Assembly (NCBI GenBank): GCA_038214755.1
Contig: JBBQRQ010000009.1
Span: 9,587 to 73,586, forward strand
Origin: Verrucomicrobiota bacterium
GTDB taxonomy: Bacteria > Verrucomicrobiota > Verrucomicrobiia > Limisphaerales > CANJXF01
DNA length: 64,000 nt
Reading direction: 5' to 3'
Shown: one piece after another, positions 1 through 64,000 of the stretch
How positions within the stretch are numbered: position 1 is the first letter of the stretch
Layout: every line of letters begins with the position of its first letter
Position numbers and translations under genes: made by a program
The notes under the pieces: model-generated
Database searches by the model: none
The model's input: the letters and a program-made list of their open reading frames with translations, nothing else
Told to the model about the DNA's origin: nothing

Positions 1-771
1 GCGCGAGTCGAACTGGTCACCTTCACCGGAAGCGTCGCAGTAGGGAAGCGGTTGGCTACAACCGTCGGCTACAAACGTTTGGTGCTTGAGTTGGGCGGGA
101 ACGATCCATTGATTGTCCTGGAGGATGCGGACCTCGACCTGGCGGTGCGATTGGCTGCTGAGGGTTCTTTCCGTAACTCCGGACAACGATGCACCGCAGT
201 GAAAAGAATTTTAGTTCAGGAATCAATTCGAGCGAAGTTTATTGAAGGCTTGGTTCAGCTAACCCAGACCTACAAGTGTGGTAATCCTGCCGATCCTGCA
301 ACCTATGTCGGTACTGTCATTGACGAAGCAGCGGCCATCCATCTCCAAGGCCTGGTGAAAAAGGTAGTTGCGTCCGGAGCCAAAGTGCTATGCGGCGGAG
401 AACGACAAGGCGCTTTACTCGCACCTACTGTCATTACTGAAGTCCCGCGCGATTCCGAAATGGTAGTCTGCGAGTCGTTCGGCCCATTGGCCCCGGTCTT
501 GGGCGTTGCTGATTTGGATGATGCCATTGAGGTGGCTAACTCGACTGCCTACGGCCTTTCTGCCGGTGTAGTAACCAATAACCTGGCCTTGGCTACCAGG
601 GCGATCAAAAGACTTCGCGTCGGCACGGTGAACATCAATGAAGTTCCCGGGTATCGAATAGAAAATTCGCCGTTCGGCGGAATAAAAGATTCAGGCCTCG
701 GAGTCAAAGAAGGAGTCATCGAAGCTATGAAGTTAATGAGCACAGTAAAAACCTTCTCTATACCCTGGTAG
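1..771 (+). CDS. aldehyde dehydrogenase family protein, C-terminal ~256 aa (5' end lies outside the window)
   Basis: Frame 1 is open from nt 1 (..VTFTGSVAVGK..). ALDH motifs ELGGNDP, catalytic-Cys context GQRCTA and ENSPFGGIKDSGLG are present. Stop at 769-771. Confidence 0.85.
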   Translation, partial: ARVELVTFTGSVAVGKRLATTVGYKRLVLELGGNDPLIVLEDADLDLAVRLAAEGSFRNSGQRCTAVKRILVQESIRAKFIEGLVQLTQTYKCGNPADPATYVGTVIDEAAAIHLQGLVKKVVASGAKVLCGGERQGALLAPTVITEVPRDSEMVVCESFGPLAPVLGVADLDDAIEVANSTAYGLSAGVVTNNLALATRAIKRLRVGTVNINEVPGYRIENSPFGGIKDSGLGVKEGVIEAMKLMSTVKTFSIPW

Positions 772-774
772 AAG

Positions 775-2160
775 ATGAATTCGGAACCGCATTCGGAAAG
801 TTCCCTCGACCACCTTCGATCAGAAGGAGACATCAACCTCTCTCCTCACCGTCGGGCGTGGGCCGCTGAGAATATTGACGCCGAGACGCAACATTGGTTG
901 GAGGAGGATGCAAAATATTTTCTGCATCAATCTCTCTCCACTCCATGCCTCAATGTTCTGGCCGGATGCAAAGGCTCCGAGGTTATCGATCTTCAAGGCA
1001 GGAGGCTCCTCGATTTTCACGGGAACAATGTTCATCAAGTAGGGTTCAGTCATCCGCGTGTCATCGAAGCCATTACCCGGCAGATGAAAGAACTTTCTTT
1101 CTGCACGCGACGATACACCAATATTCCGGCGATCCAGTTGGCCAAAAAATTGGTTGAACTTGCCCCCGGTAATTTGAATCGCGTCCTATTCGCTCCGGGC
1201 GGAACCAGTGCCATCGGGATGGCATTGAAGCTCGCCCGCGTTGCCACTGGCAGGTTTAAAACGATCTCGATGTGGGACTCATTTCACGGAGCATCGCTCG
1301 ACGCGATTTCCGTAGGCGGTGAATCGCTCTTTCGCAGCGGAATCGGCCCGCTCCTGCCGGGCTGCGAACACGTGCCGCCGCCAGACAATCGCCACTGCCC
1401 CTTTGCCTGCGGAGTAGCCTGCAACCTGAAATGCGCGGATTATATCGAATACGTTTTAGCCAAAGAAGGCGACGTCGCCGCCGTCATTGCTGAACCGATT
1501 CGTAGCACGCCCTTTGTTCCACCACTGGACTACTGGAAAAAAGTGCGGGCCGCTTGTGACAAGCATGGCGCTTTGTTAATTTTTGACGAGATACCTCAGT
1601 GCCTTGGACGGACGGGGCGAATGTTTGCCTGCGAACACTTCGACATTGTGCCGGACATCCTTGTCATCGGCAAAGGTCTAGGTGGAGGCATCATGCCTTT
1701 CGCCGCGATGATTGCGCGAGAAGAGTTGAACGTAATGGCGGACCGCGCTCTCGGACACTACACCCATGAAAAGAATCCAGTCGCCGCTGCCGCCGCTCTC
1801 GCCACCATCGAAGTGATCGAGACAGAAGGCATCCTGGCGAACGTTCGTGCGCAAGGTGAATACGCTTTGCAGAGGTTGCGGGCCATGAAAGAAGAACATC
1901 AGTTGATCGGAGATGTGCGCGGTCTCGGATTGATGATAGGTGTTGAGTTAGTAACTAATCACAAGACCATGGAGCGCGCGGTCAATGAAGCGGAACAGGT
2001 GATGTATCGTTCACTCGCGAATGGGCTTAACTTCAAGTTGACTATGGGTAACATCATCACCTTGACTCCCGCATTGAATATCACTCGCCCGGAGATGGAG
2101 CGGGCTATGGACATTCTGGACTCCGCTATCCGCCAAGCTCGATCAGTCACTCAACGGTGA
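775..2160 (+). CDS. class-III (omega) PLP-dependent aminotransferase
   Basis: 461-aa ORF with an ATG 3 nt after the ALDH stop. Family-typical motifs LIFDEIPQCLGRTGRMFA, VIGKGLGGG (PLP-Lys context) and PGGTSAIGMALKLAR. Confidence 0.85.
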   Translation: MNSEPHSESSLDHLRSEGDINLSPHRRAWAAENIDAETQHWLEEDAKYFLHQSLSTPCLNVLAGCKGSEVIDLQGRRLLDFHGNNVHQVGFSHPRVIEAITRQMKELSFCTRRYTNIPAIQLAKKLVELAPGNLNRVLFAPGGTSAIGMALKLARVATGRFKTISMWDSFHGASLDAISVGGESLFRSGIGPLLPGCEHVPPPDNRHCPFACGVACNLKCADYIEYVLAKEGDVAAVIAEPIRSTPFVPPLDYWKKVRAACDKHGALLIFDEIPQCLGRTGRMFACEHFDIVPDILVIGKGLGGGIMPFAAMIAREELNVMADRALGHYTHEKNPVAAAAALATIEVIETEGILANVRAQGEYALQRLRAMKEEHQLIGDVRGLGLMIGVELVTNHKTMERAVNEAEQVMYRSLANGLNFKLTMGNIITLTPALNITRPEMERAMDILDSAIRQARSVTQR

Positions 2161-2182
2161 ACATTTTTCAGGGCTGAAGAAC

Positions 2183-2224
2183 TTCTCCCTCTCCTCGGAG
2201 GAGAGGGCCGGGGTGAGGTCGAGC
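2183..2224. repeat. 42-bp hairpin-containing intergenic repeat, copy 1 (ttctccctctcctcggaggagagggccggggtgaggtcgagc)
   Basis: Identical 42-mer recurs at 2440-2481. Contains the palindrome ccctctcctc/gaggagaggg. Begins 23 nt after the aminotransferase stop. Confidence 0.85.
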
Positions 2225-2285
2225 GTTTCTTTTCTGAATAGTTCCGGCAAAGAAGTTTTCATTGCAGGTCAGTTTAAGATTGTCC

Positions 2286-2322
2286 GCCCTCACCCTAACC
2301 CTCTCCCCCGAGGAGAGGGAAC
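2286..2322. repeat. same repeat family, inverted and diverged copy
   Basis: The reverse complement gttccctctcctcgggggagagggttagggtgagggc matches about 30 of 35 positions of the 2183 copy. Confidence 0.7.
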
Positions 2323-2439
2323 AGCTATTGGCGCCTCTCGAAAGTTTGCGGTTTGTTGTATCATTCCCGCCTCCGGGTTAGTCGCGAGAAGAACTGCACA
2401 AAAACCAAGCGCATCCGAATTACCAAAACGCGGCGAAGA

Positions 2440-2481
2440 TTCTCCCTCTCCTCGGAGGAGAGGGCCGGGGTGAGGTCGAGC
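2440..2481. repeat. 42-bp hairpin-containing intergenic repeat, copy 2
   Basis: Exact 42/42 match to 2183-2224. Confidence 0.85.
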
Positions 2482-2801
2482 TTTTTTTCACTGAATGGTT
2501 CCCGCTTATGCTATCAGCGCAGTCGCGCTTCTAACTCGGTTGGCAGGAAATCTTTGGTGACGGCAAAGAATTTTCCGAGGTTGACCTGGACAGCACTGGA
2601 TGTGGGTGAATGGTTTTAGGAAATCGCGAATCAGAGTTTACCTACAGAATCGTTCTCCGATGTTCACACTTTTTTCCCTGGCGGAGCGGGCTGGAAGCGC
2701 TGCGACGCGGCACATCAAAACCCGATTACCGTTCTGGGTTGATCGCCAATTTGAATAACACCTTTCCATTAGTTCGGCTTGCAAAAATTTCCGCAGCTTC
2801 T

Positions 2802-5506
2802 ATGATTACGATCATGTTTTCTCCCCACTTCTCCAGGACGCCGCTCTTTTTGATGAGCTTCCTGACTTTAGCATTTAATGCCTGGACGCAACTGTCACCG
2901 GAAATCATCCAACAGCCGCAAAGTCAATCTGCCGTGCCGGGTAGTATGGTCATTTTCAATGTCTCTGCCTCGGGACCGCGCCCCTCTCTTTTCAATGGAG
3001 GTCCAACAGCCTCTCAATTTTTAACGAAACCAACTCTTCATTTACCATCGCGAGTGTTACAACAAATGACACTGCTAACTACACCGTTCGCGTTGCCAAC
3101 AATTATGGATCTATCACGAGCCAGCTTGCTACCTTGATTGTTTACGTCGCTGCGACAATCACTGTTCAACCTCAAAGCCAGACCAACAATCAGGGAAGCA
3201 ATGTTACCTTCACCGTCACCGCGACTGGCTCGTCCCCGTTGAATTACCAATGGAAGAAGGATGGAACCAATCTCTCGGGCGCAACACTTAATGGCTACAG
3301 CATCATTAACCTGCAGCCCAGCGACTCCGGGACCTATTCAGTGTCTGTCGGTAATCCCGCAGGAACGGCGAATAGCGCTCCCGCCATCCTATCTGTTCGC
3401 GTCAAGCCAGCATTCATAACCCAACCCCAGAGCCAAACCGTTTTTGTGGGGCAGACCGCAAATTTTTCCACCAGCGCCTCCGGCACAGCACCATTTGGAT
3501 ATGCATGGTTCAAAGGCGGCCAGGCGATTGTGGGCGCAACAAATTCCAGCTACACCATTCCTAATGCGCAAGGAGGAGTCAACGCGGGTTCTTATAGTGT
3601 TATGGTCTCGAATGCGGCGGGAAGCGTCACCAGTTCCAATGCTCAATTGAGTTTCGTCGGCGCACCTGTCATCACCGTCCAACCCCAGTCCCGTAGCGTT
3701 GGCGAGGGTAGCAACACTACATTTAGTGTCACAGCAGGCGGCAACACGCCGCTATTTTTTCAATGGCGCAAAGACGGCACAAACATTCCGTTTGCCACCT
3801 CGGCAACCTATTCGATCACAGCAGTGCAAACGAATCACGCCGGGAGTTATTCGGTCATCATTACCAATAACGCCGGGTCGGTCACCAGCACGAACGCATC
3901 GCTGACTGTGCTGGCTTTTCCGCCTACTATTCTTGCGCAGCCGCAAAGCCGCAGCGCGGGGGTAGGAGGTAGCACAACATTTTCGGTCACCGCTGCTGGG
4001 GCCAGCCCATTACGGTACGAGTGGAGGAAAGACGGCGTCCCTCTGTCGGCAACTAACGCCACGCTGACTCTCACCAATCTAGCGTTTCAAGACGCCGGGG
4101 CTTATTCCGTTTTGATCACCAACAACTACGGCGGGATTACAAGTTCCATCGCGAACCTAGTCATAGGTATTTCACCGACATTTTCCTCGCAACCGTTCTC
4201 CCAAACCAGTTCTTTCGGCAGCACTGTTGTTTTTTCTGCCGAAATTTCCGGCAGTTCTCCCATCTATTTGCAATGGTATCGCGATGGCGCTGCTCTGGCG
4301 AGCGCCACCAATTCCAGTTTAACGATCCCCGACGCGCGGCCCTTGCATATCGGCGCGTACAGTGTCAGCGCCAGCAATACTTTCGGAAGCATTCTCAGCT
4401 CGAATGCGTTATTGAATCTGTCCGGTTATGCTTTTGAAGATTGGCGCGGATTAGCGGCGTTCTATCCATTCAATGGGAACGCCGTTGATGAAAGCGGGTC
4501 TGGAAATGATGGCGTGATCAGTGGCGCAACACTTGTCTCCGACCGTTTTGGAGCGCTCTCCGCCTACTTTTTTAATGGTTCGGACAACGTCATCGATTTT
4601 GAAAGGGTCCCGATAACTCAGACCGACAATTGGTCGGTCTCCGCCTGGATTAATCCCGCCGCGCTCCCGCAGACCGGGGTAGCCGTCTCGGTGGGATTTG
4701 ACAACGGCATCAATGGAGACGGTTTCGGTTTTGGCTTTGACGGTGCGTCAATCTGGAAGGGTATTTTCTCGGGAGTTACCTGGATGGGCAGCGGTTATTC
4801 TCCAATCAGCAATCAATGGTTTCATTCCATTATGATTCGAGAAGCAGGGGTCACGAAATTTTTCATCAATGGCGTTCAAACGGGTTTTTCCTATACCGTC
4901 AATCCCGCGCCGCCGACTCGCTTTTCCATCGGCTCACAAACGGGCGCGCGATTTTTTAACGGCGCGGTGGATGACGTTCGGATTTATGGTCGCGCATTGT
5001 CTTCAAATGAAATCCAGCGACTCTACTCGATAGAAGCTGATCTTCCTGTGATTACGCAGGCACCCCGAAACCTCGTAGTCTGGCAAGGCGCGACCGCAGT
5101 CTTTAGTGTCATTGCGACCGCGCAGCATTCTGCGGTCACCTATCAATGGCAAAAGAATGGTATTGCCATCTCCAACGCGAATACTTCGACGTTGACGATT
5201 CAAAATGTGCAACCCAATGCAACCGGCGTGTACACTGTTATCCTCGGCAATGCTCTTGGCGCAGTCACGACTCCGGCAGCCGCATTGTCTGTGGTCATTC
5301 CACGAGTTGACAGCCCAGCGATCACGCAAGGAAAGATGTCCTTTCAGATCCTCGGCTCACCGGGCAGCCAAGTGATTATTGAAGCCTCCGAAGACCTCCA
5401 AACCTGGGCACAAATTTTGACAACGAATCTGAGCAGCGGAACAAATATCATCATTGATTCTACTGGGCTGAATTTTCCTCAGCGGTTTTATCGTTTTCGA
5501 TATTAA
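2802..5506 (+). pseudogene. large secreted Ig-like-repeat / LamG surface protein interrupted by a 1-nt frameshift near 2972 (intact downstream ORF 3134-5506)
   Basis: ATG 2802 gives a signal-like N-terminus (MITIMFSPHFSRTPLFLMSFLTLAFNAWTQ) and a first Ig-like repeat (IIQQPQSQSAVPGSMVIFNVSASG). The repeat continues in the next frame (GTAPLSFQWRSN...TVRVANNYGSITS), which runs into ORF 3134-5506. There are seven 'QPQS..' Ig-like repeats, a LamG_3-like domain at about 4440-5030, and a C-terminal ..RFYRFRY tail. Confidence 0.6.
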
Positions 5507-5586
5507 CGACGGGCTAAAGTGTTTCCGATCGGATAATCGCCCTAATGGGTGAGCCCTTTATTTACGGCCTTCTTTCAACTGGCTAT

Positions 5587-7143
5587 TTACTCCTGCACAC
5601 CTACTCGATAGAAAAAGGGACCCACGCCCACTGCGTTGGTATCAATGTACGTGGTCGTGGTGCCTTGAGCGACAATGTTGCTTTGAATAGTTTCAAAAGC
5701 CGGTGGCGTGGCAAGCTCGATGGCGCGTTGGAGAAGATAGATTCGACCACTGATACTTTTCCAACTGATGGTGGCGCGTGTCAGAGTAGGATTGGGCGTG
5801 GCATTTGAAATTTTTAGAAACGAAAGTGCGTTCGTAGGGTTTGTGCCCGCTATCCATTCTTCCCAATTGTTCATGCCGTCTCCGTCGCCATCCGCGTAAT
5901 CTGCCGAGCCGTCAACCGGTAAACCATATTGCTCCGCCCAAAGGACCGAAAGAACGGAGACTGGCGATTGAAACTCATACGCGCCCATGTCCACCGTGCG
6001 CCCGGCAATGCGCGGGTTGCCGTCCAGGTCGGGACCCATCGGCGCATACGAATTCCTTCCAGAATTGATGCAGGGAGAATTGGATTGCAGATGGAAATCT
6101 CCCGTCGCCGGGTTTACGAACATGGGATCATTGGTCAGATTGCCCGACCCAGAAGGTAACGGCATGGTGCAACTATATTTGATGTTGGTCATCCCGGTTA
6201 CATAGTTCGGTGAGTTCGATGCAGTGTTGAAAAAGATAATCGAGTTACTCACTCCCGTGGAAATGGGTTCATCAAAAAAACGAGGAGCACCCGCTACCCC
6301 ACCGCCGCTCCCGGATGCTACGTTGCTGACCACCGTACAGTTATTCAAACTACCTCCATACGCGCCTCCGCCAATGAAGGCGGAATTATTGATGACCAAA
6401 CAATTATTCAATTGGCACGAGTAGGACCCGCCCCCATTAGGTTTTAGTGAAGGAAGAATGGGACCTCGCTCTAAAGCGGAATTGCCGCGCAATGTGCAAT
6501 TGCTCAAAACGCAATATGCTGCCCCGCCACCAACGTTGGCTGAGTTGCCGTCAAGCACGCAGTTTTTAAGAGTGACCCGGTATGCTCCGCCACCTTGTTC
6601 ATAAGCCGTATTGTTGATGACCATACAATTCGAAACCACGCCACCCGGCCCGAGAGGAACAAGCGGACTATAGACGCCCCCACCCGCAGCAGAAGCTTTA
6701 TAGAAACCTTGCGTTGGCTTGGAGGTAGCTCCATTAGTCAGCGTGAATCCAATCAAACTGGCGTCGTTTGTGAGATACACGCACCGGACGGCGTTGGTTC
6801 CGTAAATCGTGCCGGGTACCTGGTAACCTTCAATGATCGTTACGGCGGGGCCGTTCACACTTTGCACCGTTAACTTCTTGGTCACGGCGACGCGATTGCT
6901 CGTGCTGTAGGAACCTTCAGGTACGACTCTCGCTCCACTGTTGTAAACGCCATTGGTGACTAAAATTTGATCGTCGGTATCGGCACTATCGATGGCATCC
7001 TGGATGTTGGTTGCGGCACTGCTCCAGTCGGTGTAGGGTGCCGCCGGGCTGGTGCTGTTCAAGTCCACATAACGTACCGTGGCGGGAGCATTTTCCATTG
7101 CCAGTAACAAGCATGTTGCAATTAAATGAAACCGGATTTTCAT
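5587..7143 (-). CDS. secreted parallel beta-helix protein (choice-of-anchor-Q-like)
   Basis: Signal peptide MKIRFHLIATCLLLAMENAPA. Gly/Asn-rich beta-helix repeats (GGGAY.., NCxL.GNSA). Also motifs DLDGNPRIAGRTVDMGAYEF and DGDGDGMNNWEEWIAGTNPTN, and a C-terminal ..FFYRVGVQE tail. Confidence 0.7.
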   Translation of the reverse strand: MKIRFHLIATCLLLAMENAPATVRYVDLNSTSPAAPYTDWSSAATNIQDAIDSADTDDQILVTNGVYNSGARVVPEGSYSTSNRVAVTKKLTVQSVNGPAVTIIEGYQVPGTIYGTNAVRCVYLTNDASLIGFTLTNGATSKPTQGFYKASAAGGGVYSPLVPLGPGGVVSNCMVINNTAYEQGGGAYRVTLKNCVLDGNSANVGGGAAYCVLSNCTLRGNSALERGPILPSLKPNGGGSYSCQLNNCLVINNSAFIGGGAYGGSLNNCTVVSNVASGSGGGVAGAPRFFDEPISTGVSNSIIFFNTASNSPNYVTGMTNIKYSCTMPLPSGSGNLTNDPMFVNPATGDFHLQSNSPCINSGRNSYAPMGPDLDGNPRIAGRTVDMGAYEFQSPVSVLSVLWAEQYGLPVDGSADYADGDGDGMNNWEEWIAGTNPTNALSFLKISNATPNPTLTRATISWKSISGRIYLLQRAIELATPPAFETIQSNIVAQGTTTTYIDTNAVGVGPFFYRVGVQE

Positions 7144-7288
7144 TGTCCGCTCCTAAAGTAGTTGTTCTAAGAAGGAGTAGCTGCCTTCTCGGAATCTTTC
7201 TTACTTACCCTTCGGCCACTGCCAACTCTGCCACGACTCAACCAGCTTGTCCAGTTCTGCTATAAAATGTCTTTCTTACGTTACGGTG

Positions 7289-9646
7289 TTACTGATTCAG
7301 TTTTGCACTCGATTCGTCTTTGATGAAACCGTGGTAGAGTCCCATATAATAGGGTAGAAGAAAGACTGCGCCATCACCCAATTCGCTACCATTGCCACCG
7401 GTGTCCAAGACAAAGGGATTGTGGTTCCAATGGTAAAAGTATCGTTCGTCCACCGGAATGACTTTGCCGTTGACGCGATAACCAACCGGCCTGCGTCCCT
7501 TGGAGTAGGGATCGTCGGTTTGACGCATTAGAGGTATGATATCGAGTCGTTGTGTATTGGCGTGCCGCCAGTTGAACCGGTCGAGAGGGAATCGCTGCAA
7601 GGTATCGACCGAGTCTTCCAGCCATCCATCCCAAGGAGTAATGTCATGGGTGCCCCAAGGGTTGGTGTAGTTGCGGCCGACACCAAACGCCGCATAAGCA
7701 AAATTGAAAAACGGATTCATCTCTGGGAATTCCAGAATCCAATAAGAGAAGAACGAGTAGCCGGCTTCGTCCGTCAGCTTCTTGTCGTTGCCATACTTCA
7801 TCAGGTTGTAAAAACCCATGAACGCCATCTCGTCGTCAGAATGGTTTACAGAGCCAACACCTCTCTGGATTTTCGGGACCTTGAGGTTGGTGTCGTAGGC
7901 ATGTTTCTCCCTGAGCATGTTAATAAGCTGGCGGTATTTTGGATCGCCCGTGACGTGTTCGGAGGCGGCGAGATAGGAAAGAAGACTCAACGATTTCAGC
8001 CCGCGTTCCTCAGCCCAGAGTGGGTCGTGATTAAGCGAAGCAGGGTTGTAAACTGCCCAGCGCGTCGGGGTGCCATCGTGATCGACCAACGTGAAATCGT
8101 GACTGACGATGTGGTCCATCAGCCCGCTCATATGTTCGCGCACGCGCGACTTTTCCGCTTCGGTTTCGCAAACCAGATCGTAGTAGAGTGGGTAAAAGAA
8201 AAAGTGCCCATCAAGTTCGTCTGAACTGGTGTCGCTTTTCCAATACCATTTGCCGTCTTTGCTGGTCGGCCAACGCGGTTCGTAAATTTTCCATAGCGAA
8301 TCCTGGTTTTTCTTTTCCTGCCGATCTTGTTCCACTCGGCCGGTATTTGGATCGTGTCCGCTCGTTGGCAGAATCGTTCGCGCCACGTATCCCGGAGGCG
8401 GCGCATGTTGACCGCCCTGGGTTACTTCACCCAGCCAGCGCAACGCTTCAAACGCTTTTTGCGCCCGTTTTTTAGCCAACGGATTTTTCGTCGCACCATA
8501 AGCGAAACATTCTCCCGCGCCATACATACTCGTCCACAACCCGTCGTTGTCGCTGTCGCCTTGGGTTACTTGATTGGTTGTTCCCGGTTTCCCCACGGCC
8601 ACTTCCAAAATATATTCCCAAGGAGTGCGCCGATGAAACGCGTCAATTTGTTTTTCATAGATCGTCGCTTTTTCGGCAAGGGTCATGGGCTTGCGTTCGA
8701 TGACACTCAATCCCGCAGAAGTGGCGAACCACGCATCACCTTCCGGCGTCACGGCGATGCTGTTGACCACATCATTCGGCATCCACCGGCGGCCTTGCCG
8801 ATACTCCCAGTTGGTTCCGTCATAGCGGATCGCGCCCATTCGTGTGCCGAACCAAACCACGCCCTTCTCGGCAGCAGCCATTGTGGTGAAATCATTGTAG
8901 GGCAAACCTTCCGCGCCAGTGAATAGAGTCCAATGGTTGTCGAACCGACCTACCCCTTGCGGCGATGCGAACCACAAACGTCCTTCCGTGTCATAAGCCA
9001 CGCCACGCACGTTCACAGGTGCCCAACTGCGACCGTTTTTGTCAGCGGGAAAGAGTCGCGTCCATTTTTCGTTTGCCTCCTGCTGGAAAAGTCCCGAAGC
9101 CGCGCCCACCACGATGCGCGAGCCAATCGCAATTTGGAAAACGGAACGATTCTCGCCCAACAAATTATTCAGAGCAACCATAGGCTGCATGCTGCCGCCT
9201 GCCTCGAGAAACAAGCCTTGTTCGGTGGCGAGGTAAGTTTTTTCGCCAGCATTGAGAGAGTTCACTTTCACTCCGTGCGGCAAGGGAGCAATAGCTTTCG
9301 GTTTCTCTCCATCGAGCGAGAACAGTTGTTCGTTGGCCGCGAAGAAAATTTTTCCACGACCACTCGCGACCGCTTCTATTTGCGCATCGGCGGTTCCTTT
9401 AACCAACTCCCAAACACCATCGCTGAACCTTGCCAGTCCCTTTGCTGTTCCAGCGAAAACCGTTTTTCCATCCTGTGCGGCGACCGAAGTGATCGTGTCC
9501 GTCGGCAGACCATCGGCTGAAGTAAATTCCCGGCGCACCTCTTGTTTGAAAGTGCCGATGGTGATGGCGGGTGTTTCCGCTGATGAGCTAACATGGGAGA
9601 GCGATCCGACCAGGAGTAAGAGAAGCACTAAATTATTATTTCGCAT
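7289..9646 (-). CDS. secreted protein with an N-terminal beta-propeller (two-component-regulator-propeller-like repeats) and a C-terminal domain of unknown, possibly glycan-active, function
   Basis: Start chosen at MRNNNLVLLLLLVGSLSHVSSSA (ATG at 9646). Repeats GLARFSDGVWE, WFASPQGVGRFDNHW, VWFGTRMGAIRYDGTNWE, AWFATSAGLSVIE. The long ORF has no competing frame. Confidence 0.65.
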   Translation of the reverse strand: MRNNNLVLLLLLVGSLSHVSSSAETPAITIGTFKQEVRREFTSADGLPTDTITSVAAQDGKTVFAGTAKGLARFSDGVWELVKGTADAQIEAVASGRGKIFFAANEQLFSLDGEKPKAIAPLPHGVKVNSLNAGEKTYLATEQGLFLEAGGSMQPMVALNNLLGENRSVFQIAIGSRIVVGAASGLFQQEANEKWTRLFPADKNGRSWAPVNVRGVAYDTEGRLWFASPQGVGRFDNHWTLFTGAEGLPYNDFTTMAAAEKGVVWFGTRMGAIRYDGTNWEYRQGRRWMPNDVVNSIAVTPEGDAWFATSAGLSVIERKPMTLAEKATIYEKQIDAFHRRTPWEYILEVAVGKPGTTNQVTQGDSDNDGLWTSMYGAGECFAYGATKNPLAKKRAQKAFEALRWLGEVTQGGQHAPPPGYVARTILPTSGHDPNTGRVEQDRQEKKNQDSLWKIYEPRWPTSKDGKWYWKSDTSSDELDGHFFFYPLYYDLVCETEAEKSRVREHMSGLMDHIVSHDFTLVDHDGTPTRWAVYNPASLNHDPLWAEERGLKSLSLLSYLAASEHVTGDPKYRQLINMLREKHAYDTNLKVPKIQRGVGSVNHSDDEMAFMGFYNLMKYGNDKKLTDEAGYSFFSYWILEFPEMNPFFNFAYAAFGVGRNYTNPWGTHDITPWDGWLEDSVDTLQRFPLDRFNWRHANTQRLDIIPLMRQTDDPYSKGRRPVGYRVNGKVIPVDERYFYHWNHNPFVLDTGGNGSELGDGAVFLLPYYMGLYHGFIKDESSAKLNQ

Positions 9647-10317
9647 AGTGATGGAGCAATGTGGGATCAAGTGTTAGCAGCATTACGGTTCAGGCGAGGC
9701 GATTCAATCCGAAATAAACGGTGAAGAATTTAAGAGTCGGTTTGAAAACCCGGTGGGTAGCCTGCGGGCGTAGCGGCGGGCCTCCTGCCTGCCATAGAGC
9801 CGGGGCTTCCAGCCCGGCGGAAAAGACGTTCGCTTCCCGCCGGTCGTTGATTTCCCTGTTTGACTTCGGGTGTTCCACTCGACACCGATTACCTGGCGGA
9901 TCGAAAATTCACACCGCAAAGAGCTCACCAAACGTCCGCCGAATTTTTATCGAAAGGAGTTGGTGGAACTGCTTCCTCCGGGCGAACGGCAATTTGTCCG
10001 CATCAATACTCAACCGTTCATCCTCGATGGTGGCGATGGAGGGATGACTGAATTGCCGGGCGATGAATACCTCTTTGGCTACTGGCTCGGGCGGTATTTA
10101 GGTGAGATAAAATGAGTATTCGGCTGAAGCGCTACGTCTTGTTTCTGGCGCTGGGTGATAAAATCATGGTGCCATAGACTCTCAAAAATGGGCTAGGGCG
10201 GCTTCATTGGACAAAAACGGGATGTCTAAAAAACTTGCAAAAACCTAAAAGGCACCTACAGACTATGGTGCCAAAAAAACAACTGACCGGGCGAAAATTT
10301 GCACCAACTCAAAACCG

Positions 10318-13266
10318 ATGAACTTGCACCCAAAAACCTTGTCTCGATTTGTTCCCACATTAATCCTTTTGGTGCTAACTCTAGCGTGGGTTTCCCGATC
10401 CCATGGGCAAACGTGGGCTACGAATAGTCCTTTGAAGGCAGCTCGCTGGAGTCACACGGCCGCCTTGCTTACCAACGGTTCCGTCCTCATCGCGGGAGGC
10501 ACCATCTACAACGTAAGCGGCAACTTCGCCGACACCAATGGCTGCGAACTTTATAATCCCGCAGCGGGCACATCCACGTTGACCGGTTCCATGCAAGTTC
10601 ACCGGCACTCGCACACGGCCACGCGGTTGACCAACGGGCAAGTCCTTGTAGCAGGCGGCGGCGGCAATGCGACTTCGGAATTATATGCTCCATCCAGCGG
10701 CACTTGGATCAACCTTGCTAACATGAGCGATGAACGTCTGGCGCACACTGCAACGCTACTACCCAGTGGCAAGGTGTTGGCGGCGGGGGGATACAACGAT
10801 AGTAACGGCCAGGAGTTGTCGAGTGCGGAGTTATATGATCCAGTTAGCGGAACTTGGACGAGCACAGGCCAAATGCCTTACGCCGCAGACAGTGAAGCCG
10901 CTGCGCTACTTACTAATGGAATGGTTCTGGTATGCGGCGGATCTCAAGATGGTAACGCGGTGACAAATTCCGCCCTTTACAACCCCGTGAGCCAGACGTG
11001 GACGAACACCGCCCCAATGAAACAGGCGCGTAGCGGACACACGGCAACCGCGCTGACCAACGGGATGGTCCTTGTTGTGGGCGGCGGCGATGTTACTGCG
11101 GAGATTTATGATCCCGTCGCCGGAACGTGGACTTATGTGGCGTCTATGAACGATGGTCGCGTCTATCCTCAAGCCCTCTTGCTGAACAACGGCCAAGTGA
11201 TGGTTCTCGGAGACGCCAATCCCCATGTGGAGTTGTATGATCCAGCCAGCGATACTTGGACTTATACCGATTCATTGCCGGTTCCCGGTCACTTCCAGAC
11301 TGCCACGCTGCTCTCCGGCGGACAGGTGGTTGTCACGGGCGGCAGTGTAAGCGACTACAACGGGCCGCCGCTGGCGGTCGTGGAAACGTATGGTGCCACG
11401 TTGACCACTCCCAGTTTAACGGTCACAGCAACTCCGTTGACTGGCCCGCGACTACTTTCAGTTCAATTCACTAGTCCAAGCGTAGATAGTGGCGGCAATA
11501 CTGTGACTAACTGGAATTGGAATTTTGGTGATGGTGGAACCAGCACGGCGCAAAGTCCCTCACATACCTACACCAATGTTGGTTCTTACTCGCCCAGCCT
11601 CACGGCTTATAGCACTTACGGCGCATCGCCCCTTTCCATTACAGGCCCCGGCGTGATCACCATTACTAACCACACTCTTAATGTCACCTTTAGTCCTCAA
11701 GGCGGCCCGGCACCACTGTCCGTTCAGTTCACCAGTCCCGGCGTGGACAGCGGCGGGAATAGCGTGACTAACTGGAACTGGGATTTCGGCGATGGCGGGA
11801 CCAGCACAGCGCAGAATCCCTCGCATAGTTATACTACTGTTGGTTCTTTTTCGCCTAGCCTCACGGCCCGCAGCACTTATGGCGGATCACCTCTTTCTAT
11901 CACGGGCCTTGGTATAGTTACTGTCACGAACACTCCCAACCCTAACTTCAGAACTCTGTATAGTTTCACTCCAACCTTTGGTTCTGATCCAACTGCCGGA
12001 TTGGTTTTATCGGGTAACACCCTGTATGGAACGACCTACGGTGGGGGCAGCGGGAACTATGGCACGGTGTTCTGCCTCAACACCGATGGCTCGGGATTCA
12101 CGAATCTGAATAGTTTTAACCTCAGCAATGGAGCCAGACCAAACGGATTGATTTTATCGGGCACTACCCTTTATGGAACGACAGCGATAGGCGGCACTCG
12201 GGGCGGTGGCACGGTGTTCGCAATCAAAACCAATGGCCTGAGCTTTACGAATGTGCTTAATCTCAATGACGCGCTTGATCCCAACAGCGGCGATGAACCA
12301 ATGGCTGCAGTGGTTTTAGCGGGTAACACCCTGTATGGGACAACGTGGTTTGGAGGCTTTTATAATAAAGGCACGGTGTTTACTGTCACCACGAATGGCA
12401 CCAATAGCACTATTTTGCATAGCTTCATCACTCCTAACGGCAACAATGCAAACGCCGACGGAATTCTTCCTTCAGCCAGATTGATTATATCGGGTAGCAC
12501 CCTGTACGGAACGGCGTTGAATGGTGGCAGTTTGGGACGTGGCACAGTGTTCGCCGTCGAAACCAATGCCCCCGGCAGTTTTAGGGTTCTGCATAATTTC
12601 ACGCTCCCGGATCAAAGTAACGGAACGAACAGCGATGGATCTAATCCGTGGGCGGGATTGGTTTTATCCGGCAACATCCTGTATGGGACAACCTTCGCTG
12701 GCGGCAGTTCCGGCTATGGCACGGTGTTCGCGGTCAACACCAATGGTTCGGGTTTTACGAACCTGTATAGTTTCACCGGCGGCAATGGTGCTTATGGTCC
12801 ACATGCCGGATTGGCTCTATCAGGCAATACCCTGTATGGAACCACCTCGGGTGGCGGCTTGTTAGGCACTCTTAGCAATGGAACTTTGTTTGCCCTCAAC
12901 ACCGATGGCTCGGGTTATAGGAATCTGTATAGCTTCACTGGCGGCAGCGATGGATCGGGGCCGGTGGGAGATTTGATTGTATCAGGCAATATCCTGTATG
13001 GAACGGCTGCTCACGGCGGTTCAGGCGATGGCACCGTTTTCAGCTTCACGCTGTCAGGGCCTCGACTGACCATCACCCCTGCCGGAACGAATGTAATCTT
13101 AACGTGGTCAACCAGCGCTTCCGGTTACGCGTTGCAATCAAACATTCAACTCGGCGCTGGGGCGGTCTGGAGCTCCGTTTCTCCCTTGCCGGTCGTGGTC
13201 AACGGGCTGAACACCGTTACCAATCCCATCTCCGGCTCACAAAAGTTTTATCGGTTAAGTCAGTAA
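10318..13266 (+). CDS. Kelch-repeat / 2x PKD / GloVer-repeat secreted protein
   Basis: Signal peptide, then about 6-7 Kelch-like units (HTATLLxNGxVLVAGG). Two PKD domains (WNWNFGDGGTSTAQSPSHTYTNVGSYSPSLTA). About 7 GloVer units (GNTLYGTT..GG..G.GTVFA.NT.GSGFT). Tail ..KFYRLSQ. Confidence 0.85.
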   Translation: MNLHPKTLSRFVPTLILLVLTLAWVSRSHGQTWATNSPLKAARWSHTAALLTNGSVLIAGGTIYNVSGNFADTNGCELYNPAAGTSTLTGSMQVHRHSHTATRLTNGQVLVAGGGGNATSELYAPSSGTWINLANMSDERLAHTATLLPSGKVLAAGGYNDSNGQELSSAELYDPVSGTWTSTGQMPYAADSEAAALLTNGMVLVCGGSQDGNAVTNSALYNPVSQTWTNTAPMKQARSGHTATALTNGMVLVVGGGDVTAEIYDPVAGTWTYVASMNDGRVYPQALLLNNGQVMVLGDANPHVELYDPASDTWTYTDSLPVPGHFQTATLLSGGQVVVTGGSVSDYNGPPLAVVETYGATLTTPSLTVTATPLTGPRLLSVQFTSPSVDSGGNTVTNWNWNFGDGGTSTAQSPSHTYTNVGSYSPSLTAYSTYGASPLSITGPGVITITNHTLNVTFSPQGGPAPLSVQFTSPGVDSGGNSVTNWNWDFGDGGTSTAQNPSHSYTTVGSFSPSLTARSTYGGSPLSITGLGIVTVTNTPNPNFRTLYSFTPTFGSDPTAGLVLSGNTLYGTTYGGGSGNYGTVFCLNTDGSGFTNLNSFNLSNGARPNGLILSGTTLYGTTAIGGTRGGGTVFAIKTNGLSFTNVLNLNDALDPNSGDEPMAAVVLAGNTLYGTTWFGGFYNKGTVFTVTTNGTNSTILHSFITPNGNNANADGILPSARLIISGSTLYGTALNGGSLGRGTVFAVETNAPGSFRVLHNFTLPDQSNGTNSDGSNPWAGLVLSGNILYGTTFAGGSSGYGTVFAVNTNGSGFTNLYSFTGGNGAYGPHAGLALSGNTLYGTTSGGGLLGTLSNGTLFALNTDGSGYRNLYSFTGGSDGSGPVGDLIVSGNILYGTAAHGGSGDGTVFSFTLSGPRLTITPAGTNVILTWSTSASGYALQSNIQLGAGAVWSSVSPLPVVVNGLNTVTNPISGSQKFYRLSQ

Positions 13267-13436
13267 CAATAAGTTCGCCGCGCAGGAGTTCGGAGCGGGG
13301 GGGTGTCGAACTGCAGCCGAGGTTGCTGGGTTGCGCGACGATCCAATCGCATCGTTGCGGTTTCAAAAAGAATTTATCTCCTATTGCATCGGGCGGATAA
13401 GGAAATAAACTCTTGTCTAATTTTTTGACTGTCCTT

Positions 13437-16127
13437 ATGAAAGTATCGCGAAATAAAATCATTCTTGGCGCGTTGCTGTGCTTGACCGGACTGTTGGCCG
13501 CATCGGCCCAAACACTCACGCCACAAGTCTTGCTTAATTTTCCACGAGGCCCGGTAAATCCCCAGGCCCCTCTAGTGCAGGGGCCGGATGGTAGTTTCTA
13601 CGGCACGACTTACAGCGGGGGCAGCGGCAACTTTGGGACGGTATTTAAGATGACAACCAACGGCCTGCTGACCACCTTGGTCAATTTTACTTCCACTACC
13701 GGAAAGTATCCCAGGGCGGGACTGGTGCTGGGTGCGGATGGCAATTTTTATGGCACGACAACCGGCGATGGTGGAGCGGGTCCTGTCCGCTATGGGACGG
13801 TGTTCAAGGTGACGACCAATGGCGCGCTGACCAATCTGGTCATCTTCAACTCTGCCAACGGGGCTAGACCGAATGCGAGTCTGACATTGGGCAACGATGG
13901 CTTCTTCTATGGCACGACTTCGTATGGCGGCTTTTATGATGCCGGGACGGTGTTCAAGATGACGACGAACGGGGCTTTGACTCAACTGTTCAACTTCGAC
14001 ACTGTCTCTACCGGGTCGAATCCGGGGACTGCGCTGGCGCAAGGCAATGATGGTAATTTCTACGGAACGACTTCCCTTGGGATCGGCAACAACTACGGGA
14101 CAGTATTCAGGATGACAACCAACGGCGCATTGACCACGCTGGTCAACTTCGCCCAGACGAATGGATCGGGTCCGGCGGTGAGTCTGATGTTGGGCAGCGA
14201 CGGGAACTTTTACGGCGGGACTCTTGGCGGCGGCAGCAACGGCAATGGAACGGTGTTCAAGATGACGACCAACGGCGCGTTGACCCCTCTGTTCGGTTTC
14301 GCCTTCGCTGATGGATTTCCGCAGGGGAAGTTAACGCAAGGCAGCGACGGTAATCTCTACGGCACGACTTACAGCGGTGGCAGCGGCGGCTATGGGACCG
14401 TGTTTCAGATTACGACCAACGGCGCGTTGACCAAGCTGGTCAACTTCAACTACGCCAATGGAGCCAATCCGCAGGCGGGTCTGACACAAGGCAGCGATGG
14501 TAGTTTCTACGGCACGACGGCCGCTGGCGGTAGTAGCGGGAATGGGACGGTGTTCAAGCTCACGACTAATGGCACGCTGACTACCTTGATTCATTTTGCC
14601 TTCGTCAGCGGAGCATATCCCAATGCCGGTCTGGCACTGGGTGGCGACGGCAATTTCTACGGCACAACCGTCTATGGGGGCAGCGCCGGGAATGGGACGG
14701 TATTCAAGATAACGACTAATGGCGCATTGACGACGCTCGTTAACTTCACTAATGGGATATATCCGTACGCAACGCTTGCGCTGGCCAGTGATGGCACTCT
14801 CTACGGCACGACCGTCCAGGGCGGCAGCGGAAATAGAGGGATCGTGTTTAAGATAACTACTAACGGCCCATTGACATCGGTGGCTAACTTCACGTCTGCG
14901 AGCGGGTCAGTTACCTATGACAGGCTCACGCCAGATGGCAATGGCAGTTTCTACGGCACCGCTGCCCAACAGGGCACTGGCGGTGGAGGGACGGTATTCA
15001 AAGTAGGGACTAATGGCGCATTCACCGCGCTGGTCAGCTTCAATGGCTCTTCTACCAACGGCTATTTTCCCCGCGGGAGCCTGACGCCAGGCGGCGACGG
15101 TTACTATTACGGCACGACAGTCTATGGCGGCAGCGGTGGGAGTGGCACGGTGTTCAAGATGACGACCAACGGCACGTTGACCACACTGGTTAATTTTACC
15201 AACAGCAACGGGAGGTATCCCTATGCGGGTGTGGCACAGGGTGCCGACGGCCTTTTCTATGGCACGACTTCCAGCGGCGGCAGCGCCTTCAATGGAAGTC
15301 TGTTCAAGGTGACGACTAATGGCACGTTGACGACGCTAATTAATTTTAACGCTACCAACGGGGCGAATCCGCAAGCCGGTCTGACACTGGGCAGCGATGG
15401 CAATTTCTACGGCACTACTTATAGTGGAGGCAGCAGCCTCTATTATGGGACTGTGTTCAAGGTAACGACCAACGGCACGTTGACTACATTGGTCAGCTTC
15501 AACGGCACCAATGGCGCGAACCCGACTGCGGCTCTGGCCCTCGGCAGCGAGGGTAGTTTCTATGGTACCACTTACTCCGGCGGCAGCGATAATTTCGGGG
15601 TAATTTTCCGCGTGGATTTGCCGCCAACGATTATTTCGCAACCGGCCAGCCGAACCAATAGCGTGGGCACTACCGCCACCTTTTTTGTCACTGCCAGTGG
15701 GACGCAACCGTTTAGTTATCAGTGGCGTAAGAATGGGACTAATATTCTGGACAGTGGCAACGTCTCCGGTGCGAACGCCAACACGATTACGCTGGCGAAT
15801 GTTCAAGCGAATGACGCGGGGAATTTCACGGTCGTCGTTACGAACAGTTGGGGCAGCGTGACCAGTTCCGTGGCAGCGCTGACCATTCAATTGGGTGGCA
15901 CCATTTCGGTGGTGTCGCTGCAAGTGGGAGTTCCCGGCCGGCCGACGAACGCGCTCACCTTCGCGGGCATTCCGACCGCCCAATACCTCGTGCAATTCGC
16001 CACGAACCTGACCAGCAGTCCCTGGTTCATCCTGTCAACGAACACCGCGAGCGGGGACGGAACATGGACGGTAATTGATCCCACCGCCACCAATGACGAA
16101 AGATACTATCGCGTCGCTACGCCGTAA
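13437..16127 (+). CDS. choice-of-anchor tandem-repeat GloVer protein (13 repeats), Ig-like domain and C-terminal tail
   Basis: ATG 13437 gives MKVSRNKIILGALLCLTGLLAASAQT. Thirteen ~48-aa units (..GxDGNFYGTT..GGSxGxGTVFK.TTNGxLTTLVxF..). Ig-like domain SQPASRTNSVGTTATFFVTASGTQPFSYQWRKNG. Tail ..RYYRVATP. Confidence 0.85.
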   Translation: MKVSRNKIILGALLCLTGLLAASAQTLTPQVLLNFPRGPVNPQAPLVQGPDGSFYGTTYSGGSGNFGTVFKMTTNGLLTTLVNFTSTTGKYPRAGLVLGADGNFYGTTTGDGGAGPVRYGTVFKVTTNGALTNLVIFNSANGARPNASLTLGNDGFFYGTTSYGGFYDAGTVFKMTTNGALTQLFNFDTVSTGSNPGTALAQGNDGNFYGTTSLGIGNNYGTVFRMTTNGALTTLVNFAQTNGSGPAVSLMLGSDGNFYGGTLGGGSNGNGTVFKMTTNGALTPLFGFAFADGFPQGKLTQGSDGNLYGTTYSGGSGGYGTVFQITTNGALTKLVNFNYANGANPQAGLTQGSDGSFYGTTAAGGSSGNGTVFKLTTNGTLTTLIHFAFVSGAYPNAGLALGGDGNFYGTTVYGGSAGNGTVFKITTNGALTTLVNFTNGIYPYATLALASDGTLYGTTVQGGSGNRGIVFKITTNGPLTSVANFTSASGSVTYDRLTPDGNGSFYGTAAQQGTGGGGTVFKVGTNGAFTALVSFNGSSTNGYFPRGSLTPGGDGYYYGTTVYGGSGGSGTVFKMTTNGTLTTLVNFTNSNGRYPYAGVAQGADGLFYGTTSSGGSAFNGSLFKVTTNGTLTTLINFNATNGANPQAGLTLGSDGNFYGTTYSGGSSLYYGTVFKVTTNGTLTTLVSFNGTNGANPTAALALGSEGSFYGTTYSGGSDNFGVIFRVDLPPTIISQPASRTNSVGTTATFFVTASGTQPFSYQWRKNGTNILDSGNVSGANANTITLANVQANDAGNFTVVVTNSWGSVTSSVAALTIQLGGTISVVSLQVGVPGRPTNALTFAGIPTAQYLVQFATNLTSSPWFILSTNTASGDGTWTVIDPTATNDERYYRVATP

Positions 16128-16173
16128 TTCCAAGCACGCACGACCACGAACGCGTTCTGCGCAAATAAATCCT

Positions 16174-18909
16174 ATGAAAATGAAAACATTATTTCCCCCA
16201 AAACTATTTCTTGGTACGACCGTGTTGCTGGCCGGGCTGTTGGCAGTCACGGCGCAGACGCTCCAGCCACAAGTGCTGTTTAGTTTTCCACATGGCCCGG
16301 AAAATCCCTATGCCGGTCTCGTGCAAGGGCAGGGCGGCAGTTTCTATGGCACGACTTCCAGCGGCGGCAGTGGCGGGTATGGGACGATATTCCAAGTGAC
16401 GACCAACGGCAAGTTGACCACGCTGGTCAGTTTTGCCTCCACCAACGGGACGCTTCCGTATTCGGGTCTGATGCTGGGTAGCGATGGCCTTTACTACGGC
16501 ACCACTTACAGTGGCGGCAGCAGCAACGTGGGAACGGTGTTCAAAGTGACTACCAACGGTGCATTGACCACGCTGGTCAGCTTCATCAGCTACACCAACG
16601 CCAGCGGGGCGAGTCCGTTAGCGGGCCTGACGCCAGGCAGCGATGGCCTTTTGTATGGCACCACTTACACCGGCGGCACCGGTGGCAAGGGGACGTTGTT
16701 CAAGGTAACAACCAACGGTGCATTGACCACTCTGGTCACTTTCAACGGCACCAACGGCAGTTTTCCGCGAGGAGATCTGGCAGTGGGCGGCGATGGCCTT
16801 TTCTATGGCATAACTTATAGTGGCGGCAGCAGCAATAAAGGAACGGTGTTCAAAGTGACGACCAATGGCACGTTGACTACGCTGGTTAGTTTCACCTCCG
16901 TTAACGGGGAGAATCCGCAAGCGGGTCTGACGCTGGGCACCGATGGTAGTTTCTACGGCACGACTTACAGTGGCGGCAACCTCGGCTATGGGACGGTGTT
17001 CAAGGTGACGACCAATGGCACTCTGACTACGCTGGTCAGTTTCAACTTGGTTAACGGATCGCAACCGTATGCCGGTCTGGCACTGGGCAGCGACGGCCTT
17101 TTCTATGGCACAACTTATAGTGGCGGCAACAGCAACAGAGGGACGGTGTTCAAGGTGACGACCAACGGCATATTGACTTCGCTGGTTAGTTTCACCAATG
17201 CCATCGCCACTGGGTCGAATCCACAAGCAAGCCTGGTGCAGGGCAGTGATGGTCTTTTCTATGGCACAGCTTCCCAAGGCGGGAGCGGCGGCAAGGGGAC
17301 GGTGTTCAAGATAACGACCAACGGCACGTTGACCACGCTGGTCACTTTCGCCTCTGTTTACGGGGCGCAACCGCATGCCGGTCTGGCACTGGGCAGCGAT
17401 GGCCTTTATTACGGGACCACTTTAAGTGGCGGGAGCGGCGACCGGGGGACATTGTTTAAGGTGACAACCAATGGCACTTTGACCACGCTATTCAACTTCG
17501 ACTCCATCTACTACAACTCCAACCTTGGAAATTTTACTAATACTATCGGTGCGAATCCATTTGGGAGTATGACGCTGGGCAGCGATGGCCTTTTTTATGG
17601 CACGACTGAAAATGGCGGCAGCCTCGGCTATGGGACGGTGTTCAAGGTGACGACTAACGGCGCATTGACCACGCTGGTCAACTTCAACTACACCAACGGG
17701 GCCAATCCGCAAGTAGGCCTGACGCTGGGCAGCGATGGACTCTTCTACGGCACGACAGTCAATGGCGGTAATGCCGGTGGAGGGACGGTGTTCAAGATGA
17801 CGACTAACGGCACGTTGACCACGCTGGTCAGTTTCGCTTCCACTAACGGGTCAACTCCGATTGGAAGTCTGGTGCAGGGGAGCGACGGCCTTTTCTACGG
17901 CACGACTTACTATAGCGGCATTAGCGGCTATGGGACGGTATTCAAGGTGACGACCAACGGCGCGTTAACTACATTGGTCACGTTCAACTCTGCCAACGGG
18001 GGAGGGCCGCAAGGGGTAACGCTAGGCAACGATGGGCTTTTGTATGGCACGACCTACTATGGTGGCAGCAGTGGCAAGGGGACGGTGTTCAAGATAACGA
18101 CCAATGGCGCGTTGACCACGCTGGTCAACTTCAACCACGTGAACGGAGCCTCTCCGCTAGCGGGTCTGACGCTGGGCGGCGATGGCCATTTCTATGGCAC
18201 GACCGATAGTGGTGGCGGCAGTAATATGGGCACGATATTTAAGATGACGACTAATGGCACGTTGACCACGCTGGTCAGTTTCAATTCGGCCAACGGGTCG
18301 TATCCCGAAGCGAGTCTGACGTTGGGTCGCGAGGGTAGTTTCTACAGCACGACCGTCAATGGCGGCAGCGATAATTTTGGGGTGATCTTCCGCCTGGACT
18401 TGCCGCCGGGAATTATTTCGCAGCCGGCCAGTCGAACCAATAGCGTGGGCACAACCGCCACCTTCACTGTCACTGCCAGCGGGACGCAACCATTCAGTTA
18501 TCAGTGGCGCAAGAATGGAACTAACATCGTGGATGGCGGGAATGTTTCCGGCGCAACCGCTAACACGCTCACGCTGGCGAATGTTCAGACCAATGACGCG
18601 GGTGGTTTCGCGGTAGTCGTCACCAACAGTTGGGGTAGTGTGACCAGTGCCGTGGCCGTGCTGACCGTGCAGACAGGTGGCAGCATTTCGGTGGTGTCAC
18701 TGCAAGTGGGAGTTCCGGCTCCGCCGACCAACACGCTCACCTTCGCGGGCATTCCCAACGCCCAATACCTCGTGCAATTCGCCACGAACCTAACCAGCAG
18801 TCCCTGGTTCATCCTGTCAACGAACACCGCGAGCGCGGACGGAACCTGGACGGTGATTGATCCCACCGCCACCAACGTGGAGCGGTACTATCGCGTCGCT
18901 ATGCCGTAA
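16174..18909 (+). CDS. choice-of-anchor tandem-repeat GloVer protein, tandem paralogue of 13437-16127
   Basis: ATG 16174 gives MKMKTLFPPKLFLGTTVLLAGLLAVTAQT (the track start 16075 overlaps the upstream gene). Thirteen GloVer units. The C-terminal ~180 aa are nearly identical to the upstream paralogue. Confidence 0.85.
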   Translation: MKMKTLFPPKLFLGTTVLLAGLLAVTAQTLQPQVLFSFPHGPENPYAGLVQGQGGSFYGTTSSGGSGGYGTIFQVTTNGKLTTLVSFASTNGTLPYSGLMLGSDGLYYGTTYSGGSSNVGTVFKVTTNGALTTLVSFISYTNASGASPLAGLTPGSDGLLYGTTYTGGTGGKGTLFKVTTNGALTTLVTFNGTNGSFPRGDLAVGGDGLFYGITYSGGSSNKGTVFKVTTNGTLTTLVSFTSVNGENPQAGLTLGTDGSFYGTTYSGGNLGYGTVFKVTTNGTLTTLVSFNLVNGSQPYAGLALGSDGLFYGTTYSGGNSNRGTVFKVTTNGILTSLVSFTNAIATGSNPQASLVQGSDGLFYGTASQGGSGGKGTVFKITTNGTLTTLVTFASVYGAQPHAGLALGSDGLYYGTTLSGGSGDRGTLFKVTTNGTLTTLFNFDSIYYNSNLGNFTNTIGANPFGSMTLGSDGLFYGTTENGGSLGYGTVFKVTTNGALTTLVNFNYTNGANPQVGLTLGSDGLFYGTTVNGGNAGGGTVFKMTTNGTLTTLVSFASTNGSTPIGSLVQGSDGLFYGTTYYSGISGYGTVFKVTTNGALTTLVTFNSANGGGPQGVTLGNDGLLYGTTYYGGSSGKGTVFKITTNGALTTLVNFNHVNGASPLAGLTLGGDGHFYGTTDSGGGSNMGTIFKMTTNGTLTTLVSFNSANGSYPEASLTLGREGSFYSTTVNGGSDNFGVIFRLDLPPGIISQPASRTNSVGTTATFTVTASGTQPFSYQWRKNGTNIVDGGNVSGATANTLTLANVQTNDAGGFAVVVTNSWGSVTSAVAVLTVQTGGSISVVSLQVGVPAPPTNTLTFAGIPNAQYLVQFATNLTSSPWFILSTNTASADGTWTVIDPTATNVERYYRVAMP

Positions 18910-18950
18910 AGAGGTCAGTCGTGCGCAACCGCATTTTGACTTTTCGGAAC

Positions 18951-19775
18951 TCATTTCTGATTGAACTCAGTGGCGAAGCGGAAGGACTCCACGTAATGAC
19001 CGTCCTTCTTCTCTTCATTCTTGCGATAGGTTTCCTTGAGAGTGGCCAAGGTTTTCGGTTCCCAGTCCGGGCGGTATTTCGTGACGGCGGGTTCGAACTG
19101 GCTCACCTGTTTGGTAATGGCGTCCAGCTTCAATTCAAAAGTGGAGTCAATGTTGACGTGGTAATTGGCGTCGTTGGTTGTAGTGTAAAAGAAATAAAGA
19201 TTCGGTACGATGTACGGTTGCAGTTTGTCCACCAGCAGGTGTTCAGGGTAGTAGAGATGAAACTCTGCGGCGCGCACGGCATCAATGGTGTTGAATGCCG
19301 CCATGCGATGATCGGTCTTGTGCCAGCGCTCGTACCACTCGCCAGGATCCACGGACAGAATTGCGTCCGGGCGATATTGCCGGATGATTTTCGTTACCTG
19401 ACCGCACAGCATTTTCGGCGGGACATATTCCAACTCACCGTCATCGTGGCCCAACCAGACGATATTTTCCTTGGGAATACCCAGGACAGCGCACGAAGCC
19501 TCCTCTTCAGCCTTGCGGATGCGTGCCAGACGCTCTGAAGTCATGTCTTGATCGTAGCTGCCTTTGTTGTCGTTCGTGTAAATGACGATGATGACGCGGT
19601 TCTTGTTCTTGGCCAGCAACGCGAGTGTGCCACCGACGGCGAACGTGTCGTCGTCCGGATGCGGCGTGAAGGCGACGATGGTTTTGTTGGTGTAGTTTTC
19701 GAGCCGTTCAGCGGCCCCGATTTCCGCAGCGCAAGCCAGCAACACAACTAGGAGCAACAGAATTTTTTCCTTCAT
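18951..19775 (-). CDS. PIG-L / LmbE-family N-acetylglucosaminyl deacetylase with an N-terminal signal peptide
   Basis: MKEKILLLLVVLLACAAEIGAAE followed by the family motif AFTPHPDDDTFAVGGTLA, and later HxDH-type residues (WHKTDHR). Confidence 0.8.
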   Translation of the reverse strand: MKEKILLLLVVLLACAAEIGAAERLENYTNKTIVAFTPHPDDDTFAVGGTLALLAKNKNRVIIVIYTNDNKGSYDQDMTSERLARIRKAEEEASCAVLGIPKENIVWLGHDDGELEYVPPKMLCGQVTKIIRQYRPDAILSVDPGEWYERWHKTDHRMAAFNTIDAVRAAEFHLYYPEHLLVDKLQPYIVPNLYFFYTTTNDANYHVNIDSTFELKLDAITKQVSQFEPAVTKYRPDWEPKTLATLKETYRKNEEKKDGHYVESFRFATEFNQK

Positions 19776-19823
19776 TTAGATGATTTGTTTTAGTGACCAG
19801 GGTCAACGATTCGGAATGCATAT

Positions 19824-22217
19824 TCAGTTCTTCAACAACCACACTTCGCTGACGCGAGATTGTTGACGCCAGTTGAGGTGTCCTTCATCCGTCAGAGGAT
19901 CGAAGGTCAAAACCAATTTGCCATCTTGAGTCAGATTTGCCGGCACGGGAAACTCTTTGATCTCGCCGACCTCTTTGCCTTGGATCGTCGGTGTCAAGAG
20001 ACTGCCATCGGCGCGCAGTTTGGCCTGGCCATAACCGGTCAACCGCACTCGATAGGAAGATTGCGGGTCGAGATGATGGTATGCGATGCCGAGCGGCCAA
20101 TCCATGCTGGTCTGCCAGGAGAGTCGTTTGCGGCTCGAACCCTCATTCCACCACCAGAAGCCCGGAGTCGGATTCTTGTCCATCGTCGGATCAGTGTTCA
20201 ACCCTTCTCCGCGGATGACGTGAGGCGACTTGGCAATGTTTCCTACCTCGTCATAAAAACTGCCTGAGCCGGGAGTTTCCCAAGTGCGAATTGTCTCAAG
20301 CTGTTTCAACTTGTCGGGTTCTGTTGCGAGTTTGCGAATGCGCGCGAACTCGTCCTCCAGCCACCAACGGTTATTGAGCGGGTGATCAACAAAGTCCAGA
20401 ACTGCGCCTCGCTCATGCCCACTGGCCTGGTAACGTTCGACACTGGTTTGCAGCTTGATGGACTTGAATAGGTCCTCGCATAACTGGACTATCCGCTCTC
20501 GCCACTCTTTCTTCACGGGTTGCGCAACTGCTCGTTGCAAAACAGCGAGGGCATCGTTCATCGCAGACTCCGAACCTTGTTTCGACGCATTGGCCAAAGC
20601 GCTGTTCGCTTCGTTTTCCAATTTGGATTCATAGAGCAAACGATGTCGCGTGTAGGCATCGTAGTAAGCGCGAAGGAGACAAAGTTGCCAACGCCAGTTG
20701 TCGCGCACCGCCGGAGATTTGCGTTCGAGTTGTTGCCAGTGCGCCAGCGTTCCATCCACGCTGCCATTCGCGGCCAGTGGGCCTTCCCAGTTTTTTTCCA
20801 GCGCGAGAATGCCGTCGGCAGCGGACTCGGCCACAGTCGGTCCGAAGAAGAACCGAGTGTATTGAACGAGGATGTCGCTCGCTTCCAAATCGGGATTCCA
20901 ACCCAACATGCTCCACACGGTTTTGTTCACGTCATCGTGCGCGCCGTCCGAGTAGGAAATCGAACCGGTGGTGTAAGGGCCGAAATAATTTTGAATCAGC
21001 TTGTAGAAAACGGGACGGGGATTCGAACACTCCCGGCCCAAGGTGAAATTAAAGGCGGCGTCCCACCACACGACCGGAAACTGGCAACGAACCGTATGCG
21101 TGATGTCCGGGTAGTCGCGCAATCCGTACTTTTGTGGCAAGCGCGCTCGCGTCTGCGGAATAGGCGGACTGCTCGGACCGGCCACCAGACCGCCGAGCCA
21201 ATCCGGCATTTTTTCGTTAATCCAGGTGTGAACGGTATCCACTTGTGGCTTTTTAAATCCCTGCATCGAGAGCCAGATTTTCGCGCGCGGATGATGCTTC
21301 GCCAGCACCTTGGACAAGTCTTCGAGAAAAGGAATGACGTGTTCCGGCTCGTTGTTTCCGGGATCGCCTCCGGGAAAAAAAATTCCGTCAAGGCGTTTGC
21401 AATCGCGAAAAAATCTTTCGTGTTCTTCCAAGGCTTTCGTGCGTTTCGCGCTATCCTTGAGATCGAAATCGGCGGGAGTCCAAATCCAATACTGCATCTC
21501 ATAGCGCGCGCAAATTTCGCTGATCTTCCGGTCCATGACCTCGCGGGGCAACGGCATGTGCGGACTTTTCCTGTCATCCTGAAACGGAATGCTCTCGATG
21601 CTGTTCGCGCCAAACAAAGCCAACTCGCGGATGTATTGCTCGTATTGCTTGTCGTCCCAAGCATCGTAACTGTTGGCTGCGGCGCGATAACCGAGTTGAT
21701 GCCCGCGAATAGGATGAACCGGAGCAGTGGCAATATCCAGACTGGATGGAACGCTGGCGGAACCTTTGGCCCAATCCAATGATCGCAGAAGTTGACCGAC
21801 GCCGAAAAGCGTTCCCCGCGAATCTGCGCCAGTGATCCAGACGATACCCGGCTTCGCCTCGCCGCTTTCCACGAGCAGTCGAAAACCTTCCGGACGATTC
21901 TCCGGCAAATCCGTACCTTCGCGTCGCGGAATCGTTTTATTCCAGCCCGAGACATCTGGCGTCGATGAGATCGCGATGGCGACCCCACGCTTCGGCCAAT
22001 TGGTACTGATCGACCAGTTCAGTCCCGTCCGTTTCTTCACTTCTTCCACCAAGACGCGGGCGGCGGTCTGCTCGGCGGGAGGAAGATTTCCCGGACGCAC
22101 GACGACGGTGGCTTTGCTTAGATCAAGATTTGTTGCGATGCGCGATTCCGCCAGCAAACAGAAACTCGACATCAACATAGTTGCGACGGCCAAGAAGCTG
22201 GGTCGAAATGAATGCAT
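19824..22217 (-). CDS. secreted hypothetical protein, possibly a TIM-barrel glycoside-hydrolase-like enzyme
   Basis: Start moved to MHSFRPSFLAVATMLMSSFCLLAES (ATG at 22217). The region IRGHQLGYRAAANSYDAWDDKQYEQYIRELALFGANSIE...FFPGGDPGNNEP resembles glycosidase catalytic cores. Family not identified. Confidence 0.5.
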   Translation of the reverse strand: MHSFRPSFLAVATMLMSSFCLLAESRIATNLDLSKATVVVRPGNLPPAEQTAARVLVEEVKKRTGLNWSISTNWPKRGVAIAISSTPDVSGWNKTIPRREGTDLPENRPEGFRLLVESGEAKPGIVWITGADSRGTLFGVGQLLRSLDWAKGSASVPSSLDIATAPVHPIRGHQLGYRAAANSYDAWDDKQYEQYIRELALFGANSIESIPFQDDRKSPHMPLPREVMDRKISEICARYEMQYWIWTPADFDLKDSAKRTKALEEHERFFRDCKRLDGIFFPGGDPGNNEPEHVIPFLEDLSKVLAKHHPRAKIWLSMQGFKKPQVDTVHTWINEKMPDWLGGLVAGPSSPPIPQTRARLPQKYGLRDYPDITHTVRCQFPVVWWDAAFNFTLGRECSNPRPVFYKLIQNYFGPYTTGSISYSDGAHDDVNKTVWSMLGWNPDLEASDILVQYTRFFFGPTVAESAADGILALEKNWEGPLAANGSVDGTLAHWQQLERKSPAVRDNWRWQLCLLRAYYDAYTRHRLLYESKLENEANSALANASKQGSESAMNDALAVLQRAVAQPVKKEWRERIVQLCEDLFKSIKLQTSVERYQASGHERGAVLDFVDHPLNNRWWLEDEFARIRKLATEPDKLKQLETIRTWETPGSGSFYDEVGNIAKSPHVIRGEGLNTDPTMDKNPTPGFWWWNEGSSRKRLSWQTSMDWPLGIAYHHLDPQSSYRVRLTGYGQAKLRADGSLLTPTIQGKEVGEIKEFPVPANLTQDGKLVLTFDPLTDEGHLNWRQQSRVSEVWLLKN

Positions 22218-22387
22218 GCAATAATCTCCGCAAAACCGGAGAAGGAGCGCAATGGAAAAGAACGAGTCAATATTAAGGCGGGCATACTTTTCAGCCGCGT
22301 TATGTCGCACGATCGAGCGGTGGTGAACCGGGCGACGTTTGACGAGGAATGGGTTTGGGAGGGGGCGAAACAGAAAAGTGCCAAGAG

Positions 22388-23020
22388 TTAAGCGAAACGC
22401 CGACGCAGATTCGCTCCTAACAACAGGACGCTGAAACTTAAAAGAACTAGGGAAGGCGGTTCAGGAACGGCCATTGCATGGATGGCGAATTGAAAGGGGT
22501 TCGGACGGTAGCCTGACCAGCTTGAGCCGTTAGGCGAGCTTAAAAAGCCACCATCCAAAAACCATCCGTTACTCGCACTGTATTGGGATGTATTCTGAAT
22601 ACTCCATTGATACGCTCCAACCGCAACAGGTGTTCCCGCGGTAATCACAACAAAATAACGAGTTGCTGGCGATAATGACAGGCTCGCGGCGATATAGGTG
22701 TAAATGCCTCCGGCGTCCGGGTTAGCTCCCGCCAAGTTACCTTGGCTGGTCCCCGGCACAACGCCGTTCGCATCGTAAAGATAGGCAGCAAAACCACCAG
22801 GCTTCCCTACAGAGGAAGCCATTAACAGTTGGATTGAACTGAGTTCGTAGCCTCCTACATTCGTCCCAGTGTGAAAGGAAACTGCCCGCCACGAGTCGCT
22901 TGCCACTGTGGTTACGTCTGCAGACGGCCCAAAATTTGATAAATAAGTCGTTCCTTGAGCTTTTCCAATCAGCGGTGTGAGGAAACCTACCAGCAGAAAA
23001 GTAGAAATTGTCTTTTTCAT
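22388..23020 (-). CDS. PEP-CTERM sorting-domain protein
   Basis: Signal peptide MKKTISTFLLVGFLTPLIGKAQG. The C-terminus AVPEPPSLVLLSFSVLLLGANLRRRFA reads as a PEP motif, a TM helix and a basic tail. Confidence 0.75.
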   Translation of the reverse strand: MKKTISTFLLVGFLTPLIGKAQGTTYLSNFGPSADVTTVASDSWRAVSFHTGTNVGGYELSSIQLLMASSVGKPGGFAAYLYDANGVVPGTSQGNLAGANPDAGGIYTYIAASLSLSPATRYFVVITAGTPVAVGAYQWSIQNTSQYSASNGWFLDGGFLSSPNGSSWSGYRPNPFQFAIHAMAVPEPPSLVLLSFSVLLLGANLRRRFA

Positions 23021-23037
23021 AAATTGCTCCGTGAAAC

Positions 23038-26000
23038 TTACTCACAAGATGACCAGGCCTTCAGAAAGAGGGCGGAATCGAGAATTGCATCACCGAAATC
23101 TTCAATCGCAATTTTGATATGGTTCGTAACATTGGCTGAAACCTGAATCTGCGCCGTGAGCAGCACGGTGGTTCCATCATATTGGAGGTTAAAAATCGGG
23201 GTTTTAGTGGAGTAGTTTGGATCTCCATTGTCCACATAGTACTGAGGATTGGCAGGGGGAACATAGACATTCGATATATTAGTACCTCCTCCATTAATTG
23301 AATTAACCGTCACCGCTGTGCTGGTTCCCGGGACCAATGCAATATTATTGGTCGTATTAATAACCCAATTTGTGCCGTTATAGTTCGTGCTGACAAAGAT
23401 CGCCATAGGGTCGCTATAGCCATTCGTCGTGTTTATGTATTCGGGATATTCTTCGGAAGCGAAGATATATTTAAACTGGAGCAGAAAGGAATTTGACGAG
23501 ATAATATCGAACTCAAGAACTGCCGCATTAGCCACTATGCCGGTCCCTACGAGACTATCAAGGTCGGTGTCGTTTACGGCGTTATTATTGAGGCCTGCGT
23601 CGGATTGGTTGTTGGGGCCAATCGCAAGTGCAATGTCACCCGATGAAAGAATCACTCCGCCCTCGATTGGGAGTCCGACCGCAAAGCCGTTTGTAAATAA
23701 ACCTAGAGCTACTTGTGCTCCGATGTTAGTTGCGTTCGTAACTATAACGCCGGGTGGCATCAATAGCTGCGCCAGTTCCGTTGGTGTGGCATTGGTGCTC
23801 ACCCAGAGACGCTCTCGGTAATGGAATCCAATATCGACCGCGCTGGAGTCGAGAGTTTGATTTGTAAGCACCGTGAAATTCGAGAGTCGGGCGTCTTCAG
23901 TGGTTCTGCTCCCGGCATCCAGCAAAAGACTCAAGTTGCCATCGCTATCGGGATAATAAAATCGACCCAAGAGGCCGGTTTCATAGGCGGGATTGTCGGC
24001 CAAGATTACGTCGTTGCTCGCGTTCGGGCTCAGCCGAGTCTGGTTGGTGATATAGCCGTTGTAATCGTGAGTAAAGTATTCGCCCGTCCCGCCGCGCGTA
24101 ATTGTCGTTCTATCGAATAAATTATCGTAGGCCAAGAGAACTGGACTGTCCGCCTGAGCTTTGTAAAAAAGGGTGCCTCCGTAAAAAAGATTATTGTATA
24201 AGTACCATTCTTTATCATAACCGTTATCTTCCAAAGAAACATAGACGCGGTGCCATAGGCAATTTGTTAGAGCAAATGACGCCTCGTTTCCTGTGAACTT
24301 CCCTCCATAAAACTGAGAGTGGGTAAACGAAGATAAACCGGTGCTACTGGTTGTATCGTCGAAATGATTACCGGTTCCGCCTGGGAGCGACCAGCCAGTA
24401 AAATATGTCCGCACGGTCGGCGAACTGGACAACATCTTTACGCTGCTAGCGACGGAACTGAATGACCAGTTCGTTGTGCTCTGCTCTTGGACGGTGTTGT
24501 AACGGACTATCCAGTTGAGTCGTCCGGGATTTCCCTCCGATATTAAACCGCCCGAATTCAGTCCCAGCCCATAAGACGATGAGGAGCCATAGATACCGAG
24601 AGCGACCCCACAGGTTAGTTTTACAGTAGCGGCGACTGTTCGACCGCTAACCACGTAATCCAGCGGGTCGTAGTGGTAGCCACGATCGGGTGTGTCCGTG
24701 TCCCTCTGCGCATAAGGCTGGAGCATCGTATCCACCGAGAAGTTATTCGTATAGACAAATGGCGGATAAGTAGTTTTCTTCTTCAAGTCGGCTGCCAGGC
24801 TCGAAGTAATATTCGTTGTGCCGGTATCACGATTCGTGCTCGAGTCAGCGAGATAATGGCTCCCGGCCCCGACAGTTTGAAAGACACCACTGGCACTGGC
24901 ATAGGTTACTACCTGGTTCGTGGAGACAACGTCCAGGCTCCCGAGGCCATTTGTGATCGCAACAAGGAGGCAGTTTGTCAGATAAAGTTCACTGTTGGCG
25001 CTTCCAGCGTGGACCCAAAACTTATTGCAGGCATCCACGGTCAGGTGTTGGCCGCGAAAGATGTTGTCATACCCGCCGTTGATGACATTGGTGACTAAGT
25101 AATAAAGACAATTGTCCGCATAGATAGTGTTTTCACCGTTGTTTTCCAAATTGAGGGCATACCGGCAATCGATAAACTGCATGTTGCCTAACCGAAATTC
25201 GCCGGAGTTGAAGAGCAGCGTGACCGCACTATTGGCGTGGGAAAAACGAAGATAATTCAATGCGCCACCGCTCGTGCTGAAGTCCAGCCCCTCTCCATAT
25301 TTTCCGGACGGAGAACCGGTGCTGCCTGAAATGGTTTCTCCGACGGTATTATCGTCCTTGGCGGTGAACACGGCCGGGCGATAGGGTTCGGTCTTACAAT
25401 CAATAGAACCGGTGACCGAAATTGCGGGGGCGTTACTGGAAAACTTCACCACTGTCCCGCCCTCAATTACAGTGGCTTGGCTCAAGGTCACACGACCGCT
25501 CATATAATAGGTCGTGTCGCCTTTAAAAGTAAAATTCGTGGCAGACGAAAGAACTGAATAATCCAGAACAAATCCTTTTTCCCTTGGTTTAAGGATTGCC
25601 ACTTCGATGGAGTTTTTCTTTTTCGTGTTTGTCGCTGCTCGTTTCGGCAGCAGCCGTTCCAAAGAAACGACATGACGCACACCTTTTGCCGTTGGCTTAA
25701 TAGCGGCGTGCGCAGGCAACGGCAACGTTCCAAGATGGTTTTTAATTTTCTGGTAATCCAATTCCTCAATCAGAAAATTCCGCTCGTTCAATTTTACCCA
25801 TGCTTTATCCACCGTCACCGGTTCGAGCGCCGTTTCATGGCCGATGAAAAAAGCTTTTCCCACTCCAATCTGCATTGCGCCAAAATCCAAGATTGCGTCG
25901 CACTCGCGTTCGCCGCGAACCTGTTTCTGGATGTGCGGCGCGGGCGGATCATTGAACTCAGTCAACAGTTGCAAACGCGTCGTTTGCGGATTCAAACCGT

Positions 26001-26562
26001 AATCGGCTGGGGAAGAAAATTGCTCCCGAAAGATGACGTCCTGTTCCAAACCGGCTTTCGTGTAGGTGTAGCGCACATCCGCTTTCAGGTCTGTAAACGC
26101 GTTGGGATAAATCAGCACGTTCGGTTCAGTGAGCACGCCAATGGAATCTTTCAATTCCGCGATCAAGACGTTTTGGCCCGTGGCGGCATCAAAATAACTC
26201 AACCCCAAAATATGTGACGTGAGGCGTTTCCCATCTCGCATCACCAAATCCACCGCGCCCGGGGCATTGAGGTTGGCAAGAAAACGGACTTGGTGATTGC
26301 CCTTGAGCGTTGCGGCCCCGGTGGGAGTGATTTCAATGACCGCTTCCGATTCCCGCCATTGGCCATCCTCCAAATAATGCATCCCTGTTTCCAATTCGGT
26401 ATAGCCAGCCTTGATCGGCCTGTCATTGCCATTTATTAACTCTGTCCGCTCCCAAACCCGATGGTTGAATCCTCTCTCTGCGATAGAGAACTCGGCCTGC
26501 TGGGCGACAGCCGCTCCGGTTATCAACAGAGTGAAAACAAAGCAGCAAAGGGAGGGTTTCAT
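23038..26562 (-). CDS. giant secreted protein with beta-helix-like middle region and a C-terminal choice-of-anchor-L-like domain
   Basis: Start at MKPSLCCFVFTLLITGAAVAQQ (ATG at 26562). The C-terminal ~260 aa carry GGVILSSGDIALAIGPNN..DTDLDSLVG..AAVLEFDI..LQFKYIFASEEYPEYINTTNGYSDPMAIFV...IKIAIEDFGDAILDSALFLKA. Confidence 0.7.
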   Translation of the reverse strand: MKPSLCCFVFTLLITGAAVAQQAEFSIAERGFNHRVWERTELINGNDRPIKAGYTELETGMHYLEDGQWRESEAVIEITPTGAATLKGNHQVRFLANLNAPGAVDLVMRDGKRLTSHILGLSYFDAATGQNVLIAELKDSIGVLTEPNVLIYPNAFTDLKADVRYTYTKAGLEQDVIFREQFSSPADYGLNPQTTRLQLLTEFNDPPAPHIQKQVRGERECDAILDFGAMQIGVGKAFFIGHETALEPVTVDKAWVKLNERNFLIEELDYQKIKNHLGTLPLPAHAAIKPTAKGVRHVVSLERLLPKRAATNTKKKNSIEVAILKPREKGFVLDYSVLSSATNFTFKGDTTYYMSGRVTLSQATVIEGGTVVKFSSNAPAISVTGSIDCKTEPYRPAVFTAKDDNTVGETISGSTGSPSGKYGEGLDFSTSGGALNYLRFSHANSAVTLLFNSGEFRLGNMQFIDCRYALNLENNGENTIYADNCLYYLVTNVINGGYDNIFRGQHLTVDACNKFWVHAGSANSELYLTNCLLVAITNGLGSLDVVSTNQVVTYASASGVFQTVGAGSHYLADSSTNRDTGTTNITSSLAADLKKKTTYPPFVYTNNFSVDTMLQPYAQRDTDTPDRGYHYDPLDYVVSGRTVAATVKLTCGVALGIYGSSSSYGLGLNSGGLISEGNPGRLNWIVRYNTVQEQSTTNWSFSSVASSVKMLSSSPTVRTYFTGWSLPGGTGNHFDDTTSSTGLSSFTHSQFYGGKFTGNEASFALTNCLWHRVYVSLEDNGYDKEWYLYNNLFYGGTLFYKAQADSPVLLAYDNLFDRTTITRGGTGEYFTHDYNGYITNQTRLSPNASNDVILADNPAYETGLLGRFYYPDSDGNLSLLLDAGSRTTEDARLSNFTVLTNQTLDSSAVDIGFHYRERLWVSTNATPTELAQLLMPPGVIVTNATNIGAQVALGLFTNGFAVGLPIEGGVILSSGDIALAIGPNNQSDAGLNNNAVNDTDLDSLVGTGIVANAAVLEFDIISSNSFLLQFKYIFASEEYPEYINTTNGYSDPMAIFVSTNYNGTNWVINTTNNIALVPGTSTAVTVNSINGGGTNISNVYVPPANPQYYVDNGDPNYSTKTPIFNLQYDGTTVLLTAQIQVSANVTNHIKIAIEDFGDAILDSALFLKAWSSCE

Positions 26563-26707
26563 AGTTTTGGACGAAAGGCACCGCGGACATCGGAATGTTA
26601 TGGGAGACAGGCCAAGCCTAGACCTTATCGGCGGGATGTCAATGCAAGGATCAAATTGATTTTTTAATAGCGAAGGCGAGATCAAACCGGGCAGTGTTGG
26701 AAGCGGA

Positions 26708-27505
26708 ATGATTCAACCACCGTTTCAAAACAGACTACTTGCTTTGGTGGTGAGCGGCTTATTGCTGGCCACCACTGTAGAAGCGCAAACTTCAACGAAC
26801 CGTTTTGCTTTTGAAGAGTTTTTGCTGGTGCCGGTGCGTGTTCATTTGCTCGCGGCCAAAGATTCGCCGGCCATTCAGACAACGCTCACGGAAACGGACA
26901 TCACTCGCATTTGGAAAAAAGTAAACGGCGTGTGGTCGCAGGCTGGCTTGCATTTTTATATCGAATCGCTGGTGAAGGAGGAAGCAGACCATCAGAAAAC
27001 CGACCCGCAGCCTGGCCCTCAAGTTGATGGCAAAGCGTTGCTCGGATTGCGACTTGGGCAATCTCAGGCCGACAAGATGTTTCACGTTTATTATGTGAAG
27101 GAGATGTCGGTGAACGGCATTTATTTTCCTCAAGCCATTTTTGTGAAGGACACTGCTTCGCTTCGTCAGGTCGAGGGCGGAATCGACGAACCGATACCGC
27201 GCGTAACCTCGCACGAGCTAGGCCACGCCTTCACGCTTCCGCACCGCCAACATACTACGAACCTCATGGCGTCCGGAACCACTGGCACTCGTCTCAATGA
27301 AGAAGAAATCTCTCAGGCGCGCAACGCAGCCAAGTCGTTGAAATGGATTGTGGCCGCACCGGACATGATGAAGCAGGCCGATGCACAGTTCCGCGCCAAA
27401 AAAATGGACGAAGCGGCAACATTGTATTCAAGGCTGGCGACGATTCCATTGAACACTGACCCGGTAGAATTGGCCAGGAAGCGAGCGGGAAATCCCATTC
27501 AGTGA
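26708..27505 (+). CDS. secreted zinc metalloprotease (metzincin-like HExxHxxxxxH)
   Basis: Signal-like N-terminus. Motif HELGHAFTLPH followed by NLM (a possible Met-turn). The C-terminal helical region is TPR-like. Confidence 0.6.
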   Translation: MIQPPFQNRLLALVVSGLLLATTVEAQTSTNRFAFEEFLLVPVRVHLLAAKDSPAIQTTLTETDITRIWKKVNGVWSQAGLHFYIESLVKEEADHQKTDPQPGPQVDGKALLGLRLGQSQADKMFHVYYVKEMSVNGIYFPQAIFVKDTASLRQVEGGIDEPIPRVTSHELGHAFTLPHRQHTTNLMASGTTGTRLNEEEISQARNAAKSLKWIVAAPDMMKQADAQFRAKKMDEAATLYSRLATIPLNTDPVELARKRAGNPIQ

Positions 27506-27540
27506 GCCTGGGAATCCAGGGTTGAGGATCAACCGGTATG

Positions 27541-27699
27541 ATTTAAACTGGCGGTCACAACCGTTGCCTGGAAAGCGGCGGAGGGCCGCCGCACTCCAAG
27601 ATGCTCGCGCGAATTTCAAGGTCAAGGGTGCATGAACGGCGCGAAGCGTCTTGGAGTGCGCCCGTCCTCTGGCGCTTTTGTTTGACCGCCAGTTTAAAT
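27541..27699. repeat. ~160-bp imperfect palindromic element between convergent genes
   Basis: Outer arms atttaaactggcggtca (27541-57) and tgaccgccagtttaaat (27683-99). Inner arms cgcactccaagatgctcgcgc (27590-610) and gcgcgaagcgtcttggagtgcg (27640-60). Both strands would read as ..SWSA..L.RF.. peptides. Confidence 0.75.
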
Positions 27700-27740
27700 T
27701 CCACCCAGGTTCAACTGCACTTGTGCTGTAGCACCTTCAA

Positions 27741-28727
27741 TCACGGTTCAAGCGGCTCGGCTTTTTTGCGGCGTTCTTTTAACTCTTTCCACGTGGTCAA
27801 AATGATTCCCCGTTCCTGAATCAGTTTCTTCACCGCTGGATCGGTCAACGCTTTCGCATCGGCCCGGCGGGATTCGCTTGAGTTGGTAATGAGCGGAAAA
27901 TCTTCCGTTGGAATGGAGGCGTGAAAAAGAATTTCCGTTACGCCCGGTTTTAATTCTTTAAGCAAGGCGATGAACTTTTTCGTTTTCTCCTCTGGCTTCC
28001 AACCGTAGGAAGCCGTGTGGAGATCGTCGATGACCGGCAGACCCGCGTTCCAAATTTTAGGAATCCAAGGGCGCAGTTTGCCGGCTGCTTCGGGATTTTC
28101 TTTCAATGCGTAAGTGGCATGACCGCCAATAGCGAGAATTGGAATTCCTTTCTCTATCCCGACTTTGGCGAACCGCTCGAAATAATCGGGCCGGGCAAAA
28201 AGCGTTCCCATGTGTGAATCCAGATGGGTGATGGGCAGGCCGAGAATTTCGGCTCGCTCAACCTGTGCGCGGATTTCCACTTCGATTTCATCGGGCGTGG
28301 CGTGGGTGGCGACTTTCACCACGCTTTGCCAGAGACAACCTTCTTCGTCCACCAGGCCGGGGACTTTCGGTTTGCCAGCCAGCGGCGGCCAGCGATAGAG
28401 GCTCCATTCCGACGTCAGCGTCAGATGCAGGCCGCTGTCCACCTCTGGATGTTGCTTCAAATATTTGGCGATCTCCGGCACCCACGGGCACGGCATCATG
28501 ACACTCCAGGAAGTCGCCACCCCTTTTTCCACCGTGTCGATGGCGCCCAGATTGGAGGAATGAGACATGCCGACGTCGTCCACGTGAAGGATGATGACCA
28601 CGTCATTTGGTTTCCAACCCAGACGCTCGGCGAAAGTTTTTTCCGCGTGAGAATTGTTTGGCAGGAGCATAAGGGCTGTCGCGAAAATTAAAGCGGGTAA
28701 GCACGTTTTGGTTGAAGGGAAATGCAT
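27741..28727 (-). CDS. YdjC/ChbG-family carbohydrate deacetylase with a signal peptide
   Basis: MHFPSTKTCLPALIFATALMLLPNNSHA followed by VIILHVDDVGMSHSSNLGAIDTVEKGVATSWSVMMPCPW and ..HLDSHMG.., both typical of the YdjC family. Confidence 0.75.
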   Translation of the reverse strand: MHFPSTKTCLPALIFATALMLLPNNSHAEKTFAERLGWKPNDVVIILHVDDVGMSHSSNLGAIDTVEKGVATSWSVMMPCPWVPEIAKYLKQHPEVDSGLHLTLTSEWSLYRWPPLAGKPKVPGLVDEEGCLWQSVVKVATHATPDEIEVEIRAQVERAEILGLPITHLDSHMGTLFARPDYFERFAKVGIEKGIPILAIGGHATYALKENPEAAGKLRPWIPKIWNAGLPVIDDLHTASYGWKPEEKTKKFIALLKELKPGVTEILFHASIPTEDFPLITNSSESRRADAKALTDPAVKKLIQERGIILTTWKELKERRKKAEPLEP

Positions 28728-28900
28728 GACTGACTATTCACAAAATCGATGGGCACGAAAGGAAAAAGAAATTCTGTTAAGCGGTGATTCTGGATTTTAG
28801 CTGTTGTCAGCCACGGTGAGTCCTAAAAAAAGCAGTTGCGTTTTTTTTTAAGATTGGTCAAAGTCGGCTAACGTTTCACCAATCCACTAACAGCATCACT

Positions 28901-31006
28901 ATGAAAAGAATTATCGTCCTTTCTCTATTAACCCTCACCACCTTCATCGGTGTCGCCCGTGCGGCCACCGTGACAGTATTAATCGCTGACGATGGAGTCA
29001 ATCTGATCGGGGCACCGGGCAGCTTTTATTGGGCTATCACGAATGCCGGCCCCGGAGATACCATCGCCTTTAATATCCCAGGTCCGGGACCGCATTATCT
29101 CAAAGTTCCGCCCAACGGTTTCCCGCTTGTTTACCAAAAAAACAATTTGCTCATTGACGGCTATTCGCAGCCGGGGTCTTCGCGCAACACCAACGCGATA
29201 ACTTCTTCCAACAACGCCGTGATTAAAATCGTGATTGACGGGCGCAATGGCAATTCGCGCGACATGGCCTATGAGGCTTATGATGGAACCCTGGCCACCA
29301 GTGTTCCGGCCATCGACAACACAAGTATGGCTTTGGAAAGAAGCGGTTATGGCCATGATGAGTTAGCTCTCTTGGGAATTTATCGCTCGAGTGGTGTTAC
29401 TGTCAGGGGCATTGCTTTTCTGGGGACGCTCACTCCTGTGAATTCTGGCGTGGTCAAGGGCATCTGTCTTGCGCATGACTACGGATTAGTCACCAACGTT
29501 CTTGATCGATTCTCCTATACGGCTGGGAGCGACGCCAATTTCCATGCCAACGGTTGTTGGTTTGGAGTAGATCCGGCTAACCCGACGATCGCGGGAGTCG
29601 CTCAATCCGGCTTCGCGATTTCTGCATACCGTCATCGCGCCGCCAGTGGAGATCCCCGTCCGGAGCTTCCCAACATTGGATTGACGGTCGGCGCAAAAGC
29701 AGCGTCCACCAATGCGCGGGCTGAGTTCAATGTATTTGTCGGGCTTGCCTACGCTTTTGATTGCGAAGGCATTCGCGGACGGGTGTCGGGAAACTTTTTT
29801 GGTGTGATGCCCGATGGTGTGACTCCCTACAACACCACCGAGTTGCAACCGGCGGCATTTGCCGGGGGCCAGTTCGAGTTCGGGCGCTATGACGACACGG
29901 TGGCAATCGTTATTGGAACAGACGGTGACAGTTTCAATGACGCCGACGAAGGCAACATTTTTGGGCCCCTGGCTCCCATTAGCGGAAGCATGCAGTCACA
30001 GTTTGACTTTTTTAACAGCGGCAGAAAGCCGTGGATCATTGCGGGTAATCGGTTTGGCATTGCGGGGAACGGCACCATCTGGACGAACAACGCCTTCTAC
30101 ATTGGCAGCTTCCGGCTCGATCAAGGATCCCAGGTTCGCTTTGGTTCCGATTTTAACGGCGTGAGCGACGCATTGGAGGCCAACGTGGTTTATAACAATA
30201 ACACGTTCACAAACCTGTATCCCGATCCCACGATGGGCATCGCCCGCTCTTTGTTCGCGGTCCTGAATAACACTGCGGCGACAGATGGGTGGCTCAGTGT
30301 GCGCGGAAACAAGTTCGTGAACAACTTTCCGCTCTATAACCCCGACGAAGATGCCACAAGGTACTTTAATAGCTGGAGCAATTATACCGCCGGCGCTACT
30401 CAGACCGTACCCACCTTGTTGACCAATAGCACAAGGACGAACCTGATTGGCACTTGCGGCCTTCCGACAAATAACTACACGAATCTGGTGATTGACGTGT
30501 ATCTCCCTGATCCGGAGGGACAGGTTAATGGCGCCCTGATGGATTACCCATTCTTCGGCGGCACGAACGGCCCCGGCTTCGTCCAGGGCAAGACCTACTT
30601 GGGAAATTTCCTCGACAACGGACCGCAGGATTCCAATCCCGCCGTCGGTGCGTTCTCGCTGAATATCAGCAGCCTCGGTCTTACCAACGGCACCAAAGTG
30701 ACAGTGGCCGTGACTTACAGCCGGTTTGCTCATCCAAAGCTGGCCGCTCCAATTGTAGGCGGTGGCACCGTGACACTTTCATGGACAGGCGATAACGGCG
30801 GGCCATTTAACGTGGCGGGCGCAGGAGGCCCGAGTTCTGGATTTGGTGTTCAAAGCGCAACCAGCATAACCGGGCCGTGGACTACGAAGTTCGTTCCAGG
30901 GAACTTGACGTTCTACTCCGCCGGTTCACCAGCCGCGTTCTATCGGGTGGTGGCGCCGCTCTCCGGGATGACGACGCTCTGCGCTGCGCCTGTGGTTCTC
31001 CAGTAA
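28901..31006 (+). CDS. secreted hypothetical protein (beta-helix-like N-terminus, [FY]YR-type C-terminal module)
   Basis: Signal peptide MKRIIVLSLLTLTTFIGVARA. GSFYWAITNAGPGDTIAFNIPG resembles the N-terminal motif of choice-of-anchor-Q / CSLREA-type beta-helix proteins. Ends ..AAFYRVVAPLSG plus 18 aa. Confidence 0.65.
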   Translation: MKRIIVLSLLTLTTFIGVARAATVTVLIADDGVNLIGAPGSFYWAITNAGPGDTIAFNIPGPGPHYLKVPPNGFPLVYQKNNLLIDGYSQPGSSRNTNAITSSNNAVIKIVIDGRNGNSRDMAYEAYDGTLATSVPAIDNTSMALERSGYGHDELALLGIYRSSGVTVRGIAFLGTLTPVNSGVVKGICLAHDYGLVTNVLDRFSYTAGSDANFHANGCWFGVDPANPTIAGVAQSGFAISAYRHRAASGDPRPELPNIGLTVGAKAASTNARAEFNVFVGLAYAFDCEGIRGRVSGNFFGVMPDGVTPYNTTELQPAAFAGGQFEFGRYDDTVAIVIGTDGDSFNDADEGNIFGPLAPISGSMQSQFDFFNSGRKPWIIAGNRFGIAGNGTIWTNNAFYIGSFRLDQGSQVRFGSDFNGVSDALEANVVYNNNTFTNLYPDPTMGIARSLFAVLNNTAATDGWLSVRGNKFVNNFPLYNPDEDATRYFNSWSNYTAGATQTVPTLLTNSTRTNLIGTCGLPTNNYTNLVIDVYLPDPEGQVNGALMDYPFFGGTNGPGFVQGKTYLGNFLDNGPQDSNPAVGAFSLNISSLGLTNGTKVTVAVTYSRFAHPKLAAPIVGGGTVTLSWTGDNGGPFNVAGAGGPSSGFGVQSATSITGPWTTKFVPGNLTFYSAGSPAAFYRVVAPLSGMTTLCAAPVVLQ

Positions 31007-31028
31007 GGGGAAATTCTGAATCGCAACA

Positions 31029-31063
31029 GGCAGGGCCCGCCGCAAGGCGGCCTTGCCTTTTTT
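31029..31063 (+). terminator. rho-independent terminator
   Basis: ggcagggcccgcc-gcaa-ggcggccttgcc forms a ~12-bp stem with one bulge, followed by tttttt. It lies 23 nt after the stop of 28901-31006. Confidence 0.6.
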
Positions 31064-31105
31064 AGCGGTGCATTTATTTTAGCGCGAGCTAAAAAACTCT
31101 ACGCC

Positions 31106-31864
31106 ATGAAAACACGAGAGCGGAAAAGATCAGGTTTTACCTTGATCGAGTTATTGGTCGTCATCGCAATTATCGCGATCCTCGCAGGGTTGCTCTTGCC
31201 CGCCTTGGCTAAAGCCAAAGACAAGGCGCAGAAAACAAAGTGCCTCAGCAATATCAAACAACTTCAGCTTTGTTGGATCATGTATGCCGACGACAATCTC
31301 GACTTTATCCCGCCGAACAATGTAAACGGTTACTTTGGTGGGCCGCCCGGCACCGAGGCGTGGATTTACGGCAACGTGCAAACCGACATCGATACCAAGA
31401 ATATCCGAGAGGGAGTCCTCTTTAGATACAACACCTCTACTGCGATCTACGTATGCCCCACCGACCCTTGGGTGATACGCCGCAACGGGAATGTTTACCC
31501 CACGACGAGAAGTTTTTCCATGGTCAGTGCTATGGGCGGGACAGGTATAAAGGTGTTAGCTATCCGGGATCCCAAACCGTCCAAGGCTCTAGTGTTTGTG
31601 GAGGAACAGGAGAACCTCGTTGGAACTCCGAGCAATTTTATTAACGATGGAAACATTGGATTGCGCGAGTATCCGTCAACTGATTGGGGCGATTTGCCCG
31701 CGCAACGTCACACCGGAGCGACCGTTTCCATGGTGGATGGTCACGCGGAATTTTTGAAATGGAGATCTAAAATTCTTTTACAACGTGGACGCCCAGCAAC
31801 CGCCGCCGAGAAACCCGACCTGCTAAAACTACAACGGGGTCTTCCGGGTTTCCCGAATCAATAG
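31106..31864 (+). CDS. prepilin-type N-terminal cleavage/methylation domain protein (type II secretion / pseudopilin-like)
   Basis: KRSG|FTLIELLVVIAIIAILAGLLLPALAKAK is a classic prepilin leader and hydrophobic helix. C-terminal ..HTGATVSMVDGHAEFLKW is close to the H-X9-DG tail seen in PVC prepilin-like proteins (spacing here is 8, not 9). Confidence 0.85.
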   Translation: MKTRERKRSGFTLIELLVVIAIIAILAGLLLPALAKAKDKAQKTKCLSNIKQLQLCWIMYADDNLDFIPPNNVNGYFGGPPGTEAWIYGNVQTDIDTKNIREGVLFRYNTSTAIYVCPTDPWVIRRNGNVYPTTRSFSMVSAMGGTGIKVLAIRDPKPSKALVFVEEQENLVGTPSNFINDGNIGLREYPSTDWGDLPAQRHTGATVSMVDGHAEFLKWRSKILLQRGRPATAAEKPDLLKLQRGLPGFPNQ

Positions 31865-32003
31865 TTCACCAGTGATCAGGTCGGCGTGATGACCCTTCGT
31901 GGCGCGGGCGTCATCACTCTGCGATTTAGTATTCCAAAAAGAATTCCCGCGATCTGGTTCGCGGAACTGGGGTAGTATCCGTAAGGTGGTGGCGGCTTCT
32001 CAC

Positions 32004-35000
32004 TCAAGGTGATCCTCTGGCTCGGTAAAAACGTTGGTCGAGTCGCGGGATGGGATCAACGAAGTCGATAGTCCCGCCGCGACTGGAAAGGTTGGTCAAG
32101 GTTTGCCAATCGAATAAATTGGTGGACACTTCGATGGAGTAGGGGAGGTCGCTCTCGCCGCTCAACGTGAAATGAAACCGGCCATCGGATAAAACGGAAA
32201 TGGAACTTAACCGCGTCAAGGGCAGGATGGTTAAGGCTGCTATGTCGCTGATGATTGAACCTGCCGGATTCGAGATAACTACAGTGTAACCTCCGATATC
32301 AGCCGTTTGAACATTGGTTCGTGCATAGGAGCTATTAGTCGCTCCTGCGATATTGGCCTCGTTGAACTGCCATTGGTAAGTCAACTGTCCACTGCCCGCC
32401 GCTAGCACAGTGAAGGTAGCATTGGAACTGGCTCTGACGTTTTGAAGCTGCGGTTGGCTATAAATGATCGGAGCGGTGCTATAGCTGAAACGCATCGCAT
32501 CGGCCACGACAAGCTTGTTGATCTCCCCTGTGTTATTTTCTATTTCGACATAGCCGTTGGTCCCCCCGGCGAATTCTCGCGTCGTTAACAAACGCCAACC
32601 CCCACCTCCGGTAGTCTGGTTGATATGAGTCACGAGACTATCACCATTGAATACGATCAAAAGACGGGTGTTAGAGCTACGATTAGTGCCTTGAGGGTAC
32701 GAGATGGAAATGTCATACATCCCGGCCAGCGGAATTGCCGGGGTATAAGTCGAGGAAGCGGTTGCACTTCCAATAACGGTGGAGGCGTACTGATAATAGC
32801 TCCCATATTTATCCGGCGCAGCGGTCGCTGTAGTCCAGACCCCATCGAACCGGGCGTCTGGGTTATCCAAGATGATATCTGCGACGCTGATGAAATTGGC
32901 GAAAAGGGTTTTACTTCGCGTCATAGTAACATCAATCTGATTGCTGGTAGTCACTACGTCGCCAGACCATCCTACAAAAGAAAAGCCCGCCGATGCCGTA
33001 GCGTTTAATGAGACCATACTACCAGCGTCGTAGCCGGATTGGTCGGGAGTCACCGTGATAGTTCCTCCGGTCGGTGGATTGACATAAGAGCGGAGATAGA
33101 GGTTGACTACGAGGAGTGCCGCGTCGCTGGAAACGGACCCTATCGGATTACTCAACACGACCGAATGCTCTCCCGCATCGTTCGTGGTGACATTGGTCAA
33201 CGTATAAGTGCTATTGGTGGCATCCGATATGTCCGCACCTCGGAACCGCCACTGATAGGTTATAGGTGTGCTGCTGCTCGCGGTAACAGTGAAGGTTACG
33301 GACTGACTTTCCACCACCGTTTGACCGATAGGTTGTTGAGTAATGGAAGGAGGCGCAGGTGTGCCGGTCACCAGGATTAACCTCGGACCAGTGTTTGCAT
33401 TTGCTTCCCCGGAAACAATGCTAAGACTATCCGCGTCTTGGGTGTCTCCTTGAAATCGAACTTCGCGCGCCAATAAAAAAGAAACATCGCTACCCGGATG
33501 TTCACGAAGGAACCTCGTCACATCAATCATCCTGTCTTGCGAAGTAGCATCGGCCACAAATTGCCCGACGATCTGCGCGCCGGTCCCTTGTTCCGAAATA
33601 AAATTGTTCGTATAGTTGGTGCCCGGCGGGATGTTCTGTTTTAAGTTCGGCGCGTTACTCCAGGTAAGGCTATTCTGTGACCAGTTGTTATTCGTGATGC
33701 CATAAACGTGTGCTTGCACCAGGTTACTTCCATTGATCGATGATGCGCGGATAGTCAGCAGCGCGAACTGCAGGTCGGCTAAGTTAAAGGTGGGCAAATG
33801 AAATTTAAGAAAGGTCGCGCTACGACTGCTGGCATTGGTGGAATTATTCCTCACGAGGCAAACCGGATTAGTCGCGAAGTTCAAAGTTCGGTTCGCGCCG
33901 TCGTGAACCATCGCGTCATCGGTAGCGAGCAAAGTTCGCAACGGTTGTTGCGGTTGGGTAGGAATGGTGAAAAGCCAAACCGTATTTGATGCGTGAATGC
34001 CGGCGTTAATCTGGTTGTTAGCTACCGTGAGGAGCGCCCTTGCGCCGCCATAAATATTTTCGCTGACCTCTTCCAGCAAGACCCGCTGACCCGTTCGCAA
34101 ACCCCAGGAGGTTGTATCCAACGTTACGTCCACATTGGACGAGGAATTGTTGGCCGAAAAAACTTGATAGCGTTTCGTCGCAGGATCAAAGGTCGAAACT
34201 AGATCCAATCCCGTCGCTCCAGTTCCTTTCGTTACATCCACACGATCGCGACCCGGTGCAGTGACTTTGTTAAATAAACGGTAAACCTCTCCTGCCTTGG
34301 TGATACCTCCTATATTGTAAGGCGCGTTGAAATTATCCACAAAGTGCATCCCATTCTTTTTAACTGGAGTGGAAGTCTGGCTGAATTTGAAACAATAAAG
34401 TTCGTTGACAAAATTGTTCACCAGGTTTGCGACAATGGAGCCGAAGCGCGCGTACTTCGATGGGGTATCCAATGTTTCGATCAAGGTATCGAAGACGCCC
34501 GCAGTATGAACATTAAACTCTGATAGACTCGAAGGATAGCGTGGTTCCGGTGACATATCGGCAGTCAGAGACGCGTGCAACCCTGCCACTCGACTACCAA
34601 AGGTGGACGGCACGGAATTGTATTCGTGATAATCGTATTGGCCGATGAGTGAAAAATTCGTATCGACCTGACCCAGAAAATCCTTGTGACGATTGGTTAC
34701 GATGAGACGACCCCAGGTCGCATAGGTTGTCGAAACAGCGCCTGCCGTAACCGGAGCCAGCATTCGCGCCTTCAATGACTTGCCATAGAGTTGATTCACG
34801 TCGGCCAATGCGGATTGAACAGCATCAGAGGCGAGTTGAAGACGCATCAGGTAATCGGCTTGCGGCAAAGTGCCACCGAGGTCGGGTTCGTTATACATCT
34901 GGAAACGCTCCACGTCGTATTCGCGTCCCAGGTAAAACGCTTCAAAATAAAAATGCTGCCATAACTCCCACTTGCCCGCCCAGTCATTGGTATCGATAAT

Positions 35001-35486
35001 GTCGAACTGGCCGGGACTGGCGGTGATGTTGATCAGGATTTGCACACCCAGCCCGCGCAGCTTGGTGCAAGCATGATCCACGTTCAACAGGTTCGACCCA
35101 TGCAGGGCGGTGACTCCAAATTGCGGGATAAGGTAAGGCCAGTTGATGTAATTCGTGTCGAGTGGATTGATGCGCAGCGCCGCTTTGCGACTGACAAAGC
35201 TGGCTTGGTTAGTCACACCATCGCCCCGGGCAGGCAAATCGTCGTTGGGTTCAATCACACTCGCCGTAAGGAACACACGCGCGCCGCCAACTCCCGCATA
35301 GTGCCACCAATCCTCCGTGTTGCTGAGTGGAGCAAAATGGCCTGAATTGTAGGCGATCAATTCGGGTGTGGCACCCAGCTTGTTAATGCTGACGGTCAGA
35401 GTTGCCGCGGGCAAAGTGGTCGTGAAAAATAAAAACGCCCAAAATAAGACGACGATTCGCCGAGGTAGATAGAATATGGAATGCAT
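32004..35486 (-). CDS. secreted multidomain glycoside-hydrolase-like protein (clan-A-like TIM barrel, DNRLRE-type module, Ig-like domains, InlB-B-repeat-like and golvesin-C-like modules)
   Basis: Signal peptide. ERFQMYNEPDLG is an NEP acid/base-type motif. LKFHLPTF..AHVYGITNNNWSQNSLTWSNAP is DNRLRE-like. Two Ig-like units (QQPIGQTV..TYQWRF, YSQPQLQNV..TYQWQF). GGTITVTPDQSGYDAGSMVSLNATASAGFSFVGWSGDV. Tail ..QRFYRARGSP. Confidence 0.7.
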   Translation of the reverse strand: MHSIFYLPRRIVVLFWAFLFFTTTLPAATLTVSINKLGATPELIAYNSGHFAPLSNTEDWWHYAGVGGARVFLTASVIEPNDDLPARGDGVTNQASFVSRKAALRINPLDTNYINWPYLIPQFGVTALHGSNLLNVDHACTKLRGLGVQILINITASPGQFDIIDTNDWAGKWELWQHFYFEAFYLGREYDVERFQMYNEPDLGGTLPQADYLMRLQLASDAVQSALADVNQLYGKSLKARMLAPVTAGAVSTTYATWGRLIVTNRHKDFLGQVDTNFSLIGQYDYHEYNSVPSTFGSRVAGLHASLTADMSPEPRYPSSLSEFNVHTAGVFDTLIETLDTPSKYARFGSIVANLVNNFVNELYCFKFSQTSTPVKKNGMHFVDNFNAPYNIGGITKAGEVYRLFNKVTAPGRDRVDVTKGTGATGLDLVSTFDPATKRYQVFSANNSSSNVDVTLDTTSWGLRTGQRVLLEEVSENIYGGARALLTVANNQINAGIHASNTVWLFTIPTQPQQPLRTLLATDDAMVHDGANRTLNFATNPVCLVRNNSTNASSRSATFLKFHLPTFNLADLQFALLTIRASSINGSNLVQAHVYGITNNNWSQNSLTWSNAPNLKQNIPPGTNYTNNFISEQGTGAQIVGQFVADATSQDRMIDVTRFLREHPGSDVSFLLAREVRFQGDTQDADSLSIVSGEANANTGPRLILVTGTPAPPSITQQPIGQTVVESQSVTFTVTASSSTPITYQWRFRGADISDATNSTYTLTNVTTNDAGEHSVVLSNPIGSVSSDAALLVVNLYLRSYVNPPTGGTITVTPDQSGYDAGSMVSLNATASAGFSFVGWSGDVVTTSNQIDVTMTRSKTLFANFISVADIILDNPDARFDGVWTTATAAPDKYGSYYQYASTVIGSATASSTYTPAIPLAGMYDISISYPQGTNRSSNTRLLIVFNGDSLVTHINQTTGGGGWRLLTTREFAGGTNGYVEIENNTGEINKLVVADAMRFSYSTAPIIYSQPQLQNVRASSNATFTVLAAGSGQLTYQWQFNEANIAGATNSSYARTNVQTADIGGYTVVISNPAGSIISDIAALTILPLTRLSSISVLSDGRFHFTLSGESDLPYSIEVSTNLFDWQTLTNLSSRGGTIDFVDPIPRLDQRFYRARGSP

Positions 35487-35685
35487 TTTGGTTGACTGTG
35501 CCAGCGACCCGGACGAACGACAAATTTATTTTCTGGAAGGGACAAGGGGGCATTTTCGCTCCCGGCGCGGCGCAGGCGGCTCGGTAACAAAAAACCGCAG
35601 TTGCGAAGATTAAGGCGCTTCCAATGCCGATGTGAGGTAAGAAAACTACAGTTAACGAATAAAAGCAGGATAGCGTATCGCCCCA

Positions 35686-38600
35686 TTACGGACGCTCAAA
35701 GCGAATGCGGTAAAACCGCATGCCATTTGTACTCAGCGAGTCTGTATAGGATGACGAAATGCTCGTAGGCGGTTGATTGGTCCAGACATTCAGCCACACT
35801 TGATTCGTTGGGTTAAGCGTCAAACTGGTTTGTAGAGTTTGCCTCGCTTGCGTGCCCGCTTGCCAATCAATGCGAATGCCATTGGGAACTCTCTGCGCCC
35901 CGCTGATTCTGGGGTAAGAATTCGGATCAGTTGGATTCGTGTCCGCGATGTACTCGACAAAATTGCTCACGCCATCGTGGTCGAAATCACCATTGGTAGT
36001 TTGTGACAAGTTGCCGAAATACTGGAGTTCCCACCAGTCAGGGATGCCATTTGAGTTGGAGTCCTGATTCATGTTGATCTGAAATGGAGTGGAGGGTGAC
36101 CAATCCCCCAGCAGACTGAAATCCTGGGCGCGGGCACGGAGCAACACATTCGTGACTACGTTTCCGCCGAGGTCGCCCATTACATTCCAAGTCAACGAAT
36201 GATTTACACCTGTTGGCAAAGTAGCGACACGGTTGCTGGAACTATACGGTGCGCCATCTAAAGCCGTGAGCGTGGCGTTCTGCCAATTGGTCGCGCCGGA
36301 GAATTGGTATTGCAGGTAGGGTGTTGAAGCGTTGCCTTCGGCGTCCCAGAGACGAACCCTCAGGGCGGCCAGACTGCCCAGGATATTTGTCTGAGGTAAC
36401 ACGGCGGCGGCCGGTGGCGTTTGAACGATGCCTGCCGTTTGCGGCAGCACGGATTGCGGCGGCCACAGAATCACGTCGCATCGGGTTTGATTTATAGGAT
36501 CAACACGCAGGCCGATCAAACCTTCGCCTGACCCCAACCTTTTCACACCCGCCAGCGCGTGCCAGGCCTTGCCCCCGTTCTGCGCGCTGAACAATTGCCG
36601 CTGCAACGGATTAGTACCCGTCGCCGTCCAGGCGAACACCTGACCGTCCGGCTCGCCGGTGAAAAAGACCTCGTTGCTGGCGTTGAGGAAATTCACCGAA
36701 TCCAGGCCGTAACTCTGCGCCAATGTCAACGCGGCGATGGGCTGACGGGAAAGCGTCAACAAACTCGCGTTCGTTCCGCCCACCAGATATTCAGCCGTGA
36801 CAAAGTCGTCGCCGAAATCAATCAAGCCGTTGGCGTTCTTGTCGTCGGTAAACGTGTAGAAAATGGAACTGCCGTTGGTGGCGCGCAGAAAACCTGAGGT
36901 GAGTGAACTACCACGCCAGTTGAACGTGTGTGCAGTCGACGGTTCTGAGAGCGAGCGCACCGGAACCTCGATAATTCCAGGAAATATATTCAAAGGTACT
37001 TGGTAGTCGCGCCACTGTCCGTTCGCTTCAATGGCCGTATAAAACTCAAAGTTCTGTGGTTCGCCAGCGGCCCAGTTGGTGAAAGTAGAAGGTGAGCCGC
37101 TTATCCAGATGTACGGGTCAGCAAGCGTCTTCCTGTAAAAACCGATCCACGCTTGCACACCAAAATTGGTCGTGAGCCAGTTGTTTTCGGCCAAACTGTC
37201 TATTGTAACCAAGTTGCCTCCGAACTGCTGGGCATACGATTGAGCGGTTATCCAATCGGATTGCGTTGGCGTTAGAAAATAGGCCGACCCAGACCCGGCC
37301 CAGTATGTTGCATTCGCCGGAAGGGGTGGCGCAAAGGTGAGTTCGACTCCGCCAGAATCGAGTAGTCGAAAGCCCGTCCGATTTGCCATCAGGTCGGCAA
37401 CAGTGCCAAGTCCGCGATGGGCGACGTTTGCCAATAGCGGACGAACGATCCAATTAGTCGAAAAGTTTGCGGCTGATAATGAGCCGTCCGGTGAATTGGA
37501 TGTGGCGAGGCTGATAAGTATATCGGAACCACGCACGCCCAGTACGAACGCTGCTTGGTTCGTGGAAAGTGCCACCATATTCGATTGCCAAAATCCACCG
37601 TTGCTCGTGAACTCCATCACGCGCCCGCTACCGTTCGTCGTTCCACGCAGGCCAACGTAGATTGCAGCGCTTGGCCGGTTCGTCACTTGTCCGACGGCAA
37701 TGGAGGTGATACCGAACGAACCTACGTCCACTCGTTGTGTTGACCAGCCGCTCGAAGTTTCTGTTAGAACCAGTAGAAAGTTCGTGTTCGTTCCCGGATT
37801 GCCATCCGCGCCGATGACAATCTCCTCAGCACCAATTCCGTCCAGTTGGCCGACGCCGACAACGAAGTTGCTGGGTGTGAATGGCAGAACGAGCGAGGCG
37901 ATGTTTATGCCGGGATTGCCGAGAAGATTGGGAGTGGACAGCGCATTGGTCGGGCTGCTGCCGGCTTTCCATTCCTGATAATCCGTCCAGCCATCACCGT
38001 CGCTGTCAAAGTAGGGACTGGTGTTGTTGGTCAGACCGTTGAGAAAGCGCCAGAGCACCGGAAGCCCGTTCGTCTCAGCGGCGCGGGAGAGGACGGTGTA
38101 ACGCGCGGGATTTCCGTCGCCATCGTATTGGTAGGCAAGGGATATGCCGCGCGAAGATTCTTCGCCGACAAGTCGGTCGGTGCGGTCGTAGAAAAAACGG
38201 TTGGTTTTCTGGCCGCCGGTGAAGATTTCGTAGTCGGAAAGACCCAGTCCTCTCGAATAACCGTTGCGAGGATTGAACGGGGTGTTGGTGTTGGCAAGGC
38301 TGTATTGATATTCCTGCGAATTGGAGAGACCGTCAAAATCTGCGTCGTCGTTTGCGTCATTGATTCGCGGATTCAAACCGTTCTGCACCTCCCAGCCGTC
38401 CGGCATCCCGTCGCCGTCGGTGTCCTTCTCCAGCGGGTTCGTCCCGAAGACGAACAACTCGTCGTAATCGGAGAGACCGTCGCCGTCGGTGTCCGCATGG
38501 TCGATTCTTGTCCCAATTCGAAATTCGGTTATGTTGTCCACTCCATCTCCATCTTCGTCACCATTTGCAGACACAACTTGAAGATAAACTGGCGCACTCG

Positions 38601-39447
38601 TAACGGATCCAAAACTATTCGTGGCGTATAATGAATAGAATCCAGAGTTCCCCGCTCCAACATTGGTCAAAATCAAGGCGCTGTTGGTCGCCCCATTAAT
38701 GTTTGTATTATTATACCGCCATTGCAGTTGGATCGGCAGTAAACCACCTACAGCAAACTGGAGAGTGAATGTTTCGCCCGCTGGAATAAAATTCGACAAA
38801 GCCGGGGGGATTGTGATGGTCGGAGCAGAGGGGAAAACATGAACAGAGACGTTATCCAAACCCCAACTCTCGTCCTCAATTTGCTGTAAATTTTCGCCAT
38901 AAAATTCAATTGCAACAGAGTTGCTGCTGTGGTCGGCTTCAAACAAGAACCGATATATAAAATCCCCTCCGTATAGCGTATTTGTTAGCAACGCCCCTGT
39001 CCCTGTTGGATAATCTCCCCCCGGATATGCACCAGGGTAGGCCTGTCGCTTTTGTCCGCCCGAGTAGGCAAACGTAGTCCGTAGAAAATTTGTGCCTCCT
39101 TGAACTCTACAACCCCAAATATCAGGGCCGTATTGCGTGTCGTTACCATCCCATGAACCCAAGATGTAGAGGTCAAATGAGAGGCGAATCCGCTGGTGAG
39201 GCAGCAGATTCGTCAAAGTTAGCCGCACTGTCTGAAGGCCAAGTGGGCCAAGAAATTTCTCTCCAAAGGTAGGACTCGTTATATTTGTAACAGACCATTC
39301 CGAACCAGCGTTCGAGGAAAACCCGTTGGTATAAATAAGCTGGGGAGATGCGGAGCACCGAGCCAATCCAGTCTCCATAATTACGAGCAATAGCGCCGGA
39401 ATCAGGGCGAGGCTTCGTTTGGTTTTTGTGGCGCTTGCCGTTTTCAT
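35686..39447 (-). CDS. giant secreted protein: N-terminal SWDG-type domain, Ig-like, TSP3-like Ca-binding repeats, YD fragment, FG-GAP-like region, C-type-lectin-like domain
   Basis: Start at MKTASATKTKRSLALIPALLLVIMETGLARCSA (ATG at 39447); the track's additional 90 N-terminal aa overlap vapB. TSP3-like DTDGDGLSDYDE, DTDGDGMPDGWE, DSDGDGWTDYQEW. CTLD-like 36964-37305 (YWAGSGSAYFLTPTQSDWITAQSYAQQFGGNLVTIDSLAENNWL..WIGF..WISGSPSTFTNWAAGEPQN). Tail ..MRFYRIRFERP. Confidence 0.75.
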   Translation of the reverse strand: MKTASATKTKRSLALIPALLLVIMETGLARCSASPQLIYTNGFSSNAGSEWSVTNITSPTFGEKFLGPLGLQTVRLTLTNLLPHQRIRLSFDLYILGSWDGNDTQYGPDIWGCRVQGGTNFLRTTFAYSGGQKRQAYPGAYPGGDYPTGTGALLTNTLYGGDFIYRFLFEADHSSNSVAIEFYGENLQQIEDESWGLDNVSVHVFPSAPTITIPPALSNFIPAGETFTLQFAVGGLLPIQLQWRYNNTNINGATNSALILTNVGAGNSGFYSLYATNSFGSVTSAPVYLQVVSANGDEDGDGVDNITEFRIGTRIDHADTDGDGLSDYDELFVFGTNPLEKDTDGDGMPDGWEVQNGLNPRINDANDDADFDGLSNSQEYQYSLANTNTPFNPRNGYSRGLGLSDYEIFTGGQKTNRFFYDRTDRLVGEESSRGISLAYQYDGDGNPARYTVLSRAAETNGLPVLWRFLNGLTNNTSPYFDSDGDGWTDYQEWKAGSSPTNALSTPNLLGNPGINIASLVLPFTPSNFVVGVGQLDGIGAEEIVIGADGNPGTNTNFLLVLTETSSGWSTQRVDVGSFGITSIAVGQVTNRPSAAIYVGLRGTTNGSGRVMEFTSNGGFWQSNMVALSTNQAAFVLGVRGSDILISLATSNSPDGSLSAANFSTNWIVRPLLANVAHRGLGTVADLMANRTGFRLLDSGGVELTFAPPLPANATYWAGSGSAYFLTPTQSDWITAQSYAQQFGGNLVTIDSLAENNWLTTNFGVQAWIGFYRKTLADPYIWISGSPSTFTNWAAGEPQNFEFYTAIEANGQWRDYQVPLNIFPGIIEVPVRSLSEPSTAHTFNWRGSSLTSGFLRATNGSSIFYTFTDDKNANGLIDFGDDFVTAEYLVGGTNASLLTLSRQPIAALTLAQSYGLDSVNFLNASNEVFFTGEPDGQVFAWTATGTNPLQRQLFSAQNGGKAWHALAGVKRLGSGEGLIGLRVDPINQTRCDVILWPPQSVLPQTAGIVQTPPAAAVLPQTNILGSLAALRVRLWDAEGNASTPYLQYQFSGATNWQNATLTALDGAPYSSSNRVATLPTGVNHSLTWNVMGDLGGNVVTNVLLRARAQDFSLLGDWSPSTPFQINMNQDSNSNGIPDWWELQYFGNLSQTTNGDFDHDGVSNFVEYIADTNPTDPNSYPRISGAQRVPNGIRIDWQAGTQARQTLQTSLTLNPTNQVWLNVWTNQPPTSISSSYTDSLSTNGMRFYRIRFERP

Positions 39448-39470
39448 GCGGAGCGGGTAAGGTTTGCGGC

Positions 39471-39728
39471 ATGAGCACGCTGACGATTCAATTGCCGGAT
39501 GACTTGAAAGTAGAACTGACGGTGGCCGCGCGCCGGTCGGGGAAGACGCCTGCGCGATTTGTGCGCGAGACGCTGGAGCATCGCTTGAAGCCCGGTCGTG
39601 TCCGGGCGCGCAGCCGTGCGTCGCTTTATGAATTGAGCCGCGACCTGTGCGGGAGCGTGACGGGCGGGCCGCCTGATCTCGCGCGGAACAAAAAATATTT
39701 GAAGGGTTATGGCGCATGGAAACGGTGA
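39471..39728 (+). CDS. vapB: ribbon-helix-helix (CopG-like) antitoxin
   Basis: MSTLTIQLPDDLKVELTVAARRSGKTPARFVRETLEHRL. Overlaps the downstream PIN gene by 13 nt. Confidence 0.75.
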   Translation: MSTLTIQLPDDLKVELTVAARRSGKTPARFVRETLEHRLKPGRVRARSRASLYELSRDLCGSVTGGPPDLARNKKYLKGYGAWKR

Positions 39729-40129
39729 TGGTGGATGCCGGGCCGTTGGTGGCTTATCTCAAGCGTGACGACGGGGATCACGTTTGGGCGAAGGAAGTGT
39801 TTCAACGTCTCACCACTCCGCTCTTGACATGTGACGCGGTATTGGGCGAAGTGGTTTTTCTTTTGCAGCAAACTCACGGCGGCACGCGACAATTGATCGA
39901 GCTTTTGGAGAATGGCCTCGTCGTGCCCGCCTTCGATCTGGCCGGCGAACTTCCCGCCGTGGGAGAATTGCTCCGCAAATATGAGAGCGTGCCGATGTCG
40001 CTGGCGGACGCCTGTCTGGTGCGGATGGCGGAATTGCACCGGGACGCGGTGGTGCTCACGCTGGACGGAGACTTCCGAATCTATCGCAAGAACCGGCGGC
40101 AGGCGATCCCGCTGATTTGCCCGGAGTGA
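39716..40129 (+). CDS. vapC: PIN-domain toxin (VapC-type ribonuclease)
   Basis: METVMVDAGPLVAYL..D..H (first acidic residue after the beta1 strand), TCDAVLGEVVFLL, SLADACLVRMAE, VLTLDGDFRIY. This is the typical PIN layout. Confidence 0.85.
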   Translation: METVMVDAGPLVAYLKRDDGDHVWAKEVFQRLTTPLLTCDAVLGEVVFLLQQTHGGTRQLIELLENGLVVPAFDLAGELPAVGELLRKYESVPMSLADACLVRMAELHRDAVVLTLDGDFRIYRKNRRQAIPLICPE

Positions 40130-40155
40130 TAGAACGCGGGGCGTGGAATAACACA

Positions 40156-40581
40156 ATGCCAACGATGAAAACCAAGAACCCCAATCCCGGCTCGCACGAA
40201 CATCTCCTACAGATTGTCGAGAAGCTGCCGAGCGATTTCGAGCCGTTCGGACGGCGGAAGCATCGTGGCTCGGATTGTTCGTGCGGTTGCAAACATTTTC
40301 TGAAGCTGGCTGGCGAGCTTGGTTCTGATTGGGGTGTCTGCGAGAATTCCAAAAGCCCGCGCTGCGGTTTGCTGACATTTGAGCATCAAGGTTGTTCTGA
40401 ATTTGAATCAGCGGAACGGTCGGCGCATGCATCACGACGGCATCCAGTTCTGGCAACGGAAACGCGCCACGCTCCAGCGGGTGGGCTGGGTGTAACCAGA
40501 ATGAATCGTGAGCACGGAAGCTTGGCTCGCAAGACAAGCGCGGCGGCACGAGCGCCGGAATCAGGGCGGGGCGGCGTTTGA
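40156..40581 (+). CDS. small Cys-rich hypothetical protein (DUF3027-like by memory, unverified)
   Basis: ATG 40156. GSDCSCGCKHFLKLAGELGSDWGVCENSKSPRCGLLTFEHQGCSEFE. The C-terminal ~55 aa are low-complexity and may not be genuine. Confidence 0.4.
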   Translation: MPTMKTKNPNPGSHEHLLQIVEKLPSDFEPFGRRKHRGSDCSCGCKHFLKLAGELGSDWGVCENSKSPRCGLLTFEHQGCSEFESAERSAHASRRHPVLATETRHAPAGGLGVTRMNREHGSLARKTSAAARAPESGRGGV

Positions 40582-40596
40582 TGTGGTGGCCTAAGT

Positions 40597-43500
40597 TCAT
40601 CGGCGGCGGGGGATCGTGAGAACTTGGCCTGGGCGAATGACATTCAGATTCTGGAGGCCGTTGGCGGCACCAATTGCTGCCGCACTGCTGCCGTAGTTGT
40701 ATCCAATGTTGCCGAGCGTGTCACCGGATTTGACTGTGTAGGTGGTTGATCCGCCTCCGCCGCTGCTGGTCGAAGTTGTGCCACCGCCTGATCCGCCACT
40801 TGGCTTTGTTGACGTCGCTGCTGTCGTCCCAGAGGCTTTGGGGGCAGCGACAGTGGCGGTGCGGCTAGGCATTGAAGGGGCTTGCGATGATGAAGCCTTC
40901 TGAACTCCGTATCCTAAAGAGTTAAGAATATTTCCGCCTACATTGCCGGCAGCATTTATTCCATTCATATATGAATTCATCAAAAACTTGGAAAACTTCA
41001 AGATTGGATCGGTTGTGTGATTGGCTACTTGATCACCGATATAAAATGCAACACCAACTCCGCCGACACTTGCCCCACTCTCAATAAGCTGTCCTCCAGC
41101 ATGTATAGTATGAGCGAATGATTTAAATTGAAATCCGAGCTCTGCAATTTGCTCGCGCCGTTCGTTTCCCATACCAGATGCAACAGTTAAATCTACAGCG
41201 GCGCTTTCAGCAAGGCCCTCAAGGCTTCCTTTAAACCAGCCAAGAGCAAATGCTGCTACCCACGGGTTCTGCCCATTTGGGTCAGTATACTTTAGCGGGT
41301 TTTCTTGCGCATAAGAAAACGCTTCTGGCTTCCACCCCGGCCCAATATTCTTCACCGGATCGCTGGATAGAAACACTCCTGCATCCGCCGAGTAATACCG
41401 CGCTCGCATGAAGTAGAGACCGGGCAATTCCTCCATCACGCCTTGTGAACCGACGAAAAGATACGAATTGGAAAATTGAGATTGAAAATTCGTTGAGCCG
41501 AGGCTGCGGCCATAGGGCGTATAGGCGTATTGCGCCACAAGGTTTGCGCTTCCATCGGTGAGCGCGCTGATGTTGGCTTGCGCATCGGCGTGATAACAGG
41601 TCAGGCCATTCGTAGCGTTTACTTTGTAGGACAGGTCGGGGCCGTGGACGTACCAGGCAGTGATGTTGCCACTGGCATCCGTGTCGCAGAGAGTCCGCTC
41701 CATGCTCCCTTGCAAGTCGAGAACGTAACGGGTTTCCACAGCATCCAACGTCCGCGAGATGCGGCGACCGAGCGCGTCGTAGCGGTTGGTGATAAGCTTG
41801 TCGGTCATCGGCATGAGCCGCCAGAAGATGGAAGTAGTGCGGTTATCTTCGTCGTAAGTCAGGGCCCAGCTTTGTCCACCACCACTGGCGTTGGTCATGT
41901 TGCCGCTGGCATCGTATTGATAGGTGAAGTTGTTTGTAGAATTCAGGACATCGACGCGATTGGTGATACGGCCCGCTGGGGTGAAGCGGGATGTTTCATC
42001 AATGAGCGACGGTAACGGCCAGGCAAATGTTCCTCGTTCGCCACCGCCGGTTTTGTTGCCATTGCGGTCGTAGGCGTAAGTCAGCGCGATGTTGATCGAG
42101 TTGGAACTGATAAGCGACGGCGCATAACTGAGGCTGGTAATTCGGCCTGCGGTATCAAAGGAGTTCGTCTGGGTAATGCCATTGGGGTAGGTCCGTGCCA
42201 GGAGACGGTCCGCCTTATCGTAAGAGTAAGTCATTTGCCTTCCCGCCCAATCCACTTGATTGGTGACGCGACCGATGGCATCGAAGCGGTTCACCAAAAC
42301 CTTCCCCGCTGGATAAGTCAACGCAACCACTCGCCCCAAAGCATCGTATCCATAATGAATGGTTTGTGAAAAAGCATCGGTCACGTCAATGGCGCGATCC
42401 AGTGAATCATAAGTAAAGCGCGTCGTGGTGGGCGTCAGTCCAACGCGACGAGTGATGGTGCGGGGATTGTTGTTGTCGTCGTAGCTGAAGGTGTTTTGTC
42501 TTCCGGTATTGAATGTCACGGATTGAACGCGACTAACCGGGTCGTAAATAAGAGTGCGCGTCGTGCCATTCGGATCGATTTGTTGTCGCAAGCGAAGAAG
42601 CTCGTCGTAGTCATAACTCCACTGGTTCGTGTCCTGATTGATCTCTGTCTTACGCTCATTACGCAGGCCGTAGGTCATGACGTAGTGACCGCCCAGCGCG
42701 TCCGTGATGTTGGTGATGTTGGCAACCCCATCGTAGTCATAGAGCCACTGGAAATTTTCGGCATCCACCCATTTGGTGAGGCGTCCGCGTCCATCATAAA
42801 AGTGCAGCGAAGGATAGCCGTTTGGCGTAGTAATTTGTTTAATTCGTCCGGCCGCATCGTAGGAAGTGGTTCTGGTATCGCCTTGAGGATTCGAGTCAGC
42901 AATCGCACGGTTTAACCGATCATAAGTTTTCGTCCAACGTTGAGCAACCTGATCCATTAACGCAATAACATTGCCGTTGGCATCAAAGACATTTGTCGTA
43001 GTAAACCCCAGCCCGTTACTCACTCGCTCCAGGCGATTGGCGGAATCATAATAATTCGTGCTGGTATTGCCTATTGGATCGGTGATGCGTTCCAGTTTTC
43101 CGCGAGTTGAGTAGAAAAATAAATTCGTATTACCCGAGCGATCTATTGTTTGGTTGCGTTGGTTTGCCGCGTCATAAAAATGCCGGGTGTTTTGTCCCTT
43201 GCCGTCGGAAGCAGCGAGGAGATTTCCATTGGCATCAAAGGTCCTGGTAAATATGCGGTTCAAGGGGTCCACGGTGCGGACAACATTGCCGTTAAGGTCG
43301 AGTGTTAAGAAGGTCAAATCTCCCAGCGGATTCATCTCGGCAAGTTTCCAGCCGACATCATTGAGCGTGTAAGTCCACGTGCTCAGCGCCGCGTCGGTTT
43401 TGGATTTCAAGAATCCATTCGTGTCGTAGCTCATGCTGGAAACGTGCGCGTTAGCATCCGTTGCGGTCATGACAAGTCCGTTAGTGAAATAAGTATAGGT

Positions 43501-45552
43501 CACCAAAGCGCCAAGCGCATCGTAATGACGAAGCAGGTTTCCGTTCGTATTGTTCAGTTCGTAAAAGTTCGTCCAGCCCAGAGGATTGATGTCCTGAGCC
43601 GCCTTATTGAAGAACGGATGGAAAACCCAGCGATTCACTTCGCCAAGCGCATTGGTGCTGGCAATGACATTAGCGCGGTCGTCATAGCCAAAAGTGGTCA
43701 TCCAGCCCAATGGTTCGGTGATGCTGATGCGATTGCCATTCGTGTCGTAAGTATAGGTGGTGATATTCGTCAGCGGGTCTTGCTGCGAGAGGATATGCCC
43801 CTTGCGGTCGTAGGTTTCAACCCATTGATTAGTTCCGGAATCGGTGCGCCGTATTTGTCGTTTGCCGGGCACTCCATACTCAGTCGTTGTTGCGCGATTC
43901 AATGCATCGACCTGATTGGTAATTCTCCCATACTTATCATATTGAACCAAAACATTCGTGTTGACGCGTGGATCGACGATTCGATCAAGCAAGCCGTTGG
44001 TGCTGTAAAGGAATTGCCATGTCGTATTGATATTTGTGTAAAGGCCGGAGGTGTTGGTGATGGATTTGGAGATGAGGCGGTTGGTCGAGTCGTAAGTAAA
44101 ATTGGCCAGCCATTGACCAAATGTGACGTTGGTGACCAGTCCTGCCTGGTAATTGAAAACATATTTGCCGCCAGCAGAATCCACAGCTTGCGTGACCACG
44201 CCGCTGATTTCGTTCCAAAGAATCTGGACGGCGTTGCTGTTGAAATCGCGGATGGCCGTAAGACGTCCACGCATGATGGCCGCACCGGAATCTGGTTTAC
44301 GAAAAATGTAAACAAGCCGCTCCGGCGTGGTCCATTGGCAGTTGGTGGAGGTAAGGGTGAATTCCCCGTGATACTCACGGTCCCGAGTGAAATACAAACC
44401 TGAGTTCAGATCCTTATCCCACGTTACGAGCGTGCCATCCCAAGACATCAAGCCAATAGTGTCCGTGTCGCCTAACGGGGAAAAAGCCTGGGCTGGCAGC
44501 ACCCGAGTTTCAAAAGTGTGGCGCCATCCTTTGCCCAGCGGGCCGGTGGCGTAGGGGTCGAAGTTGACCAAGCTGTAGGTCCCGGAGACGTTCGCGCTGC
44601 TATAGCCAAATCGGAAATCGAATGTGATTCCCGGCGTCGGTCGCGCCTGCGCGGTTTGCTGCCAGGAAAAACCACCCGACAACGGCGAGAGTGCGTCGCG
44701 ACCACCATTCTTTCGTGTATCGAAAGCGGATTGTTCACCCGCTTGATTCGCTTCTTCAAATGTCACAGGTCCGGAAGCAGTCGCGGATGCAGTTCCACTC
44801 GGCACCGGCGCAGGAGCAAAATTACGGAACTGGTCGGCGGTGTTGGTCGAGAATGCCAGAGGGAAGTAGCCTTTGAGATTCAAGGAGGGGTCGTTGGTTG
44901 GCTGGGAGGAGAACATGTTCTGGACGATGAACGCCTGCGCGTCGGTCGGAACGCTCTGGTAAACGGAAACCTCCTGCACTTCGCCGTAAAGGTATTGGCT
45001 TGAGCCCCAACCACCGATTGAAACCCCCTGAGTCACGGTGGAATTGCCGACCGTGCCGCCGCTGGAAAACATCAAGCGGCCATCTGTGTAGCCAGTGAAT
45101 ACCTCGCCCTGACGAACCACAGCGACATGATACCAACGCTCCAGATAAGGCCGGGCGATCAGAGTATTTGTGTACAATCCCGTTCCGCGCGCGGAGAACT
45201 CAATGTTCCCGGTGTTGATATTGAATTGAATCAGGTAAGCATGAGCGTCGGCCTGTGAACCGGTGAGCCGATTGACCAAAATGGTCATGTTTTCGGTAAG
45301 GTTCGTGCCGGATGGAATGGAGATCTTGAACCAGCACTGGACGATCATGGCATTGGCCGAGGAATTCCAACTCAGTCCACCTGTGGAATCGGTTACCTCA
45401 AGACGAGCGTTGCCGGGAAAGAGCGCAGCATGGCCGACGCAGATCGGGAGGAGTAGCACAGAGAACAGCAGAGAGACGCGAGAGCCAAAGACACGGTTCA
45501 CCGGGTGTCTTGCTCCATCGCGTTTCGAGAATCTGAGTTTATCCGCGTTCAT
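40597..45552 (-). CDS. RHS-repeat protein with N-terminal signal peptide and LamG-like domain, YD-repeat shell, and a C-terminal variable module plus LysM
   Basis: 1651-aa ORF with dozens of YD repeats (..YxYDxxGNxxxxTD..). Core-end motif YFMRARYYSADAGVFLSSDPV..YAQENPLKYTDPNGQ. It is followed by 223 aa: a ~125-aa Gly-rich hydrophobic module, an S/T/G linker, and LysM (YTVKSGDTLGNIGYNYG..NLNVIRPGQVLTIP, about 40609-40743). Confidence 0.9.
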   Translation of the reverse strand: MNADKLRFSKRDGARHPVNRVFGSRVSLLFSVLLLPICVGHAALFPGNARLEVTDSTGGLSWNSSANAMIVQCWFKISIPSGTNLTENMTILVNRLTGSQADAHAYLIQFNINTGNIEFSARGTGLYTNTLIARPYLERWYHVAVVRQGEVFTGYTDGRLMFSSGGTVGNSTVTQGVSIGGWGSSQYLYGEVQEVSVYQSVPTDAQAFIVQNMFSSQPTNDPSLNLKGYFPLAFSTNTADQFRNFAPAPVPSGTASATASGPVTFEEANQAGEQSAFDTRKNGGRDALSPLSGGFSWQQTAQARPTPGITFDFRFGYSSANVSGTYSLVNFDPYATGPLGKGWRHTFETRVLPAQAFSPLGDTDTIGLMSWDGTLVTWDKDLNSGLYFTRDREYHGEFTLTSTNCQWTTPERLVYIFRKPDSGAAIMRGRLTAIRDFNSNAVQILWNEISGVVTQAVDSAGGKYVFNYQAGLVTNVTFGQWLANFTYDSTNRLISKSITNTSGLYTNINTTWQFLYSTNGLLDRIVDPRVNTNVLVQYDKYGRITNQVDALNRATTTEYGVPGKRQIRRTDSGTNQWVETYDRKGHILSQQDPLTNITTYTYDTNGNRISITEPLGWMTTFGYDDRANVIASTNALGEVNRWVFHPFFNKAAQDINPLGWTNFYELNNTNGNLLRHYDALGALVTYTYFTNGLVMTATDANAHVSSMSYDTNGFLKSKTDAALSTWTYTLNDVGWKLAEMNPLGDLTFLTLDLNGNVVRTVDPLNRIFTRTFDANGNLLAASDGKGQNTRHFYDAANQRNQTIDRSGNTNLFFYSTRGKLERITDPIGNTSTNYYDSANRLERVSNGLGFTTTNVFDANGNVIALMDQVAQRWTKTYDRLNRAIADSNPQGDTRTTSYDAAGRIKQITTPNGYPSLHFYDGRGRLTKWVDAENFQWLYDYDGVANITNITDALGGHYVMTYGLRNERKTEINQDTNQWSYDYDELLRLRQQIDPNGTTRTLIYDPVSRVQSVTFNTGRQNTFSYDDNNNPRTITRRVGLTPTTTRFTYDSLDRAIDVTDAFSQTIHYGYDALGRVVALTYPAGKVLVNRFDAIGRVTNQVDWAGRQMTYSYDKADRLLARTYPNGITQTNSFDTAGRITSLSYAPSLISSNSINIALTYAYDRNGNKTGGGERGTFAWPLPSLIDETSRFTPAGRITNRVDVLNSTNNFTYQYDASGNMTNASGGGQSWALTYDEDNRTTSIFWRLMPMTDKLITNRYDALGRRISRTLDAVETRYVLDLQGSMERTLCDTDASGNITAWYVHGPDLSYKVNATNGLTCYHADAQANISALTDGSANLVAQYAYTPYGRSLGSTNFQSQFSNSYLFVGSQGVMEELPGLYFMRARYYSADAGVFLSSDPVKNIGPGWKPEAFSYAQENPLKYTDPNGQNPWVAAFALGWFKGSLEGLAESAAVDLTVASGMGNERREQIAELGFQFKSFAHTIHAGGQLIESGASVGGVGVAFYIGDQVANHTTDPILKFSKFLMNSYMNGINAAGNVGGNILNSLGYGVQKASSSQAPSMPSRTATVAAPKASGTTAATSTKPSGGSGGGTTSTSSGGGGSTTYTVKSGDTLGNIGYNYGSSAAAIGAANGLQNLNVIRPGQVLTIPRRR

Positions 45553-45558
45553 CCGAGG

Positions 45559-46050
45559 TTAAAATTTCGCAGCGGCCATTTGCTTTACATTGTTGCAGCG
45601 AACAACTTTGTAAGTTTGATTTTCGGCAAAGAGAACAATTTCTGATCGCAGGCCGTTCTGTTCCATTTTAAATGCCACACATTTTTCAGGAGAGACGCCC
45701 GCCTGCCTTGACCAAGTTTCCGCTTCTTTTGGGAACACTTCCTTTAATGACCCAAAGACGCCTTGCTTTTTCAGCAGAGTCAGGCCCGCATCTGAAATTT
45801 CGTCTTGCAGGCTTTTTCGGATGAAGTCCAGTTGTTCGTTGGAAGTCCGACTTCGGACTGCGTCAGGAATCACGATCCGGTCGAGGAAAGTCGAACTGCC
45901 TGAACTGAGGTCACCAGAAAATTGCCTTAGAGATACTAACGCCCGGCGTCGAGGCGCATCGTGCCTCCAATGAAAATACAAAAGGCAAGACACCGCCCCA
46001 ACCATCACCCCGCCAATTAGCCATGCCCGATTCATTGTGCGGCGTTTCAT
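45559..46050 (-). CDS. small membrane-anchored hypothetical protein, 6 nt upstream of the RHS gene
   Basis: 163 aa with one N-terminal TM helix (AWLIGGVMVGAVSCLLYF). Its stop lies 6 nt from the RHS ATG, suggesting an operon. Confidence 0.55.
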   Translation of the reverse strand: MKRRTMNRAWLIGGVMVGAVSCLLYFHWRHDAPRRRALVSLRQFSGDLSSGSSTFLDRIVIPDAVRSRTSNEQLDFIRKSLQDEISDAGLTLLKKQGVFGSLKEVFPKEAETWSRQAGVSPEKCVAFKMEQNGLRSEIVLFAENQTYKVVRCNNVKQMAAAKF

Positions 46051-46231
46051 TGTCCGGCTACTCTGCGCCTTTTTGTAGCGGGTGCAATGCTATTCTCGCC
46101 TTTTGGAAATTGCGGCACGCCGGGGACAAGGCGGTGAGTTTTTGTTGGATGTTGCATCTGGTGGCGTGAGGAACTTGACTCATTCCATACATTACTGATC
46201 CAGTTGGAGCCGGATGGCACCTATGGCTCCC

Positions 46232-47086
46232 TTATTTGTTGGACTCGACATGCTTGCCGCGAATTTTCTGCTGATGAAAATCCCACAGGAGCCAATCGTC
46301 ATTCTCCACAAAGCGATTGAGTTTGGAATCCCACTTCTTCGGCAGGCGCTTATTTAATTTTTCGACAAAAGGCAAAAGAGGTCGTTGCGGCGGAAAGCGT
46401 TTCTCATGTTCGTCGAGCGCAATTTCCTGATGCCAACCAAATTTCTCTCGATACTTCGCAAAACCAAAACCATCAAAAAAATTATCGCCGCCGACCAACG
46501 GCAGATACCACAGACTCGGAATGCCTCGCGGATTTTCTTTGATGGGAATTTCCATTTCCAACCGCTTCAACAGGGCCGCGCCCTTCGCATCGTTCCGCAA
46601 ATGTTCCCGCAACTCGTGCAACGTTTGAAATTCCACCGGCGGACTGACAAAAAGAACCGGCTTATGCTGCGTCGTAGCAATGATGATCTCGTGCGGAGTG
46701 CCGACGCTATAAATATTCGTCGGACAATAGGAGATGGCGAAGTCGCTCGTATCCACCATGCGAAGGTCGATGTGCAAGGTCTCCCAAAATTTATTGGCGC
46801 ACCATGCGCGCGTCTCCGCCCCTTTTTTTCCACCCTGATAAGTCCAACGCTCCTTGATGCGGTCTCCGCTCTTCTCATCTTCGCGTCCGTATTCGTGCAA
46901 GCCGCGCACCTCCGGTTTGAACCAAGGATCAAACACAGTCACACCCTTGACTTGAAGAAATTCGCTCACGCGATTGCGCCAGCCAAATTGTTTTTCATTG
47001 GCGCGGGAAGCGACGAAATCCATCGGGCCGGAAAGATACACTCGCGCGCCTTGCAACAAATCCATCTGACGTTTTGAACCAGGCAT
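46232..47086 (-). CDS. nucleoside 2-deoxyribosyltransferase-like domain protein with a C-terminal extension
   Basis: ARVYLSGPMDF near the N-terminus and DLRMVDTSDFAISYCPTNIYSVGTPHEIIIATTQHKPVLFV match the NDT/LOG-like Rossmannoid pattern (xYLAGP..., SD..v......S.GT..E...A...KPV). Start ATG 47086 is preferred over the track start. Confidence 0.5.
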   Translation of the reverse strand: MPGSKRQMDLLQGARVYLSGPMDFVASRANEKQFGWRNRVSEFLQVKGVTVFDPWFKPEVRGLHEYGREDEKSGDRIKERWTYQGGKKGAETRAWCANKFWETLHIDLRMVDTSDFAISYCPTNIYSVGTPHEIIIATTQHKPVLFVSPPVEFQTLHELREHLRNDAKGAALLKRLEMEIPIKENPRGIPSLWYLPLVGGDNFFDGFGFAKYREKFGWHQEIALDEHEKRFPPQRPLLPFVEKLNKRLPKKWDSKLNRFVENDDWLLWDFHQQKIRGKHVESNK

Positions 47087-47304
47087 GGCGCGAAGGATAG
47101 GCAAGCTCAACTCAAGCCGCAACCATGTCGTAAAACTTAGCCGAAGGATTCAGTTGCAACAGAAGGTAACAAAGCGAACGAAGGTAATGGGATTGCGGGC
47201 AAATTCGGCGAAACTTCAACTCAACTCGTTTCGTGCGCCCACAGGCGATTTGAAGGCGAACTCCCGTCCGGTCAATGCTCCGTTTCCTTCTGTAACGGTC
47301 TAAA

Positions 47305-48237
47305 TTATTTGTCGCGGCGCAAAAGATATTCCGCCAACGCTTCCAACGCGTCTGATTTGCCTTTAAAAATTTTTAAACTGGCGAAGGCGCGAGTCGTCAA
47401 TTGTTTCGCCAACGCGCGTGATTTTTCCAAACCCACAATCGAAGGATAAGTTGCCTTTTGCGCGGCAGTGTCTTTGCCGGCGGTCTTGCCGAGTTGCTCG
47501 CTGGTCTGCGTGATGTCAAGAATGTCATCGATGATTTGGAACGCGAGTCCGACGTTGTGACCGAAGTCCGTCAGCGCTTTGAGTTGCGCGGCGGTGCAAT
47601 TGGCGCTCATGCCGCCGAGTCGCGCGGAACAAGTGAGGAGCGCAGAAGTTTTTCGTTCGTGAATATATTTAAGTTGTGTGGCGGAAATTTTCTTTCCTTC
47701 GCCTTCAAGATCGGCGACTTGCCCGGCGATGAGTTGCAATGAACCGGAAGCGCGCGCGAGTTCCAGAATAATTTCTCTGTGTGAATAGCGCGGCCAGCCG
47801 CGAGATTGCGCGGCGATTTCAAAAGCTTGCGTGAGCAGCGCGTCACCAGCGAGCACGGCGATGCCTTCTCCAAAAACTTTGTGGTTCGTCAATTTGCCTC
47901 GGCGAAAATCATCGTTGTCCATCGCGGGCAAATCGTCATGGATGAGCGAATAAGTGTGAATGCACTCGACGGAGCACGCGAGTGGCAGGGCGTCTTTCTC
48001 CGAACCGCCGCAGGCTTCGGCGGCGGCGAGACAAACCGCCGGTCGCATCCGTTTTCCTCCGGCGAAAAGCGAGTAACGCATCGCTTTGTGAATGGTGGAC
48101 GGTTTGGTTTTTTCTGACGGAAGAAATTTGTTTAGAGCGCGGTTCACGGAAAGAGTTCGCTGCTCCAGATATTTTTTTAAATCAAATTGTCCACCAGACA
48201 CGCGCAGCTTTGTAGGCAAAGGAAGTTGGCGGCGCAA
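47305..48237 (-). CDS. ispA: polyprenyl (farnesyl/geranylgeranyl) diphosphate synthase
   Basis: GGKRMRP, FARM LIHDDLPAMDNDDFRRGK, SARM FQIIDDILD, GKTAGKD. The exact start is uncertain (TTG 48237 or GTG 48201). Confidence 0.9.
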   Translation of the reverse strand: MRRQLPLPTKLRVSGGQFDLKKYLEQRTLSVNRALNKFLPSEKTKPSTIHKAMRYSLFAGGKRMRPAVCLAAAEACGGSEKDALPLACSVECIHTYSLIHDDLPAMDNDDFRRGKLTNHKVFGEGIAVLAGDALLTQAFEIAAQSRGWPRYSHREIILELARASGSLQLIAGQVADLEGEGKKISATQLKYIHERKTSALLTCSARLGGMSANCTAAQLKALTDFGHNVGLAFQIIDDILDITQTSEQLGKTAGKDTAAQKATYPSIVGLEKSRALAKQLTTRAFASLKIFKGKSDALEALAEYLLRRDK

Positions 48238-48247
48238 GAACGGAGTC

Positions 48248-48340
48248 GGGTAGCATCTGCCTCCGGCGGGTGCGAAAAGAATTTTTATTTACGGAGATTC
48301 AAAGAAATTTCTTCGCACCCGCCGGAGGCAGATGCTACCC
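48248..48340. repeat. REP-like family A, inverted pair (gggtagcatctgcctccggcgggtgcgaa ... ttcgcacccgccggaggcagatgctaccc)
   Basis: Two perfect 29-nt inverted copies separated by a 35-nt AT-rich spacer. Located between ispA and the DUF2442 gene. Confidence 0.9.
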
Positions 48341-48370
48341 GGAATTGAATAGTTCCGCGACAGCGCATGG

Positions 48371-48673
48371 TTAGCGATTTGCATTGGCACGGCTCCAACG
48401 CCGGGCCGCAGCACGGAAAGCCCCCTCGTGCTCCGGCCAATCGTGAAGCGTGGCCGGGTCGAAGTCGGCCCCACAGGGCCAAACGACGGTGTGAATCTCC
48501 GGGTCGAGCGTGACCTGAGCGAAAGCCGCCGGGTCGCGGAGCGGGCCGTAAAGCTCGCCCTCAAGAATCGGCTCAAAATCAATGGTGCGCGCCAAACCAT
48601 CGTTGAAGCGCAGACGCAGTGAATACGGAGCGATGTGCTCGCAGGAGGTGATTCGGTAAATCGGATGGTTCAT
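48371..48673 (-). CDS. DUF2442 domain protein
   Basis: 100 aa, ..YSLRLRFNDGLARTIDFEPILEGELYGPLRDPAAF..V..D.. Typical partner of DUF4160. Confidence 0.75.
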   Translation of the reverse strand: MNHPIYRITSCEHIAPYSLRLRFNDGLARTIDFEPILEGELYGPLRDPAAFAQVTLDPEIHTVVWPCGADFDPATLHDWPEHEGAFRAAARRWSRANANR

Positions 48674-48682
48674 GGCGCTACT

Positions 48683-48952
48683 CTACATCAAAGGAGTGAT
48701 TGGGGAAGGCTTGCGGCCCTGTTCCAGAAGTGCCCAATCGGCCAGCAACTCTTCCTCGTGCAGCTCGGCCCACGCCTCGACGAGCCGCTGCTGGCGCTGC
48801 GCAATGACGCCGATGATGAGCGTGACCGGCGAAATGGAAAAGACGGCAACGTGCTCACCGTAGTAAGCGTGGAAATGCGGAACGTGGTGGCGCTCCGAAG
48901 GCTCGGAGAACATCCGAATGATGATACCATAAAAGCGTGAGAGTTCGGGCAT
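48683..48952 (-). CDS. DUF4160 domain protein
   Basis: MPELSRFYGIIIRMFSEPSERHHVPHFHAYYGEHVAVFSI is the hallmark N-terminus of DUF4160. Confidence 0.8.
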   Translation of the reverse strand: MPELSRFYGIIIRMFSEPSERHHVPHFHAYYGEHVAVFSISPVTLIIGVIAQRQQRLVEAWAELHEEELLADWALLEQGRKPSPITPLM

Positions 48953-49153
48953 GGCTTGCGATTCGGAGAGAGTTTATCGGCATCATTTCTTGGAGCAAGC
49001 GCGCAAACGCCTAACCTATGATTTTTTTCAATTAAATTCACCGCCCATGAAAGCGTGTCTCGTCGAAATCTTTCAAATCGCCCAGGCGGGTTCTGCGACA
49101 AAGGATTCGAGAACCTGAGAGTCTCTCTGCAACAGTCGAGGAAGACTTTATCC

Positions 49154-49447
49154 TCATTGGATTCGATGTTTCCAATAACCCGGCTCTCGACTACCGTGCG
49201 CTATGGCAACGATGAGAATAAAGTCTTCTTCGATCGTATAGAGAATGGCGTATGGGAAAAGGCGTGTGAGACGGCGACGCACATTTTGTTCGATCAAGCG
49301 CCAACGGTCAGGTGTCTCAAGAATTGTCTTGATCGCGGTTTCGACTTCTACGGTAAACGTTGCCCCAAGACCACGCCGGCGAGCCTCATAAAACGCGGCT
49401 GCTTCTCGGTACTCCAGGCGCGCCTCCGGGTGAAAGTCATATCTCAT
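49154..49447 (-). CDS. RelE/ParE-family type II toxin
   Basis: 97 aa. F.PEARLEYREAAAFYE...FPYAILYTIEEDFILIVAIAHGSREPGYW. 4-nt ATGA overlap with the upstream antitoxin. Confidence 0.8.
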   Translation of the reverse strand: MRYDFHPEARLEYREAAAFYEARRRGLGATFTVEVETAIKTILETPDRWRLIEQNVRRRLTRLFPYAILYTIEEDFILIVAIAHGSREPGYWKHRIQ

Positions 49448-49683
49448 CTTCCGACCAAACGGCGCACTTCAGCCAGCACCTGCTCTCCTGGTATCGGCTG
49501 GACGCGCCCGGATCGAACCTCGTCGCGGCGCCGAACTGCCTCTACGGCCCACAGTTTTTGTATCTCGTCCGTCTCTGCCTCATCCAAACTCTCGACCATC
49601 CGCTCTGCCAAAAGCGCCCGGGACGAAAAGGGAAGTTGCATCGCCTCTTCGGTAAGTTGGTCAACGGTCAATGACATGGGCAA
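49444..49683 (-). CDS. addiction-module antitoxin (Unstab_antitox-like)
   Basis: LTVDQLTEEAMQLPFSSRALLAERMVESLDE...WAVEAVRRRDEVRSGRVQPIPGEQVLAEVRR. Confidence 0.75.
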   Translation of the reverse strand: MPMSLTVDQLTEEAMQLPFSSRALLAERMVESLDEAETDEIQKLWAVEAVRRRDEVRSGRVQPIPGEQVLAEVRRLVGR

Positions 49684-49747
49684 AAGGTATTTGCTCGACG
49701 AAAAAACTCAAGCACGCGATGGCGCGGTCTCGTGAAACAAAATTCTC

Positions 49748-49776
49748 TTCGCACCCGCCGGCGGCAGATGCTACCC
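49748..49776. repeat. REP-like family A, single copy (inverted orientation)
   Basis: ttcgcacccgccggCggcagatgctaccc matches the 48312 copy at 28 of 29 positions. It covers the Uma2 stop codon. Confidence 0.85.
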
Positions 49777-50244
49777 AGCTCGGAAAAGCTCCGCGATTTC
49801 AATGCGCAAATCGGGAAGGAGTTTCTCGATCAGTGTTTCTTTGTTCGCCAGAATTTTTTGCAACGCCAGGCCGTAGGGACTGCCGTGATAAACTTCCACA
49901 TTGTCGTAGCGCGGATCGATCATCCAAAGGCGCGGCAGGCCGGTTTCTTCGTAAATCGATTTTTTCACCACGGTATCGAACCGATGATCGTCGGAATTGA
50001 TAATCTCCGCCGCGAGCCAGAGTCGATTGTTGGCGGTGGTGACGATGGCGAGATCGGGCCGCACCAAAGTGCCGGGCGAAAGTTGGATCACGGAACGCGG
50101 TGAGAGCAAACGTGAACTGGGAATTTCGGTCAAACATTTCGCGATTTGCGCGTGCAAGTGGGAGCAAATTTTTTCGTGGCGCAAACCGGGGGCGCTGCGC
50201 AAAAAAGTTTCGCCTTCGAGAATCTCCTGATACGGCTTAGACAT
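49771..50244 (-). CDS. Uma2-family (DUF820) putative PD-(D/E)xK endonuclease
   Basis: ..LVRPDLAIV...LWLAAEIINSDDHRFDTVVKKSIYEETGLPRLWMIDPRYDNVEVY matches the Uma2 D...E.S....D..K..Y pattern. The start overlaps the uvrA-paralogue stop by 8 nt (ATGTCTAA). Confidence 0.7.
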   Translation of the reverse strand: MSKPYQEILEGETFLRSAPGLRHEKICSHLHAQIAKCLTEIPSSRLLSPRSVIQLSPGTLVRPDLAIVTTANNRLWLAAEIINSDDHRFDTVVKKSIYEETGLPRLWMIDPRYDNVEVYHGSPYGLALQKILANKETLIEKLLPDLRIEIAELFRAG

Positions 50245-53131
50245 TTTTCAGCACTTTTCGCAAAAAACGTCCGGTATGCGATCGCCGGTTGGCCGCGATT
50301 TCTTCGGGCGTCCCTTGCGCCACAATCTCTCCGCCCGCCGTGCCGCCTTCCGGCCCGAGATCGATTACCCAATCGGCTTCCGCAATCAAATCCAGATTGT
50401 GTTCAATCACGATGACGGAATGGCCGGAATCGACGAGGCGCTGCAAAACCTCCACGAGCTTCCGCACGTCGGCCATGTGGAGACCAATCGTCGGTTCTTC
50501 GAGAATAAAAATGGATGAACCTGGCTTGCGCGTCTCTCTTGCTAATTCCAGTTCCGCTTGTTTTTTGGTTTGAATTTTCGCGTCGAGCTTTTGATTTCTA
50601 AAACCGGAGAGCAAATGCGTGACAAGTTTCATCCGCTGCGCCTCACCGCCGCTCAACGTCGGACTGGTTTGCCCGAGCTTGATGTAATCGAGTCCAGTAT
50701 CGCGCAACGCTTCCAGGGGGCGGCGAATTCGCGTTTGCGCCGCAAAAAAATCAATCGCTTCCGCCACGCTGAGATCGAGAATTTGCGCAATATTTTTCCC
50801 GGCAAACTCGACATCCAAAGTTTCTCGGTTGAAGCGACAGCCACCGCACGTTTCGCAACGCACAAACGCTGGCGGTAAAAAATTCATTTCCAGTTTGATC
50901 GTGCCCGCGCCCTCGCATTCGGGGCAGCGGCCTTGCGCGCTGTTGAAAGAAAATCGGCTCGCGGAATAGCCGCGCATCCGCGCTTCCGGCATTTGCGCGA
51001 ACAGTTGGCGGATGTCATCGAAGAAACCGACATAGGTCGCAGGAATCGAACGCGGTGTCCGCCCAATCGGCGCTTGATCCACTTCGTAAACGGATTGGAT
51101 GGATTCAAATCCGCGCAACTTCATGTTTTGCAAAGCAGGAGAATCCGCTGCGGAAGTTTTTTCGGCATTGTTTTTTTTTGATCTCACTTTGGCTTGAAGC
51201 ATCGGCAATAAACATTCGCGCACCAACGTGCTTTTGCCCGAGCCGCTCACGCCGGTGACGACGACAAATCGATTGAGCGGAAAACTCACGGAAAGATTTT
51301 TTAGATTGTGCACCGAAGCGTTTTGAAGCGTGAGCCAATAATTCGTAGCAGCCGAGGTGACGAGGCTCTGACTTTTTCCCCCACCAATTTTTTTTGAAGT
51401 GAGCCTCCTCACGTCGGCTCCTACAGAAACAGGCCGCCGTTTTCCCGAATGAGGGAAACATTTTTTCTCGCGCAAACAAGAGCCTGTGATCGAATCGCGA
51501 TGGCGCATCAATTCTTTCAACGTGCCCGTTGCCACAATTTCTCCGCCGTGAACTCCCGCGCCGGGACCGAGATCAATCACGTGATCGGCGTGACGCATCG
51601 TCTCTTCATCATGCTCGACCACGACAAGCGAATTGCCGCGCGATTTCAGAATCTCCAGCGCGGAAAGAAGTTGTTCGTTGTCGCGGGCGTGCAGACCAAT
51701 CGTCGGCTCGTCAAGAATGTAAAGCACCCCGCTAAGGTTTGAACCGAGTTGCGCCGCGAGGCGAATGCGTTGTGCTTCACCGCCGGACAAAGTCGTCGCG
51801 CCGCGCCCAAGTTGCAGATAACCCAAGCCGACTTCGCAAAGAAATTTCAGGCGCTCGCGAATCTCCGGCAAAATATCGCGGGCGATTTCCTTGTCGCGCC
51901 CTTTGAATTTCAACGTGCAAAAGAATTTTAGCGCGCTATCCACGGAAGCGTTACCGATGTCGATGATCGTAGGGGAGGCTTCCAGCCTGCCCTTTTTGGG
52001 GGCTGCGTGATTTGTGCTCATGGAAGGAATGGGCAGGCTGGAAGCCTGCCCTACGTTTAACCGCACCGTTCGCGCCACGGGATTCAACCTGGCCCCATTG
52101 CACTCAGGGCAAATCTCTCGTTTGCCTTCCTGCCATTCAAACCATGATTCCTCGATGGCGTCGGCGCGCGCGCCTCGCTCGACCTCCGGCAAATAAAAAA
52201 GTTCGCCGAAGCCGCGACACTTCGGACACCAGCCTTGCGAAGAATTGTAGCTAAAATTTTTCGGGTCCAGTTTCTCGAAGGATTGTCCGCACCCGGGACA
52301 AGCACGATGAATCGAGTGGATGGAAACTTTCTGATCGTTCGAGAGGGCGAACAAAGTCCCGTTTCCGAGACGCAATGCTTCGTCGATCAACTGTTGCGCA
52401 GTTTTGGAAAGGGGGGCAGAAGACTTGCCTATTTTTCGGAGGGGCAGGGGAGACGCCTGCCCTACTTTTTTATCGAGGATGCCGACGACGATTTCTACGT
52501 CGTGCTCGCGGAAACGATCCAACCGAAGGCGTTCGCTGGTGGAATAGATTTTTCCATCCGCGCGCACTTCGGCATAGCCATGTTTGGCCGCCCAGGCAGC
52601 AACATCGGTGTGAAAACCTTTTCGGTTTTTCACGACCGGGGCGAGCAGCAGCAAATCGCCGCGCCGCTTCATTTCCTCGCGGAGTTTTTTTCCAAGTTGA
52701 TCGCGGGTTTGCGCTTCGACCGGCAAATCGCAGTCGGGACAATATTGCGTTCCGAGCCGCGCGAAGAGCAGTCGAATGAAATGATAAATTTCCGTGACGG
52801 TCGCGACGGTGCTTTTTCCGCCGCCGCGCGAATTGCGTTGTTCGATGCTGACGGTCGGAGGAATGCCCGTGATCAAATCCACTTCCGGCCGCGAAAGTTG
52901 CTCGACGAATTGACGAACATAAACGTTCATCGAATCCAGGAAACGCCGTTGGCCTTCGGCAAATAAAATGTCGAAAGCCAATGTGCTTTTGCCCGAGCCG
53001 CTGACGCCAGTGATGACAACGAATTGATTTCGCGGAATCGAGACGGACAAATTTTTCAGATTGTGTTCGCGCGCGCCGTGAATGCGAATGGCGTTGTCGG
53101 AGGCCGCGAGAATTTTTCGTCCATTAATCAC
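50237..53131 (-). CDS. uvrA: UvrA-family ABC ATPase (excinuclease subunit A paralogue 1)
   Basis: HGAREHNLKNLSVSIPRNQFVVITGVSGSGKSTLAFDILFAEGQRR. Two Walker A motifs, two LSGGEAQR signatures, Zn-finger Cys pairs. DSMNVYVRQF replaces the canonical ESLSAYARQF. Confidence 0.9.
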   Translation of the reverse strand: MINGRKILAASDNAIRIHGAREHNLKNLSVSIPRNQFVVITGVSGSGKSTLAFDILFAEGQRRFLDSMNVYVRQFVEQLSRPEVDLITGIPPTVSIEQRNSRGGGKSTVATVTEIYHFIRLLFARLGTQYCPDCDLPVEAQTRDQLGKKLREEMKRRGDLLLLAPVVKNRKGFHTDVAAWAAKHGYAEVRADGKIYSTSERLRLDRFREHDVEIVVGILDKKVGQASPLPLRKIGKSSAPLSKTAQQLIDEALRLGNGTLFALSNDQKVSIHSIHRACPGCGQSFEKLDPKNFSYNSSQGWCPKCRGFGELFYLPEVERGARADAIEESWFEWQEGKREICPECNGARLNPVARTVRLNVGQASSLPIPSMSTNHAAPKKGRLEASPTIIDIGNASVDSALKFFCTLKFKGRDKEIARDILPEIRERLKFLCEVGLGYLQLGRGATTLSGGEAQRIRLAAQLGSNLSGVLYILDEPTIGLHARDNEQLLSALEILKSRGNSLVVVEHDEETMRHADHVIDLGPGAGVHGGEIVATGTLKELMRHRDSITGSCLREKKCFPHSGKRRPVSVGADVRRLTSKKIGGGKSQSLVTSAATNYWLTLQNASVHNLKNLSVSFPLNRFVVVTGVSGSGKSTLVRECLLPMLQAKVRSKKNNAEKTSAADSPALQNMKLRGFESIQSVYEVDQAPIGRTPRSIPATYVGFFDDIRQLFAQMPEARMRGYSASRFSFNSAQGRCPECEGAGTIKLEMNFLPPAFVRCETCGGCRFNRETLDVEFAGKNIAQILDLSVAEAIDFFAAQTRIRRPLEALRDTGLDYIKLGQTSPTLSGGEAQRMKLVTHLLSGFRNQKLDAKIQTKKQAELELARETRKPGSSIFILEEPTIGLHMADVRKLVEVLQRLVDSGHSVIVIEHNLDLIAEADWVIDLGPEGGTAGGEIVAQGTPEEIAANRRSHTGRFLRKVLKNV
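51345..51424. repeat. palindromic element translated in-frame within UvrA paralogue 1
   Basis: Arms gtagcagccgaggtgacgaggctc and gagcctcctcacgtcggctcctac. Read as ..VGADVRRLTSKKIGGGKSQSLVTSAATNY.. Confidence 0.8.
51969..52054. repeat. palindromic element (GGGCAGG-N7-CCTGCCCTAC units, inverted pair) in-frame within UvrA paralogue 1
   Basis: gtaggggaggcttccagcctgccc (51969-92) and gggcaggctggaagcctgccctac (52031-54). Read as ..GQASSLPIPSMSTNHAAPKKGRLEASPT.. Confidence 0.8.
52411..52465. repeat. two tandem hairpin units of the same family, in-frame within UvrA paralogue 1
   Basis: ggggggcagaagacttgcc followed by ggggcaggggagacgcctgccctac. Read as ..VGQASPLPLRKIGKSSAPLSK.. Confidence 0.65.
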
Positions 53132-53256
53132 CGGAAACTCTTAACATTCAAAAACGAATTCGCAAAATATCGCGCGAAAAAAAAAGCCGCTGAGAGCGAA
53201 CACTCCCAGCGGCCAGATGTTTGCTACGCCCGACTTGGGCGCGGCACCCAACGCAG

Positions 53257-53415
53257 TTATATTTTTCCCAACAAAACCAGAATCACGATGATGATCAGAA
53301 TGGCACCGATTCCTCCGGTCGGCCCGTAGCCCCACGAGGAACTATATCCCCAAGTGGGAATGACTCCGAGGAGAATGAGTATCAACAGAATGATTAGAAT
53401 TGTTCCCAGTGACAT
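53257..53415 (-). CDS. DUF3309-family small membrane protein (52 aa; below the ORF-track length cutoff)
   Basis: Hand translation gives MSLGTILIILLILILLGVIPTWGYSSSWGYGPTGGIGAILIIIVILVLLGKI*. ATG at 53415, TAA at 53257-59. This is the hallmark DUF3309 pattern. Confidence 0.7.
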   Translation of the reverse strand: MSLGTILIILLILILLGVIPTWGYSSSWGYGPTGGIGAILIIIVILVLLGKI

Positions 53416-53450
53416 AATTGTTCCTTTCGAAAAACCGAATGACGGACGAT

Positions 53451-53771
53451 TTATTTTACAACCAAATCGTTTTTAACGGACTTCACGCCATTGACACTGC
53501 GCGCGATTTCGGCGGCGCGATTTTTCTGAGACATTGTATCCACGAAGCCACTCAACTGGACGCGACCGTTGTAACTTTCCACTTTGACGGCGAGGCCTTT
53601 GACATCTGGGTCGCCCAGAAGGTCGGCTTTGACTTTGGCGGTGACAGATTTGTCATCGATATAGGCTCCCGTGCTCCGATGGGTGCGATCTCCCGCGCAG
53701 CCGCTGTTGAAAACGGCGATACCCAATCCCAAACAAACTACCAAACTGACGCTGGTTAATAATTTTTTCAT
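53451..53771 (-). CDS. BON-domain lipoprotein (OsmY-like)
   Basis: Signal plus lipobox-like ..VFNSGC. BON pattern YIDDKSVTAKVKADLLGDPDVKGLAVKVESYNGRVQLSGFVDTMSQKNRAAEIARSVNGVKSVKNDLVV. Confidence 0.8.
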   Translation of the reverse strand: MKKLLTSVSLVVCLGLGIAVFNSGCAGDRTHRSTGAYIDDKSVTAKVKADLLGDPDVKGLAVKVESYNGRVQLSGFVDTMSQKNRAAEIARSVNGVKSVKNDLVVK

Positions 53772-53950
53772 ATTTTTTTCTACTGCGGCTGCTCTTTTTT
53801 TCCTGAAAAAATTTTTGAAAATATTGGCGCGGCCTGCAATCAGGGCGCGCCTGTTTGGTTTCGACTAGAAAGTAACGGAGGTGAAGTGAGGGATTCCTCG
53901 ACCCGCGGGAGCATCGCAATTTCTTATAAAATGATCGAACGCCGATTAAA

Positions 53951-54021
53951 GGAACGCCGATCTCCAGATCGGCATTGGAACAAGCTATTTTTCCGCGAGC
54001 CGATCAGGAGATCGGCGTTCC
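53951..54021. repeat. 71-bp palindromic element 13 nt downstream of the UvrA-paralogue-2 stop (possible terminator)
   Basis: Arms ggaacgccgatctccagatcggc and gccgatcaggagatcggcgttcc, with one mismatch. Each arm is itself a small hairpin (gccgatc/gatcggc). Confidence 0.8.
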
Positions 54022-54033
54022 GTTGCCTTGCCG

Positions 54034-57000
54034 TTACTCGCCCATCGGCGCGAAGGCGCGCAGGGCGTGACCCGTATGACTTTCGGCGTGCGCGGCGATG
54101 GATTCCGGCGTGCCGACGGCCACGATTTTTCCTCCGTCAACGCCGGCTTCCGGTCCCAGATCGATGGCCCAGTCCGCCGATTTTATCACATCCAGATTAT
54201 GTTCGATGACGACGACGGAATGACCGGCATCGACGAGGCGTTGGAAAACTTTCAGCAGCACCCGCACGTCATGAAAGTGCAAACCGGTCGTCGGCTCGTC
54301 GAAGAGAAACAACGTCGGTTTTTTTTGTCCGCTTTCCGCAACGTTGGCTTCGGCCAAATGACTGACCAATTTCAGGCGTTGGCTTTCCCCGCCCGAGAGC
54401 GTGTTGATCGGCTGGCCGAGACGCAGATAACCCAAGCCCACTTCCTGAAGCAGCCGCAAACGTTCAACGCCGCGTTGGGCGTGGCGTGATTGGGAAAAGT
54501 CTTCCAAAAAGGCAATCGTTTCATCGACCGTCGCTTCCAACAGATCGGCGATGCTCCAGCCTGAAGTTGAGAGTTGAGAGGTGAGGGTTGAGCGGCGGAA
54601 TAACTTTGAACTTTGAACCTTAAACTTTGAACTCAACCTGATTTCCAAAATGTGCGGGCGATAACGGCGGCCATTGCATTCCGGGCAGCGAATAAAAATG
54701 TCACTGAGAAATTGCATTTCAATTTTTTCAAAGCCCGCGCCCCGACATTTTTCGCATTGGCCTTGTGCGGAATTAAAACTGAAGGCGCTCGCGTTCAGAC
54801 CGCGTTGGTTGGCCAAGTCCGTTTGCGCAAAGAGTTCGCGAATCTCGTCGAAGGCGCCGATGTAAACCGCCGGGTTGGAGCGTGGGGTTTTTCCCAGAGG
54901 CGATTGATCCACCAAAACGACGCGCCCCAAATTTTCCCACCCAGAGAGTTGGATTTTGGAATTCGGATTTGGGATTTCGGAATTTTCCTGGTCCTCCTCC
55001 GCCTGAATTTTGTCTCCGATCTGCTCTTTCTTGAAATTCGTCTCGAGAGCGGGCAACAAAACATCGCGAACCAACGTCGTTTTTCCAGAGCCGCTCACGC
55101 CGGTGATGCAGACAAAGCGGGTGAGCGGAATCTCGACAGAAATGTTTTTTAAATTGTGCGTCGATGCGTTGCGCAAAACCAGTGTGCTGCCGACATTCTG
55201 TCGGCAGTTCGCGAGTGGGGTTGATAAGTTTTCTGCCGACAGAATGGCGGCAGCACTTTGAACCTTGCGCCGTTGTGGGATTTTAATTTTCTTTTTCCCG
55301 CTTAGATATTTTCCCGTCAGCGAAGTTTTTGATTTTAGGATTTCACGAAATGTTCCTTGAAAAACCAGTTCGCCGCCCGCTGCGCCGTGACCGGGGCCGA
55401 GATCGACAATTTGATCAGCGGCGCGCATCACGCTGCTCTCGTGCTCCACAACGACGACGGTATTTCCCGAATCGCGAAGACGCTGAAGAATTTTTATGAG
55501 ACGCTCCGTGTCGCGCGCGTGCAAGCCGACGCTCGGTTCGTCGAGGACAAAAAGCGTGTTGACCAAACCGGAGCCTAGACACGTGGTGAGATTGACGCGC
55601 TCGGTCTCACCGCCGGAAAGTGTGCGCGTGGCGCGATCCAAAGTGAGATAGCCCAAGCCAACTTCATCGAGAAATCTGAGGCGCGATTGCACCTCGTTCA
55701 TCGCGAGAACGAGTGGGTCGGTCGATTGGAAATTTTTGCGATGCGATTGAAGCGCTTCCACAAATTGCAATGCGTCTCGAATCGAGAGTTGGTAGAAATC
55801 GGCGATGTGGATTTGGGATTTACGATTGACGAGTGACGCGTCGTTGGGAACTTCGCTCGTAAATCGTGAATCCGAAATCGTAAATCCCAAAGTGTTCGGT
55901 TGGAACCGTGTTCCGCCGCAATCCGCACAAGTTTTATATAAACGATAACGCGACAGCAAAACGCGGACATGCATTTTGTAAGCTTTGGATTCGAGCCAGC
56001 GGAAATAACCTTTGACGCCATACCACGCTCGAGGCCATTCGTGCGCGGAATCCTTTCCGTAACCGGGGTCGCCTTCGATGACCCAATCCTGAAATTGGCG
56101 CGGCAAATCTTTGAACGGAATATTCGTCGGAACTTTTCGCAGTTTGCAAAATTTCAGGAGGTCCTGCTGCGACTCCGCGCCTTGTCCGGTCTGCCACGGC
56201 CGCACCGCACCTTCGGCCAAAGTTTTCGCACGGTCTGGAATGGCGAGATCGTAATCAATCGCGATGGTGCGACCGAAGCCGCGACAAGTCGGGCACGCTC
56301 CGAGCGGATGGTTGAAACTAAAAAGGGCAGGAGAAGGCTCGCGGTACTCGATGTCGCAATGCGCGCAGTGAAAACGGTTGGAGAAGAAACGCGGAACGGG
56401 GAATGCGGAACGCGGAATGACATCAACTTCGCGAATCGACAGTTTTCCTTTTCCAAAATGGTAGGCTTGCTCGCAGGCTTCGACGAAGCGTTTGCGATTG
56501 GAGTCAATTAACTTCAAGCGATCCTGGACGACGGTGAGCGTGGTTGGTTTTAATTTCGACAACGCGTCGAGCGATTCATCAACGCGCAAAATTTCGTTGA
56601 CCACCAACAATCGCTGATAGCCTTGTTTGGAAATCAGCGCCAACGATTCTTCGAGTGAAATTTTTTCGGAAAGTGGAATGTCGAACGTAATGAGAATTTC
56701 ATCGTAGCCGCCAATTTCATCGTAGCCGCCGACGTGAGGAGGCGGATGGATCGAACGCGTATCAGACCGCCTCCTCACGTCGGCGGCTACGATATTTTCC
56801 CAAATCATTCGCGGCGAATCTTTGCGCACGAGTTGTCCGCAATTTTTGCAATGGAGTTGCGCCAGATGCGGCCAGAGCAATTTCGCGTAGTCGCAAATTT
56901 CCGTCATCGTGCCGACAGTGGAGCGCGTGGTCTTGACGGTGTTGCGTTGTTCGATGGCGATGGCGGGGGGGATTCCTTCGATGCTGTCCACTTGCGGCTT

Positions 57001-57246
57001 GTCCATGCGGTCGAGGAACTGGCGGGCGTAGGGCGAAAAAGTTTCGACGTAACGTCGCTGCCCTTCGGCAAAAAGTGTGTCGAACGCGAGGGAACTTTTT
57101 CCAGAGCCGCTCAAACCGGTGATGACAATCAATTTTCCGAGCGGCAGATCGAGGTCGAAATTTTTGAGATTGTTATGGCGCACACCGCGAAGGCGAATGA
57201 ATTTTGGCGCGGACTTTTTGAACATGGCGGCGGAATGTAAATCCAC
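54034..57246 (-). CDS. uvrA: UvrA-family ABC ATPase (paralogue 2, 1070 aa)
   Basis: RGVRHNNLKNFDLDLPLGKLIVITGLSGSGKSSLAFDTLFAEGQRRYVETFSPYARQFLDRMDKPQVDSIEGIPPAIAIEQRN. Two Walker A motifs, two LSGGE signatures, Zn-finger Cys pairs. Confidence 0.9.
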   Translation of the reverse strand: MDLHSAAMFKKSAPKFIRLRGVRHNNLKNFDLDLPLGKLIVITGLSGSGKSSLAFDTLFAEGQRRYVETFSPYARQFLDRMDKPQVDSIEGIPPAIAIEQRNTVKTTRSTVGTMTEICDYAKLLWPHLAQLHCKNCGQLVRKDSPRMIWENIVAADVRRRSDTRSIHPPPHVGGYDEIGGYDEILITFDIPLSEKISLEESLALISKQGYQRLLVVNEILRVDESLDALSKLKPTTLTVVQDRLKLIDSNRKRFVEACEQAYHFGKGKLSIREVDVIPRSAFPVPRFFSNRFHCAHCDIEYREPSPALFSFNHPLGACPTCRGFGRTIAIDYDLAIPDRAKTLAEGAVRPWQTGQGAESQQDLLKFCKLRKVPTNIPFKDLPRQFQDWVIEGDPGYGKDSAHEWPRAWYGVKGYFRWLESKAYKMHVRVLLSRYRLYKTCADCGGTRFQPNTLGFTISDSRFTSEVPNDASLVNRKSQIHIADFYQLSIRDALQFVEALQSHRKNFQSTDPLVLAMNEVQSRLRFLDEVGLGYLTLDRATRTLSGGETERVNLTTCLGSGLVNTLFVLDEPSVGLHARDTERLIKILQRLRDSGNTVVVVEHESSVMRAADQIVDLGPGHGAAGGELVFQGTFREILKSKTSLTGKYLSGKKKIKIPQRRKVQSAAAILSAENLSTPLANCRQNVGSTLVLRNASTHNLKNISVEIPLTRFVCITGVSGSGKTTLVRDVLLPALETNFKKEQIGDKIQAEEDQENSEIPNPNSKIQLSGWENLGRVVLVDQSPLGKTPRSNPAVYIGAFDEIRELFAQTDLANQRGLNASAFSFNSAQGQCEKCRGAGFEKIEMQFLSDIFIRCPECNGRRYRPHILEIRLSSKFKVQSSKLFRRSTLTSQLSTSGWSIADLLEATVDETIAFLEDFSQSRHAQRGVERLRLLQEVGLGYLRLGQPINTLSGGESQRLKLVSHLAEANVAESGQKKPTLFLFDEPTTGLHFHDVRVLLKVFQRLVDAGHSVVVIEHNLDVIKSADWAIDLGPEAGVDGGKIVAVGTPESIAAHAESHTGHALRAFAPMGE
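54562..54640. repeat. low-complexity short-repeat block (GTTGAG xN then CTTTGAAC xN) in-frame within UvrA paralogue 2
   Basis: tgaagttgagagttgagaggtgagggttgag...ctttgaactttgaaccttaaactttgaactcaac. Read as ..SSKFKVQSSKLFRRSTLTSQLSTS.. Confidence 0.55.
54949..54986. repeat. GGATTT(N)GG short direct-repeat tract in-frame within UvrA paralogue 2
   Basis: ttggattttggaattcggatttgggatttcggaatttt. Read as ..ENSEIPNPNSKIQ.. Confidence 0.5.
55184..55256. repeat. 73-bp palindromic element in-frame within UvrA paralogue 2
   Basis: Arms gtgctgccgacattctgtcggcag and ctgccgacagaatggcggcagcac, with one mismatch. Read as ..SAAAILSAENLSTPLANCRQNVGSTL.. Confidence 0.8.
55810..55892. repeat. ~80-bp palindromic element in-frame within UvrA paralogue 2
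   Basis: Termini gatttgggatttacgatt and aatcgtaaatcccaaag. Read as ..TISDSRFTSEVPNDASLVNRKSQ.. Confidence 0.7.
56695..56793. repeat. palindromic element plus an adjacent 18-bp tandem duplication, in-frame within UvrA paralogue 2
   Basis: Arms atcgtagccgccgacgtgaggaggcgg (56719-45) and ccgcctcctcacgtcggcggctacgat (56767-93). aatttcatcgtagccgcc occurs twice in tandem (56695-712, 56713-730). Read as ..AADVRRRSDTRSIHPPPHVGGYDEIGGYDEI.. Confidence 0.85.
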
Positions 57247-57287
57247 GCGCGAAGAAGTTCAAATGAACGCCGGGTTCAAATGAATGC

Positions 57288-57329
57288 GGGGTAGCATCTG
57301 CCTCCGGCGGGTGCGGCAGATGCTACCCC
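57288..57329. repeat. REP-like family A, compact hairpin form
   Basis: ggggtagcatctgcc-tccggcgggtgc-ggcagatgctacccc. Lies between the methyltransferase stop and the UvrA-paralogue-2 start. Confidence 0.9.
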
Positions 57330-57338
57330 TTCAGATTG

Positions 57339-58658
57339 CTACCCGCGAAATACGACGATCCGGTTTGTGTTCGTGCCTTTGGAATTGTTATCCACGCCCC
57401 AGCAATTCGCTGTCTTGGTAAATTTCTGGTCGTTGATCAAAATCAGTTCGGGATTCAAACCGGCTGCGATGCCGCAGGGCAAAATGGTTTCTTCCAGCTT
57501 TATTTTTCCGCCACGAATTTCGCCGACTTCAAACGCCACGTGACCGCCCGGTTTCAACACGCGGCGCAGTTCGCGAAAAACTTCCGTCATCGCAATTTGC
57601 CAATCTTCCAATTTGCGCGGCACGGTCAGCTTTACATTTTTCGCGTCGATACCGACAAACCAACAGCGCAGCCAGTTGTCGCCCGCATAATCGACCACAT
57701 CGAGAAATGGCGGCGAAGTGACGACGAGCGAAACGGATTGATCAGGAATTTGCGGAGTGCTGGAAGATGGCTCCGTGAGAAGCAATGCGCGCGAAAAATT
57801 TTTCTCCAAATTCTTCCGAGTCTTCGCGTCGCAATCGCTCAACAATATCCGGCTTTTTTTCAAAATGAGTTCCGCGACATTTCGCTGCGGTGGAATTTGA
57901 TTTCGATCCAGATTTATTTTTTTCTGCGATCGCAAAGACACCGCCTGATTGGGCGGCAAAGTGTAAACGGAAAAAAATCCCGGGGAATGTCCGGTCAAAC
58001 GATTGAGCGCGATCATGCGAATCCAATCGTCCACCGGATCAAGTTTTCCCTCGGCGACGCGCAGTAATAAATATTTTTTGAGCGAGAGAATTTGTTGAAG
58101 CGTTTCAGGATGATAAAACACGAGCAAATCTTCCGGCCATTCGTCGTGATCGGAAAAGTTGATTTCATTCAAGCGTTGAGCAATTTGCGCAAGAGTCGGA
58201 GGACACAGACGCGGCCTGGTTAAAAAAGCGCTCAGCGGATTCACGTCACAACCGAATGGAATTCGTCCCAACAAAGCGGCTTCGACCAAAGTGGTTCCTC
58301 GTCCCATAAACGGGTCGTAAACGATTTCGCCGGGCGCGGTGAGTCGCTCGATGAAGAAGCGGGGTAGTTGCGGTTTGAAACAAGCGCGGTAAGAAATTTC
58401 ATGCAGCCGGCTCGCGGCGCGTTGTTTGGAAGTCCAGAATTCGTTGACGCAAGTTTGGACGCAAACGGATTCTCCGGTGAACGTCATCGCCGAAGTGACG
58501 ATCCATTGCGTGGGTTCGCCAAATTGGCGGAAAGAATTTAGTTTGCGCGCCAACGCGTCTGACGAAAAGTTGCCGTCGGCAATTTTTTCCTCAGCTAAAT
58601 CCGAAAAGGAAAGTTGAGTCACGCGACTATTTAGCAAGGCGAAAAGAGCACGAGTCAA
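57339..58658 (-). CDS. SAM-dependent N6-adenine/N4-cytosine-type methyltransferase (DNA, possibly RNA), with no adjacent nuclease
   Basis: SAM-binding motif IVYDPFMGRGTTLVEAALLG (about aa 112-131) and catalytic-type motif VVTSPPFLDVVDY (about aa 313). Confidence 0.65.
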   Translation of the reverse strand: MTRALFALLNSRVTQLSFSDLAEEKIADGNFSSDALARKLNSFRQFGEPTQWIVTSAMTFTGESVCVQTCVNEFWTSKQRAASRLHEISYRACFKPQLPRFFIERLTAPGEIVYDPFMGRGTTLVEAALLGRIPFGCDVNPLSAFLTRPRLCPPTLAQIAQRLNEINFSDHDEWPEDLLVFYHPETLQQILSLKKYLLLRVAEGKLDPVDDWIRMIALNRLTGHSPGFFSVYTLPPNQAVSLRSQKKINLDRNQIPPQRNVAELILKKSRILLSDCDAKTRKNLEKNFSRALLLTEPSSSTPQIPDQSVSLVVTSPPFLDVVDYAGDNWLRCWFVGIDAKNVKLTVPRKLEDWQIAMTEVFRELRRVLKPGGHVAFEVGEIRGGKIKLEETILPCGIAAGLNPELILINDQKFTKTANCWGVDNNSKGTNTNRIVVFRG

Positions 58659-58790
58659 ACGTCAAGAATCAATTCGCCAAAAATAAAAAACGGAACTTGC
58701 CAAGCAAAAGTTCGATGAATAGGCTGCGCGCTCCTTTTGGAAAACCAAGAGCAAAAGCCGCGGGAAAATCAGCCGCAGATATTTAAATTT

Positions 58791-59057
58791 ATGTCCGTAA
58801 AAATTCGCATGAAACGCATCGGAACAAAAAACGTTCCGGTCTTCCGCATTGTCGTCGCCGATAGCCGCAGCCCGCGCGATGGAAAATTCATCGAGGAAAT
58901 CGGCACGTATCAACCTCTGAAAAAAGGCGACAACTTTACCGTCGATTTGGAACGCGCCAATTATTGGGTGAGCAAAGGCGCGCAACCGAGTGACACCGTC
59001 GCCAGCTTTTTGAAAAAAGCGGGTCGCGCCGCCGCGCCAGTCGTCCCAGCCGCTTAA
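58791..59057 (+). CDS. rpsP: 30S ribosomal protein S16
   Basis: MSVKIRMKRIGTKNVPVFRIVVADSRSPRDGKFIEEIGTYQP. ATG 58791 is preferred over the upstream track start. Confidence 0.92.
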   Translation: MSVKIRMKRIGTKNVPVFRIVVADSRSPRDGKFIEEIGTYQPLKKGDNFTVDLERANYWVSKGAQPSDTVASFLKKAGRAAAPVVPAA

Positions 59058-59068
59058 GATTTTTTGCC

Positions 59069-59311
59069 ATGCAAGCCTTCCTTGATTTTGTGGTCAAAGG
59101 GCTGGTCAATCATCCCGAAGCGGTGACCGTTACACCCGTTGAGAAAAATGGGTTGACGGTTTACGAATTGCGCTTGCATCAGGACGATATTGGCAAAGTG
59201 ATTGGAAAACAGGGGATGACGATCAACGCCATTCGGTCCCTCTTGCTCGCTGGCAGTGCAAAAAAAGGTTTGCGTTGCACGATAGAAATCGTCGAGGAGA
59301 GACCGGCGTAA
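59069..59311 (+). CDS. KH-domain RNA-binding protein (YlqC/UPF0109 family)
   Basis: ..VYELRLHQDDIGKVIGKQGMTINAIRSLL.. has the GxxG KH motif. It occupies the conserved position after rpsP. Confidence 0.85.
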   Translation: MQAFLDFVVKGLVNHPEAVTVTPVEKNGLTVYELRLHQDDIGKVIGKQGMTINAIRSLLLAGSAKKGLRCTIEIVEERPA

Positions 59312-59312
59312 A

Positions 59313-59341
59313 ATTTTGCAGCGGCGCGTCTATGACCGCCG
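59313..59341. repeat. REP-like family B, single copy (attttgcagcggcgcgtctatgaccgccg)
   Basis: Near-identical to 60031-60059 (28 of 29). Fills the KH-trmD spacer. Confidence 0.85.
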
Positions 59342-59365
59342 TTTCGCGGAGAAAGTTTTCCGGGC

Positions 59366-60031
59366 ATGAAAATCGACGTGCTCACTTTGTTTCCCGAAAT
59401 GTTCGTTGGGCCGCTGGATTTCAGCATGGTCAAGCGAGCGCGCGATGCGGGAATTTTGGATTTGCGGGTGATCAATCTGCGGGATTACACCCACGACCGT
59501 CATAAAACGGTGGACGATAAACCGTTTGGCGGCGGGCCAGGAATGCTCCTGAAACCGGAACCGATCTTTGCAGCGGTGGAAAATTTGGCGAATGAAAAAA
59601 CGCGCGTGATCATGCTGACGCCGGTGGGGCGAAAGTTTGATCAGCAAATCGCGCGCGAACTTTCGCAACAGGAACACTTGTTGTTTCTTTGCGGCGCGTA
59701 TGAAGGATTTGACGAACGTGTTCGGACGCTGGCGCAGGAAGAGATTTCCATCGGCGATTTCGTTCTGACCAATGGCGCGCTGCCGGCCATGTTGATCGTG
59801 GATGCGATCACGCGTTTGTTGCCCGGGGTTTTGGGTGACGAACAAAGTTCAGACGATGAATCGTTCAGTCGTGGGGAATTGGAGTATCCGCATTACACGC
59901 GGCCAGCGGAGTTTCGCGGGATGAAAGTTCCCGAAGTGTTGTTGTCCGGCAACCATGCGGAAATCGAGAAGTGGCGGCGCGAACAAGCAAAGTCGCGCAC
60001 AGAAGAACGCCGGCCAGATTTGTTGGAATAA
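59366..60031 (+). CDS. trmD: tRNA (guanine37-N1)-methyltransferase
   Basis: [18 protein letters not shown]...[39 protein letters not shown]. Confidence 0.92.
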
Positions 60032-60115
60032 TTTTGTAGCGGCGCGTCTATGACCGCCGCTGAAATCGAAAAAGAATTTAATCACCGGCGGTCACAGACG
60101 CGCCGCTACAGAAAA
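60031..60115. repeat. REP-like family B, inverted pair forming a long hairpin between trmD and rplS
   Basis: attttgtagcggcgcgtctatgaccgccg (60031-59) and cggcggtcacagacgcgccgctacagaaaa (60086-115). Ends 8 nt before the rplS ATG. Confidence 0.85.
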
Positions 60116-60122
60116 GAAATTT

Positions 60123-60590
60123 ATGAACCAGGCAATATTAGATAAAATCGAAACATCCCAGTATCGCAAAGATAACGCGAAGTACGCCGTCGGCGATTCC
60201 GTGCGCGTCCACACCAAAGTCGTCGAAGGCGATAAAGAGCGCGTCCAGATTTTTGCCGGCATCGTCATTGGCAAACGCGGACACGGCTTGAACGAAACTT
60301 TCACTGTTCGCCGCATCAGTTACGGCGAAGGTGTCGAACGCATTTTTCCAAAGCATTCGCCACGCGTCGAAAAAATTGAAGTGGAACGTCGAGGCGATGT
60401 CCGCCGCGCGAAGCTGACCTACCTTCGCAAACGCATCGGCAAAGGCGCCACGTTGGTGAAGGAAAGAGGAACGACTCTCGCTGAACGAGAAACGCAGGCT
60501 GCAGACAAGAAAGCTGCGAAAGCCAGGACAGCGGCGGATAAAGCAGCGACGGCTGAAAAGACCGAGGCCACACCAGTCGCTGCGGAGTGA
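60123..60590 (+). CDS. rplS: 50S ribosomal protein L19 with a ~40-aa Lys/Ala-rich C-terminal extension
   Basis: ..[64 protein letters not shown].. Confidence 0.92.
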
Positions 60591-60599
60591 ATTCGTTCC

Positions 60600-60623
60600 C
60601 CCGGTTTGCTCACCGGGTTTTTT
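60600..60623 (+). terminator. rho-independent terminator after rplS
   Basis: cccggt-ttgctc-accggg followed by tttttt. Confidence 0.55.
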
Positions 60624-60727
60624 GTTAAGGAAGGCGACGAGAGAACCGCCCTGATTTTTGATTTGCTAGTTGAGGGGCAGCCCTGTCCAATCGCTCTCGC
60701 AGTTCAACTCTTAACTACAAAAAAATT

Positions 60728-60973
60728 ATGAAAAAATTATTCCGTTATGTCGCAGTTATGGCCGTCGTTTCCACTCTGTCCCTTGCTCAATCCGCCTTCG
60801 CCGGTGAATGCTGCAAGAAAGCCGCCGGCCAGGCCAAAGCCGGCAAAGTCTGTGAGAAATGCGTCGGCGACCATCAATGTTGCAAAGATGCCATCGCGAA
60901 AGTGACGAAGGACGGCAAAGCCAAAGAATGCGCCAAATGCGCTGCCGCAAAAAAAGAAGACAAGAAATCTTAA
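60728..60973 (+). CDS. small secreted Cys/Lys-rich protein (81 aa)
   Basis: Signal peptide MKKLFRYVAVMAVVSTLSLAQSAFA. The mature 56 aa have 8 Cys arranged as CC-x12-CxxC-x5-CC-x15-CxxC. A strong terminator follows. Confidence 0.55.
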   Translation: MKKLFRYVAVMAVVSTLSLAQSAFAGECCKKAAGQAKAGKVCEKCVGDHQCCKDAIAKVTKDGKAKECAKCAAAKKEDKKS

Positions 60974-60993
60974 GCACTCATCCATCGCGACCA

Positions 60994-61025
60994 TCCCATC
61001 CGGCCTGCTGCCGGATGGGATTTTT
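60994..61025 (+). terminator. rho-independent terminator
   Basis: tcccatccggc-ctgct-gccggatggga (11-bp perfect stem) followed by ttttt. Confidence 0.7.
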
Positions 61026-61073
61026 ATTTCACGTGGATTGCGTCCGGGCGAAGGAAACGGCTCGCGCTGGAAT

Positions 61074-62048
61074 CTAACTCCGCACTTGGTTACTGACTTG
61101 AGCAGTCAACGTCGCGTATGCCGCATTAATAATTTTGGATCGTTGCTCGGCCATTTGCTGCCAGTCTTTGTTCAACGTGGCGAACTTGTCGGGGTGGCAC
61201 TGTTTTATTTGCCGGCGATAGGCCGCTTTGATTTGGGCAAGTGAGGCCGAACGCGGAACTCCCAAAATCTTGTGCGGCCCCGTCGGCTCTTCTTCGGCAC
61301 GAGCAGCCGGAGGCGATTTGGACGAGCGAAAAGTCGGGTCGGGTTGAATTTTCACGCGCACCCCCAGCACGCGCCCGAGTTCAGCGCGCAGATCGCTCGT
61401 GAGAGAAATTCCGCTCGGCTCGCTCTGCAAAAAAATTACTCCGGCTATGTCGCGCAATTGCGGAAAAACTTTGACCGAATTTAATTCCGGCACGAGTCGG
61501 GCCAACTCCGTGAAGGAGACGCGCGAACCTTTTTCCAACAGAATGACTAAAATCTTCGCGCAACTTGCGATGTCCATGCGCAGCAGCGTGGCCGATTTGT
61601 AGAACATGGAAATGGCGGAGACGAACCATTGCGGCCCGACGTAAAGCATCTGCCGGAAAAATCCATCGTCCACGCCGGGACCGGACAAAAGAATGTTCAA
61701 TGCGCGAGCCAGACCCGCGTCGGACACGTGGACTTTTGCGGTTTTGTATTTGGCGTAGCGGAGGTGCTCGACGTTTCGCCGGTAGTGACTAATAAAAAGC
61801 CACACCAGAAACGCCGCGGAGAAGGTCGCGCAAAAGGGAATCGAGTTGCGAAGGTTGAGGTCAAAAGTAGTTTTCGCCAGCGTCGCGATGATCTCGAAAA
61901 GAATGAGTCCCACGACGAACGCGACACCAGTCGTGAAGGCGAGCACGACCAAGCTCGCCGCCAAACAAATCGCGCCCACCGGAATATTCAGGAGCGCTTC
62001 CGTCAGCGTTTGTTTGACCAACCATCTTTCGACGAGGGCGATTCTCAT
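61074..62048 (-). CDS. membrane protein with a C-terminal J domain (DnaJ-like)
   Basis: PHKILGVPRSASLAQIKAAYRRQIKQCHPDKF contains the HPD motif. N-terminal TM helices. Start moved to MRIALVERW (62048) because the track's first 14 aa are encoded by a REP-A copy. Confidence 0.7.
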   Translation of the reverse strand: MRIALVERWLVKQTLTEALLNIPVGAICLAASLVVLAFTTGVAFVVGLILFEIIATLAKTTFDLNLRNSIPFCATFSAAFLVWLFISHYRRNVEHLRYAKYKTAKVHVSDAGLARALNILLSGPGVDDGFFRQMLYVGPQWFVSAISMFYKSATLLRMDIASCAKILVILLEKGSRVSFTELARLVPELNSVKVFPQLRDIAGVIFLQSEPSGISLTSDLRAELGRVLGVRVKIQPDPTFRSSKSPPAARAEEEPTGPHKILGVPRSASLAQIKAAYRRQIKQCHPDKFATLNKDWQQMAEQRSKIINAAYATLTAQVSNQVRS

Positions 62049-62050
62049 TC

Positions 62051-62079
62051 GGGTAGCATCTGCCTCCGGCGGGTGCGAA
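62051..62079. repeat. REP-like family A, single copy
   Basis: gggtagcatctgcctccggcgggtgcgaa is identical to 48248-48276. Confidence 0.9.
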
Positions 62080-62102
62080 ATCATTCCCAAATCTGATCGC
62101 GC

Positions 62103-62987
62103 TTAAAGAATTCTTTCGCAGCGCAAATTCACTTTGAGCGAGGACGTTTTTCCCGGCGCGAGGCTCAATTTGTTTTCTGAAACATTTCCCGACTCCACAC
62201 AGACCATCCGCAAATATTCTTCGTCGCCGAAATCGGCCATCGCCTTGGCCTTCTCAATCCACGGGTTCCAAACTACCGTCGAGATTGACCCTTCTTTCTC
62301 GATGAGAATTTTGCGGCGCAATTTGGAATCACGAATTTCCACCGTCCCGGATGTGCTCAAGTAAACCCGGTCCGTCTCGCCCGAAAATGTGATCGCATCG
62401 CCGCTTTCTTTTCTCCGCGCGAAATTTTCCGGCTTGTCGAGATAGTCCGTGCCTTTCAGTCCCGTGACTTTCACTTCACGGATGTCGCCGACCGCAAAAT
62501 AAGTGTGGAGACAATTCTCGAGCGAAAGATTTTCGTGCGATTGATTCGCGATTCTCAATTCGAGCGAAAGCGTTTCGCCAACCGTCACAAAATATTCCGC
62601 CGAAAATTCCGGAAACTCCGCCGCCTCGGGAGCTTTCGGCAGGCTCAATTGCAGAGTCACCGCGTCACCGTGAGTGTGAGTTAAAATTTCTTTCAACTCC
62701 CACGTCTGGGTTCGCGCAAAGCCATGCATCGGTTTCCCCTCGCGCGCGCCGAACCACGGAAAAATAATCGGCACGCCGCCGCGAATCGGCTGGCCTTTTT
62801 CAAAGCGGCTTTTTTCGCTCAAAAATAAAAGAGGCGCTTCGCCTTTGCGCTGGAATTTTGTGACATGCGCGCCCTGTAAATAAATTTCCGCGTCGCTGGC
62901 GGGTGTTTGGACTGCGATCCGTGGCAATCCCCCATTGCCGTTGTTAAAAGTCACGCCGGATTTCGGATGAACGTTGTGTTGCGTCAT
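62103..62987 (-). CDS. D-hexose-6-phosphate mutarotase (aldose 1-epimerase family, YeaD-like)
   Basis: IRGGVPIIFPWFG..KPMHGFARTQTWEL is the family hallmark. Start at MTQHNVHPKSG (62987) is preferred. Confidence 0.8.
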   Translation of the reverse strand: MTQHNVHPKSGVTFNNGNGGLPRIAVQTPASDAEIYLQGAHVTKFQRKGEAPLLFLSEKSRFEKGQPIRGGVPIIFPWFGAREGKPMHGFARTQTWELKEILTHTHGDAVTLQLSLPKAPEAAEFPEFSAEYFVTVGETLSLELRIANQSHENLSLENCLHTYFAVGDIREVKVTGLKGTDYLDKPENFARRKESGDAITFSGETDRVYLSTSGTVEIRDSKLRRKILIEKEGSISTVVWNPWIEKAKAMADFGDEEYLRMVCVESGNVSENKLSLAPGKTSSLKVNLRCERIL

Positions 62988-63128
62988 GGCGCGTGCAGCA
63001 TTGTCGAAAAAGCCAGACGCTGCAACGAGGAAGCCAAGAGGATTTTTATAAAAAAACACCTGCAAAAAAATTCGAGGCGGACAAACCTAAGCTGTCCGCC
63101 TCGTTGGCGATTACTTCAGACTAGACGC

Positions 63129-64000
63129 TCACGGACATGTCGGGCAGGGCGCCAGGGGGCTTGGGGCCAACCCGTCGGGAAACACGTCGAAGAACGAATT
63201 TAACTCTGGAATTTGAAGGTCGAAGAACATATGCGAGAACGAATCGATCATCAGTTCGTGCGTGTGCATATCCATTTCGTCCGTTTCTCCGCTGCCTAAC
63301 TCCATCCAACCCTGCGGATCGTCCAGGCGCGGGTTCACTCGAACAACGCCATCGCCTTCCCACTGGAGTCTCAATGTATTTCCGTTGGGATTTCGGGTGG
63401 GACTTCCGGTCGTAAGCCCCGGGGTGCAACAGCAGATGTTCACGTTGTCCAGATAGACGAAGCCCAGTTGGTAAGGCGCGACACCGGCTGGCACTTGTCC
63501 CGCGCGAATGATCAGCGCGTCCCAGACACCTTGCTGCGGAACAAGGAAACAGGCGGGTACCGGCAATGTGGTTTGCCAACCGACTTTTTGCGTCACACGT
63601 TCACGATGGATGACCTGTTGTTGAGCGGGGTTCGCCCAATTGGCGAGAACGAATTCGATGATCACAGGCCCAGGTGATGATTCCGCCAAAGACAAACACG
63701 CGCGCAACCGGAAACGTTTTCCATTGGGCAAAGGCGCGACTAACTGACCAATCATCGATTCAGTCACGAATCCACCCGTCGTGGTGTAACCGCCTTCCAG
63801 ACCGGCGTAGTTTTTTCCCTCGCACGGATTTTCCTGACCTCGGCAATTGACGGGAACACCTGCGGCAGGCCGGAACAAGTTCGGCGTGCCGAGAAGCGAA
63901 CGCCACGGTGGGGCGAGATCGACCAAATCGTTGCAGGGATCGGGCGGGGGTGCGTTGGGGCTCACGGTTTCGAAGCTCGGATTTCTCAAGTAGCAACCCT
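63129..64000 (-). CDS. hypothetical Cys-containing protein (5' end may lie beyond the window)
   Basis: The frame stays open to the window edge upstream of TTG 63989. No recognisable motifs. Confidence 0.45.
   Translation of the reverse strand, partial: GCYLRNPSFETVSPNAPPPDPCNDLVDLAPPWRSLLGTPNLFRPAAGVPVNCRGQENPCEGKNYAGLEGGYTTTGGFVTESMIGQLVAPLPNGKRFRLRACLSLAESSPGPVIIEFVLANWANPAQQQVIHRERVTQKVGWQTTLPVPACFLVPQQGVWDALIIRAGQVPAGVAPYQLGFVYLDNVNICCCTPGLTTGSPTRNPNGNTLRLQWEGDGVVRVNPRLDDPQGWMELGSGETDEMDMHTHELMIDSFSHMFFDLQIPELNSFFDVFPDGLAPSPLAPCPTCP

Follow-up and report, generated by a model that had tools for sequence, protein, structure and literature searches.

The RHS/YD-repeat gene found in a 64-kb stretch of DNA (the window, i.e. 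the whole stretch that was analyzed) encodes a protein whose C-terminal tip has three parts: a hypervariable, AT-rich module that begins where the RHS-associated core ends, a low-complexity spacer, and a LysM domain at the extreme C terminus. Comparison with a set of ~57 related loci, probably from Verrucomicrobiota, shows that module sequences change abruptly between conserved flanks and are shuffled between two kinds of tail. None of the loci with examinable downstream DNA showed an immunity gene linked to the tip. The best explanation for this arrangement, which we hold tentatively, is that the tip is an auto-cleaved, immunity-independent payload in which a putative effector module carries a peptidoglycan or chitin address tag. 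The features of the locus are collected in Table 1.

Table 1. Features of the RHS locus, ordered from the upstream partner gene to the downstream secreted-protein gene
Feature	Position in window	Strand	Basis or remark
up163: N-terminal membrane anchor + ~130-aa soluble domain, no known family	45559..46050	-	stop 6 nt before RHS start codon
RHS/YD-repeat protein gene, 1651 aa	40597..45552	-	ORF list and translation; stop codon included
Putative Sec-type signal peptide, ~aa 1-42	45427..45552	-	read from translation
LamG (Laminin_G_3/concanavalin-like lectin), aa 71-206	44935..45342	-	Pfam PF13385, E 9.9e-10, 39.2 bits vs cutoff 27.6
YD-repeat shell region, aa 291-1343	41524..44682	-	RHS_repeat stretches; internal repeat self-matches in tblastn
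RHS-associated core, aa 1344-1428	41269..41523	-	TIGR03696, E 9.5e-13, profile positions 1-76 of 76
Hypervariable AT-rich orphan module in apparent exchangeable slot, aa 1429-1555, 127 aa	40888..41268	-	family-less, low GC3
S/T/G-rich spacer with motif SRTATVAAPKASGTTAATSTKPSG, aa 1556-1603	40744..40887	-	translation
C-terminal LysM with basic end ...IPRRR, aa 1604-1651	40600..40743	-	Pfam LysM
35-nt direct repeat, copy 2	40546..40580		minus strand encodes KRRPALIPAL
Inserted cassette: RHH-like antitoxin/PIN-VapC-like toxin/Cys-rich ORF	39471..40581	+
Cys-rich DUF3027-like ORF	40156-40581	+	DUF3027, E 6.6e-5 to 1.9e-4, below cutoff
PIN/VapC-like toxin	39716-40129	+	Pfam PIN, E 7.7e-11
RHH-like antitoxin, 85 aa	39471-39728	+	RHH_1, E 0.013, below cutoff
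35-nt direct repeat, copy 1	39387..39421		inside signal-peptide codons of downstream 1343-aa gene
Downstream large secreted protein: TSP3 repeats, C-type lectin, Ig	35686..39447	-	true start ATG 39447

Domain organization of the RHS protein

The YD shell was recognized by Pfam as nine stretches of RHS_repeat (PF05593, E 4e-62) and by NCBIfam as TIGR01643 YD_repeat_2x (E 1.4e-42), and a weak DUF6531-like plug signal was seen at aa 291-374 of the shell region (Pfam, E 0.0029, under the cutoff). The 290 residues at the N terminus, which are 39-61% kept in more than 25 loci, begin with the putative signal peptide, in which a basic n-region, the hydrophobic stretch VSLLFSVLLLPICVG and then VGHA/A could be read by eye from the translation. 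Neither Pfam nor NCBIfam detected a PAAR, VgrG or other T6SS-loading domain in the protein, LamG being the only domain of the N terminus; T6SS genes are absent among the ~30 large ORFs of the window, and no secretion-system genes were found in its 64 kb. The first-pass annotation had read the protein as a Sec signal and LamG domain in place of PAAR or VgrG features, with the end of the RHS core followed by a module, a linker and a LysM. The domain searches and the translation support this layout throughout, with the core ending at aa 1428 and the LysM match spanning aa 1605-1648.

The TIGR03696 match to the core stops exactly at YAQENPLKYTDPNGQ (aa 1428, DPNGQ). Both aspartates of the self-cleavage motif are present, D1398 in SSDPVKNIG and D1424 in TDPNGQ, and the D..G of the second motif is invariant in ~50 related tips. 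In Tse5, the corresponding residues are D1141 and D1164, and the chain is cut between L1168 and I1169 (PMC10684867); the two aspartates are 26 residues apart here versus 23 in Tse5. By likeness to Tse5, self-cleavage is predicted between Q1428 and N1429, at the junction of core and module.

At the other end of the tip, LysM (PF01476) scores 47.6 bits against a cutoff of 20.9 (E 1.6e-12), and AlphaFold2 (AF2) run on the single sequence models it as beta-alpha-alpha-beta with a pLDDT of 78-91; in the 247-aa construct used, the strands fall at 198-202 and 240-244 and the helices at 209-215 and 220-226. By domain score and model, this is a bona fide LysM. It is 58-79% identical within one subtype of related tips that bear unrelated modules. 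The spacer is 61% identical to that of locus L006, and its motif SRTATVAAPKASGTTAATSTKPSG recurs behind different modules in L001, L029, L040 and L035/L066. In polymorphic toxins, LysM has been described as an adhesion domain that does not lie at the extreme C terminus (Zhang et al. 2012, PMC3482391), so its position here is atypical.

An AT-rich module is exchanged between conserved flanks

The GC content of the module is 0.444 (GC3 0.33) versus 0.523 in the core (GC3 0.61), and the spacer and LysM are back at a GC3 of 0.52-0.65. The lowest-GC3 segment of 127 codons in the whole gene starts at aa 1431. When 1,088 segments of this length from the 14 other large ORFs of the window were taken for comparison (mean GC3 0.598, sd 0.060), none fell below 0.433, which places the module ~4.4 sd low. 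The first-pass annotation had judged by eye that the tip DNA is more AT-rich than the YD-repeat body, as expected for a swapped tip, and these values confirm that composition is not uniform across the gene. Its reading of a swapped tip holds for the module, which alone is both AT-rich and variable; what follows, from the spacer and LysM to the DNA after the stop codon, belongs to the conserved flank. Module GC3 is likewise below core GC3 in all 37 of 37 related loci compared (mean GC3 0.465 for modules and 0.716 for cores; Wilcoxon p 1.5e-11), so this tip is no isolated acquisition. Classical Rhs proteins are marked by just such a pairing of AT-rich tip and GC-rich core.

Alignment of the window with its orthologue L006 gave 28% identity in the module and 61-76% in the flanks. 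At the nucleotide level, all other loci lose homology to the window at 41327-41269 and regain it at 40980-40734, and none of 79 loci matches the DNA between 41268 and 40981. A comparison of L001 with L035/L066 shows the same boundaries on a closer background, with both DNA flanks 81-83% identical around a ~510-nt module without detectable similarity. Across ~50 loci, the modules form ~29 sequence clusters, and these combine with two tail types, either LysM or an amphipathic basic tail whose likeness to amphipathic lipid-binding helices is sub-threshold only. One module family can carry either tail: the modules of the cross-tail pair L040/L057 share 54% identity across 147 aa (E 9e-36), and further such pairs are L054/L037 (E 3e-17) and L029/L042 and L043/L067 (both E ~1e-7). 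As judged from these alignments, the module is an exchangeable slot and the sole swapped unit, with spacer, LysM and the DNA beyond the stop codon conserved.

The module matches no known family or fold

Searches of Pfam, NCBIfam, PADLOC and PDB sequences (the last also with a nine-sequence profile) returned nothing significant for the module, in agreement with the first reading that it could not be matched to a toxin family. Among 1.84 billion representative proteins, HMMER gave seven matches, of which ~5 are true relatives and all of these RHS tips; P0004 and P0006 are repetitive proteins and were judged spurious. A word-indexed protein search found nothing with the single module sequence and one fragment only with a six-sequence profile. 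AF2 on the single sequence reached a pLDDT of 44, and with a six-sequence alignment it gave three long helices, all-alpha, at a pLDDT of 48.5; both models are too poor to assign a fold. The best Foldseek hit of this low-confidence model against the PDB had an E value of 6.7 and is meaningless. Only one residue, a Gln, is invariant among six module sequences; conserved residues of catalytic type are absent from these six, and no toxin fold could be recognized.

The module had also been described as glycine-zipper-like and membrane-active, a description that is unsupported for this allele. It contains four GxxxG motifs versus 2.7 in composition-matched shuffles (P = 0.26) and nine small-xxx-small-xxx-small motifs versus 5.4 (P = 0.10), and its Kyte-Doolittle hydropathy peaks at 1.05 for spans of 19 aa and at 1.40 for spans of 17 aa, under the transmembrane range. 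Among the modules of related loci, those of L033 and L061 show PLA2-like motifs by eye (GNYGGPGW...HDYLY), a reading that is unconfirmed because Pfam gave no matches on ten other module families from these loci.

No immunity gene follows the tip

No same-strand immunity gene follows the tip in the window, as had been noted in the first reading, and the same absence holds clade-wide in the loci with examinable downstream DNA. The only minus-strand ORF in this position (39707..40600, 297 aa) was rejected as an immunity gene: it matches no family, has an implausible composition and is a shadow of plus-strand genes that include the Pfam-supported PIN gene. These plus-strand genes form an inserted cassette in which the RHH-like ORF and the PIN gene overlap by 13 nt, in the order typical of VapBC pairs. 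A repeat search showed that the cassette is bracketed by two direct-repeat copies with 86% identity, spaced 1159 nt apart, whose 18-mer core is exact and occurs twice in the window, with 0 expected by chance. The second copy is the relic head of a gene that once followed the RHS gene; the ATG of this relic shares bases with the RHS stop codon (ATGA at 40597-40600), and an equal arrangement of relic and repeat is found in L003, L005, L006 and L029. The convergent Cys-rich ORF had been put forward as a possible immunity gene. As the third gene of the RHH/PIN cassette inserted between the 35-nt repeats, it is not one; its homologues in L029 (75%) and L039 (67%) adjoin unrelated RHS tips, and it is missing from L001, which carries a module of the window's family and in which the next gene begins 16 nt after the stop.

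The gene now downstream of the cassette encodes a large secreted protein (Pfam TSP3_bac, 1.5e-12; Lectin_C, 7.6e-7) and is the ancestral immediate neighbour of the RHS gene. At least nine related loci have a large secreted-protein gene of at least 680 aa next on the RHS strand, where it overlaps the RHS stop or begins within 25 nt of it; they include L031, L033, L035, L040, L041, L066, L067, L070 and L072, the size being a lower bound since most of these genes extend past the 2.5-kb region scanned. Elsewhere in the related loci, the RHS stop is followed by inserted cassettes on the opposite strand. The large secreted-protein gene is kept regardless of the tip. Because no cognate immunity gene was found anywhere in the clade, the target of the tip, in the explanation preferred below, would most likely not be kin; the missing immunity fits a non-toxic role equally well.

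Proposed function of the tip and alternatives

In the explanation that we tentatively prefer, the Sec-exported LamG-RHS protein would act as a cocoon for a payload made of an exchangeable, fast-evolving and probably all-alpha-helical effector module, a low-complexity spacer with its short conserved motif, and the conserved LysM as an address tag for GlcNAc polymers, either peptidoglycan or chitin. Both chitin and peptidoglycan are ligands of LysM domains. The RHS-associated core would cut itself between Q1428 and N1429, the shell would keep the ~22-kDa payload until release, the LysM would then tether it onto exposed cell wall, and the module would work non-enzymatically on the envelope. Candidate targets would be organisms whose peptidoglycan or chitin is accessible; an outer membrane would shield the wall of the producer itself. 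Module alleles would be replaced from a low-GC pool, through recombination in the conserved sequence on either side, the core end and the spacer with LysM. The analysis shows the architecture, the limits of the slot, its hypervariability, the shuffling of modules and tails, the compositional step and the lack of linked immunity; self-cleavage, encapsulation, toxicity and target are inferred. The toxins of structurally solved stand-alone Rhs shells are 15-16 kDa (PMC10684867), and the payload of 223 aa is ~50% above this size, so full encapsulation that includes the LysM is uncertain.

In the teneurins, which are LamG/YD-shell proteins, the C-terminal region stays attached and lies outside the shell. 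By analogy, the tip could be an anchor or adhesion tail and not a toxin, a reading that we consider somewhat less likely: the C-terminal region would leave the shell and fasten the RHS/LamG particle to the producer's envelope, with LysM binding the producer's peptidoglycan, the amphipathic basic tail of other alleles binding membrane, the S/T/G stretch serving as spacer, and the module being a surface-exposed segment that diversifies under phage, predator or host pressure. The immunity gene missing from every locus is in line with such a role, as are the lack of enzyme-like conservation or a known toxin fold in the module, the resemblance of both tail types to envelope-binding devices (sub-threshold for the amphipathic helix) and the placement of the RHS gene within a conserved, operon-like run of genes for lectin, Ig and CBM proteins. 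Known Sec-dependent WapA proteins are indeed held on the wall of the producer by a LysM (PMC12704120), but this LysM is N-terminal and not behind the cleavage site. The tail of the present protein, by contrast, sits behind an intact RHS-associated core whose two aspartates are conserved clade-wide and, unlike in teneurins, retained, and since this motif severs the C terminus in characterized Rhs proteins, a cleaved-off tail could not tether the shell. Sharp recombination boundaries around an AT-rich cassette are moreover a hallmark of Rhs toxin tips.

That hallmark might suggest a classical antibacterial, kin-discriminating Rhs toxin, for which an RHS protein with a variable, AT-rich tip is typical; its immunity would then be unlinked, supplied by up163 as a broad-spectrum factor, or lost when the RHH/PIN cassette was inserted. 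This is unlikely. The genome is visible over 64 kb only, which leaves room for an unlinked gene, and up163 is a small, membrane-anchored, tightly linked (6-nt gap) and moderately divergent protein. It has no Pfam or PADLOC match, immediately precedes the RHS gene in 17 or more related loci with 37-52% identity whatever the tip family, and has 28 homologues in a large protein collection, all without a name. As a cognate immunity protein it was rejected, being homologous across loci with unrelated modules: identity to loci of the window's module family is 42% (L006) and 43% (L034), and unrelated ones reach 52%. It is thus no closer between loci that share a module family, the opposite of the pattern expected of cognate immunity. 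The insertion deleted no small downstream gene, since the cassette-free loci L001, L031, L035, L040 and L066 are also without one, and no immunity gene can travel with the module because its replacement leaves both flanks intact. The search for orphan toxin-tip/immunity cassettes suggested in the first-pass annotation found no orphan core-end fragments, orphan tips or immunity arrays in the window or within 10 kb in 57 loci.

It is improbable that the protein is a Tc-toxin-like or other anti-eukaryotic effector capsule against protists, fungi or algae, in which LysM would recognize chitin, the LamG lectin at the N terminus might attach to glycans of eukaryotes and no immunity would be needed because the payload targets eukaryotic cells, as do the hypervariable regions of TcC, itself an RHS cocoon with a self-cleaved, polymorphic payload and no immunity protein; TcA-/TcB-like partners are absent from the window and the related loci, the modules are not recognizable enzymes, unlike known TcC regions, and the reading overlaps the best explanation, differing in target only.

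Comparison with known systems

Classical Rhs toxins such as those of Escherichia coli and Dickeya RhsA/B (PMC3482391) share with the present protein the YD shell, the core ending in DPxG, a tip that starts at the core end, its AT-rich composition on a GC-richer core and its replacement by recombination. They differ in that here no cognate immunity gene follows the tip and orphan tip/immunity arrays are missing; the internal module alone swaps, followed in the same ORF by the conserved spacer and LysM (or alternative tail); the N terminus bears a Sec signal and LamG in place of a PAAR/VgrG link; and the module has no known toxin family. In the WapA-type toxins of Gram-positives (Bacillus subtilis WapA; Streptococcus suis WapA-CT1), an N-terminal LysM or wall-binding region ties the toxin to its producer (PMC12704120). 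WapA likewise combines a Sec signal (putative here), an RHS shell and a carbohydrate- or wall-binding domain in one polypeptide without a T6SS, but its tip acts as nuclease or tRNase and is followed by an immunity gene, whereas the present LysM lies at the extreme C terminus behind the predicted cleavage site, has no immunity gene after it and belongs to an apparently diderm producer.

The closest functional analogy for the preferred explanation is Tse5 (RhsP1) of Pseudomonas aeruginosa, an Rhs-encapsulated pore-forming toxin in which the aspartyl-protease core motif frees a non-enzymatic, helical C-terminal fragment that acts on the envelope (PMC9637101, PMC10684867). Tse5 is delivered by the T6SS, has a 149-aa C-terminal fragment (CT) without LysM and is countered by the immunity protein Tsi5, and the module of the window is less hydrophobic. 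Neither the module alone nor the nine-sequence profile gave a significant PDB match that would indicate likeness to Tse5, the deposited Tse5 chains possibly lacking the CT. PVC-delivered polymorphic toxins resemble the present protein in having an OmpA-type peptidoglycan-binding domain at the extreme C terminus (Zhang et al. 2012, "Non-catalytic toxins", PMC3482391). In both cases, the toxin position at the end of a polymorphic scaffold is taken up by a domain that binds peptidoglycan; the domain superfamily (LysM here) and the delivery scaffold differ. An RHS group with a variable, LysM-tagged tip and no linked immunity gene may be so far undescribed.

Implications for RHS proteins

The prevailing view of Rhs and other polymorphic toxins is that of toxin-immunity pairs used in competition among kin. 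The clade examined here keeps the shell, the self-cleavage motif and the recombining AT-rich tip and breaks two rules, linkage to immunity and an undivided tip. If the payloads are active, they would represent ~29 new effector families without a known fold, self-protection would come through target accessibility instead of an antidote, and LysM-tagged cargo might find practical use in antimicrobials directed at the wall. If they are non-toxic, RHS shells would serve bacteria in a role other than that of a toxin, and polymorphic-tip signatures alone would not imply one. A more far-reaching reading, which we put forward as a speculative possibility, is that these proteins form an undescribed class of RHS cargo: Sec-exported LamG-RHS capsules, probably of Verrucomicrobiota, with two-part, immunity-independent payloads used against non-kin, in which a non-enzymatic effector module from a large, low-GC recombining pool would be joined to an interchangeable envelope tag, LysM for peptidoglycan or chitin and the amphipathic basic tail for membranes, and always paired with a dedicated small membrane-anchored partner protein. 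If true, this would be the first polymorphic RHS system to shuffle targeting and effector parts independently inside a cleaved tip and to protect itself without immunity proteins.

Architecture of the RHS protein

Domain searches confirmed the order of parts given in the first-pass annotation, in which the core end is followed by a module, a linker, and a C-terminal LysM domain, and likewise the LamG N-terminus devoid of PAAR or VgrG features. No PAAR, VgrG, or Tc partner was found with Pfam/NCBIfam in the RHS protein or in about 30 neighbouring large ORFs, which encode mainly Ig, LamG, Kelch, PKD, lectin, and CBM proteins. The N-terminus was judged by eye to be a Sec-type signal peptide. Both core aspartates, D1398 and D1424, are present, and the second D..G of the core is invariant across the clade.

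Features of the RHS locus, with identity to the full-length orthologue L006
Feature	Position	Strand	Basis or remark	Identity to L006
RHS protein ORF, 1651 aa, uninterrupted	40597..45552	-	translation	
N-terminal region				47%
Laminin_G_3 lectin domain	aa 71-206	-	Pfam/NCBIfam	
Shell				62-69%
RHS/YD repeats, nine stretches	RHS protein	-	Pfam/NCBIfam, E 4e-62	
RHS-associated core TIGR03696	aa 1344-1428	-	Pfam/NCBIfam; last residues exactly ...YAQENPLKYTDPNGQ	76%
Variable module, 127 aa	aa 1429-1555, nt 40888-41268	-	between core and LysM	28%
S/T/G spacer, 48 aa	between module and LysM	-		61%
LysM domain	aa 1605-1648	-	Pfam/NCBIfam, 47.6 bits vs cutoff 20.9	72%
up163, 163-aa membrane-anchored protein	45559-46050	-	family unmatched; 6 nt upstream of RHS gene	
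RHH-like ORF, weak	39471-39728	+	after RHS stop	
PIN/VapC-like gene	39716-40129	+	E 7.7e-11	
Cys-rich DUF3027-like ORF	40156-40581	+	after RHS stop	
35-nt direct repeat	39387-39421 and 40546-40580		brackets plus-strand cassette 39471-40581	

Composition and family of the module

The module has a GC content of 0.444 and a GC3 of 0.33, against 0.523 and 0.61 in the core, and GC3 returns to 0.52-0.65 in the spacer and LysM domain. Read in 127-codon windows, the gene has its GC3 minimum in the one that begins at aa 1431, and none of 1,088 such windows from 14 further large ORFs in the window fell below 0.433 (mean 0.598, S.D. 0.060); therefore, the dip is genuine, large, and restricted to the module. 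The computation agrees with the earlier impression, formed by eye, of AT-richer DNA from about 40900 to 41300. Across 37 non-redundant loci from genome and metagenome collections, GC3 was lower in the module than in the core in every case (means of 0.465 and 0.716, p = 1.5e-11), with tails intermediate at 0.60. Thus an AT-rich tip characterises the clade systematically, as it does classical Rhs elements, and did not arise by recent accident in this genome.

Glycine accounts for 15% of module residues, and glycine, alanine, and serine together for 36%. The module had been described as glycine-zipper-like, but zipper-type motifs were not in excess over shuffled sequences (4 GxxxG observed against 2.7, P = 0.26; 9 small-xxx-small-xxx-small against 5.4, P = 0.10). 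Nor was the proposed membrane activity demonstrable, with Kyte-Doolittle maxima of 1.05 for 19-aa and 1.40 for 17-aa segments, under the usual transmembrane range. A strongly hydrophobic helix (KD 1.5-2.5) opens around half of the clade's tips but is absent from the start of the window allele. In the AF2 models the module forms three long helices, but confidence is low (pLDDT 44 with one sequence as input, 48.5 with six); the single-sequence model gives the LysM domain confidently, in its expected beta-alpha-alpha-beta order (pLDDT about 80-91). Foldseek found no match to the module model, and there was none to the module in Pfam, NCBIfam, PADLOC, or PDB sequences, a profile query included. 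Of 1.84 billion representative proteins, searched exhaustively, five proved to be true relatives of the module, all of them RHS-tip fragments, two with the same spacer and LysM domain. Pfam recognised none of the 10 module families of related loci that were tested.

Two other module families, from related loci, contain motifs reminiscent of phospholipase A2, namely GNYGGPGW...IHDYLY in L033 (about 5120-5330) and YGNCGGPG...AQHDIDF in L061 (about 7570-7760). Neither matched Pfam at E <= 1, and the resemblance is no more than a lead, one that, were it real, would favour a slot holding envelope-directed effectors.

Exchange of modules and tails

A scan of genome and metagenome collections recovered L006, an orthologue of 1667 aa from a Verrucomicrobiota MAG, together with a partial copy (L005) and 51 more loci sharing the core end FVGSQGVMEELPGLYFMRARYY.... 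The swapped tip envisaged in the first-pass annotation is borne out by the low identity of the module to L006 and by a break in homology at the core end. DNA homology to the window ends at 41327-41269 in every locus; in LysM-tailed loci it restarts at 40980-40734 and runs beyond the stop codon, and window positions 41268-40981 have a nucleotide match in no related locus. In the cleanest case, L001 and L035/L066 are 81-83% identical in nucleotide sequence on either side of a module of about 510 nt over which no similarity is detectable, so the module is an exchangeable slot flanked by two conserved arms within one ORF.

Approximately 50 tips share a constant layout, in which D..G is followed by a variable module of 120-170 aa (about 29 BLAST clusters), an S/T/G spacer, and a tail. 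The tail is either LysM, in some tips with a short basic extension, or a Ser/Ala/Val/Gln-rich amphipathic stretch ending in F..GLFGG and basic residues, whose resemblance to lipid-binding amphipathic helices is sub-threshold. On the alignments, modules and tails assort independently, with related modules preceding LysM and the alternative tail, respectively, in L040 and L057 (54% identity over 147 aa, E 9e-36), L054 and L037 (E 3e-17), L029 and L042 (E about 1e-7), L043 and L067 (E about 1e-7), and L006, which has the window family, and L034 (E 3.6e-5).

Within the spacer, elsewhere of low complexity, lies a conserved motif (40798-40869, aa 1562-1585) that is found after unrelated modules, as SRTAxVAAPKASGxTAATSTKPSG in LysM-tailed tips (L001, L029, L035, L040, L066) and as (S)RTPxAGxY in alternatively tailed ones (L034, L041, L052, L057, L061). 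Candidate functions for it are a second site of processing, a site of modification, and an arm for recombination. The tip of L077 (10001-10975) is split, with a module ORF that ends early and the spacer and LysM in a separate 83-aa ORF 47 nt downstream; either the allele is frameshifted or decaying, or the sequence is in error. L003 encodes a truncated copy of a module of the window family, followed by spacer and LysM (protein P0007). Before it, exactly at the start of module homology, lies a perfect 23-nt inverted repeat (nt 61-90 and 236-260, ctccttagagcgtgtttgaaaat / attttcaaacacgctctaaggga), which may represent a fold-back element, an inserted MITE, or an artefact of assembly. L005 is labelled uncultured Bifidobacterium sp., probably through a binning error; it carries a Verrucomicrobiota-type RHS tip and a cassette array as in other loci.

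Flanking genes and the immunity question

The earlier observation that no same-strand immunity gene follows was upheld: the DNA after the RHS stop is a plus-strand cassette, and a 297-aa minus-strand ORF there is the shadow of its three genes. The Cys-rich ORF, previously put forward for a test of neutralisation, was discarded as an immunity candidate because its homologues adjoin unrelated tips in L029 and L039. It is about 55 aa longer than the 86-aa homologue in L029, which ends in ...EHQGCRAFEAVER; the extra part enters the 35-nt repeat, with the stop at 40581, and is probably an insertion-junction by-product and no conserved protein.

The repeat codes for signal-peptide codons (KR..ALIPAL), and its exact 18-mer core, AGCGCCGGAATCAGGGCG, occurs in only two places in the window, flanking the single cassette. 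One copy lies at the head of the lectin-like gene downstream (1343 aa). An ATG overlapping the RHS stop (ATGA) precedes the other, which then degenerates. Where there is no insertion, a large secreted-protein gene starts at the ATGA or at most 25 nt away (L031, L033, L035, L040, L041, L066, L067, L070, L072), so that the convergent arrangement in the window is secondary. In L001, 16 nt separate the RHS stop from the next gene. Opposite-strand toxin-antitoxin cassettes lie between repeat copies in L005, L006, L029, L032, L034, L039, L042, L043, and L071, and the 5' end (...ALIPAL codons) of the RHS-following gene appears to be a hotspot at which they integrate site-specifically, its head seemingly regenerated with each insertion. 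The 18-mer separates successive cassettes six times in L005 (1241-8020), has two copies in L029 (3358-4802), and occurs once, with no cassette, in L040 (10950-10967). The layout is reminiscent of an integron or an attachment site; an integrase was not seen within the window.

The upstream gene product up163 is encoded by the sole small, tightly linked, conserved gene at the RHS locus. At 37-52% identity it is found in the same place in 17 or more related loci, and its 28 homologues in a large protein collection are all unnamed. Since it is present irrespective of module family, a role in cognate immunity was rejected; more probably it serves this RHS clade as a dedicated partner, in export, assembly, or anchoring. 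Orphan core-end fragments were found neither in the window nor in 57 loci.

Elsewhere in the window, two UvrA-like ABC ATPase genes lie at most 7 kb apart (50237-53131 and 54034-57246, minus strand); the former is judged UvrA-like from its translation, and the latter has Pfam matches to the DNA-binding and interaction domains of UvrA. A gene for a Uma2-family endonuclease (49771-50244) comes immediately after the first, and one for a DNA methylase (57339-58658) is near the pair.

Interpretation

The protein has the shell, the core with both aspartates, and the recombining AT-rich tip that are hallmarks of Rhs proteins; the linked immunity gene and recognisable toxin expected of them are missing. 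Self-cleavage at Q1428|N1429 is predicted because of the analogy with Tse5, in which a two-aspartate core (D1141/D1164), matched here by D1398/D1424, cuts at L1168|I1169 (PMC10684867). The best-supported reading is an immunity-independent payload, comprising an effector module and an address tag for GlcNAc polymers; it is held tentatively because we infer cleavage, encapsulation, and toxicity alike. The core would cleave at the predicted site, freeing the payload, and LysM would direct the effector module to organisms with an accessible wall, from which the apparently diderm producer would be set apart by its shielding. A further reason for caution is the size of the payload, 223 aa, which exceeds that of the 15-16-kDa cargo in stand-alone Rhs shells of solved structure (PMC10684867).

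The main rival, somewhat less likely, is a tail that serves as a non-toxic anchor or adhesion device: this would account for both tail types and for the absence of an immunity gene, but an anchor placed behind a conserved cleavage motif is hard to accommodate. A toxin of the classical kind, its immunity gene unlinked, is improbable, because both flanks stay intact when the module is replaced and the genes on either side show no co-variation with it.

LysM is an adhesion domain of the polymorphic toxins surveyed by Zhang et al. (PMC3482391), in which OmpA domains alone occupy the extreme C-terminus, as proposed non-catalytic peptidoglycan-binding toxins; in the window protein, LysM is found there. 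Anchoring of the toxin to its producer in S. suis WapA relies on N-terminal LysM repeats (PMC12704120), whereas the LysM domain of the window protein is C-terminal, behind the core. Neither RHS proteins with LysM behind the core nor immunity-less Sec-type RHS clades were found in the literature, of which coverage was incomplete. Clade-wide regularities of this kind, with modules shuffled among tails, immunity universally lacking, and a partner gene conserved, would not be expected of Rhs systems.

Follow-up and report, generated by a model that had tools for sequence, protein, structure and literature searches.

Family A, a 29-nt repeat (GGGTAGCATCTGCCTCCGGCGGGTGCGAA) found in a 64,000-nt stretch of Verrucomicrobiota DNA (the window), very probably represents GTAG-tagged REPs of uncultured Verrucomicrobiota, most likely non-autonomous and spread in trans by a RAYT-type enzyme. 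The initial annotation had proposed a REP/BIME-like family that might be a non-autonomous mobile element, and this reading holds in view of the GTAG anatomy, the inverted doublets, the dispersal of the family and the existence of empty orthologous sites.

Family A copies in the window

The 29-mer has five matches within 48.2–62.1 kb, each with zero to two mismatches, and the number expected by chance is zero (100 shuffles). These five copies (a to e, Table 1) make up four loci in 64 kb. The five occurrences first reported for this interval were thereby recovered, including the perfect inverted pair at 48248/48312 (copies c and b) and the compact hairpin at 57288–57329 built from the terminal 15-mers. 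The reported absence of copies from the first 48 kb stands as well: no further copy was found there at eight mismatches or fewer, and the best unfiltered covariance-model hit had an E-value of 0.6, while those of the five copies lie between 1e-9 and 6e-11.

Table 1. Family A elements and flanking genes in the window
Feature	Position	Strand	Details
REP copy c	48248–48276	+	0 mismatches; covariance model 49.9 bits; left arm of heads-out doublet
REP copy b	48312–48340	-	0 mismatches; right arm of doublet
REP doublet c/b	48248–48340		93 nt, spacer 35 nt; head-to-head, GTAG outward
REP copy a (single)	49748–49776	-	1 mismatch; loop GCC in place of TCC
REP copy d	57289–57317	+	2 mismatches, both at 3' end
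Compact hairpin	57288–57329	+	Perfect 15+15 nt, 12-nt loop; copy d fused to its 5' 15-mer in inverted form
Relic REP head GGGTAGCAA	57336–57344	-	TAG at 57339–57341 is the methyltransferase stop codon
REP copy e (single)	62051–62079	+	0 mismatches
Polyprenyl synthase (ispA-like)	from 47305	-	True start GTG 48201
Gene block between copies a and b/c	48341–49747	-	1.4 kb; two toxin-antitoxin pairs
DUF2442	48371–48673	-	Pfam
DUF4160/DUF2442 pair	48371–48952	-	Pfam
Unstab_antitox/ParE pair	49154–49683	-	Pfam
Antitoxin	49444–49683	-	Pfam
Uma2	49771–50244	-	Pfam
UvrA-like gene	from 54034	-	True start ATG 57225
N6_N4 methyltransferase	57339–58658	-	Pfam
DnaJ-domain protein (J-protein)	from 61074	-	True start ATG 62048
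Aldose epimerase (mutarotase)	62103–63065	-	Pfam

The 29-nt unit consists of an unpaired GG-GTA head, a palindrome with its loop and a short GCGAA-type tail. The stem, opened by the last G of the head, is a 9-bp imperfect palindrome (GCAYCTGCC / GGCGGGTGC) that carries two G·T wobbles and encloses a 3-nt pyrimidine loop. GTAG head and palindrome are present in all five window copies, and the 9-bp stem with its 3-nt loop is the minimum-free-energy structure. Owing to the two wobble pairs, the hairpin forms on the GTAG strand only: this strand folds with -5.9 kcal/mol as DNA and -14.6 kcal/mol as RNA, the complement with -2.4 and -6.5 kcal/mol, no better than shuffles.

Conservation was assessed on 50 distinct copies out of 60 sequences. 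In positions 2–8 and in the stem it is 90% or higher, and variation is mostly confined to the loop (positions 16 and 17), the tail (27–29) and position 9, where either T or C pairs with G23. The GTAG motif is retained at G3 in 49 copies, T4 in 49, A5 in 47 and G6 in 48, counts for which at least one arm per locus had been picked by a GTAG-containing pattern, the unselected partner arms keeping GTAG too. Stem cells are paired in 97.6% of cases; sliding the partner lowers this to 33–46%. The stem shows no compensatory covariation (no double-sided changes, shuffle control not exceeded), so that the support for the hairpin comes only from conserved complementarity.

In the doublet formed by copies c and b, complementarity reaches 40-nt arms (48247–48286 and 48302–48341), and either strand folds into a single long hairpin (-46.6 kcal/mol with z -13.4 as DNA, -72 kcal/mol as RNA). 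Copy d scores 48 bits on the plus strand and 20.9 bits on the minus strand. Copy a, together with a 20-nt flank at its tail, is 86% identical to the corresponding region of copy c over 51 nt (49731–49781 and 48243–48293).

Gene identities in the window were taken from Pfam, and the start of the ispA-like gene was fixed by comparison with its orthologue in the related locus L060. Copy c lies 46 nt upstream of this GTG, and 30 nt separate copy b from the DUF2442 stop codon (48371–48373) that precedes it. The compact hairpin with copy d sits between the methyltransferase stop and the promoter region of the UvrA-like gene, and copy e follows the aldose-epimerase stop (62103–62105) at a distance of 23 nt and precedes the J-protein ATG by 2 nt. 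Uma2 takes its stop codon from the head of copy a (TAG, 49771–49773); outside the window the head TAG serves as stop codon for at least eight distinct genes (12 further loci, some of them one site sampled twice). The initial annotation had also suspected that the copies create artefactual reading frames, as is the case for the string GSICLRRVR in ORF 48289–48600 and for PPEADATR in the N-terminal extension of 61074–62090, an extension of the J-protein that the N-termini of its homologues mark as spurious. Both UvrA-like genes of the window contain other palindromic families in frame.

Dispersal, pairing and orthologous sites

Exact family A cores occur in at least three MAGs among the genome matches listed, and in 53 metagenome contigs; a fourth MAG carrying the family was reached via synteny (L061), bringing the total to at least four Verrucomicrobiota MAGs. 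At eight mismatches or fewer, 103 copies were counted in 408 kb, compared with about 0.4 per shuffle. Such dispersal over many related genomes excludes a local duplication, in line with the dispersed family proposed at the outset. The 24-nt core is nearly invariant between genomes whose housekeeping proteins are 66–81% identical. Copies are strictly extragenic in the window and nearly all lie within intergenic spacers at the related loci. They had been said to lie always between co-directional genes; this is true of the window and does not extend beyond it, where crude gene calls place 16 of the 38 classifiable loci between convergent, 14 between tandem and 8 between divergent genes.

Every one of the 36 doublets (36/36) has its GTAG heads pointing outward, a geometry that independent single insertions would not explain. 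The doublet spacers are 8 to 178 nt long and cannot be aligned across loci; even the two doublets of L061 (spacers of 14 and 34 nt) have unrelated spacers, and likewise the two on L006 (79 and 51 nt). A further 26 copies are singlets despite sufficient room on the contig for a partner; they are plausibly decayed doublets.

Comparison with relatives, suggested in the initial annotation, revealed empty orthologous sites at two places. The spacer between the mutarotase and J-protein genes measures 54 nt with its REP in the window, and 24 nt (L061), 3 nt (L066) and 5 nt (a JGI contig) without one. In two lineages (L060; L063/L064) Uma2 directly neighbours ispA, with a REP-free spacer of 46–72 nt; in the window a 1.5-kb block composed of a REP, two toxin-antitoxin pairs and the REP doublet lies between them. 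Other spacers have changed their occupant. Between the methyltransferase and UvrA genes, the window has family A and L063 a diverged family A doublet; L060 has another GTAG family there, and in L061 this spacer holds no repeat. The L063 methyltransferase orthologue ends in the head of its doublet (9863–9892, 18.9 bits), at the same place as the relic head in the window. Family A also occupies the spacer between the ABC2 and AP-endonuclease genes of L061, where L066 has a palindromic doublet of a different kind. The orthologous empty sites show that family A behaves as an insertion. Since orthologous spacers may be empty or hold an unrelated family, no conserved function is tied to a site.

Mode of spread and rival explanations

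The RAYTs, HUH/Y1 enzymes within the IS200/IS605 superfamily, recognise a strand-specific REP hairpin on single-stranded DNA. A family A hairpin formed on the GTAG strand only would present just this geometry, which makes RAYT-driven non-autonomous spread the most likely explanation. The gene of the RAYT-type enzyme that would spread family A in trans, now or in the past, would lie elsewhere in the genome, and the elements would land in short intergenic spacers by gene ends, mostly as head-to-head pairs. Effects on host transcripts, such as RNA hairpins or occlusion of the ribosome-binding region of the J-protein gene, would be secondary and copy-specific. The RAYT/IS200-like transposase that the initial annotation proposed to look for was not found: there is none among window ORFs of suitable size, and none in six-frame translations of 521 kb (the window and related loci) searched by phmmer with E. 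coli TnpA-REP, a probe identical to PDB 4ER8. The anatomy, the strand asymmetry, the spread over many genomes, the position outside genes, the heads-out pairs and the presence or absence at orthologous sites are thus observed, whereas we infer the part played by a RAYT and any effect on the flanking genes.

It could be asked whether the copies are instead primarily host RNA elements, 3'-end hairpins maintained by selection because they terminate transcription or shield mRNA from 3' exonucleases, and not spread as mobile DNA. The G·U wobbles do give a strand-specific hairpin that is stronger as RNA (-14.6 kcal/mol), stop codons lie within a few to tens of nucleotides of the copies, the c/b doublet folds into an RNA hairpin of -72 kcal/mol, and Di Nocera et al. 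2013 (PMC3733652) argued that many GTAG REPs act as RNA. We nevertheless consider this reading unlikely, as the copies point either way with respect to transcription, divergent genes flank 8 of the 38 classifiable loci, and orthologous spacers are free of family A or occupied by an unrelated family. Copy e is antisense to the minus-strand genes, so that the mRNA receives the poorly folding complement (-11.2 kcal/mol, z -0.27). Copy d is also antisense, yet the mRNA strand still gives a good fold of its 15-bp hairpin (z -5.9). The terminator role put forward initially fares no better: no T-run follows any copy, although T-tailed terminators with stems of 6–13 pairs occur nearby (53214–53185, 63103–63073, 60993–61021 and 60600–60617), and the 41 terminator-like sites of the 46–64 kb region include no family A copy. 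No copy is therefore a canonical Rho-independent terminator.

Two further proposals seem to us highly improbable. According to one, the copies are binding sites of a host DNA-binding protein (nucleoid-associated, of gyrase or IHF type, or an operator), multiplied by the need for many sites. E. coli REP/BIME elements bind gyrase, Pol I and IHF, and the 24-nt core is strongly conserved across divergent genomes; however, presence/absence and family replacement at orthologous spacers disfavour site-specific regulation, strand-asymmetric G·T pairing is irrelevant to the binding of double-stranded DNA, and no candidate protein emerges from our analysis. The other would make the heads-out pairs MITEs, deletion derivatives of a DDE-type insertion sequence with the 29-bp REP arms as terminal inverted repeats, a view equally hard to credit. 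The uniformly inverted pairs with outward ends do resemble such repeats, and the 51-nt arms (48243–48293 and 49731–49781) flank a 1.4-kb gene block. Against this, neither consistent target-site duplications nor recurrent direct repeats were seen at pair boundaries (flanks; filled versus empty sites), the interiors of the pairs are unrelated, with spacers of 8–178 nt, and the 26 single copies had contig room for a partner. Each arm is moreover a GTAG-headed hairpin, a hallmark of REPs and not a feature of IS terminal repeats, and the 521 kb contain no transposase gene within or next to any pair.

Somewhat less improbable, and still very doubtful, is the idea that the 29-mers are ends that bracket arbitrary DNA and are able to move or capture it. 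So read, the heads-out pairs with their unrelated spacers of 8–178 nt and the 1.5-kb unit at 48248–49776 form one continuum of REP-cargo-REP units. This unit, in which 51-nt arms of 86% identity enclose two toxin-antitoxin pairs, is absent from relatives. If the idea were true, RAYT-type machinery would mobilise genes; alternatively, palindromes or cassettes already in place would receive REPs by symmetric insertion at their two feet.

Two candidates outside the REP field were discarded. The copies are not a CRISPR array, being in mixed orientation and 64 nt to 7.5 kb apart instead of regular direct repeats. Nor are they integron attC sites, in which R''/R' cores (RYYYAAC ... GTTRRRY) enclose an imperfect inverted repeat at the 3' end of every cassette of an array beside intI: family A ends in GGGTAGC...GCTACCC without GTTRRRY, and some copies have housekeeping genes (ispA, uvrA, mutarotase) as neighbours. 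The window ORFs scanned included no integrase.

Family A among known REP systems

REPs are known junk-like mobile repeats of bacteria, and the finding reported here, though correct, is fairly ordinary in that sense. It adds uncultured Verrucomicrobiota of soil and freshwater to the known range of GTAG-type REPs, and filled versus empty orthologous sites, rare for REPs, help to work out how these elements insert. The heads-out geometry with unrelated spacers poses a small puzzle about the origin of REP dimers. There is also a value for annotation: family A makes false N-terminal extensions and false ORFs, supplies real stop codons (Uma2, methyltransferase) and in one case lies 2 nt from the start codon of the J-protein gene.

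REPINs and RAYTs were reportedly described by Bertels and Rainey in 2011 in Pseudomonas fluorescens SBW25, where the REPIN is said to be copied whole, so that its spacer is conserved within a genome. Like family A, a REPIN consists of two inverted REPs that fold into a long hairpin (48248–48340 in the window) and persists vertically across related genomes. The spacers set the two apart, since those of family A are unrelated even within one contig, a poor fit to a REPIN copied as a whole doublet. REP-RAYT systems, or REPtrons, include a cognate RAYT (HUH/Y1 transposase, Pfam Y1_Tnp), usually flanked by the same REPs; none was found here in the 521 kb of the window and related loci.

The REP/BIME elements of E. 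coli and their TnpA-REP (PDB 4ER8) share with family A the GTAG head, the imperfect palindrome and the strand-specific hairpin, as well as clustering in intergenic regions at gene 3' ends. Family A has no sequence similarity to them and is not seen to form BIME-type mosaics, in which different REP types alternate and are joined by defined linkers. The other palindromic families of the window, located in frame in the two UvrA-like genes, recall Rickettsia palindromic elements (RPE) and intragenic REPs; family A itself differs in being strictly extragenic in the window and at nearly every related locus.

The closest counterpart is the GTAG REP super-family, with 24 families that include GTAG-17 to -20 of the verrucomicrobium Opitutus terrae (Di Nocera et al. 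2013, BMC Genomics 14:522, PMC3733652). Its members are 20–40 bp stem-loops with stems of 6–13 bp containing G·T pairs and loops of 2–3 nt; the head-to-head (HH) dimer is their commonest arrangement, and they are extragenic near gene ends, with the TAG of the head serving as stop codon (PMC3733652). Family A is a previously undescribed family, distinct from the sequences recoverable from that paper, in which, supplements included, it has no match (PMC3733652), and the intragenic REPs of O. terrae encode peptides other than those seen here. HH dimer spacers tend to be conserved in the Di Nocera survey, whereas those of family A are unrelated within one contig. Features in common are an unpaired terminal GTAG, a G·T-containing stem (9 bp here) with a short loop, mostly head-to-head dimers (with spacers of 20–100 nt in GTAG REPs), an extragenic position near gene ends with TAG used as a stop codon, and several families in one genome, others of which lie in frame inside uvrA genes, as they do in the window.

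Copies and anatomy of the family-A repeat

The initial annotation described a REP-like repeat at five loci, two of them forming a perfect inverted pair, and all were recovered with zero to two mismatches to the 29-mer GGGTAGCATCTGCCTCCGGCGGGTGCGAA in a scan of the window (see table), with no chance match in 100 dinucleotide-preserving shuffles. The complementary arms of doublet b/c reach 40 nt. A Hamming scan allowing up to eight mismatches found no other family-A copy in the window. In the first 48 kb, where none had been noticed initially either, a covariance model based on 50 different family-A copies and run with filters off gave a best match of only E=0.6; the five window copies score 45–50 bits. 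The similarity between copies a and c extends over 51 nt (86% identity), comprising the 29-mer and about 20 nt flanking its tail; at least one copying event therefore involved a unit somewhat longer than the 29-mer.

Positions of repeats and associated features in the window
Feature	Position (strand)	Detail
Family-A copy c	48248 (+)	0 mismatches; inverted pair with copy b
Family-A copy b	48312 (-)	0 mismatches
Family-A copy a	49748 (-)	1 mismatch
Family-A copy d	57289 (+)	2 mismatches, at the 3' end
Hairpin at copy d	57288-57329	copy d, directly followed by its 5' 15 bases in inverted form; perfect 15-bp hairpin
Family-A copy e	62051-62079 (+)	0 mismatches
Relic head GGGTAGCAA	57336-57344	6 nt from copy d; supplies methyltransferase stop
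Uma2 stop	49771-49773	TAG of copy a head
ispA start	48201	GTG
UvrA-like start	57225	ATG
J-protein start	62048	ATG
Toxin–antitoxin block	48371-49683	Unstab_antitox/ParE and DUF4160/DUF2442 pairs
In-frame palindromic doublet, other family	51969-52054	in ORF 50237-53131 (-), UvrA-like
In-frame palindromic doublets, other families	56719-56793, 55812-55891, 55184-55256	in ORF 54034-57246 (-), UvrA-like
Adjacent UvrA-like genes	50237-57246	964 and 1070 aa; BON-domain gene in between
Palindrome GTTCAAATGAA(C/T), two copies	57257-57268, 57274-57285	just upstream of UvrA-like gene; 3 nt from copy d
Third GTAG-headed family GTAGCGGCGCGTCTATGACCGCCGC	60036-60109, 59318-59342	0 chance matches expected
Intergenic palindromic repeat clusters	2177-2505, 27572-27678, 53948-54024	
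Large repetitive ORFs	13413-18909	150-nt (50-aa) unit (..FYGTT..GG..GTVFK.T.NG.LT.LV.F), repeated at least 22 times

The unit is laid out as GG-GTAG / CATCTGCC-TCC-GGCGGGTG / C-GAA, with a 9-bp stem running from G6-C26 through C14-G18, two G·T wobbles and a loop of 3 nt. This hairpin is exactly the fold of the GTAG strand (-5.9 kcal/mol as DNA, -14.6 as RNA; -9.3 as DNA for the more frequent variant carrying C at position 9), and the complementary strand shows no advantage over shuffles (-2.4 as DNA, -6.5 as RNA). Conservation among the 50 distinct copies is at least 90% in head and stem, and variation concerns the loop (TCC, TCT or TTC), the tail and position 9, where T and C can both pair with G23. 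The stem cells are paired in 97.6% of cases, compared with 33–46% for slid partners. These copies contain no compensatory double-sided stem change and do not exceed the shuffle control; since the stems are nearly invariant, no covariation signal arises, and the hairpin structure therefore rests on conserved complementarity and not on covariation.

Identity with a known RNA family was rejected, as the window contains no Rfam match at the gathering score. Among 15 loci with long spacers, no Rfam family was found in the spacers, and the lone match was an unrelated Acido-Lenti-1 RNA in locus L056. Neither tRNA nor tmRNA genes were found in the window.

Dispersal and turnover among related genomes

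A motif confined to this locus would, according to the initial annotation, indicate local duplication. This explanation is ruled out by the presence of family A in many other genomes. The exact 24-nt core occurs on at least six contigs from at least three Verrucomicrobiota MAGs in a search of one genome per species, and in 53 metagenome contigs from about a dozen datasets, some of which sample the same locus twice and which represent roughly 45 independent loci. A fourth MAG (L061), found via synteny, carries two family-A doublets. With up to eight mismatches allowed, 408 kb of sequence contain 103 copies in all, compared with about 0.4 in each shuffle; no viral contig contained the core.

The UvrA-like protein is 66–81% identical to its best orthologues, whose contigs are syntenic with the window, and the synteny comparison proposed initially did reveal empty sites. 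The mutarotase/J-protein spacer, 54 nt with copy e in the window, is free of the repeat in L061 (24 nt), in the related locus L066 (3 nt) and in a JGI contig (5 nt). At the L061 junction TTTCGC, which equals the REP tail, already stands beside the ATG; this single junction suggests that insertion may have occurred next to a pre-existing TTTCGC. Similarly, Uma2 and ispA are adjacent in L060 and L063/L064, 46–72 nt apart and without a repeat, and the same interval in the window holds copy a, two toxin–antitoxin pairs and doublet b/c. The methyltransferase/UvrA spacer contains a diverged family-A doublet in L063 (18.9 bits, 1-nt indel), the head of which provides the methyltransferase stop, a heads-out doublet of another GTAG family in L060, likewise supplying the stop, and no repeat in L061. 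The ABC2/AP-endonuclease spacer carries a family-A doublet in L061 and a different palindromic doublet in L066. These alignments show gene-end spacers that have undergone gain, loss and replacement of repeats and, as judged from sequence comparison, such turnover is the behaviour of mobile repeats and not of fixed regulatory sites.

The toxin–antitoxin block separates Uma2 and ispA, which adjoin in two related lineages, and REP arms with outward-facing heads stand on either side of it, an arrangement that recalls a composite REP-cargo-REP transposon. The DUF2442 protein of the block shares up to 93% identity with its homologues, far above the 76–81% reached by housekeeping proteins of the window, and the DUF2442 cassette is thus probably itself mobile or recently acquired; these data suggest that the block may be a recently acquired cassette. 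However, nine loci of other assemblies with homologous cassettes (88–93% identical, about four distinct contexts) have no flanking family-A copy. Consequently, cassette mobility is not generally tied to family-A REPs, and a composite transposon is not supported; with low probability it might still apply to this one locus.

Doublets, gene context and possible roles

All 36 pairs less than 400 nt apart have their GTAG heads outermost, with a total length of 66–236 nt. Single copies number 26 with room for a partner on the contig and four at contig ends. The doublet spacers (8–178 nt) are unrelated in length and sequence, even where one contig carries two doublets (L061 and the related locus L006). 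Folding much better than shuffles (z < -2) was seen for 11 of 27 spacers of at least 25 nt, compared with 8 of 52 control segments, and many of these well-folding spacers hold another palindromic repeat. The doublet spacers of six loci (L002, L020, L034, L036, L038 and L048) contain a repeat of TCGAACATCGAAC-like units that fold into a long hairpin of their own (z as low as -11), and two unrelated palindromic elements are therefore nested. The sole puzzle is the invariable heads-out pairing combined with unrelated spacers.

All flanking genes lie on the minus strand, in the order aldose epimerase, copy e, DnaJ-domain protein, N6_N4 methyltransferase, copy d, UvrA-like gene, BON-domain gene, second UvrA-like gene, Uma2, copy a, antitoxin/ParE, DUF4160/DUF2442, doublet b/c and polyprenyl synthase; Pfam bore out every gene named initially. 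Comparison with orthologues fixes the true starts of ispA, the UvrA-like gene and the J-protein, so the ORF extensions through the repeats (..PPEADATR.., ..GSICLRRVR..) are artefacts, as had been supposed. The complement of the copy e loop reads GGAGG on the minus strand, 14 nt upstream of the J-protein ATG; copy e thereby brings a Shine-Dalgarno-like sequence where relatives have a spacer of 3–24 nt alone.

The statement that copies always lie between co-directional genes is correct for the window but not for the family: the 38 elements classifiable with a crude longest-ORF caller fall into 16 convergent, 14 co-directional and 8 divergent spacers (background of all spacers: 71, 172 and 70, respectively). 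Given this mixed tally, exclusive co-directionality is a feature of the window. The caller placed 14 elements inside an ORF; in most of these cases the ORF is short and spurious or the overlap is an N-terminal extension. A terminator role, one of the options of the initial annotation, is rejected for want of a T-tract: no window copy is followed by a T-run, and four convincing T-tailed terminators lie nearby. Preferential use of the head TAG as stop codon is also rejected; 13 of 92 family-A heads terminate an ORF of 80 codons or more, which is no enrichment over the 11.4% found for TAGs overall.

Other hairpin repeats and known GTAG REPs

Hairpin repeats seem to be abundant in this genome and to belong to several families. 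The GTAGCGGCGCGTCTATGACCGCCGC family forms a heads-out doublet in the trmD/rplS spacer and a single GCAG-headed copy between a KH-domain gene and trmD, and the cluster at 2.2–2.5 kb contains CCCTCTCCTCGGAGGAGAGGG with a GGGGTGAGG tail. One in-frame repeat of the UvrA-like genes, GTAGGGCAGGCTTCCAGCCTGCCC, encodes VGQASSLP, and alignment with five orthologues identifies segments at about aa 155–180 and 663–690 as lineage-specific insertions. The UvrA-like pair is split or fused according to lineage, and many other Verrucomicrobiota have a single protein of about 1,810–1,870 aa instead. The CATTTGAAC motif in front of the UvrA-like gene recurs in the corresponding position of L060 and L061; it resembles a LexA box of the GTTC-N4-GAAC type, which Verrucomicrobia reportedly use. 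The 50-aa unit of the large ORFs resembles the GloVer-type repeat found in proteins of Verrucomicrobia and Gloeobacter.

Di Nocera, De Gregorio and Rocco (2013, PMC3733652) described stem-loop sequences with an unpaired GTAG tag, stems of 6–13 bp including G·T pairs and loops of 2–3 nt, which prefer head-to-head dimers, adjoin 3' ends of genes with TAG serving as stop codon, and form several families per genome. They occur in the PVC superphylum, and Opitutus terrae is 'highly enriched' in them, with in-frame REPs in both of its uvrA genes as well (PMC3733652). These elements have been tied to RAYT transposases (Di Nocera et al., PMC3733652; Nunvar et al.; Bertels and Rainey). No RAYT was found among 20 window ORFs by Pfam, nor below E=0.6 by phmmer (probe: E. 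coli TnpA-REP, identical to PDB 4ER8) and motif search in six-frame segments of 521 kb comprising the window and related loci; we therefore infer a probable RAYT involvement in the spread of family A from its anatomy alone. A classical REPIN has a conserved spacer, whereas that of family A is not conserved, and family A thus does not behave as a classical REPIN.

Family A is a family of GTAG-type REPs whose insertion polymorphism is well supported, and the REP-like reading of the initial annotation was right with regard to anatomy, dispersal and insertion. Its sequence has no match in the supplementary files of PMC3733652, and the Opitutus terrae families encode different peptides. Since it nevertheless matches precisely the kind of element described by Di Nocera et al., family A represents a new family of the known GTAG super-family.

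Follow-up and report, generated by a model that had tools for sequence, protein, structure and literature searches.

The question raised by this locus is why a gene for a conserved DNA repair protein should carry tracts of palindromic and short-period repeat DNA inside its reading frame. The window (the whole stretch of DNA that was analysed, 64,000 nucleotides or 64 kb, from a member of the Verrucomicrobiota) holds two uvrA genes on the reverse strand: uvrA-N (54034–57246, 1070 aa, a single open frame; "paralogue 2" of the original prediction) and uvrA-C (50237–53131, 964 aa; "paralogue 1"). These are homologous to the N-terminal and C-terminal halves, respectively, of the fused double UvrA of about 1840 aa found in other Verrucomicrobia. 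There are six in-frame insert sites in uvrA-N, made up of REP dimers and heptamer arrays, and the translated repeat DNA amounts to about 10% of the residues of this essential-type enzyme (roughly 107 of 1070), all in six loops. At least five in-frame repeat insertions had been predicted originally; these do read in frame, and all of the peptides quoted for them are present in the 54034–57246 frame, but one site (site 2 below) had been missed. Probably, what has been inserted is small, non-coding repeat DNA of the host that has fallen into the uvrA frame and is tolerated there.

Despite its inserts, uvrA-N encodes a UvrA that is intact: the two Walker A motifs, the two signature motifs and the zinc modules are all present, in keeping with the two ABC ATPase modules (Walker A, signature, Walker B) and zinc modules that characterize the class. 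Against NCBIfam TIGR00630 (cut-off 729.8 bits), uvrA-N scores 948.7 bits and uvrA-C 982.8 bits; uvrA-N matches PDB 3PIH/2R6F with E of about 1e-212 or better, and the paralogues could be aligned over their full length with the structures 3PIH, 2R6F, and 3ZQJ. The UvrA motifs are, moreover, invariant among 26 orthologues. Assemblies classically go wrong at repeats, and the nearest matches are MAGs, suggesting an uncultured verrucomicrobium as the source, so that an artefact, either repeats mis-assembled into the gene or a decaying pseudogene, has to be considered. This is extremely improbable, given that the frame is open over 1070 codons with all catalytic motifs intact, that independently assembled orthologues carry elements at the same sites, and that some inserts are shared with relatives and bear substitutions. 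Mis-assembly was rejected on the agreement of the independent assemblies. Inteins, programmed frameshift sites and a pseudogene were likewise rejected, as the frame is continuous and the inserts lack signatures of these kinds.

Three of the six sites are the palindromes of the original prediction, and each was found where it had been placed. Site 1 (56719–56793, reverse strand) is a head-to-head dimer of family A REPs, GTAGCCGCCGACGTGAGGAGGCGG ... CCGCCTCCTCACGTCGGCGGCTAC, with 27-nt arms that are 100% complementary and a distance from GTAG to CTAC of 69 nt (56722–56790); its translation, IVAADVRRRSDTRSIHPPPHVGGYD, falls in the initial part of the UvrB-binding-domain region. Site 4 (55184–55256, reverse strand) is a family E REP dimer, GTGCTGCCGCCATTCTGTCGGCAG ... 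CTGCCGACAGAATGTCGGCAGCAC, with 24-nt arms that are 96% complementary, translated as SAAAILSAE..NCRQNVGST in the linker between NBD-I and NBD-II. Site 3 (55809–55892, reverse strand) is a hairpin built from heptamer arrays in inverted orientation, one per arm, (GATTTAC)n ... (GTAAATC)n, forming a palindrome at 55812–55891 with 27-nt arms that are 81% complementary; it is translated as TISDSRFTSEV..LVNRKSQI in the loop after zinc module 2. At the mRNA level, predicted folding energies were −64.5 kcal/mol for the element at 56719 (z −13.1), −44.2 for that at 55184 (z −9.9) and −29.9 for that at 55812 (z −5.1), with none of 200 shuffles folding as well. In an Rfam scan of 49500–58000, the only matches were sub-threshold ones between the hairpins and eukaryotic miRNA precursor models, generic hairpins in other words.

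The other three sites are tandem arrays of heptamers, all on the reverse strand. Site 2 (56385–56419) has the unit AACGCGG at 56388–56419 (GCGTTCC-like on the coding strand) and is translated as IPRSAFPVPRF, six codons more than in close orthologues. Site 5 (54948–54986) has the unit GGATTTC at 54951–54985 (GAAATCC-like on the coding strand) and is translated as ENSEIPNPNSKIQ, following the NBD-II Walker A helix. Site 6 (54562–54640) consists of two adjoining arrays that read (AAGTTCA)n and (CTCAACT)n in the coding direction, with units AGTTGAG at 54565–54592 and AACTTTG at 54602–54633; it is translated as LSSKFKVQSSKL..RRSTLTSQLST in the loop that follows zinc module 3. In the second half of UvrA, this loop corresponds structurally to site 3. 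Two of these tracts, 54562–54640 and 54949–54986, had been described as low-complexity blocks, which are indeed present, but their nature is that of period-7 tandem arrays, as detected by TRF. Head-to-tail arrays of a 7-nt unit with at least three units are found in uvrA-N, with period-7 rows starting at 54565, 54602, 54951, 55817, 55857, and 56388 (3.1–4.6 copies each), although these are imperfect, with 73–86% matches. All of the period-7 arrays found by the detector in the 64-kb window lie in uvrA-N, the five in this gene comparing with 0.01 on average, and never more than 1, across 300 dinucleotide shuffles. No significant mRNA folding relative to shuffles was observed for the blocks at 54560–54642, 54945–54990, and 56384–56422, which were therefore rejected as hairpins; the z-scores of the two tracts described as low-complexity were −1.1 and −0.3.

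Three further REP inserts, two dimers and one single REP, are present in uvrA-C, again on the reverse strand. The dimer at 51345–51424 belongs to the GCTC subfamily of family A, with arms that are 88% complementary, and occupies the NBD-I/NBD-II linker of uvrA-C; it is common to loci L001–L003, which carry the same arm mutations, and is therefore old and vertically inherited. A family B dimer, GTAGGGCAGGCTTCCAGCCTGCCC followed by an inverted copy, lies at 51966–52057, the uvrA-C equivalent of site 3, where orthologues have a heptamer array or another REP dimer. The single family-B-like REP at 52441–52465, GTAGGGCAGGCGTCTCCCCTGCCCC on the coding strand and translated as VGQASPLP, is present in this genome only. 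The original prediction of a common core for the elements at 56719 and 51345 holds, the two being members of one REP family. In an alignment on a common UvrA frame, the elements at 55184 and 51345, and those at 55810 and 51969, sit in equivalent linkers, again as predicted. These two shared positions are the NBD-I/NBD-II linker, at about residues 623–628 of Bst UvrA, and the loop that follows CxxCxG in zinc module 2, at about residues 437–448. At a third position, beyond the NBD-II Walker A helix, both proteins are longer, but in uvrA-C the extra length is not recognizably repeat-derived.

The inserts are ordinary REP hairpin pairs or 7-base tandem arrays, and the palindromes do not constitute a novel element type. 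GTAG REPs have been defined by a conserved GTAG/GTRG head beside a short imperfect palindrome of about 20–40 bp (PMC3733652), and the palindromes of uvrA-N and uvrA-C fit this definition. They have a GTAG or GTGC head leading into a short stem-loop, in inverted pairs: GTAG-type at 56722 (GTAGCCGCCGACGTGAGGAGGCGG), 51345 (GTAGCAGCCGAGGTGACGAGGCTC), and 51969 (GTAGGGGAGGCTTCCAGCCTGCCC), and GTGC followed by CTGCCGACA-TTC-TGTCGGCAG at 55184. The dimers in both genes are head-to-head, with spacers of 21–38 nt.

As predicted, the elements belong to dispersed repeat families. The family A pattern (56719/51345) was found in at least 117 genome stretches, almost all from Verrucomicrobiota, and family E (55184) in at least 120 metagenome stretches, counts to which several genomes contribute multiple contigs. 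In family A, 20 of 22 bases are conserved across many species of the phylum, and the 66 head-to-head dimers extracted form two subfamilies with compensatory stem changes. For family E, an inverted partner accompanies 84 of 127 copies; it is the metagenome scan that reveals this family as dispersed, as a local search of the fetched genome loci gave almost nothing outside uvrA orthologues. The 64-kb window itself contains two copies of family A, one dimer of family E, two or three copies of family B, five of family C, and three of the type at 60036. The uvrA copies lie in frame inside a gene, not extragenically, but extragenic location is not a strict criterion for GTAG REPs (PMC3733652). About a third of family A elements (39 of 123) are embedded in open frames that run for 500 codons or more; valyl-tRNA synthetase, another class I tRNA synthetase, AcrB, an MmeI-type enzyme, and a TPR-CHAT protein are among the hosts. 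Stop codons are absent from five of the six family A reading frames.

REP sequences of the GTAG/GTGC kind are thought to be mobilized by a REP-associated tyrosine transposase (RAYT). In other genomes, family A REPs flank a cognate RAYT gene on both sides, at L118:3255–3821 and L015:935–1558, and a third RAYT ORF (L122:3891–4172) adjoins a family A dimer. The identification rests on NCBIfam and PDB: model NF047646 matched the L118 and L015 ORFs with E = 1.3e-17 and 7.2e-12, scores of 64 and 45 bits that are under the curated NCBIfam cut-off of 80 bits, and the L118 ORF matched PDB 4ER8 (TnpArep) with E = 7e-9, whilst a Pfam scan of the candidate ORFs gave no match. Local tblastn found no RAYT gene in the 64-kb window or in the family E loci. 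From the relatives, we infer that REPs in this genome would also be mobilized by a RAYT.

At the edge of site 1, the predicted 18-bp exact tandem duplication does exist (56695–56730, reverse strand), with the unit GGCGGCTACGATGAAATT on the coding strand giving GGYDEIGGYDEI, and it is specific to this genome. It had been proposed as an insertion footprint, an idea that was rejected. The unit is composed of 9 nt of REP tail (GGCGGCTAC) and 9 nt of native sequence (GATGAAATT), and therefore spans the tail/native junction, on one side of the element only. Target-site duplications, which the original prediction had suggested seeking at other copies, were absent from 50 of 64 family A dimers, the remainder having a direct repeat of 1–3 nt at the flanks, so that duplications of the MITE type do not characterize this family; a duplicated REP tail, meanwhile, was seen at 3 of 149 family A arm ends versus none in the control. 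The flanks of family A do show a preference, with C at −1 in 43 of 64 dimers and G at +1 in 36 of 64. Dimer length modulo 3 is uninformative, because the true insertion boundaries are not known.

With regard to the heptamer arrays, a period of seven is the commonest among tandem repeats of these loci (174 of 735 arrays in 1.03 Mb), and arrays are denser in uvrA-N (1.13 per kb) than elsewhere (0.14 per kb). The commonest unit overall is AAATCGT. Nothing specific to heptamer arrays of Verrucomicrobia or Planctomycetes emerged from a literature search. It is possible, though we think it rather doubtful, that the blocks at sites 2, 5, and 6, and perhaps the arms of site 3, are local slippage expansions of the native linker and not insertions. 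These genomes favor period-7 repeats, and an excess of heptamer SSRs has been ascribed to polymerase slippage elsewhere (PMC4692102). Local expansion is possible at sites 2 and 3, as the heptamer unit there overlaps coding sequence that is native (CCGCGTT and GGATTTACGATTTCG, respectively): native sequence in site 2 orthologues already has CCGCGTT, to which this genome adds about three units, and the site 3 array begins inside the conserved LGFTIS codons. Units also drift and expand between orthologues, as in the three copies of ATCCAGA at site 5 of L002. The same heptamer units, however, recur at different sites and in different genomes, such as GCGTTCC/GGAACGC, which forms a hairpin at site 6 of L002, and AAGTTCA-type peptides, which are found at three sites of P0052. 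Nor does simple slippage of native sequence account for the arrays that occur as inverted pairs and within REP dimer spacers, the latter in 13 of 149 family A arms.

All six inserts correspond to gaps relative to solved UvrA structures. As an AlphaFold check proposed with the original prediction bore out, they lie in low-confidence loops lacking regular secondary structure, with pLDDT < 50 at residues 164–179 (site 1), 462–475 (site 3), 665–685 (site 4), 744–763 (site 5), and 875–894 (site 6), and at site 2 at residues 278–280 only. The linkers at sites 1–6 are 35, 15, 31, 28, 36, and 30 residues long in uvrA-N, versus medians of 12, 9, 14, 5, 21, and 7 in fused-type relatives. Among 25–27 orthologues the six sites are hypervariable, occupied by differing repeat elements that sometimes have an identical start nucleotide, and uvrA-C presents the same picture. 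This sequence comparison supports the earlier suggestion that uvrA linkers may act as recurrent landing pads for inserts.

Turnover at these positions is apparent from several comparisons. The site 1 element of this genome, from family A, shares its start nucleotide after GAAAAYATS with a different REP (GTAGGGACGCG..) found there in L001 and L002, and its perfect 27/27 arms suggest a recent arrival, other members of the clade carrying a different REP there. In uvrA-C, family B in this genome and another REP in L002 start at the same codon boundary, and both replace, instead of adding to, the heptamer array of L001 and L003–L005. At site 4, both junctions are common to this genome and L001/L003, yet the half-stems differ by compensatory changes in all four (CGACA/TGTCG vs. 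CAGCA/TGCTG). In L004, another hairpin is nested inside a degenerate family A dimer. At three sites, REP families that differ from one another have a start nucleotide in common, although such junction identity can be overstated when repeat ends are aligned with GTAG as the anchor. Random insertion followed by selection would not, alone, readily give these shared start nucleotides, and the concentration of inserts in uvrA is not obviously explained by uniform tolerance. A tentative explanation is site-specific re-use, in which a resident element or short target directs the next insertion, excision or gene conversion, with replacement in situ. The shared starts at site 1 and in uvrA-C, the shared junctions and compensated stems of site 4, the nesting in L004 and the flank preference of family A would all agree with this. 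On the other hand, only a handful of sites are involved, the neighbor-joining tree is approximate, a swapping mechanism for REPs has not been demonstrated experimentally, and the coincidence of junctions is not very improbable because the permissive loops are short. REP dimers and heptamer arrays might even constitute one dynamic system that re-colonizes, nests in and overwrites the same uvrA nucleotide positions, with stem variants exchanged wholesale and heptamer arrays of changing unit filling REP spacers, a proposal we would hold only loosely.

A different possibility is that the inserts are selected for function, either modulating UvrA or acting at the nucleic acid level, through very stable mRNA or DNA hairpins that tune uvrA expression or through frame-shifting heptamer arrays that serve as on/off switches. 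A mutator or hypermutable state resulting from UvrA inserts has been the subject of speculation (Di Nocera et al., PMC3733652). The enrichment in uvrA relative to neighboring genes is strong, with long hairpins in five syntenic loci numbering nine in uvrA-N and three in uvrA-C but none in 102 kb of other genes, and enrichment in repair genes has been noted in other phyla. Hairpins of −64 and −44 kcal/mol lie inside the coding region, and a site 3 hairpin with complementary arms is kept in L125, L004, and this genome, in orthologues on both sides of the root. Such a function is nevertheless improbable: the inserted sequences differ wholly between orthologues at the same site, the arms of the old uvrA-C element decay without compensation, the same REP families occupy unrelated housekeeping genes, and the arrays would make poor slippage switches because they are imperfect.

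Returning to tolerated host repeats as the preferred reading, two classes of element are at work. The first is head-to-head, REPIN-like dimers of GTAG/GTGC-headed REPs (sites 1 and 4 and the uvrA-C copies), and the second is heptanucleotide tandem arrays, single or in inverted pairs (sites 2, 3, 5, and 6), which would grow and shrink by slippage. Because five of the six family A frames lack stops, a REP that inserts and keeps the frame would simply be translated. Only insertions in the solvent-exposed, unstructured linkers of UvrA would survive selection, for which reason every surviving insert would be found in one of about six loops, and these loops would be re-used, nested into and overwritten in different lineages. 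The inserted peptides would then be neutral, and selection as opposed to targeting would lie behind the shared positions.

The presence of in-frame REPs in verrucomicrobial uvrA is already published, and this case extends known biology. In Opitutus terrae, GTAG REPs were described in frame in each of the two uvrA genes (Di Nocera, De Gregorio & Rocco, 2013, BMC Genomics 14:522; PMC3733652); Oter_2709, a 1995-aa excinuclease ABC A subunit, has REP-encoded residues 638–644 and 1601–1623, and Oter_3168 also carries REPs. These are single or dimeric stem-loops encoding about 7–30 residues, with several inserts per gene possible, and repair genes are frequent hosts of intragenic REPs, whose location may be in flexible linkers (PMC3733652). 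The phylum and the host protein family are the same as here, but the O. terrae REPs are of the types GTAG-17 to GTAG-20, with peptides such as WHGRLARV/TGGTPVP. The present genes differ in having six sites in one gene and three REP inserts in its paralogue, in the involvement of heptamer arrays, and in an orthologue comparison that shows turnover at fixed sites.

REPIN-RAYT systems are reportedly treated by Nunvar et al. in 2010 and Ton-Hoang et al. in 2012. Like the elements here, REPINs are inverted REPs with a short spacer forming a hairpin, and are multi-copy, dispersed and without target-site duplication (Bertels & Rainey, 2011; PMC3116915); subfamilies with compensatory stem changes, and a RAYT flanked by cognate REPs (for family A, in L015 and L118), are further likenesses. 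Classic REPINs, in contrast, are extragenic, whereas about a third of the elements here are in long frames, with 20 of 22 bases conserved across many species of a phylum; spacers made of heptamer arrays with variable units, and a 64-kb window in which local tblastn found no RAYT gene, are also differences.

Rickettsia palindromic elements (RPEs), reportedly treated by Ogata et al. in 2000 and believed to lie in surface loops, are comparable as palindromes in frame within genes that stay functional, with hosts in DNA repair and replication. In R. conorii these hosts include uvrB and dnaE, and RPE-4 and RPE-6 are of the CGTC type (PMC3733652). RPEs differ in their head motif, in belonging to another phylum and to obligate intracellular hosts with reduced genomes, in the greater length of RPE-1 (about 100–150 bp), and in having no link to a RAYT. 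The STRR heptamers of heterocystous cyanobacteria are another instance of period-7 arrays. Heptameric SSRs such as GGGAATC in Xanthomonas and GGGGAYT in Nostoc (PMC4692102) resemble those in uvrA in having a period of seven, few units, over-representation, occasional inverted pairs with the potential for a stem-loop, and similar units (GGATTTC, GGAATTC). They were described as intergenic, whilst the arrays here are in frame in a conserved enzyme and in REP spacers, with many different units. MITEs (Correia/NEMIS, RUP, ERIC, Nezha) are likewise small, non-autonomous, hairpin-forming and co-transcribable, but have IS-derived terminal inverted repeats and target-site duplications, the latter not found for family A.

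The movement of REPs and REPINs is still poorly understood, and their name assumes extragenic placement. If uvrA positions are indeed re-colonized by one dynamic system, this would point away from random insertion filtered by selection and towards site-directed REPIN exchange at existing hairpins, through RAYT-mediated excision and insertion or REP-to-REP conversion, and would make uvrA a natural, densely sampled recorder of REPIN mobility. Annotation and protein-family alignments in Verrucomicrobia should take into account that odd peptides of the kind of LLTSAAT, PPHVGGY, CRQNVGS, and SKFKVQSSK are repeat read-through and not protein motifs. This locus also serves as a map of the UvrA positions that tolerate insertions of 6–30 residues, and together with its orthologues it provides natural filled, empty, and replaced sites in which REPIN gain, loss, and replacement can be followed.

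The gene carrying the inserts, uvrA-N (54034-57246, minus strand; 1070 aa), and its paralogue uvrA-C (50237-53131, minus strand; 964 aa) both encode UvrA, scoring 948.7 and 982.8 bits respectively against the UvrA equivalog model TIGR00630 (cut-off 729.8) and aligning over their full length with solved UvrA structures. Their closest database relatives are from uncultured Verrucomicrobiota labelled Pedosphaera or Limisphaerales. Many other Verrucomicrobia possess a fused double UvrA of ~1840 aa, to whose N and C halves uvrA-N and uvrA-C correspond; in the window they are two genes separated by a small BON-domain gene (53451-53771, minus strand), as is also seen in the orthologous loci L001, L003 and L005, while in L002 the two halves overlap by 4 nt and there is no BON gene. 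The conserved gene order is DNA methylase, uvrA-N, (BON), uvrA-C, Uma2 and polyprenyl synthetase.

The original prediction was of at least five in-frame repeat insertions in uvrA-N, and six insert sites are counted here (sites 1-6, with window starts of 56719, 56385, 55809, 55184, 54948 and 54562), since a period-7 array at 56388-56419 (minus strand, read as IPRSAFPVPR) had been overlooked. The three palindromes at 56719-56793, 55184-55256 and 55810-55892 are present, with arms of 27 nt (100% complementary), 24 nt (96%) and 27 nt (81%), and all of the peptides quoted for the inserts are found in the single open frame of the gene. Folded as mRNA, the palindromes reach -64.5, -44.2 and -29.9 kcal/mol (z = -13.1, -9.9 and -5.1), with none of 200 shuffles equally stable. 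Two blocks described as low-complexity (54562-54640 and 54949-54986) do exist, but are period-7 tandem arrays, and the heptamer blocks showed no significant fold. Five period-7 arrays were detected in uvrA-N, against a mean of 0.01 in dinucleotide shuffles, and the same detector found none elsewhere in the 64-kb window. In alignments with UvrA of T. maritima and B. stearothermophilus all six segments lie opposite gaps, and in an AlphaFold model based on 26 orthologues (mean pLDDT 71.8) the stretches with pLDDT < 50 and no regular secondary structure (residues 164-179, 278-280, 462-475, 665-685, 744-763 and 875-894) all fall inside the six inserts. About 107 residues of this 1070-aa protein are repeat-derived.

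The palindromes consist of a GTAG or GTGC head followed by a short stem-loop, arranged as inverted pairs, which is the anatomy of GTAG-type REPs and their head-to-head dimers, or REPINs (PMC3733652; PMC3116915), and on sequence they are classified as such dimers. As had been proposed, the 56719 element and the 51345 element of uvrA-C belong to one family (family A), although each falls into a different one of its two subfamilies, which are distinguished by compensatory stem changes (GTAGCAGCC..GGCTC in uvrA-C and GTAGCCGCC..GGCGG in uvrA-N). The elements also proved to be dispersed: an exact pattern for family A (GCCTCCTCACGTCGGCNNCTAC; 20 specified bases, ~1 chance match estimated) was found in at least 117 stretches, nearly all from Verrucomicrobiota and from many species, from which 66 head-to-head dimers were extracted, and family E, that of the 55184 element, was found in at least 120 metagenome stretches, with an inverted partner in 84 of the 127 copies listed. 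RAYT-like genes (RAYT, REP-associated tyrosine transposase) occur with family A REPs in three verrucomicrobial genomes (L118:3094-4123, L015:819-1614 and L122:3764-4172); the ORFs of the first two, at 189-208 aa, have REPs on both flanks, and the third abuts a dimer. These RAYTs share ~57-64% identity. The L118 and L015 ORFs match the REP-associated tyrosine transposase model NF047646 with E = 1.3e-17 and 7.2e-12, below its curated 80-bit cut-off, the L118 ORF matches the E. coli TnpArep structure 4ER8 (E = 7e-9), and Pfam, including Y1_Tnp, gave no match to the RAYT-like ORFs. The REP-flanked ORFs and these matches argue that family A is, by the usual criteria, a REP-RAYT system. No RAYT gene was found within the 64-kb window.

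At least two more REP families are represented in the window by intergenic copies. One of them, GGGTAGCATCTGCCTCCGGCGGGTGCG, has five copies (48248, 48314, 49750, 57289 and 62051), apparently all intergenic, of which one is a dimer with 40-nt arms and one lies just upstream of uvrA-N; this family is also found in L001. Further intergenic hairpin repeats, located at 59318, 60032-60113, 53948-54024 and 2177-2329 plus 2444, comprise a GTAGCGGCGCGTCTATGACCGCCGC dimer, a hairpin with 26-nt arms that immediately follows the uvrA-N stop codon, and three copies of CCCTCTCCTCGGAGGAGAGGG, the translation of which resembles the SPLPSPSGRGG-type insert peptides of orthologue P0082. An Rfam scan returned no known RNA family, the hairpins matching miRNA precursor models only below threshold. 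Some family A matches lie on contigs labelled as Bifidobacterium, Klebsiella or Akkermansia MAGs (L007, L009, L016, L017, L028, L044, L069, L070, L074, L075 and L085); the Bifidobacterium and Klebsiella contigs look mis-binned, given that the family is otherwise strictly verrucomicrobial.

Seven is the commonest tandem-repeat period in 1.03 Mb of verrucomicrobial loci (174 of 735 arrays), and heptamer arrays often form inverted pairs, such as at site 3 here and site 6 of L002. The two element classes are physically associated: of 149 family A arms, 13 have an array inside the dimer spacer, its unit varying from copy to copy. Such spacer arrays (L117:2985-3075, L017:3804-3897, L029:3730-3823, L052, L058, L074, L081 and others) are often short and perfect within hairpins that are otherwise conserved, with units such as ATTTCGG, CGCATTC, TGCGGAG, GTTCCGA and CAATCGG. 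Heptameric repeats with similar units (GGGAATC) are over-represented, and occur as inverted pairs, in Xanthomonas and Nostoc, but those are intergenic (PMC4692102).

Insert positions coincide between the paralogues in two of the three places claimed. The 55184 and 51345 elements do occupy the same NBD-I/NBD-II linker (~residues 623-628 in the frame of Bst UvrA), and the 55810 and 51969 elements the same loop (~residues 437-448), located between the CxxCxG of zinc module 2, which it directly follows, and the helix ..S(I/V)xxAxxF. At a third position, following the second-half Walker A helix, both paralogues are longer than canonical UvrA, but the uvrA-C segment has no recognisable repeat origin. 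Site 6 of uvrA-N, which follows zinc module 3, is the second-half structural counterpart of site 3.

Among 27 orthologues of uvrA-N (63-81% identity), length ranges from ~1011 to 1149 aa, with essentially all of the variation at the same six sites, where the repeat-derived peptides differ by lineage. The notion of permissive "landing pads" is thereby supported, in that the six sites hold unlike elements in different lineages. DNA was compared across seven orthologous loci. Site 1 holds a perfect family A dimer in the source genome, a degenerate one with another hairpin nested inside in L004, nothing in L005, and in L001 and L002 a dimer of another REP (GTAGGGACGCG...) with the same start nucleotide as the family A dimer here. 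Site 3 holds a (GATTTAC)n hairpin in the source genome, L003, L004 and the distant L125, but a REP dimer instead in L001 and L002. The family E dimer of site 4 is present in the source genome, L001 and L003 and absent from L002, L004 and L005; its copies have both junctions in common and show compensatory changes in all four half-stems. In uvrA-C, the family A dimer is common to L001-L003 with identical uncompensated arm mutations, which marks it as an old insert inherited vertically, while the equivalent of site 3 holds a family B dimer in the source genome, another REP in L002, a heptamer array in L001 and L003-L005, and nothing in L124.

That the inserts might be ancestral features of this UvrA subclass is ruled out by the short linkers of fused-type relatives: in 90 fused-type N-halves from other Verrucomicrobia, median lengths at sites 1 to 6 are 12, 9, 14, 5, 21 and 7 residues, compared to 35, 15, 31, 28, 36 and 30 in this gene. 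A few fused UvrA proteins are also expanded at the six sites. Sites 3, 5 or 6 are expanded by 40 residues in the distant fused double UvrAs P0051, P0072 and P0005, and the expansion at site 6 of P0051 (KKTGQPERSEGSGTQAAKILRGAYPERSRRAQ) looks hairpin-derived, so these loops are prone to expansion outside the split-gene clade as well.

An exact 18-bp tandem duplication adjoins the 56719 element, as described, but its proposed role as an insertion footprint is not borne out. Its unit on the coding strand, GGCGGCTAC-GATGAAATT, comprises the last 9 nt of the REP and 9 native nt (cf. GATGACATC in L005), so that it spans the junction; it is found on one side of the element only, and family A makes no target-site duplication. 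A repeated REP tail is seen at 3 of 149 family A arm ends. It is a later tandem duplication across the junction. Among other tandem repeats in the window, a 17-nt unit (GTTCAAATGAACGCCGG x2.1) at 57257-57292 lies immediately upstream of the uvrA-N start, beside a REP hairpin, and long arrays of a 150-nt (50-aa) unit (~70-74% identity) extend over 14106-18365, inside two large plus-strand ORFs (13413-16127 and 16075-18909) that look like a repeat-domain protein.

In-frame residence is not special to uvrA. In other genomes, 39 of 123 family A elements lie inside open frames of at least 500 codons, as do 33 of the 127 family E copies listed, and the family A REP is stop-free in five of six frames. 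Family A hosts include valyl-tRNA synthetase, another class I tRNA synthetase and AcrB, in all three of which the element is within Pfam domains, together with an MmeI-type enzyme, a TPR-CHAT protein and PSD/PSCyt proteins. A function for the inserts, as a mutator effect or in expression control, is not favoured, since each site carries unrelated sequences in different lineages and unrelated housekeeping genes host REPs of these families too. Even though in-frame elements are not confined to it, uvrA is unusually loaded with repeats: across five syntenic loci (151 kb), 9 hairpins with a stem of 16 nt or more lie in uvrA-N and 3 in uvrA-C, compared with 19 in 18.7 kb of intergenic sequence and none in the 102 kb of other genes, and heptamer arrays reach 1.13/kb in uvrA-N orthologues versus 0.14/kb elsewhere, both being counts from related, and so phylogenetically non-independent, loci.

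On the best-supported account, dispersed elements of both classes, REP dimers and heptamer arrays, would have come into the uvrA reading frame or grown inside it, and would have survived only where the frame was kept and extra residues were tolerated, that is, at about six exposed linkers. Survival in tolerant linkers would explain the coincident sites between paralogues, between the two protein halves and among orthologues. The arrays at sites 2, 5 and 6 could reasonably have arisen instead by local slippage of the native sequence. Tolerance does not fully cover three observations: that different REP families start at the same nucleotide, that stems are swapped wholesale, and that the enrichment in uvrA is so strong. 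In view of these it is possible, though less probable, that existing elements direct the next insertion or are replaced in situ.

For in-frame palindromes, the older precedent is that of the Rickettsia palindromic elements. Double REP inserts have been described in both uvrA genes of Opitutus terrae, although the REP families here differ, and intragenic REPs are often found in replication and repair genes and may occupy flexible linkers (Di Nocera et al., 2013; PMC3733652). In-frame REPs in verrucomicrobial uvrA are thus a known phenomenon, to which the present analysis adds details, namely that family A is linked to a RAYT, that heptamer arrays are found both in frame and inside REP spacers, and that elements turn over site by site across orthologues.
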